A stretch of 60,547 bases of DNA, filler included, from Sluysia triapertura (Eukaryota): assembly GCA_046118255.1 (NCBI GenBank). It is 5 parts of 5 records of this genome, joined end to end, with 100 filler letters (N's around TTAATTAATTAA, not from the genome) between each part and the next. Parts side by side here need not be neighbours in the genome. Positions count along the whole stretch, not along the records: positions 1 to 11,237 come from JBJNIA010186969.1; positions 11,338 to 24,082 come from JBJNIA010084474.1; positions 24,183 to 35,981 come from JBJNIA010169590.1; positions 36,082 to 47,737 come from JBJNIA010182380.1; 1 more part is not named here. The stretch is one strand, 5' to 3'. Below the pieces are notes generated by a model, which worked only from the letters and a program-made list of their open reading frames with translations, did not search any database and was not told the DNA's origin. The translations under genes were made by a program, and so were the position numbers. Below, piece by piece: positions 1-60,547 of this stretch. How positions within the stretch are numbered: the first letter of the stretch is position 1; every line of letters starts with the position of its first letter.

Positions 1-73
<73 letters not shown>
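1..73. repeat. (AAT)n microsatellite
   Basis: Pure ATA/AAT triplet run at window start. Confidence 0.98.
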
Positions 74-74
<1 letters not shown>

Positions 75-163
75 CGCTGATGATTAAGCATTAGAAAAAG
101 CAGCATGCACAAGTAGCATATTTAACAATAAACGTTGTCATAATCAATATAAAATCTTTATAC

Positions 164-221
164 CATTCAATATTGATAATTCCATTAGTTGCATTTGTTT
201 AACTGTATCTTGTGATTCAGG
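164..221 (-). CDS. STAR/Quaking-family KH RNA-binding protein, exon encoding the QUA2 region
   Basis: Exon AG|CCTGAA...AATG|GT reads PESQDTVKQMQLMELSILN(G), matching QKI EGEDSLKKMQLMELAILNG; continues in phase from exon 2765-2917. Confidence 0.85.
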
Positions 222-2152
222 CTTAATGAGCATAAATAGCACAATAAATAATAATATTATTATTACTTTTAATAGCAATTTTTTTACGTAATCCTCAATT
301 ATACTTTCTAACGATGCTTAAAGTTATAAATAAAGCATTATTTCTATTACAACTTTGACCATTGTGAGCGTATATTTTAAATATTACAATCATCATATAA
401 TGCTTAACCCATTCGCTGCCAATCACGAATATAGTCGTGATACTTTCAATATTATTATAACGTACAACTTGTGGAGTTTGCAAACCTTTTATGGCCACAA
501 ACATAAATATATGTGTTTTTACAAAAATTCAGAATACGTCTATTTTTTATCTTGGCAGCGAATAATTTGTAAAAGCCTTCAAATTACGTTAAAATTAATT
601 TTTCGAATGGAATGTGAGTTTTATTAATTTTCTAAACCCTCTTTTTATCACAAAACTACATTTAAATCTACAAAAATGCTTATAAAATATAAATGTACAA
701 AATATAAAAACACAAAAGATGAAATATTGCATAAAAATTTAATTTTAATTTAATCAAACTATTTTCCACTAATTATCATAATCAATTTTAGACCATTAAT
801 TTACTTTACAATGAATACTTTGACCGTTACTTTAGAAAGTATTTCCATCTTTGTTCGGACTGTATTTGTCAATAATTTATCTTTTAATTCGACTTATAAA
901 TTATTTGTATGTCATTATCAAACTTATACAATATCATATTTAAATTTTAAAATTTTTCAGTCCCTATTTACTACACTCAATAAAAACCCATCTCTTTCCC
1001 TACCATTATATTATATCATAAATACTACATACATATACGAAATCTCATATTCAACACATACCATAAATCAATTAATAAATGTAACAAATTAATTTTATTA
1101 ATTTTTCATCATCATCATCATCATTATTATTATCATTATCATTATTATTATTAATAATATCATTTTAAGATTCCATTATTTCTGTTTTAATATTATACTG
1201 TACCTCCATACCTTCATACATTATTGTCTTGATGTTTTAGATATTCAAATAGATACTAATTTCAATATTTAGTTAAAATTATAAATGGTATTATTAAAGC
1301 AAGTGAGAACGTAACAAATTATATTATATTGAACTGGTTGAACTGCCAAATCAGATTGTCAAAATGTTAATAGTTGATTTAATCGAAGTGGTCATTGTCA
1401 AATGTTTTTTGAACAACAATATCAAATCACTGATATGACAGTTCAAATTAACTATCAGATCCTTGATAAAGTGAAACGATATGTGTGTAACAATAATCAT
1501 GTTTTTATTTAATAACTGGATAGATCATTCCCTCGTAAAGCAGAATTTTAAAATTAAGCGACTTTTACGAATGAATTTGAATTCCAAATTAATTTAAAAA
1601 TCTCAATAAACTCAAAACATAAAAATATTGTCAAATCTTATTTCTTTCTTCATTCGAAATGTGAAGTATTTTTGATTACAATATTTAATTAAAAATTAGG
1701 TTAAATTAGATAATTTATTTATTTAATTTTTTATAAATTTCCATACCCTTCTTGGAATTTATCAATCAGTATTTGTGTTAATATATTATCTAAGTTTCAA
1801 ACGATTGTTCAATTTTATTCAAGTTCTACCTCCATAGTCTTCATTGTGTCACATTTATTAATATCTTAATTTCGAATTAATTCAATAATTTATGCATATT
1901 GTCAGAAAATCCTGTTTCTTTCATTAGCAAATATGAAAATGATTTTTATTAATGTAAAAATTTGTTATCTGATTTTGAACATTTAATAAATTAAAATAAT
2001 TACCATATTCTAACGTGCCACAAGGAACCCTACTTTCCAAAACTTACTATTAGCAATTTGTAGATTTCTTTGTACATTGATGGTAGTATAAATGTTATTA
2101 AATTACACCATTTCATATTTGTATAGCTTGTAACATAATATTTGTAATATTT

Positions 2153-2154
<2 letters not shown>

Positions 2155-2206
<52 letters not shown>

Positions 2207-2540
2207 TATTAATTTATATTGCGCTTATATCTACTGCAAAATAAGTACTCAAAAGCGCTGAAGGTAAATCATTCACCATAATATTCCTGAAGCAGAAAGA
2301 ACTTTGCCTTTTTCTTAAATATTTCATAATCTTCCAGTAATCTGACATAAACGTTATACAACCGATCACCTAGCTTATTATCACTGTGGATTCTGTCTTA
2401 ATGAAATATTCATCTTGGTTTCCAAATTGTTCATTATTTCTAAATGATATCCAGAACTTCTGTAATGTAACCATTTGTAAATTATTGTCATGATTTTATT
2501 GGCAATCAATGTAATTCTTTACATGAGATCTTCAACTTAC
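2155..2540 (-). mobile_element. 3' end of L2/CR1-group LINE with (TAT)n tail
   Basis: Minus strand has a decayed ORF end (YEIFKKKAKFFLLQEYY), then AGCGCTTTTGAG...AAGCGCAATATAAAT, running into an (ATT)n tail. This is the typical L2 3' end layout. Confidence 0.6.
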
Positions 2541-2764
2541 AAATATTACGTTGTTCAAAATAATGTTATGTCAGACATGCCTATTTAATTTTGTACGTCT
2601 ATTTAGATCTAGGATGAGCTGAATGAAAATTGTACCGCTAAATAAATTTAACATTTATTATTATGTGAAAAATCAAAACATGAATTGAGAAAAAATGGTT
2701 AAACTTAGAAAATAATTTCAAATTAAAATATTAAAAGGTGCTAATGTTAAATGTGTCCACTAAC

Positions 2765-2917
2765 AATATTAAGAGGTTCATGAATAAATCTAGTCATTTC
2801 TTCACGAATTTTAGCTAATCGATCATCGACACGGTTTTCATCATCTGATACCACTATAAGTACATGAAGATCTTCATTCAAGTGTTCATAGTTCGGTTGA
2901 CCTTTGTTCAACTCCTC
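2765..2917 (-). CDS. STAR/Quaking-family (QKI/How/GLD-1-like) KH-domain exon
   Basis: CAG|...|GTTAGT bounded 153-bp exon: [51 protein letters not shown], matching QKI [25 protein letters not shown]. Confidence 0.9.
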
Positions 2918-3124
2918 CTGTAATACAATATTAAATGCGAATTTTAATAATACAATAATACAATTTTAAATGCGAATTATTAATGGGACGTATCCCGTAT
3001 AATTAGAAAATTGTAGAAATAAAATTTATTACACATAAAGTAACTTTTTAAGAAATTACAAAGAATCATTGTGGTTGGATAAAGTGCCATTTAGTATAAT
3101 TGAATCTAATAATCTAAAATTGTT

Positions 3125-3260
3125 AGATAGCTTAGAGCATCGAACTGCGCAGCGAGAAGTCACGGATTCAATATCCGATCAGTCTTTTTTATGAAGTCTA
3201 ACAAATGGACCCAATGGAAACAATACTTGCTCACATTTTCAGAATGCTCGCGTTTAGAAA
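3125..3260 (+). mobile_element. tRNA-derived SINE-like head (not a functional tRNA)
   Basis: TAGCTTAGAGCA (A-box-like) and GGATTCAATATCC (B-box/T-arm-like) spaced as in a tRNA; no proper acceptor stem. Confidence 0.4.
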
Positions 3261-4269
3261 ATTTTTTTAATTGCATGCCCAAATTTACACTAAATTTAAC
3301 CATATTGAAAATAATATCTTAAATGGCGAAATACTAAGAATGATACCTTTTCGTAAACACTTTTCAAAATTGTTTACTTCATTTTGAAAATCATTATAAA
3401 CATTGATGGGCCTTGCAATAATTATACAGAAATTTTCAAAAATTGCGCAATTATAAATAAACAAATATGTGAGAATAAAACAGTATATTGTACTAATTTT
3501 GCACTTTGGGATTTGTGCCATTTTAATGATTTAAAAAATCACATTTCATAGTTCTAGGAATTTGAAGAAATAAATGATGTAATTATCAAAAACTATCTCG
3601 ATGGAAAGTTAACACATTTTTACAAGAAATTTAATAAGTTAATGAAAAAAGCGGAAAATATGCTTTAAAAAAGAGAAATAATTATCTTTCAGTTCTATTT
3701 ACTTTTATCTACTTAAATTATAAATATTGGTTTCGTCTTATTCGAATTCATGATATTACGTCTAAATATTACTACTTTATAATCAACGTCAGCGTTTTCC
3801 AAAAAAGTTATTAAACATTAAAGATTATTTATGGAAAAGCAAAATGATTATAAAGTTAGTTAAGATAGTCATCGGGAATTGTAATAACATCCCAACAGTT
3901 TAATAGAATATCACATTCAATTTTGCTCATGAAACAACACTTAATCCTAAATATTCGTTAAGCAATAGTTGCAATTCCTTTCATGCTTGTTTTATCTTCA
4001 TTATTTTTGTAATTTGATTATCAGTAAATATTGCTTTTTGTATAAATTTCTACATCCTAGTTGTGGAAGTAAACATTTTCAGTCTTAGTTATGATATGTT
4101 ATGATTCTAAACGCAACTTCTGTTGAGATATATTTGTGTTTAATAAAATTTTTCTGATACGGTTATCCTATTCTTGAAAACAAATTTTAAATCAAATTAT
4201 GACAATTGTAAGTCTAAACATTAGATACAAGAACTACTGAGAGAAATTAAGTGCAATTAAAAAATAATT

Positions 4270-4772
4270 ACGCATAGGGCCCGGGCAAAACAAAATTTGG
4301 CGCCCTTTTATACAAGAATATACAAATTTACTGCTAATTAAAAACAATAGTAAAAAAGGCAAAAAATCATAATTACACAATAAATAACTGTGTAAAAAAT
4401 TTATTTATTTAAAAAGTAATACAATAGTTATTTACTTACGAACGATACAACATATGGAATAACATAACGAGCACATTTGAAGTTTGAGCGATGAAGGAGC
4501 GAGAATTTTTGTAATTTTATTTGTCAAAAATTCAGTAACATAGTTAATCAGTTTGTAAAATAATTAGCATTGTGACATTTATTTGGTATTATTCAAGAAA
4601 AAAATTTATTGCTTGCTAAAAAATCGATGTCTCATGAAAAATGATCGATTTTAATTTATAAAATCTAAAAAAATGATGAATGGAAAAAAATATTTTATTT
4701 TTACATCGGCGCCCCTCAAAATTTGGCGACACGAGCAGTCGCCAGGCTTGCCCACCCCTTTATCAGGCGTCT
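4270..4772. mobile_element. Non-autonomous hAT-like DNA element relic
   Basis: GC-rich subterminal motifs at both ends (GGGCCCGGGC..TTTGGCGCCC and GGCGCCCCTC..TTTGGCG..GCCCACCCC) around an AT-rich core. Confidence 0.4.
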
Positions 4773-5313
4773 TAATATGTTTGAGCGTTGTTTTTGGAAA
4801 CTGACAAGTAAAAAAACAATACTTCTAAAACTTCCAATTTATTATTATTTACAAATAGTCAAAATCATTAACCCTTTGCGGTCCTACTTTATTTTCATTG
4901 AATCCTCTGTAGGTCATATTTAATTCCAGCGAAACACAAAATTTTCACAATTAAATGCCTGATCAAACAAAACATATTCAAATTGAAATTAAATTATTTA
5001 TTTATTTACGCTTATGTTATATTTATATATTGCTGTTTATTCTAAATATCCTAAATAACATGAATATTCCTATTTGTTTACGATATGAAACTAATCTGCG
5101 TACTTCGCATATAGTACAGTGGTAGTATAGTGGTCCGTGCAAATAAAAATGTGAAATGTAAACATTTTCTTATTGGACCATCTTCGACATATAACAGATT
5201 ACATAAAACGTTTCAATGTTTATGTTAAATTAGCGTTCGAAACAAAATTGATGATAATCTTTTTATTATTTGTGTTTAAAGACAAACACTCCATTCTCAA
5301 TTTTATTTATCTT

Positions 5314-5686
5314 TAAGGTGACCAGACGTCTCGCGACGGTTTTCAAAAGTCCCGACTTTTAGAATTAAGTTAAATTTTGTATTTATGAAAATCATTGTTT
5401 TGCGCTCAAAGAATCCTACGAAGACTAACATATTGCTTTTGCTACCCAGTTACATTGTATTTGTCTCTCAGATGATACATTTCGTGTTCGTACTGCGTGC
5501 TAGCAAGCTAATTAAACAAATAAATATTACAAATCTGCTATTTATCATAGAAAATTAAGGTAAGTCTTATGTTAAAAATAAAAAAATATTACGATACTAT
5601 TTTTATTCTGTATGAAAATTTTTGTTGATACTTCCCCTTCCTTCAGAGTTGCCCTGCTTTGCCCATCTAAAAATCTGGTCACCTTA
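5314..5686. mobile_element. hAT (Blackjack-like) MITE
   Basis: 13-bp TIRs TAAGGTGACCAGA / TCTGGTCACCTTA; near-duplicated flanks TTATCTTTA / TTATCTGTA overlapping the ends. Confidence 0.75.
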
Positions 5687-5899
5687 TCTGTAAACCACCT
5701 TGTAATCCAAGCATACGTATGCAACAAATGTTACAGTTATTGTTAACATGTTATAATACTCTAAGTCTTATTTATTATGATGATTACCTTACTAGTTATG
5801 TTTATGACAGTTTACATTATTCAAAATCATATGCAACCGACACATCAATTAATGTTTCTATTAGTTATCAATTATTTCATTCACCTTATTTACTAAATG

Positions 5900-6311
5900 A
5901 TCTTTTAGAACCTAAATTAGAATCGATACGAATCAATACGAATCACAAAATGAAATTAGGAATTTAGAAGAAACTATTGAAAATCTACAATATCAGATCA
6001 AAATAATTTTAAAGCAATCACTAATTAAACAGTCATTTAAAATTGTTAATAATTATGACCTGATCGGCATAACCAATGATGAATTAGTTAATGATCATGA
6101 TCCGAATTTGAAGCAGATACAGTCAGTGATACAAGCAATATCGATAAGACTCGAACAAATACTATTAATGAATAAACTATAAAAGAAAAAGATTTTAACT
6201 ATTATTAATGAAGCAGAAGAAATGATACATGTAGATTGTCCTATATCCTTCAATATAACAAACGTTGTGAACACCATTCGTAATCTAATGCATATTATGG
6301 TTCCATCTAAT
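5900..6311 (+). pseudogene. Decayed coiled-coil ORF cut off by the TGT element at 6312
   Basis: Frame reads NEIRNLEETIENLQYQIKIILKQ...IRLEQILLMNKL*KKKILTIINEAEEMIHVDCP...VPSN and meets TGTGATGGCC at 6312; no family recognised. Confidence 0.35.
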
Positions 6312-8027
6312 TGTGATGGCCAACCTTTTCATTCAAAATTTAAATCATTATCACACATACTTAATATCACTTTCTTAGCATTTCACATTTTACTTTTTCA
6401 GATTCATTAAAATTCTTTAACATTTTAAAACATTTTAAACTCATTAAAGTTTTACTCAACATCTAAAATCATCGAATGCATACTTCAAAAGTTTATTCAA
6501 AACATTTCAAGCTCACAATTTTTCAACGTTAAATCATTAATATCACTGAAAAACATTAAATTCACATTTCAAAATCATTTTAAATACTATAATCAAAATG
6601 GAATTTCTTTTAACATCTTTAACTAAATTGTTACCTTTTTTCTCATTTATACTATGTAAATTCTTTTAAAAATTCAATAAGAATTAGAAGAAAAGTAAAG
6701 AAATTTTATTTCAAGAATTTAATTTATTTTATCTTAAGAACAAAAATAATGTTAAAAATTTATGTTTTGATTAACTTTATTTATTTTTATTATGTATTAT
6801 TTTATTTTTATCATTTATTTTAAGTTATTATTATTAACATTATTATTACTAAGTTTTATTTTATTATTCATTATTTAATTTGTCATTTTATTTTATGTTA
6901 TTATTATGCATTTTATTACTGTTAATTAGATTTACCAACATTCACTCTAGTATCATCAATTAATGTTTTAATGGCCATTATCATCAGCATTTTTATCATT
7001 ATTTCGGTTGTCAGTGTGGACAGTTACTTAATCTTTTTAATAAAATCTCATTACATTTAACGTCAACATATCTATTACTTAAATGTTTATTTGTCATTGG
7101 TTTTTATGTGGCAATAGTAACATTAAAAATAGTAACAGCATCTGTTCAAAATAAATAAAATTCAGAATTAGAAAATTACTTTTGTACTTAATGAAAAATT
7201 TAATTTGTTATAAGGTCTAGATTATTAAAAATGAATCGTAAAGGTCAAAAGTTAATTCATTGTAATTGTAAAAGATTAGCCTTTCACAAAATTCATCTGA
7301 GATCAAACAATTAGTAATAAAGAAAAAAGCATATTTTGATGATCAACTTGAAATTCGTATCATATCTCCGATACGATACGAAACCCAAATAATAGATCTT
7401 GATCACTATTTTTAGTAGAAAATAAATTTAGTCCTGCATATTTGATCGAGTTAATGTTGAAAAGTGATCATAATAGCGACAAATGTTTAGAACAAACTCA
7501 AAACATCAGTGATGTACATGCTTTAACAAATTCAAATACTAATTATGATGCCATGAAATTATGTTGTTCAATTGATGCATCTACAAAATCGATAACTATT
7601 GTCGTTACAAGTTCTACACTTCAATATTTAAATTTATCCGATTTAGTAATGCCTTCTCGTATTCCCATATATCAATTCTCGACTCAAACGCAAATTGTAA
7701 TTCGAACGAAATCATCTGTTGATTCATTAAATGTTAATCAATACAAATCAGCACTTAATTTAGATCCTTCCCATGCATATTTATTATCAAGTAACATTCC
7801 TGTAATATACTTGACAGATATAAATTTTGATCCAACATTCTCACATATTGCAACAGAGATATAACAACAACCGATTTGGTGATTAACGCAACTAACCATG
7901 ATCAATTCGTACCTACACACCAATTAAAATAGAATTCCATAAAAGGATAATTCAGAATGACGTGGCACCTGTCTACATTGCATATCGTTAGATGGAAGAT
8001 GTTCAAAGTACGGTTTTAAATGCAAAT
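6312..8027 (+). mobile_element. TGT-terminated cargo element, copy A (arm + spacer + regulatory module + CCCH gene); cut by N gap
   Basis: Starts TGTGATGGCCAACCTTTT; C/A-rich arm to ~6650 shares AATATCACTGAAAA(A)CATTAAATT with 42740-42762; AT spacer; TTGTC-N6-GACAG at 7008-7023; cargo ORF from ~7231. Confidence 0.7.
7231..8027 (+). pseudogene. Intronless decayed CCCH zinc-finger gene (cargo of copy A)
   Basis: Fragmented frames including ORF 7442-7864; after a 1-bp frameshift the end reads TWHCLHCISLDGRCSKYGFKCK(gap), homologous to TWHCFYGIIQNGECYRYGRNCIYGH at ~41345-41420. Confidence 0.65.
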
Positions 8028-11000
8028 NNNNNNNNNNNNNNNNNNNNNNNNNNNNNNNNNNNNNNNNNNNNNNNNNNNNNNNNNNNNNNNNNNNNNNNNN
8101 NNNNNNNNNNNNNNNNNNNNNNNNNNNNNNNNNNNNNNNNNNNNNNNNNNNNNNNNNNNNNAAATTATTCTGCTGTTAGTTTACATCTATTATTTTATTA
8201 TTATTTTACATTATTATTATTTCTTTTATTACTTTAGATTATCGTGGATCACTATGACTCTGACACTTATAATAATTAAATTAAATTAAATTAAATTAAT
8301 TTAGCATCATTCAAAGAAATACATAATTATGAAAATTTGACCTGTGATAATTCAATATTATTTTGACTATACGAAGATTTTCCATGTTTTATTATGTATT
8401 TAATTAGTTAATGTTTAATTTTTAATATATGATTAATATATAGATAAAATATTACCTTTTCTTTAATTGCAGTTGCTAAGTTTTGAATAGAAATCTCATT
8501 TTTCTTGTTCGTTATTTTTAATTTTAGCAATTTTAGTTTTATCCTTAAATTATTTCTGTACTAGTTTCAATATTTTAATAAGTTAAAATAGTACTTTTTG
8601 ATTATATTATAATAATTTATTTTTACAAATTAATTAATTTATATTTTTGTTTTTGATTTCAGTTAATGAAATGTTGAATAAACTACTTAAAAGATTTGAA
8701 ATTAAAGTTGAAGCTGATAAGTTAATACTCATAACTTTTCAGTTCATTTTAAAACTATATAAACAATAGTTAAATAAAATTTAAAACTATTATAATAGTT
8801 TAAAGCGTTATCAATTATTACCCATCTTTTAAAAACTTCTCATAAAGGTTTGTTTTATTCGCTAAGAATATTATCAAATCTTTCGAAAATTTCTAAATTT
8901 TTGCTTTTTGTTTTTATGCTTGATTTTCAATCTCTAAACGTGGATAAATAAGAGAATGAAAATTATTATAAATATAACCACATCTGCGTTTTTTCTTTCT
9001 TCATTTTCTAATTAATGTATAATTATCTTTAAATTGGGTATTTGATATAATTCGTAATTCTCGATTAAAGTAAAAACCAATAAGATTATCTTTATGTACT
9101 TTAAATTTAGGAATGACTAAAACTTGTAAATCATTATCATTTTTCCACAATACATAATATTGTTAAAATTCATTGTGTTCTTAATTTTCTTAGTTTCTTT
9201 TTTAATGAAAATGTAAATTTTCTATTTTGTTAAAAGCAATTTCTCGAATATCAACATTTGCATGAAGCTATTTAACATTTTTTGTTTACTGTCTAAAAAA
9301 CCTTTGGCAATTTTTTAACTTTTACATTTTCAATATCGCCTCTTTCATTTACATATAAATCTTTAATTGTTGCATTTTTTATTTATATTTTTGTTTTATA
9401 TAAGTTACATTTACATGTTCTACAATAATTATCTCTACACTAATTAACTCTAATAGGATACTCTAACTTTAATAGGATAGAAGTAATTTTACACATAACA
9501 TACATCTATAGATGTAAAACATGCAATGAAATTCTTAAATCATTGTAATTATTTTAAATATTTTCAAAACACATAACTATTATTCAATTGGTATAACATA
9601 ATAGATAAATGTACTTGTGTCAATTGTTTTTCTATAGTTTTAAAACTATTTTAAACTTTAAATGAAGAAAAACCCTAAAATATTCCATTCGATAATATCA
9701 CATTCAATGTTATTATTTATATCAGTAATTTGAATGATTCTTTATAATTGTGATCGTTCAAATAGCATTATTTAGAGGCGATTTAGTAGTTTTTAATACA
9801 TTTTTGGAATATCAAAACTTAGAATATTATAGAAAAAGTATTATTCAATTTCAATTTGTGATTACCTGTTGGAATGAATATAAATTATGAGTAATCAAAA
9901 TTTAATAACAAATTAAATATTCAGGCTTAGAACAATATTTATCATTAACAAAATTATTATTATATTACTCTTATAAGCATTTATTACTTACTCCATCAAC
10001 AATTTATTTATTTAACATTTATTTATTACTTATTCAGGCTAAAAACAATATTTATTACTATTGTACATATTAATAAAATTTATTGTTATACATATTAACA
10101 AAATTATTTATATTTATTGTTTCGACAAAATTATTGTACACACTATTATGTAAGTTAAATTATTAAAAGCTAATAATAAACGATATAAATATCAGTTACA
10201 AAAATTCATATCACAATTTTTTTAAGTACAACAAAGAGGAGTATTTATCAATTTGGGAATGTTTTGAGATTGAAATTGTGAAGTAGGAGATATAAGTGAG
10301 TGATGTTTATTGTCTAGCCTGAAAAATAAAATCTTTAAAAATTTATTATTTTCGTTTGTTTTTTTAGTTTTGTTTATAAAATAAGTAATTATTTAGTTAA
10401 TTGTTATAAATAAATTTTTTCGTGTTTAATTTTATTTGTTTGAAATAAAACTAAAAATAGAACTCCAAAAACTTGATATTTTTTGAACAAACTAAACATA
10501 TAAATTGAATCCTTTGAGTAATAACAATATCTCAGGAGTTAAAATTGATTAAAGTTTAAAATGAATAACTTACTCCGCACTTCGATTTCAGGTGAGCGAA
10601 ACGATTCCAGATAAAATAGACATACTAGATAATTGCAGATGATATTTTCAGAATAAGCTAATATTAATAAGATTTTACCTCCAGAGAAATATGTTAAGAT
10701 AAAATATCACTAGAGAAATTAAAATTATTACTAAAAGATTAACAGTTATACAAATTAAGATTAAGACATCAGTTCTAAACATTTAAATTTCACGTCAATT
10801 CATTATATTAATAAACATGCCACATAAATTTTGAAGATTCAATCGTCAATAGAGAAGTTTCACTAAAATTTTAGCAGAAGCATTTTATTTACAAAGTTTA
10901 AATTTTACAATAAGATTCATTTAAGAAACACTTTGTTAGACGACAAATGATATAAATAAGAAATATCAAAAAAATAAATCCAAATTTAAAGTAGGTGAGA

Positions 11001-11078
11001 ATTAGAATTTTTAAGATTAAAAATAAATTTGAAAAAACAGTGGACATCAGAAATATTTGAAATATTTCTAATAACTTA

Positions 11079-11237
11079 TGTGTTGGCCAACTCACTGACC
11101 TAAATAAATTTCACAAAAAATTCTGCCTCAAACGTATTAAAATCTTATAAACTTTCAAGCATACATTACACATCTTTAAATCCATTTAAAACTAACGCAA
11201 CATAACTAAAACCATATTTTCAACAACATATAACAAT
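11079..11237 (+). mobile_element. TGT-terminated element, copy B (terminus and start of arm only)
   Basis: TGTGTTGGCCAACTC followed by G-poor, C/A-rich sequence up to the segment end. Confidence 0.6.
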
Positions 11238-11337
11238 NNNNNNNNNNNNNNNNNNNNNNNNNNNNNNNNNNNNNNNNNNNNTTAATTAATTAANNNNNNN
11301 NNNNNNNNNNNNNNNNNNNNNNNNNNNNNNNNNNNNN
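11238..11337. other. Artificial scaffold linker 44N-TTAATTAATTAA-44N
   Basis: Exactly 100 bp with stops in all six frames; identical at four places in the window. Confidence 0.97.
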
Positions 11338-11417
11338 TATATATTTGAAGTTACAAGTAATTTAAGAAGCTAAATAAAGAACTAAGCTATATTAAATACA
11401 GAATTATACTTTTATAG

Positions 11418-11975
11418 GTAGAAAAACCAGATGAATGGTTACGTTATGGCAATCCGTGGGAAAAAGGTCGTCCAGAATATTCTTATCCGATAAATTTTTA
11501 TGGTTACTGTATAGATGATAACCAAGGTAAACGAAAATGGGTAGATGCTAATACAGTATTCGCTATGCCTTATGATACACCTGTTCCTGGTTATCGCAAC
11601 AATACATGTAATACATTACGATTATGGTCAAGTAAAGCGCCAACCAGTTTTAATTTAGGTACCTTTAACACTGGAGCTTATATTGATGCTGTTTGTGAAA
11701 GAAATAATGCGGAAAATATTTCTCGAGTTTTATATCCAAATGATAACTTCTTCGAAGGCAAAGAACTGCGTTTAAAGCAACAATATTTTATGGTGGCAGC
11801 TAGTTTACAAGATATTATTCGTAGATATGGTAAAGGAGCTGGTGGAGCATCTAGAACGAGCTTCGATGAATTTCCAGATAAAGTAGCAATTCAGCTGAAT
11901 GATACTCACCCTAGTATAGCTATACCAGAATTAATGAGGATTTTACATGACTTGGAAGGAATGGAATGGGAGAAA
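11418..11975 (+). CDS. PYG: Glycogen phosphorylase, internal exon (N-terminal half)
   Basis: TAG|[16 protein letters not shown]...[13 protein letters not shown]...[26 protein letters not shown]...[19 protein letters not shown]...MEWEK|GT; intact, with phase-0 introns at both ends. Confidence 0.97.
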
Positions 11976-12062
11976 GTATGTTTTAGTAATTTATTCTTAA
12001 TGTTTGACTTTATATTGACAAAGTTTGTTTTTCCCAATTACAACAGTCCTTAAACTTTATTA

Positions 12063-12608
12063 TACAGGGTTTTGTAATCCTATATTAATATGTATGTAAT
12101 CCTCAATTGTCAAATGTACAGTCCTATATTAACATATAATTAAAAATTACACAATGTAGATGCATTATTTTTGTCGATAGTATTCCGTTCTTCGGGCACG
12201 AGAAAAAGCCTTTCCTTTATAATATTCATTTTAGATAATCGCTTTGAAATGACAGACCTTGAAATTGTAGTATGCTGTATCTCTTGGAGCTTGAAATAAA
12301 CTTCCAGTTGAGTTATGTCATTATTGTAGCTTGCAATATTAAAAATTAATTGATTAGTTTCTGTTAATTGTTCATTTCTTGACCTACATGTTCCTTTGCA
12401 TTTCTCTCCACTAATCACAAAAACGTCACTGGCTTCATTTTGTTTAATGATTTTTGCAACTGTTCGGCTACAAACCTGGAGAGATGAATTGTTTGACCTT
12501 TTGTCGTAAACATTCAAACAATGTTATCATAAATCTCTTTCTAAAAATATTTTCTATTAAGTTAATATATGACTGCATACATGTTAATATAGAATTACAA
12601 AACCATAT
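12063..12608 (-). mobile_element. Internally deleted Tc1-like element (transposase N-terminal HTH region) with TIRs
   Basis: TIRs (TACAGGGTTTTGTAATCCTATATTAATATGTATG vs reverse complement at 12570-12608); ORF 12140-12517 with ISRSVISKRLSKMNIIKERLFLVPEERN, typical of Tc1/IS630-type transposases. Confidence 0.75.
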
Positions 12609-12899
12609 ATTAGAGTTTATGTTAATCTAATATTGAATTTAATATTTTAGAATTTTTTTGATAAGTTGTTTATGTAAGTTTTTATTTGGTCAAAAAATTT
12701 CAGAGTACATATATTATATCACTTTTGTATGGGGTTGGTTTTCAATTTTAATTACTGACAATATTGCTTACTAGTGTCATTTTGTAATTAGTAATTGTAT
12801 ATATTTTATATTGACATTCTAATAAATTAGTTCTTTTTTATCATTTTCCGATTTATCTACATTTTACTACCTAATAATCCTACTTGAGAAAATATCCAT

Positions 12900-13100
12900 T
12901 GTATTGTGCACTTCAACTTTTTAGATTCCTTTAATTATTTATTTTGCTCGATTATATATGTGCCACATTAGCGAAAATTCTACAAAAATCAAAATTAGCC
13001 CTTTGGCTACAATGAATTTCTGAAGCTATCGGTTCGCATTTTATTTGCTTTTAGATGTCACTGTTTCATTATTTCAAAAATAAAAAATTATTTCTTTTAC
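12900..13100 (-). mobile_element. hAT transposase C-terminal relic
   Basis: Frameshifted fragments KANKMRTD / ANFDFCRIF resemble the hAT C-terminal dimerisation tail (RNxM...NFxxxCxxF). Confidence 0.3.
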
Positions 13101-13657
13101 TGTCTTTTCCGTCACAAAATTTCATTATCCATATCGCCATTTCATTCATAAAATAATTGTTACTTTTCAATTGTATTCCAAAAATAATGTCTAACGAAAT
13201 GTCACCATCAAGTGATGAAACAGAAATTTATTATTCATCTAGTGACGAAGAAATTTCACCACAAAATAGCTTCTTATGGCGAGATTATTCAGTTTACGTT
13301 CAATACTGAATCTGGACTAATTCACTTTTAATAATTTTGTCATATTTCATTCATTTTTACAATAAAATGAAATTTTAAAATTTTAAAATCTGATAACACT
13401 GTCTCTATTGAAATTTCTATTTATAATTTATTTAGTTATTTATTAGTTATTATTGCTAATAAATTAAAAGATTATGTATATAATTGTGATTATAGTATTT
13501 AAAACAGTCACTATTTTATTCCATTTGTCAATTAAATGTTCAAATTTGTCAATAAGCATTGTTGATATGATTACATTTAATTAATTTAATTGTCGTCGTC
13601 ATTTACTGACAAGATGTTTAACACCATTAAATAATAAAATTAATAAGTTTATAATTA

Positions 13658-13710
<53 letters not shown>

Positions 13711-13750
13711 TAATAATAATAATAATAATAACAAAAATAATAATAATAAC
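13658..13750. repeat. (AAT)n microsatellite
   Basis: Triplet run with a few interruptions. Confidence 0.95.
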
Positions 13751-13794
13751 TACAATTAAATTAATTAGAAATATGATAATCATTTACGAATAAC

Positions 13795-14415
13795 CTGAAT
13801 AAATTAGCACTGCCAGATAACAAAGTAGCATCGTAGAAATCACTTGGAATGACAAATATATTATGTTTCGATTCTTTTATAAAACGATTAAAGTTAACTG
13901 TCACTATTCGCTTTTTCCAAATTATTTCAAAAGATTTTAAAATAACATTAGATTTACTTTCACTAGCCGGAAATGGTGAAGAATCTACTCTTAAATTATT
14001 GAACGAAATTTTTGATTTCGAAAAAGTGTTTAATTGTGGGTGACTTACTGTAAAATTATCAAGCTCAATTGCTTTTACTATACAGTGCAAAATTAAACAA
14101 TATTTTTTAAAAATATGTTTCTTTTGAAGTGAACAATCTATTGACATATTTGTTGGTGATATTGATTTATTTAGTAAATGTTGAAAGTGATTATCTGACA
14201 CTTCAAAAACACTGCAATATTTATCCAAAAGTTTTTGCTTTTTCCTACAGATATTGGCTCCTTTGCATATGTCTTCGATTGCATATTCATCGTACAAATC
14301 ACAGTAATTATTTTTCAAAAGCACATTTTTTAACAAGTAATGTATAATTATATCAGTGAAACGACGAATTGGACTCGTAAAATGACAATATATATCTTTA
14401 TTCAATGAGAAATGT
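13795..14415 (-). CDS. HELZ2-like RNB (RNase II/R domain) protein, internal exon
   Basis: TAG|A-HFSLNKDIYCHFTSPIRRFTDIIIHYLLK is the RNB signature; downstream IVKAIELDNFTVSHP...FNNLRVDSSP...IIWKKRIVT parallels the post-RNB segment of HELZ2; probable donor AG|GTTATT at 13794. Confidence 0.8.
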
Positions 14416-14971
14416 CTAAATAAATAAAAATAATAATTATTATTATTATTGTTAAGTATATAAAATTTGTATATTTGCATTATATTAAAATTTGTTCCTA
14501 CGATTTGTGTAAATAAAAAATATTTAAATAAATAAAATTATTTAATACAAAATTAACGCAATAGAACTTTTTAATTATAAATTTTAAATTATTTTACTTA
14601 TTTAATAAGTAAAATAATATAAAATTATAAATAAAATAAAGTAAAATAATATTTTTAATTAAAATTATTAAATAAAATAATGTAAAATTTTTAAATAAAA
14701 AAATCATTTTTCTTTTAATTTAATTTTATTTAATAAAACTAATTCAATTAATTTTGTTTCATATAAAATAATACAAGAAAGTAAAACAACCAATAGATAG
14801 TGAAATTTGGACGCCATTATTAAAAAATTTGATATTCAATTGGATTTTGCTATTTTTAATGCCTCTGAAAAATCAGTCCATATTTAAATAAATTTATTTT
14901 AATAATTTGTTAAAATAATTCTTACTTTAACAAAGGAGAATTGAAAAAAATTACTAAAAATCATTATTGTG

Positions 14972-15063
14972 TACCGTAGATCAATTTCAGTTTTAAAATC
15001 CAAAGTGCTAAACACCTCCTAAGTGCTAAACACCTCCTAAGTGCTAAACACCTCCTAAGTGCT
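14972..15063. repeat. 18-bp tandem repeat (AAGTGCTAAACACCTCCT x3.4) next to a TACCGTA transposon-like end
   Basis: Exact units at 15003, 15021 and 15039, partial unit at 15057; TACCGTAG at 14972. Confidence 0.85.
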
Positions 15064-15779
15064 GATTAAATTCGTATATTTTTATTATATTATATGATTT
15101 ATATACATACTAAGTTTTTAATGCGTCTTACATTTTCATAATTATGTTTTTTTAATAAAACTTATAGGTGTTAGTGATTATTTAATTATTTTATAGTAAA
15201 CGATTTAAACTCCTGACTTGTTTACTAGATCTTAAAATCCAAAAATTTAATCATTATTTACGCTAGACCTTAAAGGTTATTTCAATTTTTATTTACAAAA
15301 TAGACCATAACAGCTAGTTCCGTTTGTGAATTTCTATTTAATCACGCGACTGCATTAAAATCTACACTATATATTGATCGCATAATAATAATTATCTAAT
15401 ACGTGACTAGGTGATACTTACCTGACAACTTAAAACCTACGAGACTGTTTGTTTTTTGAAATTCTAAAATCAAATTAGGACGTCACCTTAATAGATATAA
15501 ATCGTACTTATTAAGTGGACCAAAGCCTCTAGATGATTAAGATTTTAAGAGTAAAGTTATTATAAAATAGTTATTTAAAATTTTTTTGTTAAAATTAAGT
15601 TTGTCGAGAACGTTAAAATCAATTACGAAATGAATCGTTATTTTATTTTTCTTTAATAACGTAACAAATTGAAAAACATTAGAATAAAACTCGAAAATTG
15701 TTACATTAAAAATACTACACATTGGGAGAAAGGGATTCATGAAAAAATAGATTACTAAAGATAATAGACAGTAGACATT

Positions 15780-16430
15780 CATTGATCGTTCAGTAATTCT
15801 AAATGGTTCTCATCATTTTCTGCAACCAAATAATATTGTAAAGGATCAGGCCATAAATCATATTTTATCATATCACCCAATGCCACCGTAGAATTAGAAA
15901 TATCATATGTAAACTAATGCATCTGATACCGGATCCTTTGCTACCAGAGTCAACTTTATTGTCTGACTCATTGTTGGTTTTAACGTACTTTTTTTCCATC
16001 TTTCCATTCCACTCCATCACACGTTGTTTTAATTTCTGATTCACCAACATGTACAGATTTAGTAATGATAGCATCAGTAAAGTAATCATTTGGAACAAAT
16101 GTTAACATAATTTTAAAACCTGATTTAATATCATCAAATTCTTCTGCATCGAGGCTAACTAAAGATTGTAATAAATACTCGTCGAGTAATTAAAGTCATT
16201 AACCGTGGATGATTACTAAGAGTATTGATCCAGAAATTTGGAATAGATTTTATTAAGTTCATACGCTGTTGAAATAGTGGTTGTCTTTTTAAATTATACT
16301 TCTCTACCTTGCTCATTCAATTGATCAATATCGCATTGTACTTCAACATTTCTTTCTATTAAAGAATTCAACGTTGGATCATCATCAACATTGCCGTTAC
16401 ATTCAGATTTTGGGATTTTAGGAACAAATG
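15780..16430 (-). pseudogene. SET: Intronless decayed SET/TAF-I (NAP-family histone chaperone) copy
   Basis: Frameshifted pieces IERNVEVQCDIDQLNEQ, RQPLFQQRMNLIKSIPNFWINTLSNHP, FDDIKSGFKI..F..NDYF and LGDMIKYDLWPDPLQYYLV align in order with SET (IEHIDEVQNEIDRLNEQ, RQPFFQKRSELIAKIPNFW, FEDIKSGYRI, LGEVIKDDIWPNPLQYYLV); no introns. Confidence 0.9.
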
Positions 16431-16899
16431 TTATATTTCTATTGTGTTTGTTACAAATCGTGGCGAAAAATAACTTGTGTTTTACTACTGATTTTAGTAG
16501 TTCATTTATAGCGTATAAAATGGCATCTTTCAACGTTGCCGTANNNNNNNNNNNNNNNNNNNNNNNNNNNNNNNNNNNNNNNNNNNNNNNNNNNNNNNNN
16601 NNNNNNNNNNNNNNNNNNNNNNNNNNNNNNNNNNNNNNNNNNNNNNNNNNNNNNNNNNNNNNNNNNNNNNNNNNNNNATGATAATTTAAAATGCTGAATG
16701 ATTCTTGTTTCTGTAAATTTTTCTGATACCAAAGACTAACAGAAGAAATAAGATATACTTTTTTATTTGGTAACTATAGTACAAATTTTATTATAAATTT
16801 TTATTTTCTATATAAAATTTATAGATTTCAAAATTATAAATTTCAAAAATTATAATTTCATGATTATATAAATAAATTAATTAAATTCTGAAGTTACGA

Positions 16900-17820
16900 A
16901 TTTTGTTTTATTATGGTAGATTTAGTCTTTTGAATGCATCTTTAGAATTTTGTGACGTATGTGAAATTTTGCTTGATGATAAAGCATGCTCTGATTTATT
17001 CGATGTCATAGATTGAGCATCACATTTTTGGTCAACAATATTTATACTGTTTCGATTTTATTACAGTAAATTATTCTATTATTGTAGCTATAAGAATTAA
17101 AATTTACAAATTCTTTTAGTTTCACAAATAATATATCTTTAATAGATTTATTCACAGGAGTAGTTTCATTACTGTTATTATCGTCATTACTATCACTGAT
17201 TCGTGGGGACTGTGAGATTTAGCTTTAGATTTAAAATTAGATTCTTTATGTGATTTGATCATTTACAAGCCAAATATGGTATATGACACAATGTCGGGAA
17301 TTTTCTTATCACGTAATAATAATCCGTAATAATAATAATCATATTTTTAATGTAACATTGATTAAATGTGCTTGAGTCATTTGTTTGATCATTCAATCTT
17401 TAATAAAAGAACTATCATCAGTTCTATCAACAAATAAGCACTGTATGAATTCCAGTATATCTAATGATTCAGGAAAGCTGTTAAGGCCTTTCGCATTGTT
17501 GATATTAGTCAAAAAATTAGGATAAATATTATTCGTGTTGTAATGAGCTGCTCGCAACATCTACAAATATCACGAAAGAATGTACGAATTGGTTTAATAT
17601 CATGATGATACAATTGACAAATATTTTCGTGAATCAATCCATTATTGACAGAGTTAATTTAGAAAACAGAAGGGAATGCAATTGAAAATGGATTTAGTTT
17701 GTTCGGTTTTAGTAATGAATTTGAAATCGTTCATCATGACACTTACATGCACCTACATGGGTTTCTGGGCATTCTCTTTTCAGTGCCAAATTTATCTTTT
17801 TTTGAAATTGGTGGAAACCA
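16900..17820 (-). pseudogene. Decayed Cys/His-containing ORF (first cargo of copy C), family unknown
   Basis: Fragments ECPETHVGACKCH and ENICQLYHHDIKPIRTFFRDICRCCEQL, followed by Ser/Asn-rich frames with many stops. Confidence 0.35.
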
Positions 17821-17829
17821 GAAGAAGTA

Positions 17830-18047
17830 AAATTGAGTAAGAAGAGAATTATAAAAGAGAAATTAAGAGAAGCTGAAGATGTTTTTATAGAAATTTTATT
17901 TTTTTGATAAAAATTGAATTTTTGAACTGTAAGAATTTTAAGTTATGAAGGTTTAATATTTTATGTTGTTTAGTTGTTATGTGGTTGAGTATTTGTATGG
18001 TTGTTATGAGGTGTTTATAATTCCGAATGATGGGTTGGGTCAGCACA
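17830..18047 (-). mobile_element. TGT-terminated element, copy C (terminus and arm)
   Basis: Minus strand begins TGTGCTGACCCAACC, followed by a G-poor C/A-rich then pyrimidine-rich arm; more diverged than the other copies. Confidence 0.5.
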
Positions 18048-19661
18048 AAGATTATTTCTCTTTCGNNNNNNNNNNNNNNNNNNNNNNNNNNNNNNNNNNN
18101 NNNNNNNNNNNNNNNNNNNNNNNNNNNNNNNNNNNNNNNNNNNNNNNNNNNNNNNNNNNNNNNNNNNNNNNNNNNNNNNNNNNNNNNNNNNNNNNNNNNN
18201 NATAAAGTTTAAATTTATTTTAATACAAAATTATTTAATAAATAGTTTTTAAATCATTAATTTATTAAATGTAACTTTATAAAAATAATACTACTAAATA
18301 AATATATTTAAATAAAATGTTATCTTTAACACAATATATAAAACGATTGTTTACATCAATTAATTAATTAATTAATTAAATTTATTTTTATTTTTATTTT
18401 TATTTTTATAATTTTTGATCAAAATTTTGTTTCAATTTCCACAAACAAATTATGTGATACATTAAAATGTGAAATAGAGTAAAACAAAAAAATTAAATAA
18501 TTGAAAAAATAGTTTAAGTCTCAAATTAAAATCATTTAAATAATGTATAATTGTTTTCTGGTTTCGATGCATTTTGAAAAATTATTTAATAATTTTTACT
18601 CACATTTTATTTTCATAAAATCATTTTCATATTTTATTTATACTTATATTTTTTATTTTTTATTTTTATATTTTTATATTTTAGTATTTCAATATATACT
18701 GTGTTTCTCTGAAAATACAGGATGATTTTAATTTAAGACCTAACCCTAAATTAAATTCTGGTTGATAATCGATTAGGACACCTAATAAAAGTCAATTAAT
18801 GGCTTGAGATGGCGTTCAATGTATTCTTTAGTATATAAAATAAAATAAAATAGATTCTGAGATACTTACTGACTATAACAAGATTCTGATTGTGATGATT
18901 CACTTTCAGACAATCTTCCAAGTAAGACTTTATTAGCAATTATCAAACATTTCTTCTTTGTCGCACACTGTCCACGAGAATGACTTAAAATAATTAAATT
19001 CAGTTAAACGAAAACTTCGCAGAAACTTTGGAATCCAGTGTGACTTGCAAAACATTCCAGAGGACAACGACCATATGGTCATTTTGAATGATTCATAGTT
19101 AGTGGTTTTCAAACATAAAACATGTATTAATTAGTAAATGTAGATAAGTTTATGCATGTTTTTTGTTTATTTAGAAATTTCATATATAATTCTCTACTTT
19201 GTAACTTTGTTTTTCGATAGATGAAAATAAGTGTCATATTTCAAGAATGATCCGATTGAAATTGATAAAGATAGAATGAAGAAATTGCATAATCATCTGA
19301 AGAACCCTCTAAAACGACTCAGAATAATAATAATTATTATTATCATTATTATTATTATTATTACTTCAGCACACTTTTAAAATTCGTATTGGATTTGCAA
19401 AACTATATCAACCTTTTCATTCCTACTGAGATCTGTATGTCCCAATAAATTTCTAATAAACAATGCAAATATTTATGAGTATGCATGTTTGTACATGTTT
19501 TCTACAATTTTATCTTTTTGTTTTGCTAGTTTTACATAAAACTTGATTGTATTTCTTGATTATACGCACTGTGTGATTTAAAAATAATTTCTTATTTAAA
19601 ATTTAAATATAATTTATATGTTTAATAAATGTCAGAAGAAAGTATATTGCATGGACTTTAT

Positions 19662-20175
19662 TTAAAATTCAGTATAGACACCATCATTCGCCACCAGTTT
19701 ATCAAATCGACCAGGAATCGCATCAATTGATTTCACAAGAAACTCGTGCGAGATGAAAGCCATAACTTCACATATTCGTCCTTCAAGTTCTTCCAAATTT
19801 TTTGGTTTTGTTGAATAGACTTTCTTTTTTAACCAAACGCGGAGAAAAATGTCGCATGATGTTAAGTCAGGACTTCTGGATGGCCTTTTGTACGAACCAC
19901 GACCCATCCATCTTCCAGGAAATTTATCATTGAGCCATTCACGAACAATGGGGAGTTCCATCTTGCATGAAAATCAAATCTTCAATATTATCCCAATCAT
20001 GCTCAACATATTGAGGTACCTTTCACATTCATAGATCACGAAGGAACCCTGTGATCATAAGTTTTTCATGACAATTCTTGATATTCTTTGGGTCATGTTT
20101 TCTCTTAATGAATCTCCAAACTTCGTAACGTGTAGCTATCTGGACACATTCTTGTAGTGTAAGACGTCCAACCAT
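19662..20175 (-). mobile_element. Tc1/mariner (IS630) superfamily transposase relic, DD37D/DD41D-like
   Basis: FMQDG, VREWLNDKFPGRWMGRG, RSPDLTSCDIFLRVWLKKKVY and LEELEGRI motifs with frameshifts. Confidence 0.85.
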
Positions 20176-20426
20176 TTTTGTAGGGTTTTGAAATTTCAAA
20201 CAAATTAATTAAAACAAATTCACAAAACTGATCTAAAAAGAAAACGATAGCATAGATTAAGTTGTCATACGTTAAGTAAGATATACACAGAAGTTGAGCA
20301 ACTTATTACGGTATTTGAATTAAATTGTAGATATTTGAAAATATGAAGTTACTTTTCATAATTGCTCAATTACTAATTAACAATATGACATACTGAATAC
20401 ATTTCTTGTATCTTTACTTATATTAG

Positions 20427-20748
20427 TGTGCTTATTGTACAAAATATTGTTGTAATTACAGCACCAGCAACGCCAGAAATTGTTCTGAATAAAAAATGTG
20501 TCAAAACCAATAGTAATCCTTCGATTATAATTGGTAGTGTTCCATCTAGAAGCGACAATTCGACAAATTTTCAATTTCAACATCAACAACAACAACAACA
20601 CACAAATAATTATGCTAATGTCGATGAATCATCTTCTGCTTCGACAACAATTTCATCGACTAATTCAAGAACAACCTATCAATCATCTAGACAAGTCTCT
20701 TCGGCAAATACGAAACGCAATATTCAAAATACCCATTCCTACAGTATA
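20427..20748 (+). CDS. Unidentified Ser/Thr/Gln-rich exon
   Basis: TAG| open frame VLIVQNIVVITAPATPE...HQQQQQH...HSYSI |GTAAGT, then a 52-bp intron to TAG at 20800. The next frame (20801-21004) is open but may derive from a Tc1 HTH. Confidence 0.55.
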
Positions 20749-21399
20749 GTAAGTTTAATTTTATTGTTTAATTTAAAGAAATATTAAACCTTATTTGTAG
20801 AAGCTCTATCTAATCAACGACAAGGTCACATTTGACAGTGAATCAAACTTCGAAAAAATCCAAGTAATTAAAATGAGTAAAAAAGAACTTGCTGAAGAAC
20901 TTGAAATCTCCGTACACCCAGCGGAACTCATGGTTCACATTAGAAATACGAGGAATATGTTTATGTATCATATTCTGGTAGAAATTGTAAATAATGTGTT
21001 TTGAACCTTTTTCCGAAAGAAGACTTGCAGAATTATCTAAATAACCCTTCTGAATTAAAATGATGTTTGGTATCAAACTTTCCGATACAATTCAATGTTT
21101 TAAAATCTTTCACTTCTTACTAAGGTCTAATGTAAATTCGAACTGTTCAGCCTATTCCATTCTCGCTCTCGCATCTCCTTCCATTCAACGTTGAAATGCT
21201 GAAATGCTTGCAGGAGAACACGTAGTCGCTTTCGTAGATTGTAGACTCCTAAAATATAACAAATAAAAATTAAACAATGATTGAATATTAAAGAATATTA
21301 TTAATTTAAGTATGAAGTGCATTTAATGATTTGAGTATTAAGGACAACATCATTGTGATTCTCATTACGTATCGAATTGTTCATTTTTTGGACATCGTT

Positions 21400-22600
21400 G
21401 GTAGCCTTTATAAGATTGGTCATGGATGATAATTATGTTGGTACCAATATAACTAATTTGATTGACGGTATGGTGAAATTTGCATGAGGATCAGAATTTG
21501 CTGCATCGTCCTAAATTGTTGGACTGGAATTGGAATTGTCCTAATCTGATTTTCCTGATTTGAGATGGTTTTGGTTATAGATGCAGTTGTTAAGGAATTA
21601 TTGAAAGGATTCGAAACCTTCGAAATAAATCTTTCTCCCATAGTAATAATTGCATTCATATAAGTTTTATCAATGTAACGAGGAATACTTGGTAAAAATC
21701 ATATAACACTAATCTTAGCCACCAAGTCAAAATCTAATTCTGCATTATTAATTTCTTTTAAGTTCGTGTATAAATGAAACATAAGATTGTAAAATATCTT
21801 GGGCATCTTTACATTACTATTCAATTCTGTTGTAATGATGATTAAAGATCGCATAACGCGCCAAACATTTAAAAAAGGAAACGCATTGATATACATTAAA
21901 TTTTTACTTATGAATTTGATTAAATTACAACGCCAGGATGAATTAAGAAGTTTGAAACCTAATTTAGTTGGTAATTCGTCGATTCGTATAATATGTTGAC
22001 TAAATTTGATTGTATCATTTGTAAAAACGAACCAACTTTTAATGCTTCTAATGGAATATTAAAATTACTAAAATCTAGGATTTGCAATATCATACAACCA
22101 GTAGACAAAGGTATAATTGACGAGGACCGTTGACAGTGAAGTACTTTCGAAATTACCGGTTTATTTCCAAACTTCTCCAAAATTACAAAAGCAGATTGAA
22201 TATAGCTTTAAATCTTTCAATGTGTCACCGTCTTTGTTGCACCATGATTTTGGAATATTCGAAATGTATAAATTTGTTTGAACTTTTTCGTTTTCATTAG
22301 GATATTTAACAGTATAATTTGAATAATTTTGTTGAATGTATAAGACTGTCTCGAGCATCATCTGCAGTCATGCGGTTATAAACTTCACACTTGCCGTCTT
22401 CTTCGATGGATACTTTAACAGACCTTACTTGATTTTTATCCTTAGCCAATTCCATTATATTTTCATCGGTAAAATGAGACGGTAATCCTTTCAAACATAA
22501 ATTCGTTTTCGATACTTTACCAACAGTGTCACATTATTTGTCGTGATATTTTTATTGCTGACTATCAACACAGTCGGTTGTTCCATCATTAATAAATTTA
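21400..22600 (-). pseudogene. Intronless decayed RBMS/shep/SUP-26-like tandem-RRM gene (cargo of copy D)
   Basis: VSKTNLCLKGLPSHFTDENIMEL ~ RBMS1 [33 protein letters not shown] ~ PTNLYISNLP; LEKFGNKPVISKVL ~ LKPFGQVISTRIL; frameshifts, no introns. Confidence 0.8.
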
Positions 22601-22933
22601 TCATTTTTTGTCCAATTTCTACACAAATTAACAAAATTGATCGTTATTTTTATTGAATGATAAAAATTGGTGTTTTTTGATTTTCTTTTTTTGAATTAAA
22701 ATTTTTATTTATCTTTTATTTTGAATATTTAGCACGATTTTTATTTTACTTGATGATGTGCTACTATTGGTCTGTATTTGTCTTGAAATTGACTGATATA
22801 TTTAGCTCATCAAAAATCACTTCGAGCCAATCATTAAATTGCATTAATTAAGTACACTATAGATAGCACGTTTAGCATGTCATATTACACTAAATGTGTC
22901 TGCATGCTTCTATTTTTTAATGATGTCCATATT

Positions 22934-23132
22934 GATTGGACGTCCAAGCACAGCAAGTAAAATTACGATGTAAAAATAGAACTGATAGGACGCCCAATCA
23001 ACTGTTGTGTTAATGTTATTGGAATTGTAAGAATGTATGCATGTGTATTACAAAATACTAAATATTGAGCTATACATGTTCTGTGTACTATTATTATTGA
23101 TTATGTATTAAGCAACTGTCATTTGCCGACAG
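22934..23132. promoter_or_regulatory. Palindromic module of copy D (inverted CCAAT pairs, CTGTC-N7-GACAG)
   Basis: GATTGGACGTCCAA 22934-22947; TGATAGGACGCCCAATCA 22983-23000; CTGTCATTTGCCGACAG 23116-23132; located between the arm and the cargo gene start. Confidence 0.6.
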
Positions 23133-23861
23133 TTTACCAAGTGATGTGAACTGATTTTAATTAAAACTGTTGGTTAATGACAGGTTAAATGAGGTGATAG
23201 CAACTAATAATAATGCTAATAATATTTATTACAATAATTAAAATTAATAATAATAAAATTAATACATAAATTCTTATAATATGTTTCGTTCTTTGCATGA
23301 TCTTTCTTTAGCTAATTTAAATAAAATTCTTTCAAAAAAAATACGTATAAATAAGATCATTTTAAATGCATAAATTTATTTCTTTTAAATCTTTTCGGAA
23401 TCTTTTCTTTTCTTAAAATATAAAAATTTCCTGGCAAAAGAAATTAATTAAAATTCTTTTAAAGATCTTTACTACAAATTAATTTACACGAAGTTCTTTT
23501 GATTACACTATTTTAAATTGATTCTGAATTGTGATTCTAATGTTTTTCGTTGATATACAAGATTGGATATCGAAGGATTGTAAACTTAAAATATTTTGAA
23601 TTAATTTTGACGTTTTCTACGATAATTTAAGATGTAAATTGTGATTCAAATGTTGTAGGATTGTGAGATTTAGATGTTTTAAATGAGATTTGAAATGTAT
23701 ATTAATGGTTTGAATGTAAGAATGATTTTGATGTTTTGAAATGAAATGATTTTAGAGGACCGAAAAAAGGATGTATATAAATATAAAATGTTAGTAAATG
23801 AGATATTATAAATGAAATGATTATTTTAAAATTCTTTAAGTTAAAAAGGTTGGCCACCACA

Positions 23862-24082
23862 GAATTAACTTTGACGAAAATCATATTAATAACCGCACTG
23901 ACTGGACCAAGATAATATTCTCAGATGATTGTTGTAAATACTATTGTCATCATCTAAAGGATTCAAAAGATAATTTGTGGTAGAAGATCAACTATGATAT
24001 GGAAATGCCATAATTTATGATAAAAAGCTAGCTTTACGTGTGGTTCCATCAACTCTTAATGGTGATAAGTACTATGATTTGA
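23862..24082 (+). mobile_element. Tc1/Tc3-like transposase relic
   Basis: RINFDENHINNRTDWTKIIFSDD (cf. RLEFA..H...DWSKVVFSDE), TMIW, STLNGDKYY. Confidence 0.75.
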
Positions 24083-24182
24083 NNNNNNNNNNNNNNNNNN
24101 NNNNNNNNNNNNNNNNNNNNNNNNNNTTAATTAATTAANNNNNNNNNNNNNNNNNNNNNNNNNNNNNNNNNNNNNNNNNNNN
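24083..24182. other. Artificial scaffold linker
   Basis: 44N-TTAATTAATTAA-44N. Confidence 0.97.
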
Positions 24183-24289
24183 CAATTAATTTCATGATTC
24201 TTAAGTGGGAATTTAAATAATATCAAAATATCTAATGATAAATATATTTGAGTTTTCATTTCTAATAAGTTAACATTACTAAAGTTACT

Positions 24290-24405
24290 ATGCCTACTAG
24301 TAATGCTTAGAGTAGTGGTTTAACATTTTGATAATGCAATAAATTGTGTGGTCACTACGATTATTTCTCGGTGGTTAAAAAGGAAACAATCTGTCCATTG
24401 TTATT
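24290..24405 (+). pseudogene. RING-finger relic
   Basis: Frameshifted CLE*W, KLCGHY, ISRWLKR and TICPL fit the RING pattern C..CLE...CGH....I..WL....CP. Confidence 0.4.
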
Positions 24406-24439
24406 TTTGTAACATTTAAAAATTCATTCATTAAATTTT

Positions 24440-25750
24440 ACCAAATGCTTCACAATTTCATAAAGATAGTAGCAGACGATTCATGGCTATGTTTTTTAAA
24501 TAAATTACATGCAAACATTTATTTTCGTTATATAATACTTAATTCCGTTAATAAAATTAATAAAACAATCAATTTTTTTCATGTTTATATTCATTACTCA
24601 AACAATAGAAGAGGCCTTCTGTTAAAATTATGGAATTTACATATTCAAAAAATTAGAGCAATGACATATTGTGGTTCTGTGATCGAAAAGTAATGTTATT
24701 TAAAGCTTTCGAAAGTAAAAAATAAGAATCTTATTGATATTGGTACGAATTGTAATTGTTTAATGACCTAATTCGAACAAGAACCCATACTTTATAAAGA
24801 TTTTATCTAATAAGTACTTGGTTTGAGTAAGATATATTATCAGTTATCGATGCTAACCTATGTGCGAGCAAGAATTTCAAAAATTAATGATTCACACGAT
24901 TGATTGTTAGATAATATTATGAACATTTAGAATCGGTATTAAACTAATTTGTCTAATTTAGTGAGTTTTATTTAAGGTACATGCTTACAATCCAAATCAC
25001 TTTTACACAGAATTCGGATAATTTCTTAAGTACTTTGGTGATTAATTGATGAATCATGAAGTTGTAGAAATGGAAGAAAAAGGAGTCACAAAATTTTAGT
25101 GAAAATCATGCAATAATAAAATTTCTGTTTCATTTTTATGAAACCTTTTTATACATTATAAAAATTAATACTTGTGTACTAAAATTTTGACAAAATAACT
25201 ACCGCAAAACTTTTTAAAAACAGTTTAGAACATAGCAAATTAGATTGTCACAAATTAGAATTTTCGAATAGAAAAGTTAAACAATATATCGCAAATACAA
25301 CAAGAAATTTAATGTGAAATTGGAAGATGAACAAAATGAAAAATTAAAATTGCAAAATATAATCGTCGTGTAAATACTTAATCAAGTGAAATTGCCAAAG
25401 AATTAGAAGCAGAAATATCAACACGTGAAAGAATGTAAAACGCTGATGAGATTTAGCAAGCGAATTCGAACTCCTGCAGATTAATGTACTGATGTTTCTT
25501 CACAATTGTTGTCAGAATCAGAAAATCTTAAAAAGCACAAGAATATGACAAACACAAATTTGAAGAGTTAACAAAAGTACCATACAGACAAATACTAACT
25601 AAGGCTTCTCAATCTAAATCGGCAATAAAGTACTAAAAGCTAAAATGATAGAACCATGTCGACTTGTATATCAATTAAACCAATTATTAAAGCGAAAGAA
25701 ACAAATAGATAAAAGTTGTTTTGATAATAGAGTCAATAATAGAATCCTCT
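24440..25750 (+). mobile_element. Heavily decayed hAT-like transposase
   Basis: Long coding-like tract with many stops; NLIDIGTNC resembles the LxDIGxCxxH motif of hAT-related transposases. Confidence 0.35.
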
Positions 25751-25869
25751 TTATATACTCTTCTCTTAATATCCGTTGTTCAGTAGAATAAATAATAAAT
25801 TTAATTTAATGTATTTTTAATTGACTTAATGTACTTCCCGACCAAATTTTAATTTTCTTTATTTATTTT

Positions 25870-26130
25870 TAGGGCTGGGACTTTGAAGGATTTTCCTGCA
25901 CCGGTGCACCTATGTACTATATTATATACTATAATGAAACACCTTCGAACAACTATTATTCCAAAATGAGACATGCTTTGTATCCCAATTAGAAATTTAT
26001 TGTAAATATTCTAAATTTTTTTTCAAAAAAACACTTAAGACCACTATACTGTCATTTATTTATTGATCATGCTCATAAGATAAAATCAGGTGCACCTAAA
26101 TCAAAAACCGGTGCACCGGGAACAGCCCTA
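25870..26130. mobile_element. hAT MITE with perfect 8-bp TSD
   Basis: TIRs TAGGGCTG / CAGCCCTA; TTTATTTT on both flanks; subterminal CCGGTGCACC repeats. Confidence 0.88.
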
Positions 26131-27269
26131 TTTATTTTACATTTGTTTAATTGTTTATATAGAGCTGTTTTAACCATTTGTTTATTATTAATTAATATTA
26201 TTTGTTTTCAATTAACTTTTAATTATCTTTTTAATTGCAGAAGATTACAGAGAAAATCTTTTTTAGTTTTAACATTTAATTTCTTGATAATTTCGATGAT
26301 ATCTTTAGCTATCTTACGTAATAAAAGAAATTAGTGATTTAGATGTAAAGAAAAGAATTTGAAATAATAATAATTATTGTAATAATAATTATAATAATAA
26401 TTATATTTTATATTAATTATAATAATATTAATACTCACAATATAATAACAATAATTATGAAGTTGGGATTATGTATTGGCAATGTTTATATGATGATAGT
26501 GATGTTATACGACAGTTATAAGGTTAAAGATAGATTACATAATAAAGACAATGTATCATAAGTTGTTAGATGTAGCCCGAGTGGTAAGTCACATGATTTA
26601 TAAAGACGACACTGATCGAGATTGTGAAAATGGACTAGTATTAATATGTCACAAAAAATGGTTACAACCGACAGAATTAAGGCTGTTCACACTTTTCATG
26701 TACATTTAATTTAATTCTAACGATATTTACCTTGTTAATTAACGAAAAGGTACATGTATCTGTTGCTATACGTATTGTCAATACTTATGATTCTTAAATT
26801 TATATCTTTATAACTACATCTATATAAGATTAGGTCTATCGTTTGATATTTGAAAATTTATATTACAGAAAGATTTGAGTTTTACATTAATTTGAAATTT
26901 TGCATTTAAATTATCACATTTCATTTTTATTATGTTATGTAACACGTTCATTATAGCTTTAAAGTTGTTAAGATTGTTGATTGAATTAGGTATGAAAATA
27001 TTTCGAAACAAATGTATATACCTATTATTAGCAGCGTTGCTTAAACTTACGATTATATAATTCATATCTTTAAAATCACTTTTATATAGGACTTTAAATA
27101 TCTTAAGATTTAGTCTTCCAATATTTATGTTATAATAGAGCTTAAATTTTATTTTATTTAAAAATTTAGGATTTAATTTATAATAAAACGTCTCATTACG
27201 AAATAATTTATTTATAAAACATTTATTCATAAAACAAAAATATAATGTACTAATTTTCTACTAATATTT

Positions 27270-27592
27270 GATCCACTAAGCCTTCTCCTGAAATAACTTT
27301 GTAGCTGCTTTTGAAACATCCAAGCCATCTATTTGAAGCTTTAAAAGTGTCTTTTTCAATTTTACTTGCAATTCGCAGTGCAATATCGCCACATATATAT
27401 TGAAGTTTTTGTATCTTTTCTTAAAATGGAGAAGTTATTATAAACTCTTTTCGCATCTTTATTTTTAAGAATTCTGTTTATGTCCCTGCCAGTATAAAAG
27501 CCCTTCATTTGATATTTTGAGTTTGATAACCTGAATTTTTTGGTTAATAGTGTAACTTTTCTTACTTTTTTTCCGATTATTCCGCCATTTCA
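27270..27592 (-). mobile_element. pogo/Tigger transposase N-terminal relic
   Basis: KKSYTINQKIQVIKL (psq-type HTH) and DTFKASNRWLGCFK...GE (CENP-B HTH motif FKASNGWL). Confidence 0.7.
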
Positions 27593-27860
27593 TTTAAGGG
27601 TTCAAAAATTTAATAAAATTTAATATTAAAACAAAATATTTTTTGAGTTTATTTATATATTCTTGAAGCGCTGATGTCATTTTTTCAAAAAGTGTGGTGT
27701 TCGTTAAAAAAGTATTCGTTAAGTAGAGATTTATTAAATCATAAGGTTTGTAGAATCATAAAACACGAACCCCAATATACTTCTATACTATTAAATAAAA
27801 ATATTAAAATAATAAGTTATGTTCAAAACTAAATAACGGCATCGAAATCATATCACCTTT

Positions 27861-28920
27861 ATGTTGTATTTGTCACGTAAAACTTATATTCAGAGAACAG
27901 AGAATTATTCCAGATTTAAACTGGAAACAACGCATGTATTTGAATTCTCGAATCAAACATTCATAGCCCATTTCTATCGCATTAATAATGTTCCTTACTA
28001 CTATATTAAACTAATATACAAACCTTTCAATCATCAATTTAAAGATTATGAGTACATGTCCTGGAGTTCTTTTGATTACCTTACCTTCACTTATTCTAGC
28101 AACCATCAATTCATAATTACATTCCCCATCAATTTAATGCGCAAGGCCATTCAACTCTTTCATAGCACTTTGAATTCACAAAAAACCCATCACATTCAAA
28201 ACATATCAAACACACATATAGAGTATGCTAACGTGTTGATCTGTATTGTACAATTGTATGATGGAGAAAAAAATACTTTGATCATTAAATTATTTTCGAA
28301 AATTTGTCATTTTCGTTGGTTCTGTTGATATTCATTTTCTTATCTTGGTTTTTTGTGATTCTATGATCAATTCCCCTCATTCTTTGCTTCTCTTTCAAAA
28401 TATCATAACATTATCAAACTGACAATTCGATAAGTTATCAGCATACATTTCTTTAGTACTATCATTATTTTCAAAGCCATTTTGAGGATACGCTATCATA
28501 AATATATTTGAAACTCTGCGTAATTATTTTCAAGACACATTTACGATGAGGATGATGTTTGAGCTTTAAGTCTAAAATGAAAGGGTATTGATATTATTAG
28601 TAAAATAAGTTTTGGTCATATAGGCACATCAAAATGTTATTAATTAAGTAGTAGTAACTCAGAGCGAGATTTGGTTTATAAGAAGGATAGAAAGCTGAAT
28701 AAATCCAGATTCATCAATTGTCTATTGAGTAATGCATCTTTGTTTTGGCTTCCCATTTTTTATCTACTTGGCCAAAATAATCTTAAAATGATGAACACAA
28801 AAACATTTTTACGAATGAATATTATTTTAAAACTATCGAAGAAAAATTTCCCAGTAATGCCTTAGATGATTTTCTATTTTCTGGTAAATGGAATTTCGTT
28901 CACTTTTGTTATGTTTCGTA
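27861..28920 (+). pseudogene. Unidentified intronless ORF/pseudogene
   Basis: 155-aa ORF followed by further coding-like frames with stops; no recognisable motif. Confidence 0.3.
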
Positions 28921-28929
28921 AAATTTTCT

Positions 28930-29306
28930 GTTATTTTCCTTCAAAACGTTTTAAATTTATACTTTACATTATTTTCTGACTTTAAGAAAACGGCACAAAC
29001 CCTAAACTTAAATTCTTTATTCTAATACCTTTAGCATATGATGTACTGAACTACGAGTAGCTCCAGGAATAAGTGATATTTGATTTTTTTGTCTCTGGCG
29101 ACTATTTGTTTTACTTTTCTGATAAGTTTTCATAGATAACTGAAGGTCTACCAGACCTAACCTTTTTAAATGAATTTATTAATTGTTGATTTATGTTGGC
29201 ACAATTCATTATAAATTTCGTAGAGATGCTGTTGAATTTCATCGGGTTCTACTTTTCGTAATGCCAAAAAATGATCACTGACTTTATTTCTATTTTTTCT
29301 ATCATA
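28930..29306 (-). mobile_element. mariner transposase N-terminal relic
   Basis: IKSVIIFWHYE and RSGRPSVIYEKLIRKVKQIVARDKKI resemble the mariner HTH region. Confidence 0.65.
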
Positions 29307-29738
29307 ACAATTAAATTAGTTTCTTAAAATTATTTATTATAAAATAAAAATATGTACTTTTAAATTATGTTGCACTATGATTTATAAATACTAAAAACTT
29401 TAAACTTTTTGACCTTTAGGAAGTAAGTAAAAATTCTTAAAGAAACTTATCTTCGATGATAAAAATAATTCAATTTTAATTAAATTATTAATAAAATGTG
29501 ATTTATTTAATCCTAAATTTGGAATTTGTTATTTTAAAAATTTCCTAAAAATCATTTAGAAATTATTCATTCAATGAAAGATATTTAAAAAGAAACTTTT
29601 TATTTTATGAACAAATAAACGTTCAATCCAAAAATCAAAGACCAATTTCTTGTTTATTTGTTGCAAAAATATAGTGATTTCAAATTATTGTTTTTGTAAT
29701 GTTCTAAAAATAAATAAATAAATGTCTTTGTTTTTCAG

Positions 29739-29878
29739 ACCTTCCGGTTGGGATAATTTAGGCAAAATAAAAGTATTATCAGAAAATATTCCCGAAGAGC
29801 TTCGTTCACAATCATACGGATCTGTCATTACTAAACCAACGTCTTTAATTCGTGCTTGTGCACAAAATAAAGTGACAG
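29739..29878 (+). CDS. DYNC1LI: Cytoplasmic dynein light intermediate chain, internal exon
   Basis: TTTTTCAG|A-PSGWDNLGKIKVLSENIPEELRSQSYGSVITKP...|GTATTT matches DLIC IPAGWDNDKKIGILHENF...IITKPP. Confidence 0.8.
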
Positions 29879-30049
29879 GTATTTTATTATTATGATTTTG
29901 AATCACATTTGTAATAAACAATAGAAAAAAATTAATAATTTTAAAGTATTTTAAACAAATTAAAATTTCTTGTAAGATTTTATGACAATAAAGTTATTTA
30001 AAATAGGCTTCCTCGTCTCTAAAGGACGTAATTTTAAAATAAAATTATT

Positions 30050-30460
30050 TATTGATTTTTAAAATTTTGGATATTAATACGGCAATATCAAAATTGCTTT
30101 TTAACAGAATAATAATATCGCGTAATTCAGTTTCAACAAAATTATTACAGAAATTGTTATGAGTCTTAATGTTCCGAGAAATAAAGCATATAAGATCAAG
30201 TGAATTAAAGATAAAAATAGAGAAGCAAAAACAGTTATATTGAAGACAAAAATAAATACCACGAATAAAAATGCTATTGCAAAATTGAGAAAATATGAGC
30301 AATGATGATAAGAAAGGGAATTATAATGTTCTAAAAAATGTTTAGATCTGGAAATATTTGATGCTTTATGGAATCGCACTGTTTTATGGAGTGTGAGCAA
30401 CAAGTGTTGCGAAATCAAAAATATCTTTGTTTAAAGTCAATAAGGAAGGGGTTTAGTTTA
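30050..30460 (+). mobile_element. piggyBac-like transposase C-terminal relic
   Basis: ILDINTAISKLLF, Cys-rich tail (NRT...C...C) and a GGGGTT...TTAA-like end. Confidence 0.4.
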
Positions 30461-30519
30461 AGTGTACTTTAGGGGAGTCAGTAAATAATTAAAATAAATT
30501 AAAATTGAGTAGTAATAAA

Positions 30520-30790
30520 AATAACACATTCCTGGAAATTTCTTAACATTTTTTTGCGGCATTTCATTTGCCCAAAGATACATTATTTCCAAAAATCAAC
30601 TATTTTCACAAAAAGACTTTGACTAGACTCATTTTTATCCTCAATCTCATTCACATATGTATCCATTTAAGTTTTCGGTATCCTTTACCAAGTGCACCAA
30701 CTTGTTGCAATTTGGGCAAACGGTGTTTGCATTATTAACCTATTTTCTTTAACACAATTGAAGCACAACAAATTATTGCTACATATATAA
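30520..30790 (-). mobile_element. Merlin/IS1595-like transposase N-terminal zinc-ribbon relic
   Basis: TVCPNCNKLVHLVKDTENLNGYIC...SFCENS...FLEIMYLWANEMPQ. Confidence 0.55.
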
Positions 30791-31814
30791 TATAACTCAG
30801 AACAAATCATGGGTTTAATTATTTATTTTATTGACCTTCCTAAAGCACGCGAATGCCAGAAATTTTAGATTTTAGTATAACTTTAATATGTAGAAAAAAA
30901 TCATTTTTTCTTAATCCTTAATTCAATGAGGAAAGGCTTAAAAAAGAATAACTTTTACCAAAGAACATAAACAAAATCAAATATTAATATGTAATATGAC
31001 TTTCACATATTTTCAAATTATTGTTAAAATTTAAAATTGTGTGCCTTCTCGGACAATTATTTTCTACTTATATTATTCTACAGTCTATAAATTATTCACA
31101 CCCATTCTGTAATAATAAGTAACAAATAATAACTATTCGATTATTACAAACTTTTGATGCTTACTCTTTTGGTAAAGCACCGTCTACCAATTATGTTAAT
31201 ATTCTGGCACATTTTATTGGGAATAATATTTTATTTCAAGTTTTCTTTTTATCTCAAGTTTTGTAAATACTATTTGATGTATCGTTTTAAGTTTGAAATT
31301 TGCTTCGTTTTTGTAAAATCAATTAAACTAATAACAGGTAATTATTCAATTATTATTCATGTACCTTGCATTCTGGTGAGGTGTGAATACTTTATAATCC
31401 TTAAAGATAATTATTCTCGTTGCTAGTTCTACGCAACGCATCTCTTTAACTATTATTTGTAAGTAATTCTATACTATTATGTAGTTTGACATTAATTTTC
31501 GTGCCAGGTGTTTCTCAATACTTTTGAGCAAAATTAACCATTTCTTGACAAACATTAAATACTCGTACACTCAAATTTCGATATCAAATAATGAGAAACT
31601 ACATTGGATTTTTGTTCCACGCTAAATCACCTCACCTCTCCCGGGGGGTCTCTGAGTACTGGGTTACTCGCGTTTAGCTAGTTTTATTATTGACTGGTTG
31701 ATTGCATTAGAGTGAGTCATATTAAATTTACATTGGGCATTAATAAATTGGATATGGGTTTTTGTAGTTTATACAGGGACGATGGTGTTTTCTATTATTT
31801 GTATGCCTTCAACT

Positions 31815-31875
31815 CTAAATAAATAAGAACAATTTTTACTATATATAATAGTAAAAAATGTTCTTATTTATTTAG
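31815..31875. repeat. Near-perfect ~28-bp hairpin
   Basis: CTAAATAAATAAGAACAATTTTTACTAT-loop-ATAGTAAAAAATGTTCTTATTTATTTAG, one mismatch. Confidence 0.9.
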
Positions 31876-33299
31876 GGTCGATATCATCTAATACCAAATC
31901 TGTATACATGAGCCATTTTATCCTTCTTCATTTCGGTAATTTTGACACTAATGTTGCAGATCAAATATTCTCCATCGTTATTGTAACATTCAGAATATTA
32001 GTTTTATCATTAACTTTCATGTAAGGATGTACATATATAATGAGCTCAAACAAGTCCAAATTCAGTATGCATCATATAAAACAAAAATTAAAGAATCATG
32101 TTCAAACTTATTAACTCCAAATCCAAATTTAATTAATACTCTACCAAATAAAAGATATTCGACAATCGGAACCTTCTAAACCAATCCATAATAACAATCT
32201 AACCGCGAGTAAACCAGTACTCTCTTCTTTATAGAGGGTTTCGTGGATTAGCCCGGACATTAATATCCGTAACATCAGCATTAATTTTGCATGATTGTAA
32301 ATCTATTTTGTGTAATATAAGTTTCCTGAATTGCATTGTTATTTTTGATTCTTCCATGCTCCATTTTCTAATGTCCATTTTAATAAATATTTGTTCCAAA
32401 TTCATCGTCCTTTACATATTGCAATACGGTAAATATGTAAATTGATTGTGAATTGTTCGAATGATGTATTTTAAATTTTGTGAAGCAATGTGTTTGATTA
32501 ATAGGTGTGCATGTTCAGATTTAGTACTCGGTGTGTGTATTATAGGAATGAAGTGATATTAAAACGAGTGGACTGACTTAAATTTGAAGATATCTCTATT
32601 GTGTTGTTTGAGAACTTCGAAATGAGGCTGATATGCTTGTCGTTCGTGCAGTCACAGAGATGTGCTTAATTCTTTTAATATTATCAAAATATAATCTAAA
32701 TATAATTCAAGATTATATTTACATATATATGAAAACAGAATTTTATCTCTATTTATATGTACTCTACAAAAGAAAACTTTTATCAACTTATTGAAATCTT
32801 CATTGAAACTGATAATTTGTTTTAACATCATTCTTAGGATTGTTGATTCTTAATAAGATTATAAATGTCGGTTCCATTTTATTTCAAACCGAATACCGAG
32901 TCTTGATACTTGGAAAGTTTACTTCAACTCCTCTACCGTATTTAACATTATTAGAACTAATTATTATATTTATTAGATTTCTTTTATTCACTTTCCTACT
33001 TTTGATATTTGGCGCGTATTTATATTGATGTAAAAATAAGAGTAAACATTAATTAAAAGATAACAAAGATCAGAATTACAAAAATATGCAACATAAACTC
33101 ACTAAATAATAAAACTTGCTTAAATAAGTCTATGGAATATTTCTTCTTTTTATTGGTTAACTAATTTTTTAGTCGACATTTTTATTTATTTTTGGTAATC
33201 TAATATTTTCACTAAAAATTACTATTATTAAAAATTTAGTAATTAATTTTTACGAATTTTTGGCTAATAATTTTAACTGTATCTTTAATTTTTGTGCAC

Positions 33300-35670
33300 G
33301 ATGTTTTGATAAATTGTAATTTTATGTAGGTTTCTTCAAACTTGCTCCAAATTTAAAATAAAATTTTTTACATTTAAAATTTACTTGAAAATTATTAAAA
33401 TTATAACACTTTAGTAAAAAATATTTACAAATTTCACTTTTAAGGACTGTTTTATTGTTCAAACATCTAACATTAATATAACATTCAATTTATAAAAATC
33501 GTACAAACAATAAACACATTATTATAAGAAACATGTACTAACTATATTACTGAGTTAAATATATAATTTATATTGCAATAATCACAGGTAATAACATCTG
33601 TACCATTGTTCGCAAGTAAAAATATAACAATAAACTTTCTGACATTGCTACTGATAGGTATATAGAATTGTTCAGTTTTTGATTCAAGCATTAATCAATG
33701 CGTTTTAATGAATCCATTTCATAAAAACTTTTAAAATACATTACTACTGCTGCTATAACTTGTTGTCTAACAGTAAACAAATGCAAAAATAACGTCAGTA
33801 AAGAATATTATCAAATTTTAATATTGATATACACAAATTTGGGAATGCTTAAATTTTAGTTTCGAAACACTGTTATTTTCATTATAATTCTTATGAAATT
33901 ATGTAAACAGCTACATAGATTTCACTTGGAGATGCTTTATTTTTAATAAGCAAATCAAATGAAACATAGCGCGAAATTGAATCAAACTTTATTTTAATTT
34001 TCATCAGATCCCAAATATTACTTTGTTTCATTATGAATTGTGGAATAGAATTTGATTATATAACCTTCATTTTTTTAATAAATCGAAATCATTATCAGGA
34101 TGTAACTTAATCTCACTTAACTCTTTATTGAAATTGTAACATTTTCCAAAACGTATATAAATCAATCATATCTTTTAGCATTGCATTTGTAGATATGAAA
34201 TGATTAATTTTATATTTACATAGATACAAAATGGCTGCAGATATTTATTGATTTTTTTACCTTTATTTCATTTTAGTATATTTTATTAATTTATTATTAT
34301 TATTATTAATTTTATAATTATTGTTATTAAATGTTTCGTCGCTGCATTATATATAAACATTAATGTTATAGTAATAAACGGTATTAATTTATTATTTTTC
34401 AAGCAATATTTTTAATAAATCTAAATATTTTGCTTAAAGATTATCTAAATTGTTGTGTTTATTAAAGTAAAGAATAATAAAAGCTAAAATTAATATTAAT
34501 CTAAACTTAATTAGAAAACAACAAAAGTTATAAATCTTAAATCTAGAAAACTTGAATAAAATTGTGTACTATTATTTGTCAATATATACGTAAGATGTTA
34601 CATAATGTTTTTATAACTAAACTTTTTAATTACTTCTGAATTTAAAATTATAATTATTTTTAATTTAAATTTAAAATTTTAATCATAATATATAAAAATT
34701 TGACATTGTAAATGTCGATTCTCTAATTCATTCTATACAAAAATAACAATTATGATTTAACGAATGAATTATTTATATTCAATTTTTAACATCATCCGTC
34801 AAAGGAAAATCAAATTTAGACATTTCATCTATTATACTCTAAATTTCTACAAATGCCTTCTATTTTTCAAAAATCAATAATTTTATGCAAATATTTGCCA
34901 GATATGAATATTTTCATGAAGAGAAATTTCTAAAACATGATATAATAAATTTAGTGGTTTCCTTAGAAATTTAAAGTATTATTTACTTAGTTAAGTTAAT
35001 TTTTATTTTAAGTTAATATTTGTAATTCGTCGTTGTACATAACTGGCGTTAATTCATTAATTTGATTGCTGATATTGAATCTTGTTATTATACAGAAAAA
35101 TTTGACATTGGTTTCAATACCAAGTTTAATGCAGGGTTACTTAATGTTGGGGTTAAATAATGAGTATAAATATCTGTGAATTATAGTTTAATAGTGTAGT
35201 GAGGGCTTTTAAATGAATTGAAATATTGTTATGATTTTTCTTAGCTTCTTGATCACTTGGCCGTAAACACTCATAAATATTATTAAGTTTTATTAGATTG
35301 TTCTTAACAGAAATAACAATTAATTTATAAATGGATTCAGGTGGATAACCCATAGTTAGATTATGTCGAATTAAGTCACATATATCTTGTTTATTGACTT
35401 TAAGAAAATTAAATAAATCAGTAAATTTCTGTGAATATTCTAGACGCAATTCCATCACGTCAAGTATTAAATAAAATATACGATTTGGATCTAAATCAAA
35501 ATAACCGATTAAAGGTTTCACACGTTCAATCATAATTATAGCATTTTTATTGAATGAAGCTAATTCAACAATTGAAGAATCTATTTTTAATTTATAACAC
35601 AATTTAAATTTATGATTTATAAAGAAAGTTATGAATTGTTTCGCATTAATCTTCAGCCGAGTCTCCTTGC
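33300..35670 (-). pseudogene. THOC2: Intronless, partly deleted THOC2 (THO complex subunit 2) copy
   Basis: VKPLIGYFDLDPNRIFYLILDVME ~ THOC2 [54 protein letters not shown] ~ [30 protein letters not shown]; decayed downstream matches (LYTFWKM, FPNLCISILKFD, CILKVFMKW). Confidence 0.8.
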
Positions 35671-35981
35671 TCTTGGTTCCATCTTCGTTGCAAAGAATTC
35701 TGTAATTACGATAATATGATATAATATAAGCATGAACAAATATATATAAATGATAAAAAACATTACTTTTATAAGTACCGAGTGTATTCATAGCTGAGCC
35801 AGATGACGTCTCTTCCACTAACATAGTCAGATCATCATAATCAATCTTCGTATTGCTTAAATTTCTGTCTCTGAATCTATACGTAAATTCTTGATCTTTA
35901 ACTTCAAAATGACCATGTGGCGCCCGCACCAAACATGGACTGAGCAAATGCATCGATGTAACATAAATGTCATCTTCACCA
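35653..35981 (-). CDS. Last two exons of an unidentified host gene (35779-35981 and 35653-35699)
   Basis: Open frame ...LLSPCLVRAPHGHFEVKDQEFTYRFRD...SSGSAMNTL, 79-bp AT-rich GT-AG intron 35700-35778, then EFFATKMEPRARRLG*. Confidence 0.65.
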
Positions 35982-36081
35982 NNNNNNNNNNNNNNNNNNN
36001 NNNNNNNNNNNNNNNNNNNNNNNNNTTAATTAATTAANNNNNNNNNNNNNNNNNNNNNNNNNNNNNNNNNNNNNNNNNNNN
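35982..36081. other. Artificial scaffold linker
   Basis: 44N-TTAATTAATTAA-44N. Confidence 0.97.
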
Positions 36082-36848
36082 ATGCTCGAATATTTCACAC
36101 CATGACAAAAATAACGAGATTCAATTATAACATAGAGTCTTAAGGAACTTTCACGAAAATTAAACTTTATCGTGTATGATAAATAAATAAATAGCACCTC
36201 AAAAATCGATTGAAATCAAACATTATTAAGACATAAAACTCAAAATGTATATAAATTTCACTATTAATTCTTGATTCCTGATCATAACAACTTTCAAATA
36301 TTGAATGGTTTTGTATTAACACTCATGCACCAAAAAATTTACTTCTGACAAAGTCTAAACTATATACAATCATCAATGAGACAACTTTCATTGAAATTGA
36401 GTATCTCTTTTTTGAGCTATTTGATTAACTGTATCACCTGAACTTTCATGTCTACCATCAGAGACGAGTTCAGAAGTCACACCATCGATAGACATTAAGA
36501 AATGTGATGTAATCATAATATCTAAAGTAAACGAAATTTAAATCCATTACAATATATTTAAGATGATATTACATCAAACCTTCAGCAATATTTTTGCTGA
36601 GTTTCTATTCTTTTCTGTGAATTCATGTTTTTCTTCTCTCTTTTAAAAAATAGATGATTTCCCCTTCTCGAATTGTATTTTAGAAGATAAATATTTTAAT
36701 GATTAAACAAATACCTTCGTTTAAAAGCAACAATTATTGAATTAAATAACTGTATTAACGATCGTTTCCAATAAGTTATGACTATATTTATGATTCTATG
36801 TTATTTATAATCTAATTTCATCATCATCATTATTATTATTATTATTAC

Positions 36849-36896
<48 letters not shown>

Positions 36897-36897
<1 letters not shown>

Positions 36898-37001
36898 TGC
36901 TTTAGTTCACCTTGCAATTGTTGATTTTGTTCCTGTGATTCCAATAAATCTTTTCGAGTTGCAAACAATTCTTTATTAACAATCTCCAAATTTTCTTCCA
37001 A
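36897..37001 (-). CDS. Coiled-coil protein exon
   Basis: TTTAG|LEENLEIVNKELFATRKDLLESQEQNQQLQGELKQ|GTAATA; the downstream intron holds an (AAT)n run. Confidence 0.6.
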
Positions 37002-37299
37002 CTAAATTAAAAAATAAAATATTCAAAAAATCAAATTAAAAATAAAGAAAAATTGAGTGGCATACAACACAAAATAAGCTTGTAATTTAATAATTTAGGT
37101 ATTTTTTATGAAAATGAAAACCATTTAGAAAGCATAGATTGCGAAAATACTTTATGCAAAAAGTGATGATATAAAATATGACTTTTTATATTCAAAAATT
37201 AGATTTTTTGCAATGAAATAACGTATTTTATTCAGAAACCGATGATGATAAACTTTTTGATTCGATTTTATTCTAAAAAGCATATAAAATAATAGAAAA

Positions 37300-37700
37300 A
37301 TTCTGATTATGATAGTACATAAATTCCTATGTTATTTCCTTATTTTCAAACCTTGAAAACATGGTTAAGTTTTCATCGATAAATATAAAATCTTTTAAAT
37401 CGCTAAAAAATGTATCTAAATTTAGTAGAGATTTATCTGAGGAACTAAAAATATCTAAACTTAAACATGGAAAAATAACAAGAAAACGTACATAAAAATT
37501 ATGATACAAATACTTGGCATGGAAATTACGGAATATGAATAGCTTTTCAAGGAAACTGGACAATATTAAGAAATCATGAAGTATATAAAGTACAATTATA
37601 AAGCCACAATATCTGTTCATGTCCATCAAATCACGAACACAAATTATAAGATGAAATTATTGATGTTACAGAGTCAGATGATAAAAATGATTAATCCCAG
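37300..37700 (+). mobile_element. Possible MULE SWIM-finger relic
   Basis: VYKVQL*SHNICSCPSNHEH resembles the SWIM pattern YxVxL...CSC...H. Confidence 0.3.
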
Positions 37701-40172
37701 TTAATAATAATGAATTAAGTTCATCTTTATTTGCAACATAAAACACAAACAAAAATAAACACGAAATAAAATAGACAACAATGTTATTAAATACTGTCAT
37801 CGTTTTTGTGTATCTTAGATGCACTAGTTCATACACTTCTATAAAACATACCATCCAACCCGTATAGGGAACGGTAAAGTGTTCAATAATTCTCTGCTCC
37901 GGAGATGTTAACTTCTTGTGAAAGTCACATAAATACTAAGAACATACTTTAAAATGAAGCATATCTTAAAAATGATCTATGATAAGTATTCTTACTACAA
38001 TCACCTACTAATGGGTAGCTACTTGAAAATGTCGTATTTTAATTATAAAAATTATTTTTAATTTTGTCGGAATCAACTGCAAAATTGACAAAATCTTTTA
38101 ATTACGCATTATTATTATTATTAATTTATTATAATGTGAATTGAAGTGTCCAAATATTACTACAGTTTATTTAATAATAAACTTTATTATTACGTATTCA
38201 TTATTTGATCTTACAACACATCCATTATTACAGTTAACCGTTTGAATATTTACGTTATTATATCTTAAAACTTTCATTAATTGACATTTGTTATTGTAAA
38301 CACTAAAATAAGAACACTTTAAAGGCAATCACAAAGAAACAAAATATAAGTTGTCTATGAATAGAACATAGAATGTTAAGGGTTAAAACAATCAAAGCTT
38401 CTTATCAATATAACATAAAAATAATTAAATGCAATTGAACATCCGAACCTTGTAAAAAACATGTATGACAAATATTTATAACATTAATTTGATTTTCCAT
38501 AAATTTTACTGATTATTTCTAAGTCAAAAATCAAAAAAATATCAGTTATCTTAAAATAGTGGGCTGAAAAGAAAATGAATCTTACTGAATTATTATAATT
38601 TTAAAATCAAGATTTGAGTTTATACTGTATACTACCTATTTCTGCATGATTTAGTGGAAAATGAGACGATAAATTAATTGTTTGTTATAGTGTAAATTAA
38701 ATATACTATCATCATAAAATGTAAATTATATACTAAATATTTTCACTATATAGGAACGCTTTTTCTCAAAAAAATAAGACATGGATAAATCAAAAATTTC
38801 CAAAAAAAGCAATATCGAAATTTAAATTTAAGAAATATGGAAAGTGCAAAACATTCAAAATTTATTAGTAAATGAATTCATTTTTCTTAATTAATTAATT
38901 ATTTATATCTATGTATTACATTATTGCTAAAAAGAGGTTGAATTAATCGGACCAATGATAATTTTATCTTTATTAGGTTTGTATTAAACCGAGGACTAAA
39001 ACACTCTAATTGTAAACAAAATCGCAAGCAAACATCAACACAAAATAACACATTCCTTACAAATAAGATCCTAAACAAACTCCAACGCAATCTTACACAA
39101 AATATCAAACAATATACATAAATCATAAACACAAATTTTATAATGTCACATTCTTTAAAATCTTAACTTCTAGTTAAAATTCTTTGTACTCATTATTGTT
39201 TGAAATACTGTCGTTATTTATTTATTTTTATTTCATTGATAACATTGATATGCGATCAAACATTTATATTTACAGATGATAAGAAATTGTACCTTATGCA
39301 TCATCATTATTATTTTTTTATTATTATCATTATTGTGTAATTAGATTAATTTTTGTCGACAAAGATTTCAATATTTTATGATTTATTAGGATTTCCTATG
39401 TAATACGTACATAAATAATAAATAATGAAACCGTAAAATATTTTAACGTAAATGAAGTTAAATTACAATATAAATATTAGGTAAACATAAATGTACATAT
39501 GGTTAACAGATGTTAAGTTTTAAATGCGAATTAATTATATGGTATGAAACAATTTCTTAATTTCATTCGTTTTTACAAAAATAAAATATTATTATTATTA
39601 TTATAAATTTGAACATGTAGTACGAAAACTAAAAATAATACTAATAATTTTAATAATTTAAGATCAAAAATATTTCTTAATTCTATGTAATTTCTAAAAT
39701 AAATACTATTTCATTTTTTCAATAATACACTTGTGTATTTGGTTACATTATTAGACTTACAAAGCGTTCTTTCAAATGAGAAATTAGGGAAAGTGAATTT
39801 AGTGAAGCAAATATTATTGAAATAATGTCAAGAAAATTTTGTAGTTCTTTTTCAGAAAACCTATTATAATAATTATTTTTATTAATATTATTATTTTATT
39901 ATTTCATTAATTTATTAATGTTTTTAAAAAAATCAATATCATCTCAAGAATTGCTACCGGTAGTAAGGATTTGGTAATAATTAAATAAAATTACTTAGAC
40001 AGGAAATTAAAAAATGATGTTCTGTTACTTGATAACTTACGAATCTATAACCAATGAATTTGAAAATAAAAAGAAATGGTAATCCAACATTTTATGATTA
40101 TTTCTCAAAATCAAAGAATTTGAAACTATCATTTTATGATTAACATGAAATAACGCAGCACTTTGAACTTTA

Positions 40173-40800
40173 ATGTTAGTTAAAGTCCCTATTGAAGTTT
40201 ATTTTGAAATATTTCACTATTTGGACATTCACAATTTGTCTTATTTACGTGATCAATTTAAGACTTACAATGATACTGTAAATAATTATTTGATTAATTC
40301 TCTCAACAAACCTCATGAGAAACGTCATGAAAATTCCTCAATTTCCATACTATTCAATTATTTTACAGATTATTATTTATTTTACAGATTATTATTTAAT
40401 TTACAGATTATTATTTAATACTTCAGTTTGGAATTGAGATTTAGGCTTAATAAAGCTTAAATGAGTTAGATATTATGTTTGATTCTATCTCGTATAAACT
40501 TTGGTCTATCCCTTCAAAAATAATTATATTATTATATTATGATTATTTTCATTAAAAGTACTGTATCGACAAGTTACATATTTTGTATGTACACAATACG
40601 GTTAGTTTGCAATTCTCTTCAATGTCGAAAATATGCTTTTATGCATATATTATTTTCCTTCAAATTTATAATAATCAGAAAATTTTCTGCAAGACCATTT
40701 CGGAAATTTACATATGTCACGCAAGCACAATTCTTAAATAAACATTTAGTCAAAAAAATTGGACACGATATTATCAAAATCTCAACATTATTTCAAGTTT
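40173..40800 (+). pseudogene. Intronless F-box protein relic
   Basis: MLVKVPIEVYFEIFHYLDIHNLSYLR fits the F-box consensus LxxLPxEIxxxIFxYL; frames break downstream. Confidence 0.6.
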
Positions 40801-41109
40801 AACTTTATTTGTATTTATCTAGTTGTCGTAAATGATTGTTTACTAAATAATGATAAACTATAAAAACTAATACATATACCGCGTATTAAATTGTATTAAA
40901 TTTTAATTTGAACCTATTATATATAGGCAATTTAATTAACACAATTAATTTATTTAGGTTTAATAAAATTCTAAAATTTTGCAAACTAATAATGTAATTG
41001 TAGTTAACTATGTCAATATTATCCTGATTAATTCCAGCATACATATAAAAACAAACACGAAATTGATTTATTTTATTTAAATTTTTTTAAGTAACTTGCA
41101 TTTTCTGAA

Positions 41110-42110
41110 GCTTACCTCGACGAGACTAAGATTGAGATTCTAAAAAAGAATAAAAAATATAAATATATAATTCGATTTATACAGAAATAAGTTAAATTAA
41201 AATTCAGAATTACTTTTAAGTTCTCCTTGTTCCTCGAGTCTAATGATGTTGATGTCAAGCTTGATAATAAAGTACTGATCCTACCATGGTGATCACTGAG
41301 ATTCGATGTTAAACCAAACATATCCATGATTTCAAAAGCTTGATGACCATATATACAATTTCTACCATAACGGTAACATTCACCATTCTGTATTATTCCG
41401 TAAAAGCAATGCCATGTTTGTAATATTTGTCTTGATTGACGTAAGGTTGTGACTTTATACGAGATGTGATGCTACTTTAATAACGTTTCAAAAGGCCAAT
41501 CCTTGCTTTTACTTTTGACTAGTTTTTTATTGATATTGTTTTATTTGTGATCACGTATGAGTCGACATCAATAGAGACATCTATACTTTTATTTATCTTC
41601 ATCACAATATAGATTAAATCATATTGTTTAATTTGAGGTGCATGAAATAGTTCAGTCAATTTTCTTATATTAACATGTTTTACAACTTGCTTGTCTACTA
41701 ATCTATAAGTATTAATATTAAAAAGCAAAAATTTCTTAACAGACAATGTTTTTAGTTCATTTTCTGAACATTGACTATATCTCATATTCGAAGATGAAAT
41801 TAAATAATAGAGATAAGACTACAATCAATATCAGTTGAATGAGTTATAATTTTGTATAGATATTTTTATGATGATCATAATTGTTAACAAATTTTGTTTG
41901 TATCGAATTCGTTACATCGTTTAACAAAGAAATTTCGTTAGATTCGTTTTCCAGATTATCTTTTACTTGATCAATATTGACGGAACAGACAAAATAACCA
42001 TTTTTGAGATTATGTTTTTTAATAAAGTTAAATACTGAAGTTGTATCAAAATAACTAAATAACATATAGAACGGGAAACTAATTGTGTTTTCTGTATTCA
42101 TCATTGGACG
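41110..42110 (-). pseudogene. Intronless decayed CCCH zinc-finger gene (cargo of copy E)
   Basis: Collinear ORFs 41844-42104, 41519-41785 and 41112-41327; QTWHCFYGIIQNGECYRYGRNCIYGH (C-x9-C-x6-C-x3-H). Confidence 0.7.
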
Positions 42111-42300
42111 TCAACATTTAAATATTAAAAATGATAATAATTTTTAGTTAATACTTTTTAGAATGATTTTTTGTCTCCGTGAAATTATAAATTTGTTTTT
42201 ACGATAGCGATAAAAATGACACTCTTAATATTCTGCTGAAAAATAGTAATAGGTCAACGATGTGATGTAAATGTATTAACACACACTGGTTGTACTATGA

Positions 42301-42503
42301 TGATTGGACTTCCAATCCTAATTAGTGATAAAAATACAAAAGTAGAATTGATTGGAAATGATTGGACGTCCACACTTGAATGGTGATGATATTAATAGAA
42401 ATGAAATTGATTGGAAGTCCAATTTTGAGACAACAATTTAATAATATTTACTGACAATGTCAGTACTAATCAAAAAGAATTACAAAGCTGTCAAGGATGA
42501 CAG
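42301..42503. promoter_or_regulatory. Palindromic module of copy E
   Basis: TGATTGGACTTCCAATC 42301, GATTGGACGTCCAC 42360, GATTGGAAGTCCAAT ~42409, TACTGACAATGTCAGTA ~42450, CTGTCAAGGATGACAG 42488-42503. Confidence 0.6.
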
Positions 42504-45500
42504 TGGTAGTAACCACAAAATAACGATTTTAATTAAAAATATTATAATATTATAATTATAATATTATTATAATTATTATTATAATTATAATAAATAAACG
42601 AAATAATGATTATAATAAAGTAAAATATATTTAATAAAAACACAAATCTTTTCTCTTTCTGTCAACATAATCTGTCTTTAAATGACTTTCTCTTCTTAAC
42701 ATATTATTTCTGATTATGTCTAAATGGTTTCAAGATGTTAATTTAATGTTTTCAGTGATATTGGAGATTGAATTGATTTGAAGATGTCTATTCGTCGATT
42801 TAGGATGTAGTTGTGATTCTATTGTTATAAGGTAATGAGTAAATGTTTTAAATGACGTTTAAATAGACACTGATGGTTTTGGATGTAATTATGATTTGTA
42901 AGCTTGTGAATTGTAGATTGATGGTTTTAAATGTAATTGTAATTCTGATATTATGAATTATGGGTTGAAATGTTTTAAGTAAAATTTAATGTGTGTTAAT
43001 GGTTTTGGATGTCGAAGTCATTTTGGTGCAATAAAATTGTAACTTAAAATGTATTAAAATGAGAATTGTTCTAGTGGATCTGAAGAAATAAAATATGAAA
43101 AAGGTTTTGATACAAAAATTGGTAAATGTTATAGAATATGCAATATCTGGAATTAAATTTAAAATGTTTTAAATTAATTTTTATGTATGTGACTGATGGC
43201 TTTCGATGTCGAATATGATTTTGCTGTTGTGAAATTTTGTGTTTAAAATGTTTGATAGCAATGACAATTGTGAACATTCTGAAAAAATGATTTTATTGTG
43301 CATTGATGAAATAAAATTCTTAAAGTATTTGGTTGACCACGACACCGCGAACAGTTTTTGAATCAGAATTTTTTTCAACTAACCTAATAAATAATTTAAT
43401 AAAATGAGTAATTATTGTTAAATTCAAAGTCATTTCTCGAATGAGTTTATTTAAACTTTCCACAAATGCATAATTATGATATATCGCTTTACAAATCTAA
43501 TTAAGTACCTATAATTTATGCTTTGTTTTATTTAGTTATTTATTTAGTTATTAATAGTTACATATTAGGTATTTAACATTTATTTGAGAAATTACTTTTG
43601 AAAAGAATACATTTACTTGTTAGTAGTGATCGGTTATCAATACAAAAAAGAATTAAAGTAAATTAATACTAACATAAATTGAATTAACTAATCTTAATCG
43701 AACATTAACGTAAAATGAAAATAAATTCCACTTAAATATATAGATTTATTAATTGAAATTAGTTATAAAACTTATCTTTGACTGCTCAGAATTAATAATT
43801 TAATAACTTTAACTTTCTATTAGCAAAACTTTAAAACTCTTAGCTATTTAAATCTTCAAAAATGCATGTATTCTGAAATATTAAATCAAAATATTTATAA
43901 ACAAACAGTTTCACAATGGGTTTTCAAAATTGTATCAACTAAATAGTCAAGTATCTTATGTCGTACCGGTAAGTCATATTTAACTCATATTCAAGTAATG
44001 AAGGTTTATTGACACAACAATAAGTTTATACAAATTGTGAGAACAATACATGTGCAATGTATATAATATATGTGAACACAAAATCAAATTACTAAATTAA
44101 ATAAAGAAAAAATTAAATTAAGTGGAAATAAATTAAGTTGTAAATTAAATTAAATTAATAAATTAAAATGCAAAAAATAATTATTATCAAACATATTACT
44201 ATTAAACATTATCAGAAAAAATAATAACCAATAAAAAATTAGTCAGTAAATAGAGTTATTTATACAATATATTTTAGAAGTCTATTCGAGAATTTAAAAA
44301 AGCAACAATAATTACAGAGAAAAACACTAAAATTTCTATTTAAAAATCAGTAATCATCATTTTAAATTCATCAAAAGAAAACTGCATGTATATATAAAAT
44401 ACTATTTTTATTTATTTTTTAATATTAAATATAATATTAAAAATAAAAATAATTTTATTTATTAATATTAAATTATTGATACAAAAATCATCAAGTGAAT
44501 CATTTATGTAATAAAAAACTTACTAAATATGATAAAGACAAAAATTAAAAGACCTTCTACCTGCTATATATAATTGAAAGATAAAGATAAAGTCCTTTAG
44601 GTAAGCCAAACATTGTTTGTAAGTCTTTCACTATAGGCAAACCAATTTATAAATTGGCTTCTTTACATAAACAGCCTAATTATGCAAAAAGGCAACACAA
44701 TTTTATTCAACAGATTTTACGGAATTCTAATACATGAACTCTTAATTTAAATTTATTCAGTCAATGAGCATGCATTAACATTTTTTTCTGTGTAACTTCC
44801 CACCTATTATTTCAATTTAAGATTTCAAACCAGTTATAATTCGTAACTTAAAAATTTATGACAGCATATAATTTTAATACCAGATCTCTAAACTTATGAA
44901 CATCGACGTAAAATTATTGAACTTTCGATTTAGAAATACTTTGAAACTGTTTATAAATTCGTATACAATTTTAATATTTCTTACAAATATCGTCATTTTT
45001 GTAATTTTGTGCTTAACCTTTATTTAACATTTAAATTAATGGTCAAAATATGCGAATGTTTTAAAATCTTTTATGAATATTTTAATGATGAAAAATAGTT
45101 TAAGTAGTTGAGTTTAAAAAATCGGTTTACAGCAAACTTTGCGGTTTTTATGAAGGTTAATGCACTACGTCATATAGTTCTTTTCTTATTTATTTCTAAA
45201 ATATCTTTCTTGTGGTTAATCTTTCAATATCATTAATTATATAACCGATTTCATTTGTATAAATAAGACTCGGTTTTTGTTATTATTCGGCCAATTCCTT
45301 ATTTATAACATTTAATTTTATTTTTTAGCTTTGGTCATATAATTTATCTATTTACATTCGTTTTGTGTTAGCTTGTATTCATTTGTATACATAACTATTT
45401 GTTTATCGTTCATTCCGTAAGTCTTTCTTTGTTCATTAACTGTGGCACATTTCCACCTGTTTTCTAAAACCTACTTTGTTGACTCATTTTTTTCAAGGCG

Positions 45501-45858
45501 TTTCTTGCTGCTCGTTAAGGAATTTTGTTCTCATTTAATTTCTAGACTTATCAGAATATTATTTTAAAAGCATTGAATAAAAGAGTAAGTTTCAATTTAA
45601 TTTATATTTTAAATTGTATTTTAGATCAGGTCTCAAATTATAATTAATTCGGTTGCATTACTTCAATGATTATTAAAATGAAAATGAAATAATTTAACAG
45701 TATAAATGCATAAATATTTCCATACAAAAATTAATTTACATACGATATTATCTAAAATGCATTTACAATTTATTTTACTAACATAAAGCAATAATATTAC
45801 AAAATAATTATACTACATTTAAATTCTTAATTTCTACTCTAAATAAACCAGCACTAAT

Positions 45859-46027
45859 TGCACCTATTCCTCGCTTTACACGGTTAAGAAAACTTTAAAA
45901 TAAAATATTGAAAATTTGTTCCTTTTGATTATAGGCAGTTTATTTTCAATATTTAATTTTAAATTTTTTGAACCGTGTAAAAGTAAAAAATGTGTAAAAA
46001 AACCGTTCAAAACGATGGATAGGTGTA
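45859..46027. mobile_element. Tc1/pogo-type MITE
   Basis: Imperfect TIRs CACCTATTCCTCGCTTTACACGG / CCGTTCAAAACGATGGATAGGTG plus internal inverted repeats. Confidence 0.6.
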
Positions 46028-47737
46028 TGTCACTATTAGTGTATATAAAGTTATGTTTAATTAGAAATATTAAATATTTCTAATACACTAAACTACGATA
46101 TAAAAATGAGACAATTTACGTGAACATTAACAACAATTAACAAACTACATAAAACTCGAAATAAAATCACAATATATCGTAAAACTAAAATATATAATTT
46201 CTATTATATATTAATCTAGAAAAATATCATTAATCTTAATACATCTTAAACAGGGAAATGACAAACGAGAGAAAGCAAAAATACAAGCTCAGAACAAACA
46301 AGCCACACTTTGTGTTAGCAAAACAAAAGATCATTTGTTAAATACCTGAAAGATTACTAATAAATAACTAAAAATTAAATTTACAAGGTCATCAAATAGT
46401 ATAGTAGAAAATTAAATAACATATTGATTAACTTGACGATATATATAAAGATATAATATAAAATGAAATTAACTAATTACGGAAAGAAATTAACGAAATT
46501 ATATTTTAAATTATAGGCAAAAATTAACTACTGATTAGTTATTATTATAAGATGAAATTGGAAAATTAATCACCTAAAATATAGCTATAGAAATAACAAA
46601 ATAAAAACACAACACTAAAAGCAAGTAAAATATAATTTATTCATTTGGTAATATTTGAATAATTGAATATTTGGATCGATTAAACAATAGTCATATGTAT
46701 TGCACACTTTTCTCGCAGCTTTCGGCACCCAATTTTTATGAAACCATTTTAAGTTTAGAAGTCATTAAAGATAAATAAGGTATATATAGGTAGTAATGAC
46801 TTTTATTTGAAGAAATGTGAAATGCGTAAACGTGTTTTCAAATAAATAGTTTAAATTTAATGACATGGGACCAGTTAAAACAATGAAAAGCAATATTCTG
46901 AACGTGATTTGCCATATCGTATTCTGAGTTATTGCAAAAACAGACTATTTACGTTCAAGAAATTATCAACTTCGAATAAACGATCTACATAAGAATGGAT
47001 ACAAAATTTATTTTTATTTTTTAATGCCTAATGCCACTTTTGCTAGGTTTAGTATCATGTTTTCAAAAAATAAGTAAGATACATTACTGATTTTTGTTCA
47101 ACTTTTAACTTTAGCTACACTTAAAAAATATGCCATCCTGTTAACCATAAAATAAATTCCTATTGTTTACCTTCGTTTTAATAATGAGAATTCAAATATC
47201 TAATTTTCATGCTTAATTTTGTTCCACTTCTTACTATAAACCATAACTCCTTTTCGGAAAATCACTGGATCACGCAAATTTTCATGAATTGAACAAATTA
47301 ATTTATACGAAATCCTTGCAATAGAATGGAAGCCGCATCAATTAACTCGCTTAATTTGTGAATAGTCTTCAAATTAAATTGTGTGAAGTTGAAGTTAACG
47401 CAACTCTCAGACTAGATTATCGGATGTTTTATAGATTTTATGAATTATTTGTGACTTCTACTTTTAATAAGCATTTACAACTATCAAACTATTACAAATT
47501 CGGTATATTTTCATTTTATATAACTTAAACAATTAACAGGTCTATTAAATTATTTTTGATATCTAAATAATAAATTAAAACTTTAATGTTCTATTAAAAC
47601 TGAAAAGATACATCGATAAAATAAAAACAAACGCCAGTTCCGGACTTTAAAGATCAAATAACTAACGTTCAATTTAATTTGTTCCAACTAAAGTAAATAA
47701 TTCAAAATTTAATTGATATTCTATAACTAATGTAATA

Positions 47738-47837
47738 NNNNNNNNNNNNNNNNNNNNNNNNNNNNNNNNNNNNNNNNNNNNTTAATTAATTAANNNNNNN
47801 NNNNNNNNNNNNNNNNNNNNNNNNNNNNNNNNNNNNN
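47738..47837. other. Artificial scaffold linker
   Basis: 44N-TTAATTAATTAA-44N. Confidence 0.97.
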
Positions 47838-47848
47838 TATTATTATTA

Positions 47849-47912
<64 letters not shown>
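47838..47912. repeat. (TAT)n microsatellite
   Basis: Triplet run at segment start. Confidence 0.95.
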
Positions 47913-47913
<1 letters not shown>

Positions 47914-50900
47914 TGTGGCCTTGTGTGTCATAAACAACCGGATATATAAAGTTGAGAAATATAAAAAGAAAAAGGAAGTTGAATTTTTAGTTTCAGGAAA
48001 TTAAATTCAATAGAACATATAAGGGAAAATCATTAAAAGTATCTGTAATATTTTTTTTTGGTACTGTTTAACATTCATACAAATTTCAATATTTATAAGG
48101 CTAATTATAAATGACAAATTTATGTTGCAATGTTAAAATAAAACAAAGTAATAAAAAAATTATGCATTATATATTAATTATTAATAATAAAAAATTATAA
48201 CATATACGAAAGTAAATTCTTTTAAATTGAAACTATTAAAATAATACTTTTTTAAATACAAAAGTACCATACACTTAATTTTTTATTTCTCATTAACAAG
48301 TCATAAAATTCTATAAAATTGTACTAAGATAAATACAGCACGTTTTGCATTGAAGATATGGACACTTTTTATTTAATACTGAATATTTATCATCAACTGT
48401 GCTACAAAATGGATTAATCAATGGGCTATCCAAATACAGAGAATTAAATAATTTATTTGTCATAATCACTATACAACAAAGAGAAAATATTGGAATATCA
48501 TTACGGAACTCCGTATTTATTTGACAAATGACAAAAGTAGTTAATGTAATTAACTGATGCTGATAAAATTATCCACTTAGGTAATTGTTGTTTGTGCTGC
48601 TGCTGCCGATTGTGCTTCTGGTAACAAGGAAAATGACAATAAATGTTGTTGAATAGGGCCACAAGCATATCAGTGATAAATCAGGAAAAACAAACATGCT
48701 ATAAACATATACTGAAATTGATGAAAGTGAAAGTATAGAAAGAATGAAACTAAATCACAGGCATACAATTAAATTGGTGAAAGGGATTTGTTAATAAGTA
48801 AAGAAACGAGAGTATGAAAATAAAGAAGGAAAGATAAAAAAATAGAAGAGAAAAAACTTTGAATATAAAATGAAAAGAAGAAGGAAATGGAAATGAATAA
48901 GAATTTGTGGAAGAGAATATCAGTTGTCGTATAATAGATTAATTATTTATAAAGACTTAATTCCCAAAAACAAAAGATTAAAGATTCAAATCCCCCAAGA
49001 TAGATGGCAAACAAACGCGTTAATTATGTCACACAATGATCGAAGATCGGCATAATACATCAATATTATTTGTGAGATATCAGTCCCGTCTAATAATTTT
49101 ATTTTATTACAGTCAATTATACTATTATTATTCTAAATGACACTTTAGGCTTGTATGTCAACAATTACTTTATGGACTGTAAAATAAACGTTTTCGAAAA
49201 TGATTATAATAATTAAATTAAAAACAAAATAAAATTTTAAATTATAAAATATGAAAGCTAAACAAATAAATAAAATAAAATTTAAAAAATAATAAATTTA
49301 AATAATTTATTCAAAAAATAATTAAATAATAATAAACAATTATTCTAAACATTGTTTTAATTTATATTCATAATAACAAATAACATTTAATATTTGTCTT
49401 TGAGACAGTAAGAAAAAATATGAATTAATTAAAACATTTTTTGAAATCAATAAAAGTTAAATAGTAAAATCAAATATTCAAATAATTGGAATTTTTAAAT
49501 AAAACCTCTGAGTATATATTGAAAAAAACATTTCTTTAATGTATTGAAATAATAATTATTATTATCATTATTATTATTAAAACAATGTCATATAATTGTT
49601 ATTTATTTTAAATTTTTTTGTTTACTTTTTTATGTTTAAATTTAAGTTTTTTAATATGTAATTTAAACATTTACTTTTACTAAATTTTATTTTAAACAGT
49701 TTTGTTTTGAAAGTTTTACTTTATTTTTATTTAAATAAAAATAAATGTTTTGTTTCTTCATTTACTTTACAAGTAATTTTTTATTTTCTTTATTGAAATA
49801 TTTCTGTATTGCTTTCTTACACTAATCATTGTTTATGCAAAAAGTATCATTTTTCATATTAAAATATACAATTAATCAAAGTGTAAACAAAGTGTAAAGT
49901 TTGTGCATCAATTATATACAGAAATATTTTTACAGAAATTATTAAAAATGTGATTTTGCCATATAAATTTATTTTATAAAACTTTAAAAAATTTTAATTT
50001 AAATTCTAAAATTAATCTTTTAAAACGATGTATAAATTCAATTTAGATTAGTAATAAATAAATATATAGATTTTTCAAGAAATAAAAAATTGAAATCGAA
50101 TTGTATTTAACCTGTAAAAACTTAATTTTTGATCATTTAAAATCTTAATTCAATAAATGTTAATTAGTATTAGACTGTTATTTCAACTGCCATAATAAAA
50201 TTTAAAAATATCTTTAGAAAATTTAATTATTTATCGAAAATAAAAAATTTAGAATCATTATACTGGATTGTAAACATATAATAAATTAAAATATAATAAA
50301 TTAAAAATAAAAAAGGGAAACAATAAAACAAATATATCAAGTAATTTCATTAAATTTCGTTTTTATTGTCTTACAATATATTTTTTAACTTTAAATGCTC
50401 GAAGATGAGTCAGTTTAACAAAAAATGTGACGCAAAATTACAGTGTAAATGTAAGTTACTAATTTATAACATTTAAAAGACTATTCTAAGGCAAAATTTG
50501 TTAATAATTTCTTTTAATAATTTTGTGAAATTATTCATTAATTTAAATCAATAAATACTGAAACATATTTTATATATTATTCAATTGTGAAATCAATTTA
50601 ACTAAATATTTAATTTAATTAATTAAATTTAATTAAAAAAATATTAATTTAAAATATTGAAAGAAGGTATTTAAATTTAAATAAAATTTATAGTTTCTAA
50701 CTCTTTGAGACACTGTGGCATTAAAAGTGTCCCACATGTGCATTACCCTATGACAAAAAACATAGTTAAATTATAATTTCTTAAATTATTATATTATGTA
50801 TTTCCTTTATTAATAAAGATAAATTAACTTTGTTCATTTTAAAGAGAAACAAAATTTCTATGCTTCAAAGTGTTTAAACTTTATGATGCTGTTTTAGTAC

Positions 50901-52845
50901 AATAAGTAAAACATAAAAAGTTAACTAATCAAGCAAGAGTTGTGTACTTTTGAATCAGATCATCGTAGACTCGATTAAGTTGAACGTAACATGAACTGAA
51001 TGAACACAAAATCCCCAAAAATATGTTCAACTTTTCTAAGCTTGAATCAATTATAAAAATATTAAATTTACGGGTTCGCCTGTGATACACGGTTTATATT
51101 ACGCGAAAAACGTGCTCACAGGATTTTTGGTGACAAGTGCTACGCAAAAGAGTTCCTTATTACTTCAGTGCAACTTCTTAGTTGTTACTATACTTACTAC
51201 TTCAGTATATTTTAACAGATCTTAACGTAATGAACTTTTCGAGCTTTTACAAAAGTACTTAAGAATTATTCGATTAAAGTCTACAATTTAACTATGAAAT
51301 TATTTACTTAAAATTACCACTTTGTAACTAAAGAAAATTTCTGAAACAAATATACATGTATTCTTTAAAATACAAACAGTATAAATTATACAATAGTTAT
51401 AAAAATATACGTTTATAAACATAAAAATTCAGGATTTCTCCTGGATAAAACAAACTTTAGATTTTGAGTTTTTGAAATAAATTAATGATTTTAAGTGGAT
51501 TTTAAGGCAAGTTATTTATGCCTTAACCATACAAAAATTAACATACTTATTCATGGAAACGAGTAGTTTTGAGCAGTTATTAAATGCCGAATATATTTGT
51601 CGACAATTTGTTTCACAGAAGAATTTGTCAGTGTAATAAATAATAATAATTATAATAAACTAAATTATAATAATTGTATAAAATAATAATTCTGATTATA
51701 ATAGCAATAGTTAATAATATTATTTTGTAAAAAAAAGCATGAAAATATAGTTCTACATTTTATTTTAATTGTGAAAAAAGTGGTGCTGTATTTATTTTAT
51801 AGAAAAAATAATAAAAAATTAATTGTTCGCACATTTGTCAAGAAAATAATTTTAAGAGACAATTTTTTGCGTCAATGACTACATAAATGATAAATTGGAA
51901 ACATATCATGTTAAATATAATACAAAGAAAACTTTTATCTTCGACGTGTGCATACATCATAGTGCGCAAATCGTATTATTTCAATTTTAATTATTTAAAG
52001 CTAAGTTAGTTTAAATTTTAAGATATGTTGATTAATCAAGATTAAAATCCGATTAAGTATCTTATTAATTTTCTGGTAATTTAATATATTACAATCAATT
52101 ATCGATATTGTATTAAATTGATACTTAATATTGTATGTATTTATACTTTGTCTAAGCTTGTACAGTTAGTTTTATTTTATTTGTTATGAATAACTTTTTA
52201 TATGCATATGTCTAAATAAAAGTTTTATAATGATACTCAAAAAATTTCTAAAAAAAATAAAATAAAACTAATTTGATGATTTTTAATACATAAATTGAAA
52301 CTAATAAAAGAATTATATGGCCCTCTCTATTAACAAACCAACTTTTTAAATTTTACTGATATGCCTATGGCATTATAATTCATATGCTGTAGATAGATTT
52401 ATATGTCATGTGATAAATTACGAATCTCACTGTCATATTTTTTAAAATTATATCATATTCAGCTAAATAAATGTCTTGATTTATTAACCCTTCACGTACT
52501 TTAATCGACATCATCGACCCAATCAAATGCACCATATGAAACAGACGAAACTGCTTTTTCGATTATTTATTCAGTATTGCCTATAATTGAGCTTTTTTAG
52601 GTATTTAAAATTTCCTGTATAAATTATTTTAAAATTTAACGATTGCAGGAATTATTTCTATAGAATTTAATTATCATATTCTACCAGTCTTTTCGATCCT
52701 GGCAATTACTAGCATTTTGACATACACTTTACTTCACACATTTCCGTGTGAATGTGTGAATTAATCACACTTATTAATATGTTACTAAACATTGTGATTT
52801 GTCATTGTGGACAAGGAAATTACTTTTGATCAGAAAACAATATGG

Positions 52846-52847
<2 letters not shown>

Positions 52848-52925
<78 letters not shown>
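52848..52925. repeat. (AAT)n microsatellite
   Basis: Pure triplet run. Confidence 0.95.
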
Positions 52926-54258
52926 TCATTTGATAAAAAATATATTACAGAAACTTCATCTTAATGTTACAATTATCGCGACTGATATTTTTCTTCGAAT
53001 TTTCTTGGAAGCTTCCAAGAGTGATTTCTAGTTTTATTAATAGACAATAATAATAAAACCTTAATTTCAAATTCTGTAGCTAGTAATCATGCACATTCGT
53101 TATAAAAATATTTACATTTTACAAACATTTAATATCAATTCATTCTGCCGTGGTTACTAAATAAATTAACTGCCTCATTCAGTGCATGGTGACATAATGT
53201 TATTTGGCTAGAATTAATTTGGTAGTGTACATTCAAATTTTAATTAGTAAAGATTAATTTAGATGGAAGTGTTCGTTTTAGATTACTTCTCAAAAATTTA
53301 TAAGACATCATATTCATTCTTTTTTGCGTAAAACAAAGAAGAGAAAGTTTTGTAACAGAGATTAGAATGTTTAGAAATGTAATAGATTGGAAATCTGATG
53401 AATTCTTGGTTTATGTTTATAGGTAGAAAAAATAAATAAAGTGATACATCAAGACCAGAATATTACAGAATTGATGATTCATTTTATGTACAGTAAATTC
53501 TCGCGAGATTTGCTGAAGTTTTACGTGATGCATAATAAAGTTAATATTTTAATAGTCCAATCTAAGAAAGTTGTTTCTAACAAGAATTTAATAGTCAAAT
53601 ATTACAGTTACCTATTTTGATGTCCAGATAATTACAGTGATTTTTCAACCATTTATTTGTACACTTGTTGCAGATTTTAAGGGTTTTGTCAAAATTTCGC
53701 TCTTACCACAACTTTATTTCATAAAATGTTTTTAAATTTTTTAATAAATATTTATTTATTCGGATTTATATTCTAGTTGAAGGAAATGGTCATATTTTTG
53801 TCAAGGTTGGAACCTGAAAACGAAATATAATAATAGTAATAACAATAATGATTGAAAATAAATATATTTTGTTTAAGTGCTGACACATTTTTTATTATTA
53901 TTTTGTATGACACAAGACCGTATTTTATTACTTAATGATTTATTTAAGGTGGGAAGCCTTTTAAGAAAATATTTGTATAAACAGTAATTGTAGGCCATCA
54001 GAAAACGTAATTAGCAATTTTAAAAATAAGCAATAAACTTACGAATTTAAAGGAAGTACATCAAATTAATTTGGTGAAGTAAATTAATTTAAAATCAATT
54101 TATGTTATTGGTCACAATTTTGAGAGGTTACATAGAATAGTGCAGATTTGGATAACCTATATTAATTAACAGTTCGATAACCTGGTAATTCGGTGATTTG
54201 AAATATAGCACACTGTAAAGAAATTGATACGTCGAATCGAATCTCATAATTTTTGTAC

Positions 54259-55614
54259 GATTTGAATTTTGCAATTTTAATTTTTTACAGAAAAAACTTA
54301 TTAAATTGTTACTTAAAAATTATTAAAATTACTTAAAAAATTTAATTACTTAATAAATTACTTTCAAATAATTATTTAATAATTTTATCATTATAAAATT
54401 AAAAGAAATGTATATCAAAAATCATAAAATTAAAAATATAATACATTTATTATGTACAATTAATAACAAATACTGTATGAAAAATAATCACTGTCATATG
54501 CCACGAATTTTTTTATAAGTTAATTTCTTATAAGTTTTCCATGATTAAGCAAGGCTAAAATAGAAATAATTTTTAATAACACGTTGAAAGTTGTCTTAAG
54601 CTACGAAAAAATCATCAATTTAAAATCATTTTTATAAAGTTTTACTTTTATACTAATATAATAATTTATAGTTTTCTATATTATAATTTTTATAATTTTA
54701 TCTAACTACTGTTTCGTTTGTAATATTGGTTCATTTGTACGTACACTGAATTTTTTAAATATATTTATTGGTGTAGTATTTGCATTTATTTAGTTTAATA
54801 TTATCGCAGTTCAAAAATCATAAAAAGATCAAGTGTATATTAGTCTGCAATAGTAAGAAATATTGCTCTAGTAAACCTTTGTAATTAAAGAATTTAATTT
54901 AAAAATAAATTAAAAAATAAATTAAAACAAAGAATTACAAATTTTAAGTCAAATAAATTACTATAAAAGATAATTAATTAAAGTACAAATTATCCTCAAA
55001 TGTGTGACATTTACACTATACTTCAGTAGAAGATCCTAAACACTTAAACTATTCCATGGGAAAGAATTATATCAGATTAGAGCTAAGAAATAAACCAAAT
55101 TAATAATTTATCGGATTTCAACCACGAACTGCAGGCGAACCCAATATATATTAAATATTTTGCAATTAATTGAGAAAAAATAACCTATCCGAAAATAATT
55201 AATTTTCAAACATGCAGCATTTAATATCTTTGGATAATTTACATAAAAGTTTAATAGTATAACTACAAGAAAATGTATTAGGATAGAATTGATAAAAAGA
55301 TAAAAAGATATAATACCTACTTTATACCACTAAAAAAAGTAAAGTGGCACTTGGTAGATACGGTGACAAAAAGTGCTTATAATAAAAAAATTCGTGGCAT
55401 ATAACAGTGATTATTTTTTATACAGTATTTGTTATTAATTGTACAAAATAAATGTATTATATTTTTAATTTTATAATTTTTGATGTACATTTCTTTTAAT
55501 TTTATAATGATAAAATTATTAGATAATTATTTGAAAGTAATTTATTAAGTAATAATTTTAAAGTAATTTAATAATTTTTCCTATAAAAAATTAAAATTGC
55601 AAAATTCAAATCAT
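54259..55614. mobile_element. Non-coding element with ~250-bp inverted repeats (MULE/foldback-like)
   Basis: 54259-54519 is the near reverse complement of 55376-55614 (e.g. AATCACTGTCATATGCCACGAATTTTTT vs AAAAAATTCGTGGCATATAACAGTGATT). Confidence 0.75.
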
Positions 55615-55992
55615 AAAGTTGTAAATTTTCAGTCACTCCCACATTCACAGTGGCATCTTTTTCGAGTAAAACTATGAAATTTTCTTTTAACTTCATAAGA
55701 CCTTACACACAAATAACCAGTTCAATATTTACAGACATTTTCTTACCTGACACATCGTTTTACGTATAAACGTACTTGTAGTAACACTGTTTTATGTATT
55801 TTGCTTCAATAAACAGCCATTAGATATCGGTTAACTGGTATTGTGTTTTAAGCACCTAAAGTTATTATATTAATTTTTATTATAAAATGTATACTAAAAT
55901 ATAAAATTGCGAATTAGTTAGTTAATTTTATATTGTTAATAAATATTCTTAATTTCCGAATTTAATTAATAAAACATTTTCATATAAATTAC

Positions 55993-56115
55993 CATAAATT
56001 TCATATTTCCAGTTCCTGACGCTTCAGTACCAGCAGTTGATATTTGTTGCGACAATTCACTGGCTGGAAATATCTTTTCTGCTAATGATACTCGATAATT
56101 TTCCAAGAAAAAGCA
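55993..56115 (-). CDS. PYG: Glycogen phosphorylase exon containing the PLP-binding lysine
   Basis: TAG|[41 protein letters not shown]|GT. Confidence 0.95.
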
Positions 56116-56161
56116 CTAAATAATTAAGTCATTAATTATTTGAAGCATCTGTAAAAATGGC

Positions 56162-56164
56162 ATA

Positions 56165-56230
<66 letters not shown>
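56162..56230. repeat. (AAT)n microsatellite in a PYG intron
   Basis: Triplet run. Confidence 0.95.
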
Positions 56231-56231
<1 letters not shown>

Positions 56232-56904
56232 CGATCAAAATGAAAAGTATAGTGTGTGTACTTAGTAAATAATAATAATAGTCTATTAAATAATCTACTA
56301 TGTGCAACTAAAAATTATAAAATTAGAATGTACTTATGTTAAATTGGTAATTAAAGCAGAATTGACTGCAGATAAACGATGGAGAAATTATTGTAGGATA
56401 AGTTATTACCAAAGTCTAATAGTAGAAAAATTGCTAAAATAGAAATGAGTGTTTACTGTAAAGACAGCAAAGAAAACAAAATTTATAAATCTTGATTTCG
56501 AAAGCTAACTGAATAAAGAAGAAGATAATTAGCTAGTAAATTTGATATCCAAGAAACTATTTTTTTATATCATAAATAAACTAATAATGCAATTCTAAAA
56601 GAATATTCTATAATAAATTAATTAAAACAACTTTTTAATTTAGTCAACATTTGTTTTTCAACTGTTATAACAAATTCACATTTAAAATATTTATTCATAT
56701 TTTAAACTTCAAACACGAATAATGATATTTAATTACATTCAATTGAAAGTTTATATTTTTTTGTTTTAGATTAACTGATATTTTAAATTCTTATAGATTC
56801 TTTCAATTTACATAATAATAAACATAATATAATTTATTATTTTAACTGAATTTTCTAATTTTAAAAAATGTTCTTTATACATTGCTAAATAATATATTAC
56901 TAAC

Positions 56905-57129
56905 ATTTAATTTCTTCTTAACAATTGGATCGTTATTAATGACTTTACCAACTGCATTTATCAATTTTATTGTTAATCTGGCAATGTAATAACCAGGTGC
57001 TGCTTTACCTCCTATCATCACTGTTCTGGCCGGTATATCTATTTTGGGATCTGATTTAATTCTATTGTACAAAACAATAACATAAAGAATATTCATTAAC
57101 TGACGTTTATATTCATGAATTCTTTTTAC
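56905..57129 (-). CDS. PYG: Glycogen phosphorylase exon
   Basis: CAG|[25 protein letters not shown]...[13 protein letters not shown]...[12 protein letters not shown]|GTTAGT. Confidence 0.96.
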
Positions 57130-58499
57130 CTGTTTTAATATAATAAAAGTTATTAGATTTATGAATAAATTTTTATTTTAAAATCTACAAAAATTAGGCG
57201 TTAAAACGAATAGCTATTTGTCAAGGTTCAAACTAAATTCAAACAAAAAAAATCAATTTACAATCAATTATTATTGGTCAAATGTCAATTTACTTGATTT
57301 ATTATTAATATAAATTATTGATTATTTGATGTTTATTGATTAATTTTAATTATTACGATTTTATTATTATTGGATTCTTTTAATAATTTTATCACTGTAA
57401 GTTTATTTTATTTTAATTATTAACTTTTAATAATTTTGCTTAAAAAAGTAAAAAATTTTTTTCTAATTATGTGCTTAAAAAATTGAAATTTAAATAATTT
57501 TGTTTAAATAACCTTCAAGGTTAATGTGCGAAAGTGTATAAATACTAAATTTAAAATTAATTTTACTTAATTTATAAATTTAGATATAAATTTATAATAT
57601 TTACAGTACTTAATATATTGTACTTTCACTGATACTCCATTTTATAAGAATTTCTCCTTATAGTCAATTTCGATTATACGATCAATTTTTTTCTATAGTT
57701 AAAATAATACAAATGATTTTAATATGTATTATCATGATAATGTGGAAATATTATTTGTTTATTCTTTGTTTATTTATTTAATTGCCTGTATTTAATATTA
57801 TTCGTTTTTTTCACTTCTATTTTAATAAAAAGCTGTGCTTTTCGTTCTTGCTATGGATACATTTAAGCAGTAGTTTTATTTACCTGTTATTTAAGTGTGG
57901 CAAGTTTTATTTTGTATGAATTTTTTTCTGATTTGAGAACTTTTAAAGTTGGGAAAATGTTTATATTTTATTTCATTAAGATTTATAAAATTATATATTT
58001 GTAATTATTAATAAATTTAATCTTTAAATTAGAGTGAATACGATTTGAGAATTTACAAAAATATAAACTGATGTTTGTAGTTCGAATTTCAATTATTAGT
58101 TAAATATGTTTCATTAAGTATTTTAATTGTTATTGTTTTGGTTAAATTTCAAATTCTATTTCTAAGAATTATTCGTTAATAATTTAAGTCAACCACATTT
58201 CTTGGAAAATAAAATGTATAGTAATAGTAATTTTTTTAATATTGCTTTGTGTTTATTTAACTTCAATCAGATTATCTTCAAATGACAAAGAAAATTTAAG
58301 ATAAAGTAAAGGAAATGAAAGAAAAGATGTAAAGTTTTACTTTTTCATCATCCAATTGCCTAGTGTGCAAATGTTTTTATTCTTCGAGACTTCTGAGACT
58401 TGATTCAGTCTTTAATTAGCTTTAAAATCAAAGATGTCGGGCTAGTCAAAGTATTTTTTGATTAATTTATTAGTAGAATAATATTCCTTTCTAGAAACA

Positions 58500-59835
58500 C
58501 TTACAATCTTATGAACGTCATTGGTGATTCTATTTCTTGTCCTTACTTATAAAAATTCTTGAATTCTAGTATTTTCTTTAAGATTTTTATTTTCAAATTC
58601 AAGTATTCGTGCTTTAGAAACTAATTCATTGGTCCATTTAGCATGACTGTTGCTGAAGTTGTTATTTCATTCCAAGCAAGTGTTAGAAAAATAATTACTT
58701 CCTTTAGAGTTAATTTTTAGTAATATTCAAATGTAGATTCTCCATATTCTATTTTTCAATTATGTTATTTAATTTCTTACTAGTAAAAATTGTTTTAAAA
58801 CATTTAATAATACTTTTATCAAGTGGTTGTAATGAGCTGGTTGAATTGGGAGATACAAATACCATACCAATATTTTGAAGTTTACTTGTTTTTTATGAGC
58901 TGTGCAGTTATCTATGATCAACAGAACCTTTTTTGCAATTTAATCAGTTTGAAATCCTAATCCAGTGACCATTTATTGGTCATTCACGCATTTGAAGAAC
59001 TGTAGTTAACCAAAGAAGAAAATGAGAAACCTTTGAAACACCTTGGTTTAGAAAATTTACCTATAACAACAGGTTTTAATTTATGACTTCCTGTCATATT
59101 TACGCAAAATAAGTATTTGATAACAATTCCTAACATTTTTACATACTGATTTAGACGGAATAAGTTTGAAAAAGATGCCTGTTTCATCAGCATTATAAAC
59201 ATTTTCAGGTCCATATTTTTCAATTTTCGATTTAAGTTCATTTAAAAAATGGTTGATATGGCATGCGATTCACCGTGTAGATTTCTTAACTTCAACAAAT
59301 TTCTTTCATTAAAACTTCTTAACCACCCACTTGAGAATTTAAAATTTTGTATGTCATTTAAATAAGTTATTTGAACTGCATTTTCTTTTATTATATTAAA
59401 CGTAATGAAAGCACTTCTTTCTTCAAATCCATGCAGACAATTCTTTGTCTAAAACTGAAATTTGCCAACCACTTTTGTGTACATTTTTGAATCAAAAAGT
59501 CCTTGTTTCTTCTGATATCATTGATAGTTCTTCTTGAAAGTTATTTTTTAAATTTACCTGTGGAAACCTCTGTTACTCTGTTATCTGACTATACAGGATA
59601 AGATTCAATGTACTTCAAAGTTTCAATTTTCGTTTTACCATAAATAAGGTCCAATGAAAAATTGTTCATAAACAATTAATATTAAAACAACGTTATCATG
59701 TCAAAAATAAAAATAAATCATTCAAATATTTTTAAAAAAATGTGGCTATTAACAGAACTAGCGGCTAGGAGTTTTCTATTATAATTTTTAAACTTCCTAA
59801 AAATTTGGCGGTTAGGAAGAGGAATACTATGTATA
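58500..59835 (-). mobile_element. pogo/Tigger (DDE_1) transposon relic in a PYG intron
   Basis: FKFSSGWL, YNADETG, CVNMTGSHKLKPVVIGKFSKPRCFK, LLIIDNCTAH and PNSTSSLQPLD motifs with frameshifts. Confidence 0.88.
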
Positions 59836-59944
59836 TAAATTTAATATAAATTTTTAAAAGTAATTAAATGAAACAAAATTGGAATTATTAAGTTGGAATT
59901 ATTAACAATTCAAAAAGCATATATAAAACATCATTAATTTTAAC

Positions 59945-60242
59945 CTGAAAATCGAACATACTATTTGGATTAATAGTAACTTTGTATTTTTGTTTCATAT
60001 AAGTAACAAATTTTTGCTTATTTTCTTGTTTCACTTGTAAAAATTGTTTCATTACTTCTTTATCATCAGCTCTTTCTTTTAATTTTTGTAATTCACTTAA
60101 ATTGGTTATCCAATTCGTTCCAATGAGTTTTGAAATATATTCACTTAAATTTGGATTACTTTGTAATAACCAACGCCGCGGAGTAATACCATTAGTTTTA
60201 TTTTGAAATTTGAAAGGCCACAATTCATAAAAATCTTTGAAT
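59945..60242 (-). CDS. PYG: Glycogen phosphorylase exon
   Basis: TAG|A-FKDFYELWPFKFQNKTNGITPRRWLL...VKQENK...INPNSMFDFQ|GT; splices in phase to 57129. Confidence 0.96.
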
Positions 60243-60547
60243 CTAAATTCAACAATTAAAAATATATTTATCAGGGGAATAAAACAGTCTCAAATATAAC
60301 TATTCATGCTATATTTAAAGTTTTGTTTATAAAAGAAAATCATTATAAAAAGCGTAACATAAAAATGTATTTTCTAGGTACAAGAAGTTGTTAAATATGA
60401 AATATTGAAAGTTTTAGTTTATCGTAAACAATTTAGTAAAAATATTATGAATTATTATGAATATTATGAATTCTTATGAATTATAAACCTACGGCAAAAT
60501 AAAATTGAGCAGGGTCCGGCTATAGTAAGCGTCTTACAACTAATAGT

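What the first reader, a model, noticed from the sequence alone, without database searches (positions are those of the whole stretch)
6312..43344. Candidate new gene-capturing mobile element family with TGTGNTGGCCAACC termini
Seen: five ends in three separately joined segments share a motif: 6312+ TGTGATGGCCAACC, 11079+ TGTGTTGGCCAACT, 18047- TGTGCTGACCCAACC, 23861- TGTGGTGGCCAACC, 43344- TGTCGTGGTCAACC. Each is followed by a G-poor, C/A-rich arm. In copies A, D and E the order continues: AT spacer, palindromic module, then an intronless regulator gene in the same orientation (CCCH finger twice, RBMS-like RRMs once). Copy C is followed by a Cys-rich ORF and a SET copy. Two ends abut other sequences sharply (a coiled-coil ORF at 6311, a Tc1 transposase at 23862), as insertions would. 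Known: TGT termini mark retroviral-integrase-type elements (LTR elements, Ginger DNA transposons), and Pack-MULEs and Helitrons capture genes. Inference: a non-autonomous cassette with a fixed end and promoter and exchangeable cargo biased to RNA and chromatin regulators. No transposase or RT is attached and the far end is not clearly visible.
Basis: partly seen in the sequence, partly recalled or inferred. Interest (0 to 1): 0.9.

Follow-up and report, generated by a model that had tools for sequence, protein, structure and literature searches.

The report
Gene-carrying flatworm transposon, one fixed end
In a genome that is likely a flatworm's, one short DNA end occurs five times, and three copies continue through a related repeat arm and a predicted promoter into different broken gene copies; it is likely an old jumping element, probably rolling-circle, that would pick up and multiply host regulator genes.

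Summary
The five ends are real (4 sites within 2 mismatches, 0.16 expected; C has a 1-nt insertion). A, D and E share a homologous arm (A-D 78% over 148 nt) and spacer; module similarity is weak. B and C share only the motif and G-poor composition. D is an exact insertion: 28 contigs of the flanking high-copy repeat continue differently right at 23861. Summed contig depth makes D's arm high-copy and its module and cargo roughly tenfold less so. Cargo: D carries a flatworm RBMS-type double-RRM fragment lacking two inferred host introns; an intronless SET copy lies beyond C's gap; CCCH calls for A and E are weak. All cargo is broken. No second end, primer-binding site or adjoining purine tract was found. 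Best reading: the left end of a non-autonomous, DNA-level gene-capturing element, rolling-circle-like (0.4); rivals are a TG..CA integrase transposon and an LTR derivative. Gene capture is known; I found no such family reported for flatworms. No whole genome, Repbase or Dfam was available.

The parts
6312..6325 (+). End A, terminal motif
   Evidence: 0 mismatches
6326..6660 (+). Arm A, G-poor degenerate repeats
   Evidence: homologous to arm D, 115 of 148 identical at 6462-6613
6780..6920 (+). AAT-rich spacer A
6930..7230 (+). Promoter-like module A (predicted; no GGACGTCC; shares short motifs with D and E)
   Evidence: module alignments of A not above shuffles
7231..8027 (+). Broken cargo A: unknown domain plus CCCH-like finger, cut by a gap
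   Evidence: (zf-CCCH_UNK E 0.022)
10540..11078 (+). Flank of B: decayed ORF that reads like a Maverick/Polinton integrase C-terminus (recalled motif)
   Evidence: no Pfam or PHROG hit
11079..11237 (+). End B with short G-poor arm, cut by scaffold end; second arm type or other subfamily
15820..16543 (-). Broken intronless SET (TAF-I/NAP family) copy with a foreign N-terminal part and no acidic tail; link to C crosses a gap
   Evidence: human SET residues 30-75 (E 2.9e-10) and 79-202 (E 6.9e-18); multi-copy by depth
16900..17800 (-). Broken ORF pieces behind C, unidentified
17850..18047 (-). End C (motif with 1-nt insertion) and short G-poor arm
   Evidence: depth bin 520
21130..21248 (-). Candidate last exon of cargo D (40 codons)
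21249..21368 (-). Candidate 120-nt sense intron in cargo D
   Evidence: GT..AG with T-rich acceptor, open across the junction; 2 of 31 such pairs in the window are open
21369..22153 (-). Unidentified broken C-terminal part of cargo D
   Evidence: no hit
22154..22590 (-). RBMS-type RRM1 and first half of RRM2, flatworm type, no introns
   Evidence: collinear with P0125 residues 21-149 at 22518-22154
22780..23200 (-). Promoter-like module D (CCAAT boxes, GGACGTCC; predicted)
   Evidence: 14-nt exact match to E
23440..23847 (-). Arm D, variable-number degenerate repeats
   Evidence: joints and loose end within the arm, depth 3683-5015
23848..23861 (-). End D, exact insertion junction
23862..24082 (+). 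Interrupted high-copy repeat, Tc1-like by recalled motif
   Evidence: depth 16942 and 28 contigs with another left side at 23861; no hit
41116..41213 (-). Candidate 74-nt sense intron (41213-41140) and 24-nt in-frame exon followed by a second donor in cargo E
41214..42107 (-). Broken cargo E: unknown domain plus CCCH-like finger
   Evidence: (E 0.0048)
42110..42520 (-). Promoter-like module E (five CCAAT-type boxes, GGACGTCC; predicted)
42700..43330 (-). Arm E, expanded repeats
   Evidence: three hits to the A-D arm profile, best E 1.6e-9
43331..43344 (-). End E, terminal motif
   Evidence: 2 mismatches

Best explanation
Copies A, D and E share a terminal motif and a homologous repeat arm ahead of different broken genes, and they are likely the fixed left ends of an old non-autonomous transposon that moves as DNA, most likely by rolling-circle copying (Helentron/HLE2-like). 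Shown: five ends, arm homology in three, an exact insertion of D into another repeat, multi-copy arm, module and cargo, RBMS-type and SET pieces without introns, no second end in the readable sequence. Inferred: a RepHel enzyme made elsewhere would nick at the left end and copy on through arm, promoter and cargo until a variable stop, which would give one conserved end and no conserved far end; spliced gene pieces (retrocopies) and genomic exons would be added behind the element's promoter and then multiplied with it; B and C would be ends of sister subfamilies. The copies in this window are dead.
For: One-endedness: no second motif on either strand above background, no further arm copy in the window, no arm partner in 4.4 kb behind D's module or 6.0 kb behind E's, while D's multi-copy part fades at about 21100-21300 (depth 204, then 42-49) and the left half of the interrupted repeat is absent (0 matches at 3 mismatches). 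All three long copies have the same polarity, end to promoter to sense cargo. D's target reads T^T on the element strand (loose-end consensus ends in A, next base A), the HLE2 rule (PMC11417382 passages). A near-palindromic 10-bp core sits 3 nt from the end, followed by variable-number repeats (joints 23544-23689, 23716-23578) and an AAT-rich tract, as described for HINEs (PMC4067079). Candidate sense introns in D and E cargo favour movement as DNA. Bat Helitrons carry promoters, retrogenes and exons together (PMC4224331 passages).
Against: The five ends start T-G-T, the textbook integrase end (PMC2836005 passages). Only 2 of 5 junctions show TT, so either the element starts with G or the target is not T^T; HINEs have runs of T at the boundary. 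No terminal hairpin in 5 of 5 ends (z -0.02 to 1.61). No 3' subterminal repeat or stem-loop and no RepHel found. The motif does not resemble the 15 Helentron subTIRs listed in Table S2 of PMC4067079. T^T rests on one site. Spliced, partial, fused, sense cargo is the signature of LTR template switching. Depth is summed over contigs at 80% likeness and is no true copy number; X1 may be the sample the window came from.
Confidence: 0.4

Rival explanations
1. A cut-and-paste DNA transposon with short TG..CA inverted ends (Ginger/IS481-like integrase, Pack-TIR type): A, D, E are left ends with promoter and cargo, B and C are right ends with a different subterminal arm.
For: T-G-T in 5 of 5 ends, with unrelated flanks; two arm types; sense introns in cargo allowed; multicopy Pack-TIRs exist in animals (PMC8277862 passages). 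The motif plus T-run also resembles Buster-type hAT ends (recalled, untested).
Against: TGTNR met in 3 of 5; Ginger1 CCGG/CCGT flank met in 0 of 5 and the AT-rich RTATAY target not seen at D; Ginger TIRs are 40-270 bp and symmetrical; no inverted partner behind D or E; A-B and D-C lie in direct, not inverted, orientation; B-C arm similarity not significant.
Confidence: 0.25
2. A 5' LTR of a non-autonomous gypsy-type retroelement that took up host mRNAs by template switching, or a multi-kb LTR with the cargo inside it.
For: TGT start; U3-like order of repeats, AT tract and CCAAT boxes; partial, spliced, fused, sense cargo amplified again, the four features in PMC5131818 section 10; giant gypsy elements with accessory host domains in planarians (PMC6431247 passages).
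Against: No shared CA+TGG primer-binding site between end and start codon (E has none); no purine tract adjoining any of 5 ends (C has a purine-rich stretch 7 nt off); no 3' repeat behind D or E; 3 of 3 long copies would have to be 5' LTRs; sense introns in D and E should be lost in an RNA cycle.
Confidence: 0.18
3. The arm is a short high-copy repeat of its own, and the neighbouring pseudogenes belong to separate duplicated families; the cassette is a coincidence of nesting.
For: Arm depth is about ten times module and cargo depth; module alignments are weak (D-E 60 vs shuffled maximum 56; A-D and A-E not above shuffles).
Against: The interrupted repeat does not resume behind D's arm; 3 of 3 arms lead to the same order and a sense ORF; D and E share an exact 14-mer and the only 2 GGACGTCC sites in 60 kb.
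Confidence: 0.12

Closest known systems
Helentrons / HINEs / DINE-1 (HLE2; PMC4067079, PMC11417382, PMC5148889)
   Same: Near-palindromic motif a few bases from the end, variable tandem repeats and microsatellite, T^T target at the one resolved site, gene capture.
   Different: No run of T at 3 of 5 junctions, no terminal hairpin, no 3' subterminal repeat or stem-loop seen, motif unlike listed subTIRs, no RepHel.
Gene-carrying bat Helitrons (PMC4224331)
   Same: Promoter plus retroposed gene pieces plus exons amplified together; sequential mosaic cargo.
   Different: No TC start or CTRR end; cargo here is in sense behind the same promoter-like block in 3 of 3 copies; retro pieces show no poly(A) in the stretches printed.
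Pack-TIRs, Ssk-FB4 (PMC8277862) and Pack-MULEs
   Same: Non-autonomous DNA element amplifying host-derived genes; long repetitive arm as in foldback elements.
   Different: No inverted partner or target duplication found; firm cargo is spliced rather than a genomic copy.
Ginger1 / Ginger2 DNA transposons (PMC2836005)
   Same: TGT terminus.
   Different: Target rules not met, TGTNR in 3 of 5, no symmetrical TIR, no integrase.
LTR-mediated retrocopies (PMC5131818; maize Bs1) and planarian Burro elements (PMC6431247)
   Same: TGT start, partial spliced chimeric sense cargo, secondary amplification, host-derived regulatory domains in a flatworm element.
   Different: No primer-binding site, adjoining purine tract, second LTR or gag-pol; candidate sense introns in cargo.

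Membership tests
Helentron/HLE2 | Insertion between T and T | tested here: inconclusive
   Met at D, the only resolved target; T precedes GT in 5 of 5 but TT in only 2 of 5
Helentron/HLE2 | Run of T at the element boundary | tested here: not met
   single T in 3 of 5 ends
Helentron/HLE2 | 12-15 bp (often palindromic) subTIR 2-4 nt from the 5' end | tested here: inconclusive
   10-bp palindromic core at +4 (perfect in B, echo match); unlike listed subTIRs
Helentron/HLE2 | Inverted subTIR and stem-loop near the 3' end | tested here: not met
   none behind D or E; far ends may be lost or beyond the scaffolds
Helentron/HLE2 | 5' hairpin (Helitron2 subset) | tested here: not met
   5 of 5 ends fold no better than shuffles
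Helentron/HLE2 | RepHel partner with the same ends; no target duplication | not testable with these tools
   no whole genome
Ginger1/Ginger2 | 5' TGTNR terminus | tested here: inconclusive
   TGT 5 of 5, TGTNR 3 of 5
Ginger1/Ginger2 | 4-bp CCGG/CCGT duplication or RTATAY target | tested here: not met
   flanks TAAT, CTTA, TCTT, ATTC, GCGG; D target
Ginger1/Ginger2 | 40-270 bp inverted repeats at both ends and a gypsy-like integrase | tested here: not met
   no inverted arm or motif in readable downstream DNA; no integrase hit among the 31 ORFs scanned
LTR retrotransposon (gypsy) | TG...CA long terminal direct repeats | tested here: not met
   TG start present; no direct repeat behind D or E; A-B and D-C arms do not align
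LTR retrotransposon (gypsy) | Primer-binding site and polypurine tract | tested here: not met
   decay could have removed them
LTR-mediated retrocopy | Partial, spliced, sense, chimeric cargo | tested here: met
   RBMS-type piece and SET copy; host intron positions are inferred from mis-predicted homologs
Pack-TIR / Pack-MULE | Host-derived sequence between two TIRs with target duplication | tested here: inconclusive
   host-derived cargo shown; second end not found; no complete copy in the window
Any family in Repbase or Dfam | Sequence match of end and arm | not testable with these tools
   no such library held; the motif is not in the full text searched

The most novel reading that the evidence does not exclude
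A flatworm transposon lineage built as an expression cassette: one fixed TGT end, repeat arm and germline-type promoter, into which spliced pieces of RNA-binding and chromatin genes (RBMS, SET, CCCH fingers) are repeatedly fused, given new exons and amplified tens of times because the proteins help the element escape silencing; its mobility would fit none of the Helitron, Ginger or LTR rules fully.
Probability: 0.15. Interest if true: 0.85.

Novelty: new variant of a known kind. Interest (0 to 1): 0.55.

Why it matters
If it holds genome-wide, it is a high-copy engine of gene duplication and exon shuffling in a flatworm, a phylum for which my searches found no gene-capturing non-autonomous family in print, and it would explain multi-copy pseudogene families of RNA and chromatin regulators. 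It would also make a clear test of whether transposons select their cargo: intact copies should show purifying or positive selection and stem-cell or germline expression. For annotation, such copies would inflate RBMS, SET and CCCH gene counts.

Tried and rejected
No whole genome is held, so the genome-wide test asked for could not be run. The look-up of sequencing runs listed one holder, X1; no RNA holder listed. Pattern scan of metagenome contigs gave 2 loci, L001 and L002, both judged chance by reading (bacterial genes; unrelated AT-rich DNA without arm). Homolog searches for D's C-terminal part (402 candidates, none at E<=0.01) and E's CCCH exon (42 candidates, none at E<=1) were empty. 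Atlas gave only weak leads for A's ORF (0.90, bacterial Ig-like). Single-sequence fold of A's ORF failed (pLDDT 34), so no fold search was run. 0 of 10 cargo ORFs are in the protein collection by exact look-up. No Rfam family, no tRNA. A-B and D-C as LTR pairs: rejected, arms do not align. B and C as a shared right-end type: not significant. A degenerate direct repeat near 21300: not found by profile or alignment; 5 of 40 arm-versus-downstream comparisons passed a 6-shuffle maximum by small margins, all behind A or C across gaps in AT-rich DNA, and none was confirmed by the arm profile. Shared modules between cargo ORFs: 5 of 36 pairs reached p<0.06 against 500 shuffles; the two lowest involve the 21-residue A finger, and none is taken as shown. 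Flank identities (Tc1-like at D, Maverick-like at B) were not confirmed by Pfam, PHROGs or PDB. Earlier scan notes: nothing relevant. Grohme et al. 2018 on Burro could not be read.
Full report
Setting. The window is five scaffolds of 11.2-12.7 kb joined by N-flanked TTAATTAATTAA linkers, with three inner gaps, about 24% G+C. It holds intron-bounded exons of glycogen phosphorylase, THOC2 and an RNB-domain gene. The phosphorylase exon is 75-78% identical to trematode and cestode proteins and about 70-72% to Macrostomum, molluscs and arthropods among the 120 hits listed, so the host is likely a flatworm. No whole genome is held; one public run, X1, kept as contigs, holds the DNA and may be its source.

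The observation. The motif occurs at 6312+, 11079+, 23861- and 43344- within two mismatches, plus a palindromic echo of B; 0.16 matches are expected and 0 of 100 shuffles reach five. C at 18047- has a one-base insertion. Conservation starts at the T of TGT; the base before it is T, A, T, C, G. All five ends lead into G-poor DNA (C minus G +21 to +40 per 200 nt, reached by 3.1% of 2324 tiles). Beyond composition, only A, D and E are related: A-D scores 118 against a shuffled maximum of 51, D-E 83 against 53, 115 of 148 bases match in the distal A-D arm, and a profile of the A and D arms hits E three times and nothing else in the window (best E 1.6e-9). B and C do not align to the others or each other. 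A, D and E then have an AAT-rich tract and a block with CCAAT-type and TGACAG-type words. D and E share an exact 14-mer and hold the only two GGACGTCC sites in the window; A lacks the palindrome, and whole-module alignments are weak (D-E 60 vs 56; A pairs not above shuffles). That the block is a promoter is inference from these words and its place 100-300 nt before a start codon.

Mobility. Laying X1 contigs on 15100-24082 at 80% likeness gave depths of 14-25 for the six listed contigs that match this copy with 0-2 other letters. Summed depth is 3683 and 5015 over D's spacer and arm (837 at one listed site inside the arm), 417 over the module, 182-531 over the cargo, 42-49 at 20500-21099, 520 at C's end, 69-166 over C's ORF and 336-1163 over and behind SET. 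The tool warns that this is no copy number; read as a rough ratio, the arm has tens to a few hundred near relatives and D-like module and cargo about ten to thirty. The flank of D is a very high-copy repeat (16942), and 28 contigs follow it up to base 23861 and then continue with other letters that keep its reading frame open. D therefore broke that repeat exactly at its end. The left half of the repeat is not in the window, so it does not resume behind the arm: end, arm, module and cargo likely arrived as one unit. Base 23861 fits both sides, and the target reads T^T on the element strand. Joints and a loose end inside the arm show that copies differ in repeat number. Only 6 of 1874 loose ends were shown, so a sharp common boundary across many copies was not tested. 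The names Tc1-like for D's flank and Maverick-integrase-like for B's flank come from recalled motifs; Pfam, PHROGs and PDB gave no hit.

Cargo. All cargo frames are broken by stops and frameshifts. D: a search of 1.84 billion representatives returned 4 proteins, all flatworm-type RRM proteins where named (Calicophoron, Opisthorchis). D is collinear with P0125 residues 21-149 over 365 bases with two frameshifts and no intron. Truncated or mis-predicted homologs start, stop or carry an insert at the same places, from which I infer host introns; D runs through two of them and its homology ends at a third. The rest of D's ORF has no match. SET: collinear with human SET 30-75 and 79-202 (E 2.9e-10, 6.9e-18), without introns or acidic tail, fused to a foreign N-terminal part, and separated from C by a 134-N gap, so its link to C is not shown. 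A and E each end in a C-x9-C-x6-C finger with sub-threshold Unkempt-type Pfam scores and weak Atlas leads; their N-terminal parts match nothing, nor each other or D. Against 'intronless': E has a 74-nt GT..AG intron with a full pyrimidine tract, a 24-nt in-frame exon and a second donor, and D a 120-nt one that joins in frame to a 40-codon exon; 2 of 31 similar donor-acceptor pairs in the window are open across the junction, one being D's. These introns are candidates, no RNA was seen.

The far end. A weight-matrix scan, the arm profile and alignments of all five arms in both orientations to the DNA behind D, E, C and A found no partner end. D's multi-copy part fades near 21100-21300 without any end motif. 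There is no shared CA+TGG primer-binding site and E has none before its start codon; no end has an adjoining purine tract; no end folds into a hairpin.

Mechanism. One conserved end, one polarity, no far end, a T^T target, a palindromic motif near the end, variable repeats, a microsatellite tract and mosaic cargo with both spliced and intron-bearing parts fit best a rolling-circle element whose left end is fixed and whose stop is variable (features from PMC4067079 passages, section 5 and Table S2; PMC11417382 passages; PMC5148889 passages; retrogene-plus-promoter cargo in PMC4224331 passages). It fails membership on T-runs, hairpin and 3' structure, so I say it works like an HLE2 left end, not that it is one (0.4). 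The invariant TGT keeps an integrase-type TIR element alive (0.25; Ginger rules from PMC2836005 passages; Pack-TIRs from PMC8277862 passages). The spliced, partial, fused cargo keeps an LTR derivative alive (0.18; PMC5131818 passages and section 10; Burro from PMC6431247 passages). Chance nesting is least likely (0.12). These odds are my judgement. That a gene-carrying mobile family exists here I put at about 0.8.

Novelty. Gene capture by Helitrons, TIR elements and LTR elements is known. Ten literature searches (listings only, except the papers named above and passages of PMC11410931) found no paper printing this end motif and none describing such a family in flatworms. Subscription papers, most supplements, Repbase and Dfam were not seen, and the end may be catalogued there as an unclassified repeat. 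Earlier notes of this scan held nothing on it. Verdict: a real, old, multi-copy gene-carrying element with dead copies here; new variant of a known kind; interest 0.55.

Noticed in passing
window 11418-11975 (+) and 55990-60289 (-): Exons of glycogen phosphorylase lie on two different joined scaffolds, covering successive parts of the protein; the scaffolds may be neighbours in the genome.
   Followed up: partly
window 19600-20200 (-) and 18700-19300: Two further high-copy repeats behind D; the first is a decayed Tc1/mariner-type transposase with a weak Sleeping Beauty hit (E 0.011).
   Followed up: partly
window 54233-55635: Long inverted repeat pair (about 250-280 nt, 71-90% alike in translated pieces), likely a TIR element or MITE.
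   Followed up: no
window 4277-4750 and 5314: GC-rich words that look like hAT terminal repeats (recalled) upstream of A; the decayed coiled-coil ORF 5671-6311 cut by A may belong to such an element or be cargo of another copy (weak likeness to E's tail, p 0.006 of 36 pairs).
   Followed up: partly
window 26823-28325: Three orphan intronless ORFs (145, 75, 163 aa) in diverging orientation, virus- or Maverick-like in look; no convincing Pfam, PHROG or IMG/VR match.
   Followed up: partly
window 40167-40415 (+): Short ORF with an F-box-like start (recalled; PRANC E 0.032), 700 nt behind cargo E on the other strand.
   Followed up: no
window 20389-20784 (+): Near single-copy Gln/Ser/Thr-rich exon-like ORF ending in a splice donor, directly behind D's multi-copy part.
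   Followed up: no
window 14999-15063: 3.6 copies of an 18-nt tandem unit, 97% alike.
   Followed up: no
window 58987-59241 (-): DDE_1 (pogo/Tigger-type) transposase remnant inside a phosphorylase intron (E 2.6e-6).
   Followed up: no

What the first reader, a model, noticed from the sequence alone, without database searches (positions are those of the whole stretch)
7950..8027. Two element copies carry homologous CCCH fingers with unusual C-x9-C-x6-C spacing
Copy A reads TWHCLHCISLDGRCSKYGFKCK (after a 1-nt frameshift, cut by the gap) and copy E reads TWHCFYGIIQNGECYRYGRNCIYGH, giving a shared TWHC-x6-(D/N)G-x-C-x2-YG-x2-C pattern. TIS11/ZFP36-type fingers are C-x8-C-x5-C-x3-H, so both loops are one residue longer. 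Each finger sits about 230-250 codons after the apparent gene start, behind an unrecognised and much more diverged region. Homologous arm plus homologous cargo is the best internal evidence that arm and gene move together. Inference: a lineage-specific RNA-binding family spread by the element.
Basis: partly seen in the sequence, partly recalled or inferred. Interest (0 to 1): 0.8.

Follow-up and report, generated by a model that had tools for sequence, protein, structure and literature searches.

The report
Repeat-linked broken CCCH genes in flatworm
In a parasitic-flatworm-like genome, three broken copies of an RNA-binding zinc-finger gene each sit behind the same transposon-like end and promoter-like stretch, which hints at a mobile cassette, although movement is not shown and the finger's spacing is a known type.

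Summary
Both fingers are real and alike beyond chance (0 of 300 shuffles). A needs a frameshift for its TWH lead-in, and its His lies in an N gap. The C-x9-C-x6-C spacing is uncommon but not new: both fingers align without net gaps to Pfam's Unkempt-like CCCH model, below its cut-off. The upstream ~230-250 codons of A and E show no detectable homology, so the shared cargo is the finger plus an intron acceptor 268/269 nt further on. New here: arm C also carries a decayed finger, behind RBMS1-like RRM sequence. All three copies with alignable arms (70-77% identical) share a palindromic motif and a finger; arms B and D do not. The window is five joined contigs; one carries a neodermatan flatworm marker. 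All cargoes are broken. No second end, target duplication, primer site or transposase was found. Best reading: an old, probably abundant, non-autonomous element family (TGT end like LTR/Ginger termini, own promoter, spliced CCCH gene with exchangeable N-terminus). Main rival: an old paralogue family with a conserved upstream module.

The parts
6312..6600 (+). Arm A: TGT-initial end motif followed by G-poor, internally repetitive non-coding DNA
   Evidence: no codon bias in substitutions
7009..7032 (+). Palindromic motif (TGTC-N6/7-GACAG plus conserved tail) in linker A
7231..7959 (+). Broken upstream coding-like region of copy A (longest ORF 7403-7864, 153 aa); family unknown
7960..8027 (+). 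CCCH finger A (C-x9-C-x6-C; frameshift after lead-in; His in N gap)
8162..8279 (+). Intron-like T-rich tract, AG acceptor before 8238 and a 13-codon candidate last exon (inferred)
11079..11237 (+). Arm B: end motif plus G-poor DNA, cut by the contig end; only weakly alignable to the others
17760..18047 (-). Arm D: variant end motif plus G-poor DNA; weakly alignable; no palindrome and no finger behind it
23500..23861 (-). Arm C
22935..23131 (-). Linker C: palindromic motif and CCAAT-containing repeats shared with E
22161..22530 (-). Decayed RRM (22530-22312; best solved relative RBMS1) and a second RRM-like start in the next frame
   Evidence: second RRM by eye and only (one search found no RRM)
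21470..21535 (-). Finger remnant C: C-x6-C-x3-H intact, Phe at the first-Cys position, stop at the conserved Gly position
21249..21368 (-). Candidate 120-nt intron after finger C (acceptor failed the strict filter)
42711..43344 (-). Arm E, lengthened by internal ~150-200-nt degenerate duplications
42303..42502 (-). Linker E: palindromic motif and three CCAAT-containing repeats
41418..42104 (-). Broken upstream coding-like region of copy E; family unknown
41343..41417 (-). Complete CCCH finger E, C-x9-C-x6-C-x3-H
41116..41213 (-). 74-nt GT-AG intron (phase 0) and a 24-nt in-frame micro-exon followed by a second donor (inferred)

Best explanation
A, C and E are decayed copies of an old, probably abundant, non-autonomous mobile cassette. 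SHOWN: each starts at a shared TGT end motif, continues through homologous G-poor non-coding repeats and a conserved palindrome, then a coding-like region with one CCCH finger; the part before the finger differs, and in C it holds RBMS1-like RRM sequence. INFERRED: (1) the TGT end is the site for an integrase-type enzyme supplied in trans, as in Ginger and Gypsy-type ends; (2) the palindrome and CCAAT repeats form an internal promoter; (3) the transcript was spliced, so the unit more likely moved as DNA than through a spliced RNA; (4) the protein bound single-stranded A/U-rich RNA through the two aromatic positions of the finger, with exchangeable N-terminal modules taken from host genes, and acted after transcription on the element's own RNA or on host mRNAs. 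The three copies seen are no longer coding.
For: Homology begins at TGT; none of 6 flank pairs is significant (best 15 of 200 shuffles). Five TGT-plus-G-poor starts on 3 of 5 contigs in 60 kb suggest high copy number. Starts match published integrase-end motifs: TGTNR in A, C, E and TGTGGYG exactly in C, with one mismatch in the other four. Fingers behind 3 of 3 alignable arms. Strong acceptor 268 and 269 nt after the first Cys in A and E; such sites are in 1.3% of 40-nt windows. Third codon positions of the fingers are 6 of 19, 7 of 19 and 7 of 22 identical while arms are 70-77% identical: ends are better kept than cargo. RBMS1 match E 1.3e-5.
Against: No inverted or direct second end within 4.9 kb (A), 12.5 kb (C) or 7.3 kb (E); no target duplication, primer site or transposase/integrase with tool support. 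With synonymous sites near saturation, flanks would be unalignable under plain duplication too, so the sharp boundary does not prove mobility. D has no finger; B is truncated. The C finger is only suggestive window-wide (21 of 200 shuffles) and was noticed before it was tested. The A offset of 268 nt includes a 134-N gap of unknown true length; C's acceptor and a real host acceptor failed the filter, which was set after seeing the sites. Short contigs are enriched in repeats, so abundance may be overstated.
Confidence: 0.5

Rival explanations
1. An old host paralogue family of single-finger CCCH genes with a conserved upstream regulatory module (perhaps once an LTR or transposon end), multiplied by segmental duplication and now dying. 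The arm is a promoter, not a mobile end.
For: Introns and a micro-exon; synonymous changes at conserved finger residues (4 of 7, 4 of 7, 3 of 4); one-ended arms; solo LTRs act as promoters of coding genes in the tapeworm Echinococcus (PMC4558846, passages).
Against: Three copies plus two bare starts in 60 kb of separate contigs is dense for an ordinary family; unrelated N-termini need domain exchange; the end motif resembles integrase sites.
Confidence: 0.3
2. The arms are 5' LTRs of a long Gypsy-type retroelement and the CCCH gene is an accessory or gag-like first ORF, the rest lying beyond the contig or deleted.
For: Starts fit the CsRN1-clade LTR motif; giant LTR elements with captured domains exist in planarians (PMC6431247, passages); an integrase-like decayed stretch precedes arm B (recalled resemblance only).
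Against: No complementary CA end, primer site, second LTR or pol domain; B is not a twin of A (18 of 200 shuffles); introns in the cargo.
Confidence: 0.12
3. Arms are solo repeats that landed by chance upstream of unrelated CCCH pseudogenes; finger likeness is generic.
For: Upstream regions are unrelated; part of the finger match is generic.
Against: Same orientation and 1.7-2.3 kb spacing three times; shared linker motif; shared rare loop lengths and TWH; matching acceptor offset; the three best finger scores among 120,958 positions all lie behind arms.
Confidence: 0.08

Closest known systems
Unkempt-like CCCH finger (Pfam PF25427, zf-CCCH_UNK)
   Same: Best Pfam match for both fingers; E residues 4-30 map on model 6-32 and A residues 2-21 on 8-27, equal lengths, so loop lengths agree.
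   Different: 17-20 bits for E and 15 for A against a cut-off of 31.1; one finger, whereas Unkempt has two clusters, ZnF1-3 and ZnF4-6 (PMC12136788, passages).
TIS11/ZFP36 (tristetraprolin) finger
   Same: G-x-C, YG, third Cys, His and both aromatic positions align (PDB 1m9o; E 3.5 and 0.63, not significant).
   Different: Both loops longer; single finger, not a tandem pair; lead-in differs (tandem layout and lead-in are recalled).
Ginger1/Ginger2 DNA transposons
   Same: TGTNR ends; Ginger1 ORFs carry introns and extra host-type domains (PMC2836005, passages).
   Different: No second inverted end, 4-bp duplication or integrase; cargo is RNA-binding, not OTU/Ulp1/PHD.
CsRN1-clade Gypsy LTRs; taeniid ta-TRIM solo LTRs
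   Same: 5' motif TGTGGYG (PMC3601003 Table 3); LTR promoters fused to coding genes in a flatworm.
   Different: No 3' end motif, primer site, second LTR or gag/pol.
Pack-MULE-type gene-capturing elements
   Same: Conserved ends with variable host-derived cargo mobilised in trans (PMC6431247, passages).
   Different: Only one end seen; a constant finger exon rather than random fragments.
RBMS1/MSSP tandem RRMs (copy C only)
   Same: First RRM half matches PDB 6m75, E 1.3e-5.
   Different: Decayed, frameshifted, and followed by a CCCH finger.

Membership tests
CCCH zinc-finger class | C-X4-15-C-X4-6-C-X3-H | tested here: met
   Definition in PMC2267713 and PMC2478707; met in E; A lacks a visible His, C lacks the first Cys
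CCCH zinc-finger class | Zinc binding and RNA binding | not testable with these tools
   Single-sequence model without zinc was all-helical and found no match
TIS11/ZFP36 | C-x8-C-x5-C-x3-H spacing | tested here: not met
   x9/x6 in A and E
TIS11/ZFP36 | Two tandem fingers | tested here: not met
   One finger in E and in C; A is cut by a gap
Unkempt | Pfam PF25427 score above 31.1 bits | tested here: not met
   Best 20.3 bits, E 0.00052
Unkempt | Six clustered fingers | tested here: not met
   One finger per copy
Unkempt | Loop lengths of the UNK-like model | tested here: met
   Equal-length matched stretches; no Unkempt sequence itself was retrieved
Ginger DNA transposons | TGTNR terminus | tested here: met
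   A, C, E yes; B, D no (3 of 5)
Ginger DNA transposons | Paired terminal inverted repeats and 4-bp target duplication | tested here: inconclusive
   No partner end on the contigs; it could lie beyond them
Ginger DNA transposons | Gypsy-like integrase ORF | tested here: not met
   No Pfam match in the cargo frames or in 8162-11237
Gypsy LTR retrotransposon (CsRN1 clade) | 5' end motif TGTGGYG | tested here: met
   Exact in C, one mismatch in A, B, D, E; 72 such 7-mers occur in the window
Gypsy LTR retrotransposon (CsRN1 clade) | Second direct LTR, primer-binding site, gag-pol | tested here: not met
   primer site judged by eye

The most novel reading that the evidence does not exclude
A high-copy, integrase-mobilised element family in a Piwi-lacking parasitic flatworm lineage carries its own promoter and a spliced, selected CCCH RNA-binding gene whose N-terminus is swapped for captured host modules such as RBMS RRMs, making it a mobile source of new post-transcriptional regulators or an element-encoded handler of its own RNA.
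Probability: 0.3. Interest if true: 0.75.

Novelty: new variant of a known kind. Interest (0 to 1): 0.48.

Why it matters
Parasitic flatworms have lost the Piwi pathway (PMC8191739, abstract start in a listing), and how their mobile elements and host coexist is open. A repeat family that carries a selected RNA-binding gene with exchangeable host domains would be a testable case of an element shaping RNA regulation there. If the rival holds, it is a lineage-specific gene family in decay, of interest mainly to flatworm genomicists. The finger spacing alone is of little interest.

Tried and rejected
Homologue searches: E finger region, 35 candidates, none at E<=10; RRM alignment of C, 82 candidates, none (the alignment was poor); phmmer on 1.84 billion representatives, 4 hits at E<=0.001, none with a CCCH family in Pfam (two RCC1-repeat, two other repeat proteins), so rejected. 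Atlas: E gave scores 0.80-0.87, with unnamed viral clusters first and CCCH clusters from rank 3, a lead only; A's ORF gave bacterial Ig-like clusters at 0.90 with low recognition, rejected. Single-sequence folds: pLDDT 66 and 34; fold search no match at E<=0.001. Arms as coding sequence: rejected, no codon bias in 7 blocks and non-triplet gaps. Arms as structured RNA or tRNA: 3 Rfam matches, all at an unrelated hairpin near 31800; 0 tRNAs. B as 3' LTR of A: rejected. Six other skewed stretches are not arms. Kolobok: its CCCH is a THAP motif with TTAA sites, unrelated. Assembly error as the cause of the breaks: unlikely, since host exons of 133-290 codons are intact. Paper searches (listings only) showed no description of this family; subscription papers, Repbase and supplements were not seen. 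The names of the four representative hits stayed unknown, and no eukaryotic genome or read collection could be searched.

Full report
Setting. The window is five contigs joined by N44-12 nt-N44 linkers at 11238, 24083, 35982 and 47738; G+C is 17-31% per kb. A glycogen phosphorylase exon on contig 2 is 75-78% identical to trematode and cestode proteins and 69-72% to the other animals compared. In a tree of 24 rows it falls inside the 12-row neodermatan clade (support 100/99), outside the sampled digeneans and cestodes, unresolved beside a monogenean. Copies A and E are on other contigs and are assumed to come from the same assembly.

Observation. Both fingers are present as described. In A the three cysteines are in one frame after a stop, the TWH lead-in is one base out of frame, and the His falls in an N gap. 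E is complete. The pair aligns at score 55, reached by 0 of 300 shuffles. Part of that likeness is generic to CCCH fingers, as the weak tristetraprolin alignments show; TWH and the two longer loops are specific.

Spacing. C-X9-C-X6-C-X3-H is not among the 23 plant groups tabulated in PMC2267713 (passages and Table 1), and 79% of mouse motifs are X7-8/X5 (PMC2478707, passages), so it is uncommon. It lies inside the definition C-X4-15-C-X4-6-C-X3-H in both papers. The best Pfam match for both fingers is the Unkempt-like model PF25427, with matched stretches of equal length in protein and model, at 15-20 bits against a cut-off of 31.1. The fingers thus look like an Unkempt-type finger in loop length but the genes are not Unkempt (one finger) nor TIS11.

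Arms. Of 72 TGT-initial 7-mers within one mismatch of TGTGGYG, five are followed by G-poor, C-rich DNA: 6312(+), 11079(+), 18047(-), 23861(-), 43344(-) (thresholds set after seeing the arms). The arms are non-coding and hold degenerate internal repeats. Behind them A, C and E share a TGTC-N6/7-GACAG palindrome with a conserved tail: 3 of 5 such palindromes in the window, about 1 expected, though up to 5 arose in 300 shuffles. C and E also share CCAAT-containing repeats (11 matches against 0.7 expected; A lacks them). Sequence upstream of TGT is unrelated in all 6 pairs tested.

Cargo. The regions before the finger do not align: A-E is reached by 7 of 60 shuffles and equalled or beaten by 2 of 14 unrelated controls; A or E against C by 16-21 of 25. 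A scan of 120,958 translated positions with an A+E finger profile ranks a third site next after the two inputs, at 21535(-), behind arm C: C-x6-C-x3-H is intact, the first-Cys position reads Phe and a stop stands at the conserved Gly. Shuffles reach its score 21 of 200 times window-wide and 2 of 1000 times within C's cargo; I saw the site before testing it. A against C scores 0 of 100. Upstream of it C holds a decayed RRM whose best solved relative is RBMS1 (E 1.3e-5) and a second RRM-like start that tools did not confirm. After the finger, E has a 74-nt GT-AG intron and an in-frame 24-nt micro-exon, and C a candidate 120-nt intron in another phase. Strong acceptors lie 268 nt (A, across the gap) and 269 nt (E) after the first Cys; 1.3% of 40-nt windows hold one; C's site at 287 and one real host acceptor failed the filter. 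No frame of any cargo is open (13-35 stops per frame), while host exons nearby are intact.

Selection. At residues kept between fingers, 4 of 7, 4 of 7 and 3 of 4 use different codons, and third positions are 6 of 19, 7 of 19 and 7 of 22 identical, whereas the best local arm alignments are 70-77% identical (local alignments bias this upward). The fingers diverged as working protein, long ago; the arms are either constrained or younger.

How it most likely works. The shown anatomy is end motif, repeats, palindrome, variable N-terminus, one CCCH finger, intron. The end motif fits published integrase-recognition ends: TGTNR of Ginger and Gypsy (PMC2836005, passages) and TGTGGYG of the CsRN1 clade (PMC3601003, Table 3; that this clade is known from flukes is recalled). 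I infer a non-autonomous cassette moved in trans, more likely as DNA since introns are kept, with its own promoter and an RNA-binding product; the two aromatic positions that stack on bases in TIS11-type fingers (recalled) are kept in E and C. Confidence 0.5. Mobility itself is not shown: no partner end lies within 4.9, 12.5 and 7.3 kb, and no transposase or integrase has tool support. Because neutral sites are near saturation, an old paralogue family with a conserved upstream module would give the same sharp boundary (0.3); solo LTRs do serve as promoters of coding genes in Echinococcus (PMC4558846, passages). A long LTR element (0.12) and chance (0.08) fit worse.

Novelty. No relative was found in the protein collections, which is weak evidence for short decayed queries. 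Six paper searches (listings only) showed no account of this family; supplements and subscription papers were not seen. Gene-carrying elements are a known kind (PMC6431247, passages). I rate this a new variant of a known kind, interest 0.48; the bold reading has probability 0.3 and interest 0.75.

Noticed in passing
15780-16540 (-): Intronless, multiply frameshifted NAP/SET-like pseudogene (Pfam NAP E 1.4e-08).
   Followed up: partly
13764-14537 (-): Intact exon with the end of an RNB domain (E 1.5e-12); the continuation looks HELZ2/DIS3L2-like (recalled).
   Followed up: partly
35156-35980 (-): THOC2 N-terminal exon (E 3.1e-09).
   Followed up: partly
11418-11984 (+); 56875-57177 and 59888-60289 (-): Glycogen phosphorylase exons on two contigs; consecutive parts of the protein, so one split gene or two paralogues.
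   Followed up: partly
10500-11078 (+): Decayed stretch resembling the C-terminus of Polinton/Ginger2-type integrases directly before arm B; resemblance is recalled, Pfam found nothing.
   Followed up: partly
54256-55615: Element with ~260-nt inverted repeats (86% overall, 97% over 172 nt) around an 865-nt core with no Pfam match.
   Followed up: partly
12051-12619 and 31654-32222: Two ~570-nt stretches bounded by 46-nt inverted repeats; the first holds a Tc1-like ORF fragment (by eye), the second an inner hairpin at 31803-31887 that weakly matches miRNA models.
   Followed up: no
19660-20200 (-): Decayed Tc1/mariner-like transposase by eye; no Pfam match.
   Followed up: partly
2775-2930 (-): Exon resembling the Quaking/STAR KH region (recalled); no Pfam match.
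   Followed up: partly
5600-6311 (+) and 16900-17750 (-): Coding-like broken sequence of unknown family directly upstream of arm A, and behind arm D.
   Followed up: partly
14999-15063; 40350-40421; 45875-45981: Short tandem arrays (18-nt and 19-nt units) and a ~107-nt palindrome.
   Followed up: no
38940-39260 (+), 850-1100 (+), 10200-10480 (-), 48680-48960 (-): Other strongly G-poor stretches that do not align with the arms.
   Followed up: partly

Follow-up and report, generated by a model that had tools for sequence, protein, structure and literature searches.

The locus at 21400-22600 of a Sluysia triapertura window (the whole stretch of DNA analysed, 60,547 nt) raises two questions: what a repeat cassette carries there, and by which route an RBMS-like sequence came to lie behind the arm of that repeat. 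In a first-pass annotation it had been described as a processed, intronless RBMS/shep-like tandem-RRM gene, a different cargo in the same cassette. The analysis given here leads to another description: the 23 kb locus is a decayed RRM-RRM-X-CCCH chimera in an unclassified, multi-copy, TG-ended flatworm repeat. The unit extends over about 23861-21127 (∼2.7 kb), so the span of 21400-22600 was too narrow.

The RRM part was assigned by alignment to P0006, a 362-residue cluster member that was used as the reference for the RBMS piece. Positions 22518-22154 (−) align to this flatworm RBMS/shep-like protein with E=2.7e-23, in three frames and at 45-69% identity. RRM1 (22342-22518, −), with SKTNL at 22512, is 52% identical to P0006 and has a 3-codon deletion at RNP1; the linker and the first half of RRM2 (22154-22340, −; TNLYISNIP ... 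IQSAFVILEKFGNKPV; 45-69% identity) follow, with TNLYISN at about 22277 on the same strand. The best PDB match of RRM1 was human RBMS1 (E=1.9e-5), PABP being next (3.6e-3; 16 sequences matched), and P0006 also matched RBMS1 best, if not by far (6e-20 vs 2e-17). A tree of 16 rows placed the locus with the RBMS-like rows (support 100/99), nearest to P0002 and P0006, on a branch so long (0.62) that its exact place within the RBMS-like group is loose. Its identity in the 16-row alignment was 43-52% to five of the six flatworm-type rows, 33% to the insert-bearing P0004 and 28-30% to the other RBMS-like rows. A search of 1.84 billion representatives with the RRM query returned five matches, all five of them tandem-RRM proteins and all with coverage confined to query residues 5-69, the linker and the beginning of RRM2; three of the five matched clusters carry trematode names, and the closest relatives are unnamed. 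Tandem RRMs, SKTNL and TNLY are shared with RBMS1-3 and the Drosophila member of the family, Shep, as well as with flatworm P0001, P0002 and P0006 and trematode P0003, P0004 and P0009, and the flatworm RBMS linker KxxxENEKxxTNLY is shared with the locus. By these comparisons the RRMs belong to RBMS and to no other RRM family, as had been read from SKTNL and TNLYISN in the first-pass annotation; clustering with another family, which had been considered there, was not found. The locus differs from the RBMS family in being an N-terminal fragment fused to a CCCH gene, in being multi-copy and in its long branch.

The RRM piece is an RBMS fragment and not an RBMS gene, and this copy is dead, a pseudogene. 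The RBMS part is split over three frames by frameshifts near 22341 and near 22205; the frame of RRM1 has two stops upstream, and the candidate ATG (22601) does not share that frame. Clear RBMS homology stops at NKPV (22154), the exon boundary inferred from P0007; beyond it no significant RBMS similarity was detected except PLEA, and the RBMS C-terminal tail is absent. The junction is followed by an open in-frame stretch of 34 codons (22043-22153, −) that has no recognisable similarity, ends in PLEA and is possibly a diverged RRM2 remainder; the frame past the junction is open to codon 64. PLEA sits where the last RRM2 strand ends in the relatives (59/20000 shuffles in a post hoc diagonal test), and an anchored alignment of the post-NKPV stretch to RRM2 was not significant (14/150). 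Of the tandem RRMs described previously, RRM1 and the first half of RRM2 are thus clear, and no recognisable copy of the RNP1 of RRM2 was found at the locus; RRM2 appears either to be cut before RNP1 or to have a diverged second half. RBMS homology resuming beyond a retained intron was also considered and was not significant, and a shorter-protein search yielded no further flatworm exon pieces.

Downstream of the RRM part, a degenerate CCCH finger (21470-21535, −; x-x9-C-x6-C-x3-H) was identified, which lacks the first Cys, contains one stop and keeps three of the four ligands of C-x(7-10)-C-x(4-6)-C-x3-H. With a profile of the fingers of the 43 kb and 6 kb copies, 21535-21470 scores 25.0 and is the top non-training match of 120,964 positions; this score was reached by 3/3000 shuffles of the region. 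With the 6 kb finger as query it ranked first of 452 sites in the window (43 vs 34). C-x6-C-x3-H occurs in the window only at 21535-21470 and in the 43 kb copy, and the same finger is present in 3/3 full cassettes. The remnant therefore indicates that the cargo is the family's own CCCH gene, still present, with RRMs added in front, and the idea of a different or swapped cargo was abandoned. An RRM-X-CCCH chimera had been put forward as speculation on the strength of another motif, KTYECNYYYGRK (21668-21631), and is borne out by the finger about 130 nt further on. KTYECNYYYGRK itself was rejected as a collapsed finger: it is a two-frame composite (KTY in one frame, YECNYYYGRK in another), remains at background in the profile (≤0.5) and, when the 43 kb finger was the query, came no higher than 5th-7th among some 450 sites. 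A further candidate remnant at 21224-21147 (CKHFSISTLNGRRC) was discarded at rank 51-128 of about 445.

Region X (21536-22042, −) appears to be decayed coding sequence of no assigned family, with a 119-codon stop-free stretch at 22058-21702. The three frames of 22154-21381 contain 8, 14 and 23 stops per 258 codons; the 8 stops of the best frame compare with a shuffle mean of 15.6, and ≤7 stops were obtained in 1/2000 shuffles. Region X is therefore stop-poor, which fits a decayed ORF. The frame of ∼200 codons that had been reported beyond the RRMs stands as to its length, about 206 codons lying between the last clear RBMS residue and the finger; it does not stand as one open frame, given the three RBMS frames and these stops. 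No Pfam, PHROG, PDB or protein-collection match was obtained for region X, a homologue search with the X frame gave 0/287 candidates, and homologue searches in viral contigs and metagenome contigs returned nothing. The 119-residue stretch was modelled by AlphaFold2 with a pLDDT of 44. Comparison of X with the upstream coding parts of the sister copies was not significant. Similarity of the whole cargo between copies was rejected as well, being not significant by DNA or protein frames (29/200 shuffles), and a p of 0.015 for cargo similarity was lost against real-window controls. Since X is not significantly similar to the sisters, homology of the cargo between copies rests on the finger and its position.

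Behind the finger an intron of 120 nt (GT..AG; 21249-21368, −) is predicted, with a phase-compatible donor and a T-rich acceptor, followed by a predicted, helix-like last exon of 40 codons (21127-21248, −), roughly where the multi-copy unit ends on the 3' side. An intron of 74 nt is likewise predicted in the 43 kb copy, at a similar distance behind the finger, so that GT-AG introns are predicted there in both copies that are readable at this point (23 kb and 43 kb); the similarity of the 23 kb tail to the 43 kb tail was not significant (479/2000 shuffles). Because of the predicted intron at 21368-21249, the gene as a whole is probably not intronless, and the earlier description holds for the RRM piece: no intron was found inside 22518-22154. 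Directly past the 3' end of the cassette, on the opposite strand, lie single-copy exons of a gene of no assigned identity (20389-20990, +), the first of which gave no Pfam match.

At its other end the unit starts with a G-poor arm (23480-23861, −; ∼380 nt, 6% G) that carries repeated motifs of the AAAACAT/ACATC type; its end is defined, lies at 23861 and reads TGTGGTGGCCAACC. Contigs of the neighbouring repeat depart from the locus at this position. All four arm starts in the window (6312, 11079, 23861 and 43344) read TGT-N-N-TGG[CT]CAAC and then arm, with unrelated flanks, and the 23 kb arm is homologous to those at 6312 (+; z=14.7) and 43344 (−; z=6.7 vs 100 shuffles). Between arm and RRMs are a short palindrome, CTGTC..GACAG (23116-23132, −), found elsewhere in the window only at 42503-42488, and a CCAAT-box module (22827-23000, −), which is the putative internal promoter of the element. 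The module is shared by the 23 kb and 43 kb copies (z=7.5) and not detectable in the 6 kb copy (z=0.1); the pattern G[AG][AC]GTCC[AT]A[TG], derived from the former two, has seven matches in the window, all seven within them. The first-pass annotation had likewise found arm and CCAAT module in common with a copy E; this agrees with the values for the 43.3 kb copy (z=6.7 and 7.5, 100 shuffles), which we guess to be the copy meant.

A second end for the 23 kb unit, inverted or direct, was not found in the window: a search for the end motif with ≤3 mismatches gave five matches, with no partner end near 21.1 kb. No target-site duplication was found, and inspection by eye of the flanks of the facing arms at 6312 and 11079, which enclose single-copy host genes, revealed no exact duplication, the 3' end of the unit being approximate. 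Two larger pairings were rejected, namely one large element formed by the 23 kb arm with that at 6 kb or 11 kb, and an LTR pair formed by the arms at 43 kb and 23 kb: the divergence of the arms is too great (74-76%, about 140-155 nt), host genes intervene, and the flanks show no duplication. The arm motif had 35 matches in metagenomes, none beyond about 24 nt, and these were put down to chance. Very high-depth repeats are located at 23862-24082 (+), abutting the arm end at 23861, and at 19665-20208 (−), with summed contig depth up to 18,600. They gave no Pfam or PDB match; motifs in both are presumably those of a Tc1/mariner-like transposase.

The number of copies, formerly put at five, came to three finger-bearing cassettes and one arm stub in the window. 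The cassette at 41116-43344 (−) contains an arm with an internal duplication, palindrome, CCAAT boxes, decayed ORF, predicted intron and small exon. Its finger (41408-41343) is intact, with all four ligands of C-x9-C-x6-C-x3-H, and matches Pfam zf-CCCH_UNK with E=0.0048, below the curated cut-off. The finger exon could be joined in phase to a 24-nt exon (41139-41116, −) and further across 4.1 kb to a coiled-coil-like exon (37001-36897, −); this could be a tail native to the family, or else a host gene to which the copy became fused. The cassette at 6312-8027 (+) comprises an arm, a decayed ORF and a CCCH finger from 7970, and is cut by an assembly gap; with the 43 kb finger segment as query, the top non-self match in the window was the end of the 6 kb cargo (57 vs ≤38). 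The fourth arm start (11079-11237, +) has an end motif with 2 mismatches and is also cut by an assembly gap; it resembles the 6 kb arm (4/200 shuffles) and is not significantly similar to the other two. A homologue search with the 43 kb cargo gave 0/259 candidates, and an Atlas search gave, for the 43 kb ORF, weak leads of CCCH type (under 0.9), and was uninformative for the 6 kb ORF. Arm-like base composition without an end motif was noted at 38990-39160 (+) and 900-1100 (+), where similarity to the arms was mostly not significant. Scattered in either orientation between unrelated host genes, the copies are decayed in 3/3 cases.

The window around them has the GC content of AT-rich eukaryotic DNA (16-31% per kb), and it includes exons that belong to glycogen phosphorylase, NAP, THOC2 and an RNB-domain gene; Rfam and tRNA scans gave 0 matches. 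The kinship of the RRM gene suggests that the host is a flatworm, perhaps a planarian. At 11238-11337, 24083-24182, 35982-36081 and 47738-47837 it contains artificial joins (44 N, a 12-nt TTAA-type linker and 44 N), so the neighbourhood across these is uncertain. An early part of glycogen phosphorylase was found by Pfam at 11418-12053 (+), and parts that we take by eye to be later ones at 56875-60289 (−); lying on opposite strands, 45 kb apart, they could be two paralogues, an inversion or a scaffolding error. The exon at 2750-2965 (−) is presumably from a KH/Quaking-type protein, for which Pfam gave no match. Two orphan ORFs of 145 and 163 codons (26820-27257, −, and 27837-28328, +) had no Pfam match and at best a weak PHROG match (E ≥0.1), and the region of the former contains an internal duplication. 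A MITE-like element of 1.36 kb (54256-55615) has inverted arms of 172 nt with 97% complementarity.

The copy state was judged from summed contig depth in one run (X1), which is indicative only and gives no copy number. Run X1, which may stem from the source sample, was taken to be a DNA run: its contigs extend to 43 kb and fill each of the 30 bins, intronic flank among them. Summed depth was 32-57 in the unique flank, 116-600 over the cargo (21150-23109) and 5357 in the arm bin 23502-23697; over region X it was 297-356, with 26 contigs differing at 21714. At the 3' limit it dropped from 249 (bin 21150-21345) to 39 (bin 20954-21149). Ends and cargo are both multi-copy. Among the matches listed (8 of 6813), the RRM-X junction is bridged only by record 5, that of the locus itself, and by no paralogous contig.

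Whether the RRM piece is processed was judged against intron positions of the parent gene inferred from breakpoints in database gene models of other species. An intron at KCxG|YGF is seen in 5/7 independent entries: the models of P0001, P0005 and P0009 start at YGF, at DF and at M-GYGF, respectively (P0005 and P0009 being one cluster), P0004 has a 27-residue insert exactly at the site, and P0002 lacks GYGFI relative to P0006; P0003 and P0006 are full-length and hence uninformative. P0007 begins with MFVS-GVGF, which implies a second intron just after NKPL. The locus runs across the KCxG|YGF site without an intron. Contig record 6 of run X1 (248 nt) aligns over its whole length to 22252-22488 (237 nt), with 34 substitutions and 11 gap letters; its length equals the P0006 coding length over the same span (82 codons + 2 nt = 248 nt), and its depth is 174.7 vs 14-21 for the other single contigs among the matches listed (8 of 6813). 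Record 6 points to young, uninterrupted, near-identical relatives of exact mRNA length at ∼8-12x single-copy depth. Together with the crossed intron site, it suggests that the RRM piece is probably mRNA-derived and reverse-transcribed, in line with the capture from mRNA suggested in the first-pass annotation.

The reading that we favour, with a probability of roughly 55%, is capture of a cDNA into the CCCH gene and subsequent amplification of the intron-bearing unit at the DNA level. The family would be non-autonomous and dispersed, with a unit of TG-starting arm, internal CCAAT promoter and own gene, the latter encoding a finger (C-x9-C-x6-C-x3-H) behind some 230-250 codons that evolve fast and, beyond an intron, a short helical tail. 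In a first step, a reverse-transcribed, at least partly spliced fragment of a host RBMS/shep mRNA would have recombined in frame into the 5' end of the CCCH gene, giving rise, in one subfamily, to a protein of some 450 residues, RRM-RRM-X-CCCH, driven by the promoter of the element. In a second step, which we infer from the depth and the retained 3' intron, the chimeric unit would have been amplified as DNA, likely by a transposase or integrase supplied in trans and acting on the arm-type ends, as modelled for multicopy Pack-TIRs. In a third step the 23 kb copy decayed, as described above. The intact product would be an RNA-binding protein; speculatively, its targets would most plausibly be transcripts of the element itself or host silencing. 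No transposase, integrase or RT belonging to the unit was found within the window.

According to PMC8277862, multicopy Pack-TIRs, such as Ssk-FB4 of Drosophila, copy genomic DNA and are bounded by two inverted ends with target-site duplications; the survey discarded intronless captures. Shared with the locus are a host piece in a non-autonomous repeat, long and internally repetitive ends, a chimeric structure and re-amplification (PMC8277862). By contrast, a single end could be made out at the locus, its capture appears processed, and the element brings its own gene.

Arm and CCAAT module may instead be an LTR, or part of one, of a non-autonomous or giant Gypsy-type element with the CCCH gene as accessory ORF, the RBMS piece having been acquired by template switching in the particle and amplified through RNA. 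Such LTR-mediated retroposition is unlikely, if the strongest of three alternatives. Three of the four arm ends fit TGTNR, which is the Gypsy/Ginger end pattern (PMC2836005) and a weak feature alone; the 23 kb copy has a TG start and lacks a downstream direct repeat in the window. Arm depth is ∼20x that of the CCAAT module, unlike a single LTR unless this were unevenly conserved. The LTR-mediated retrocopies CG17604_r and maize Bs1 are partial, chimeric and intron-free pieces of host mRNA that join or replace an element ORF and can re-amplify (PMC5131818), which would suit the locus; no LTR pair or retroelement ORF was found there, and a predicted spliceosomal intron is retained in the element gene. 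Gag/pol gave no Pfam, PDB or protein-collection match in the cargo frames tested, with gag, RT and integrase all undetected, and no primer-binding site was seen by eye (no formal test). Burro giant Gypsy elements of planarians, which bear accessory domains, have a flatworm host and host-like accessory domains in common with the locus (PMC6431247); none of the Burro domains listed there was detected, the sizes differ (∼2.7 kb vs 30 kb), and RRM and CCCH have 0 occurrences in the main text of that paper. TGTNR ends, intron-bearing genes and added host-like domains are also features that Ginger DNA transposons have in common with the locus, as described in PMC2836005, whereas the integrase-like transposase, the 40-270 bp inverted repeats and the 4-bp duplication of Ginger were not found in the window.

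Capture at the DNA level is a less probable explanation again. It would require prior loss of the KCxG|YGF intron from the RBMS gene in this lineage, and then the copying of one genomic exon with its donor into the element by template switching or gap repair as in Pack-TIRs, without reverse transcription; DNA template switching is the proposed route of multicopy Pack-TIRs (PMC8277862). Clear homology indeed ends at the next inferred exon boundary. The donor-like GTAATT that follows at the junction (22155; a motif with a frequency of 0.3% per base) would be compatible with a genomic source as well. Against this, the frame meets no stop for 64 codons beyond the junction, and the RRM2 diagonal takes in PLEA, as if the second intron site had been crossed. 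Similarly, KCKGYGF is continuous, with no break, in P0010-P0014, other RBMS-like proteins called on contigs, whereas the closest relatives, P0001 and P0002, break at the intron site.

The least probable of the three, a host CCCH multigene family spread by ordinary segmental duplication, with the arm as an unrelated passenger repeat that inserted once upstream of the founder and was then carried along and the RRM form as a chimeric retrogene, would account for an arm far more abundant than the cargo, for genes with predicted introns (4.1 kb long in one case, at 43 kb) and for the failure to find a second end, but has against it the similarity between copies that starts exactly at the arm end with unrelated flanks, and by copies that lie in both orientations among unrelated host genes and are all three decayed.

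In its workings the 23 kb unit resembles a multicopy Pack-TIR or an LTR-mediated retrocopy, but it is filed in none of the Pack-TIR, LTR-retrocopy, Ginger and Burro classes, since the paired ends of the first two were not found, the likeness to Ginger comes down to the end pattern, and that to Burro to the host group and the carriage of additional domains. No description of such an element was found among open-licence papers.

A wider reading, which we regard as unlikely, is that an undescribed TG-ended class serves as an exon-shuffling platform, in which promoter and CCCH finger stay constant while the N-terminal module between them can be exchanged; an intact, young RBMS-RRM subfamily would then be expressed in stem or germ cells, and the stolen RRMs would protect or export element RNA or interfere with host RBMS or silencing. 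Gene capture by mobile elements in animals is known by two routes, DNA-level Pack-TIRs and LTR-mediated retrocopies. The 23 kb family appears to combine a processed capture with an intron-bearing gene of its own, amplified with an uninterrupted RRM frame. If confirmed, it would be a clear-cut example of how a flatworm repeat acquires an RNA-binding module from its host, one that can be tested on young copies.
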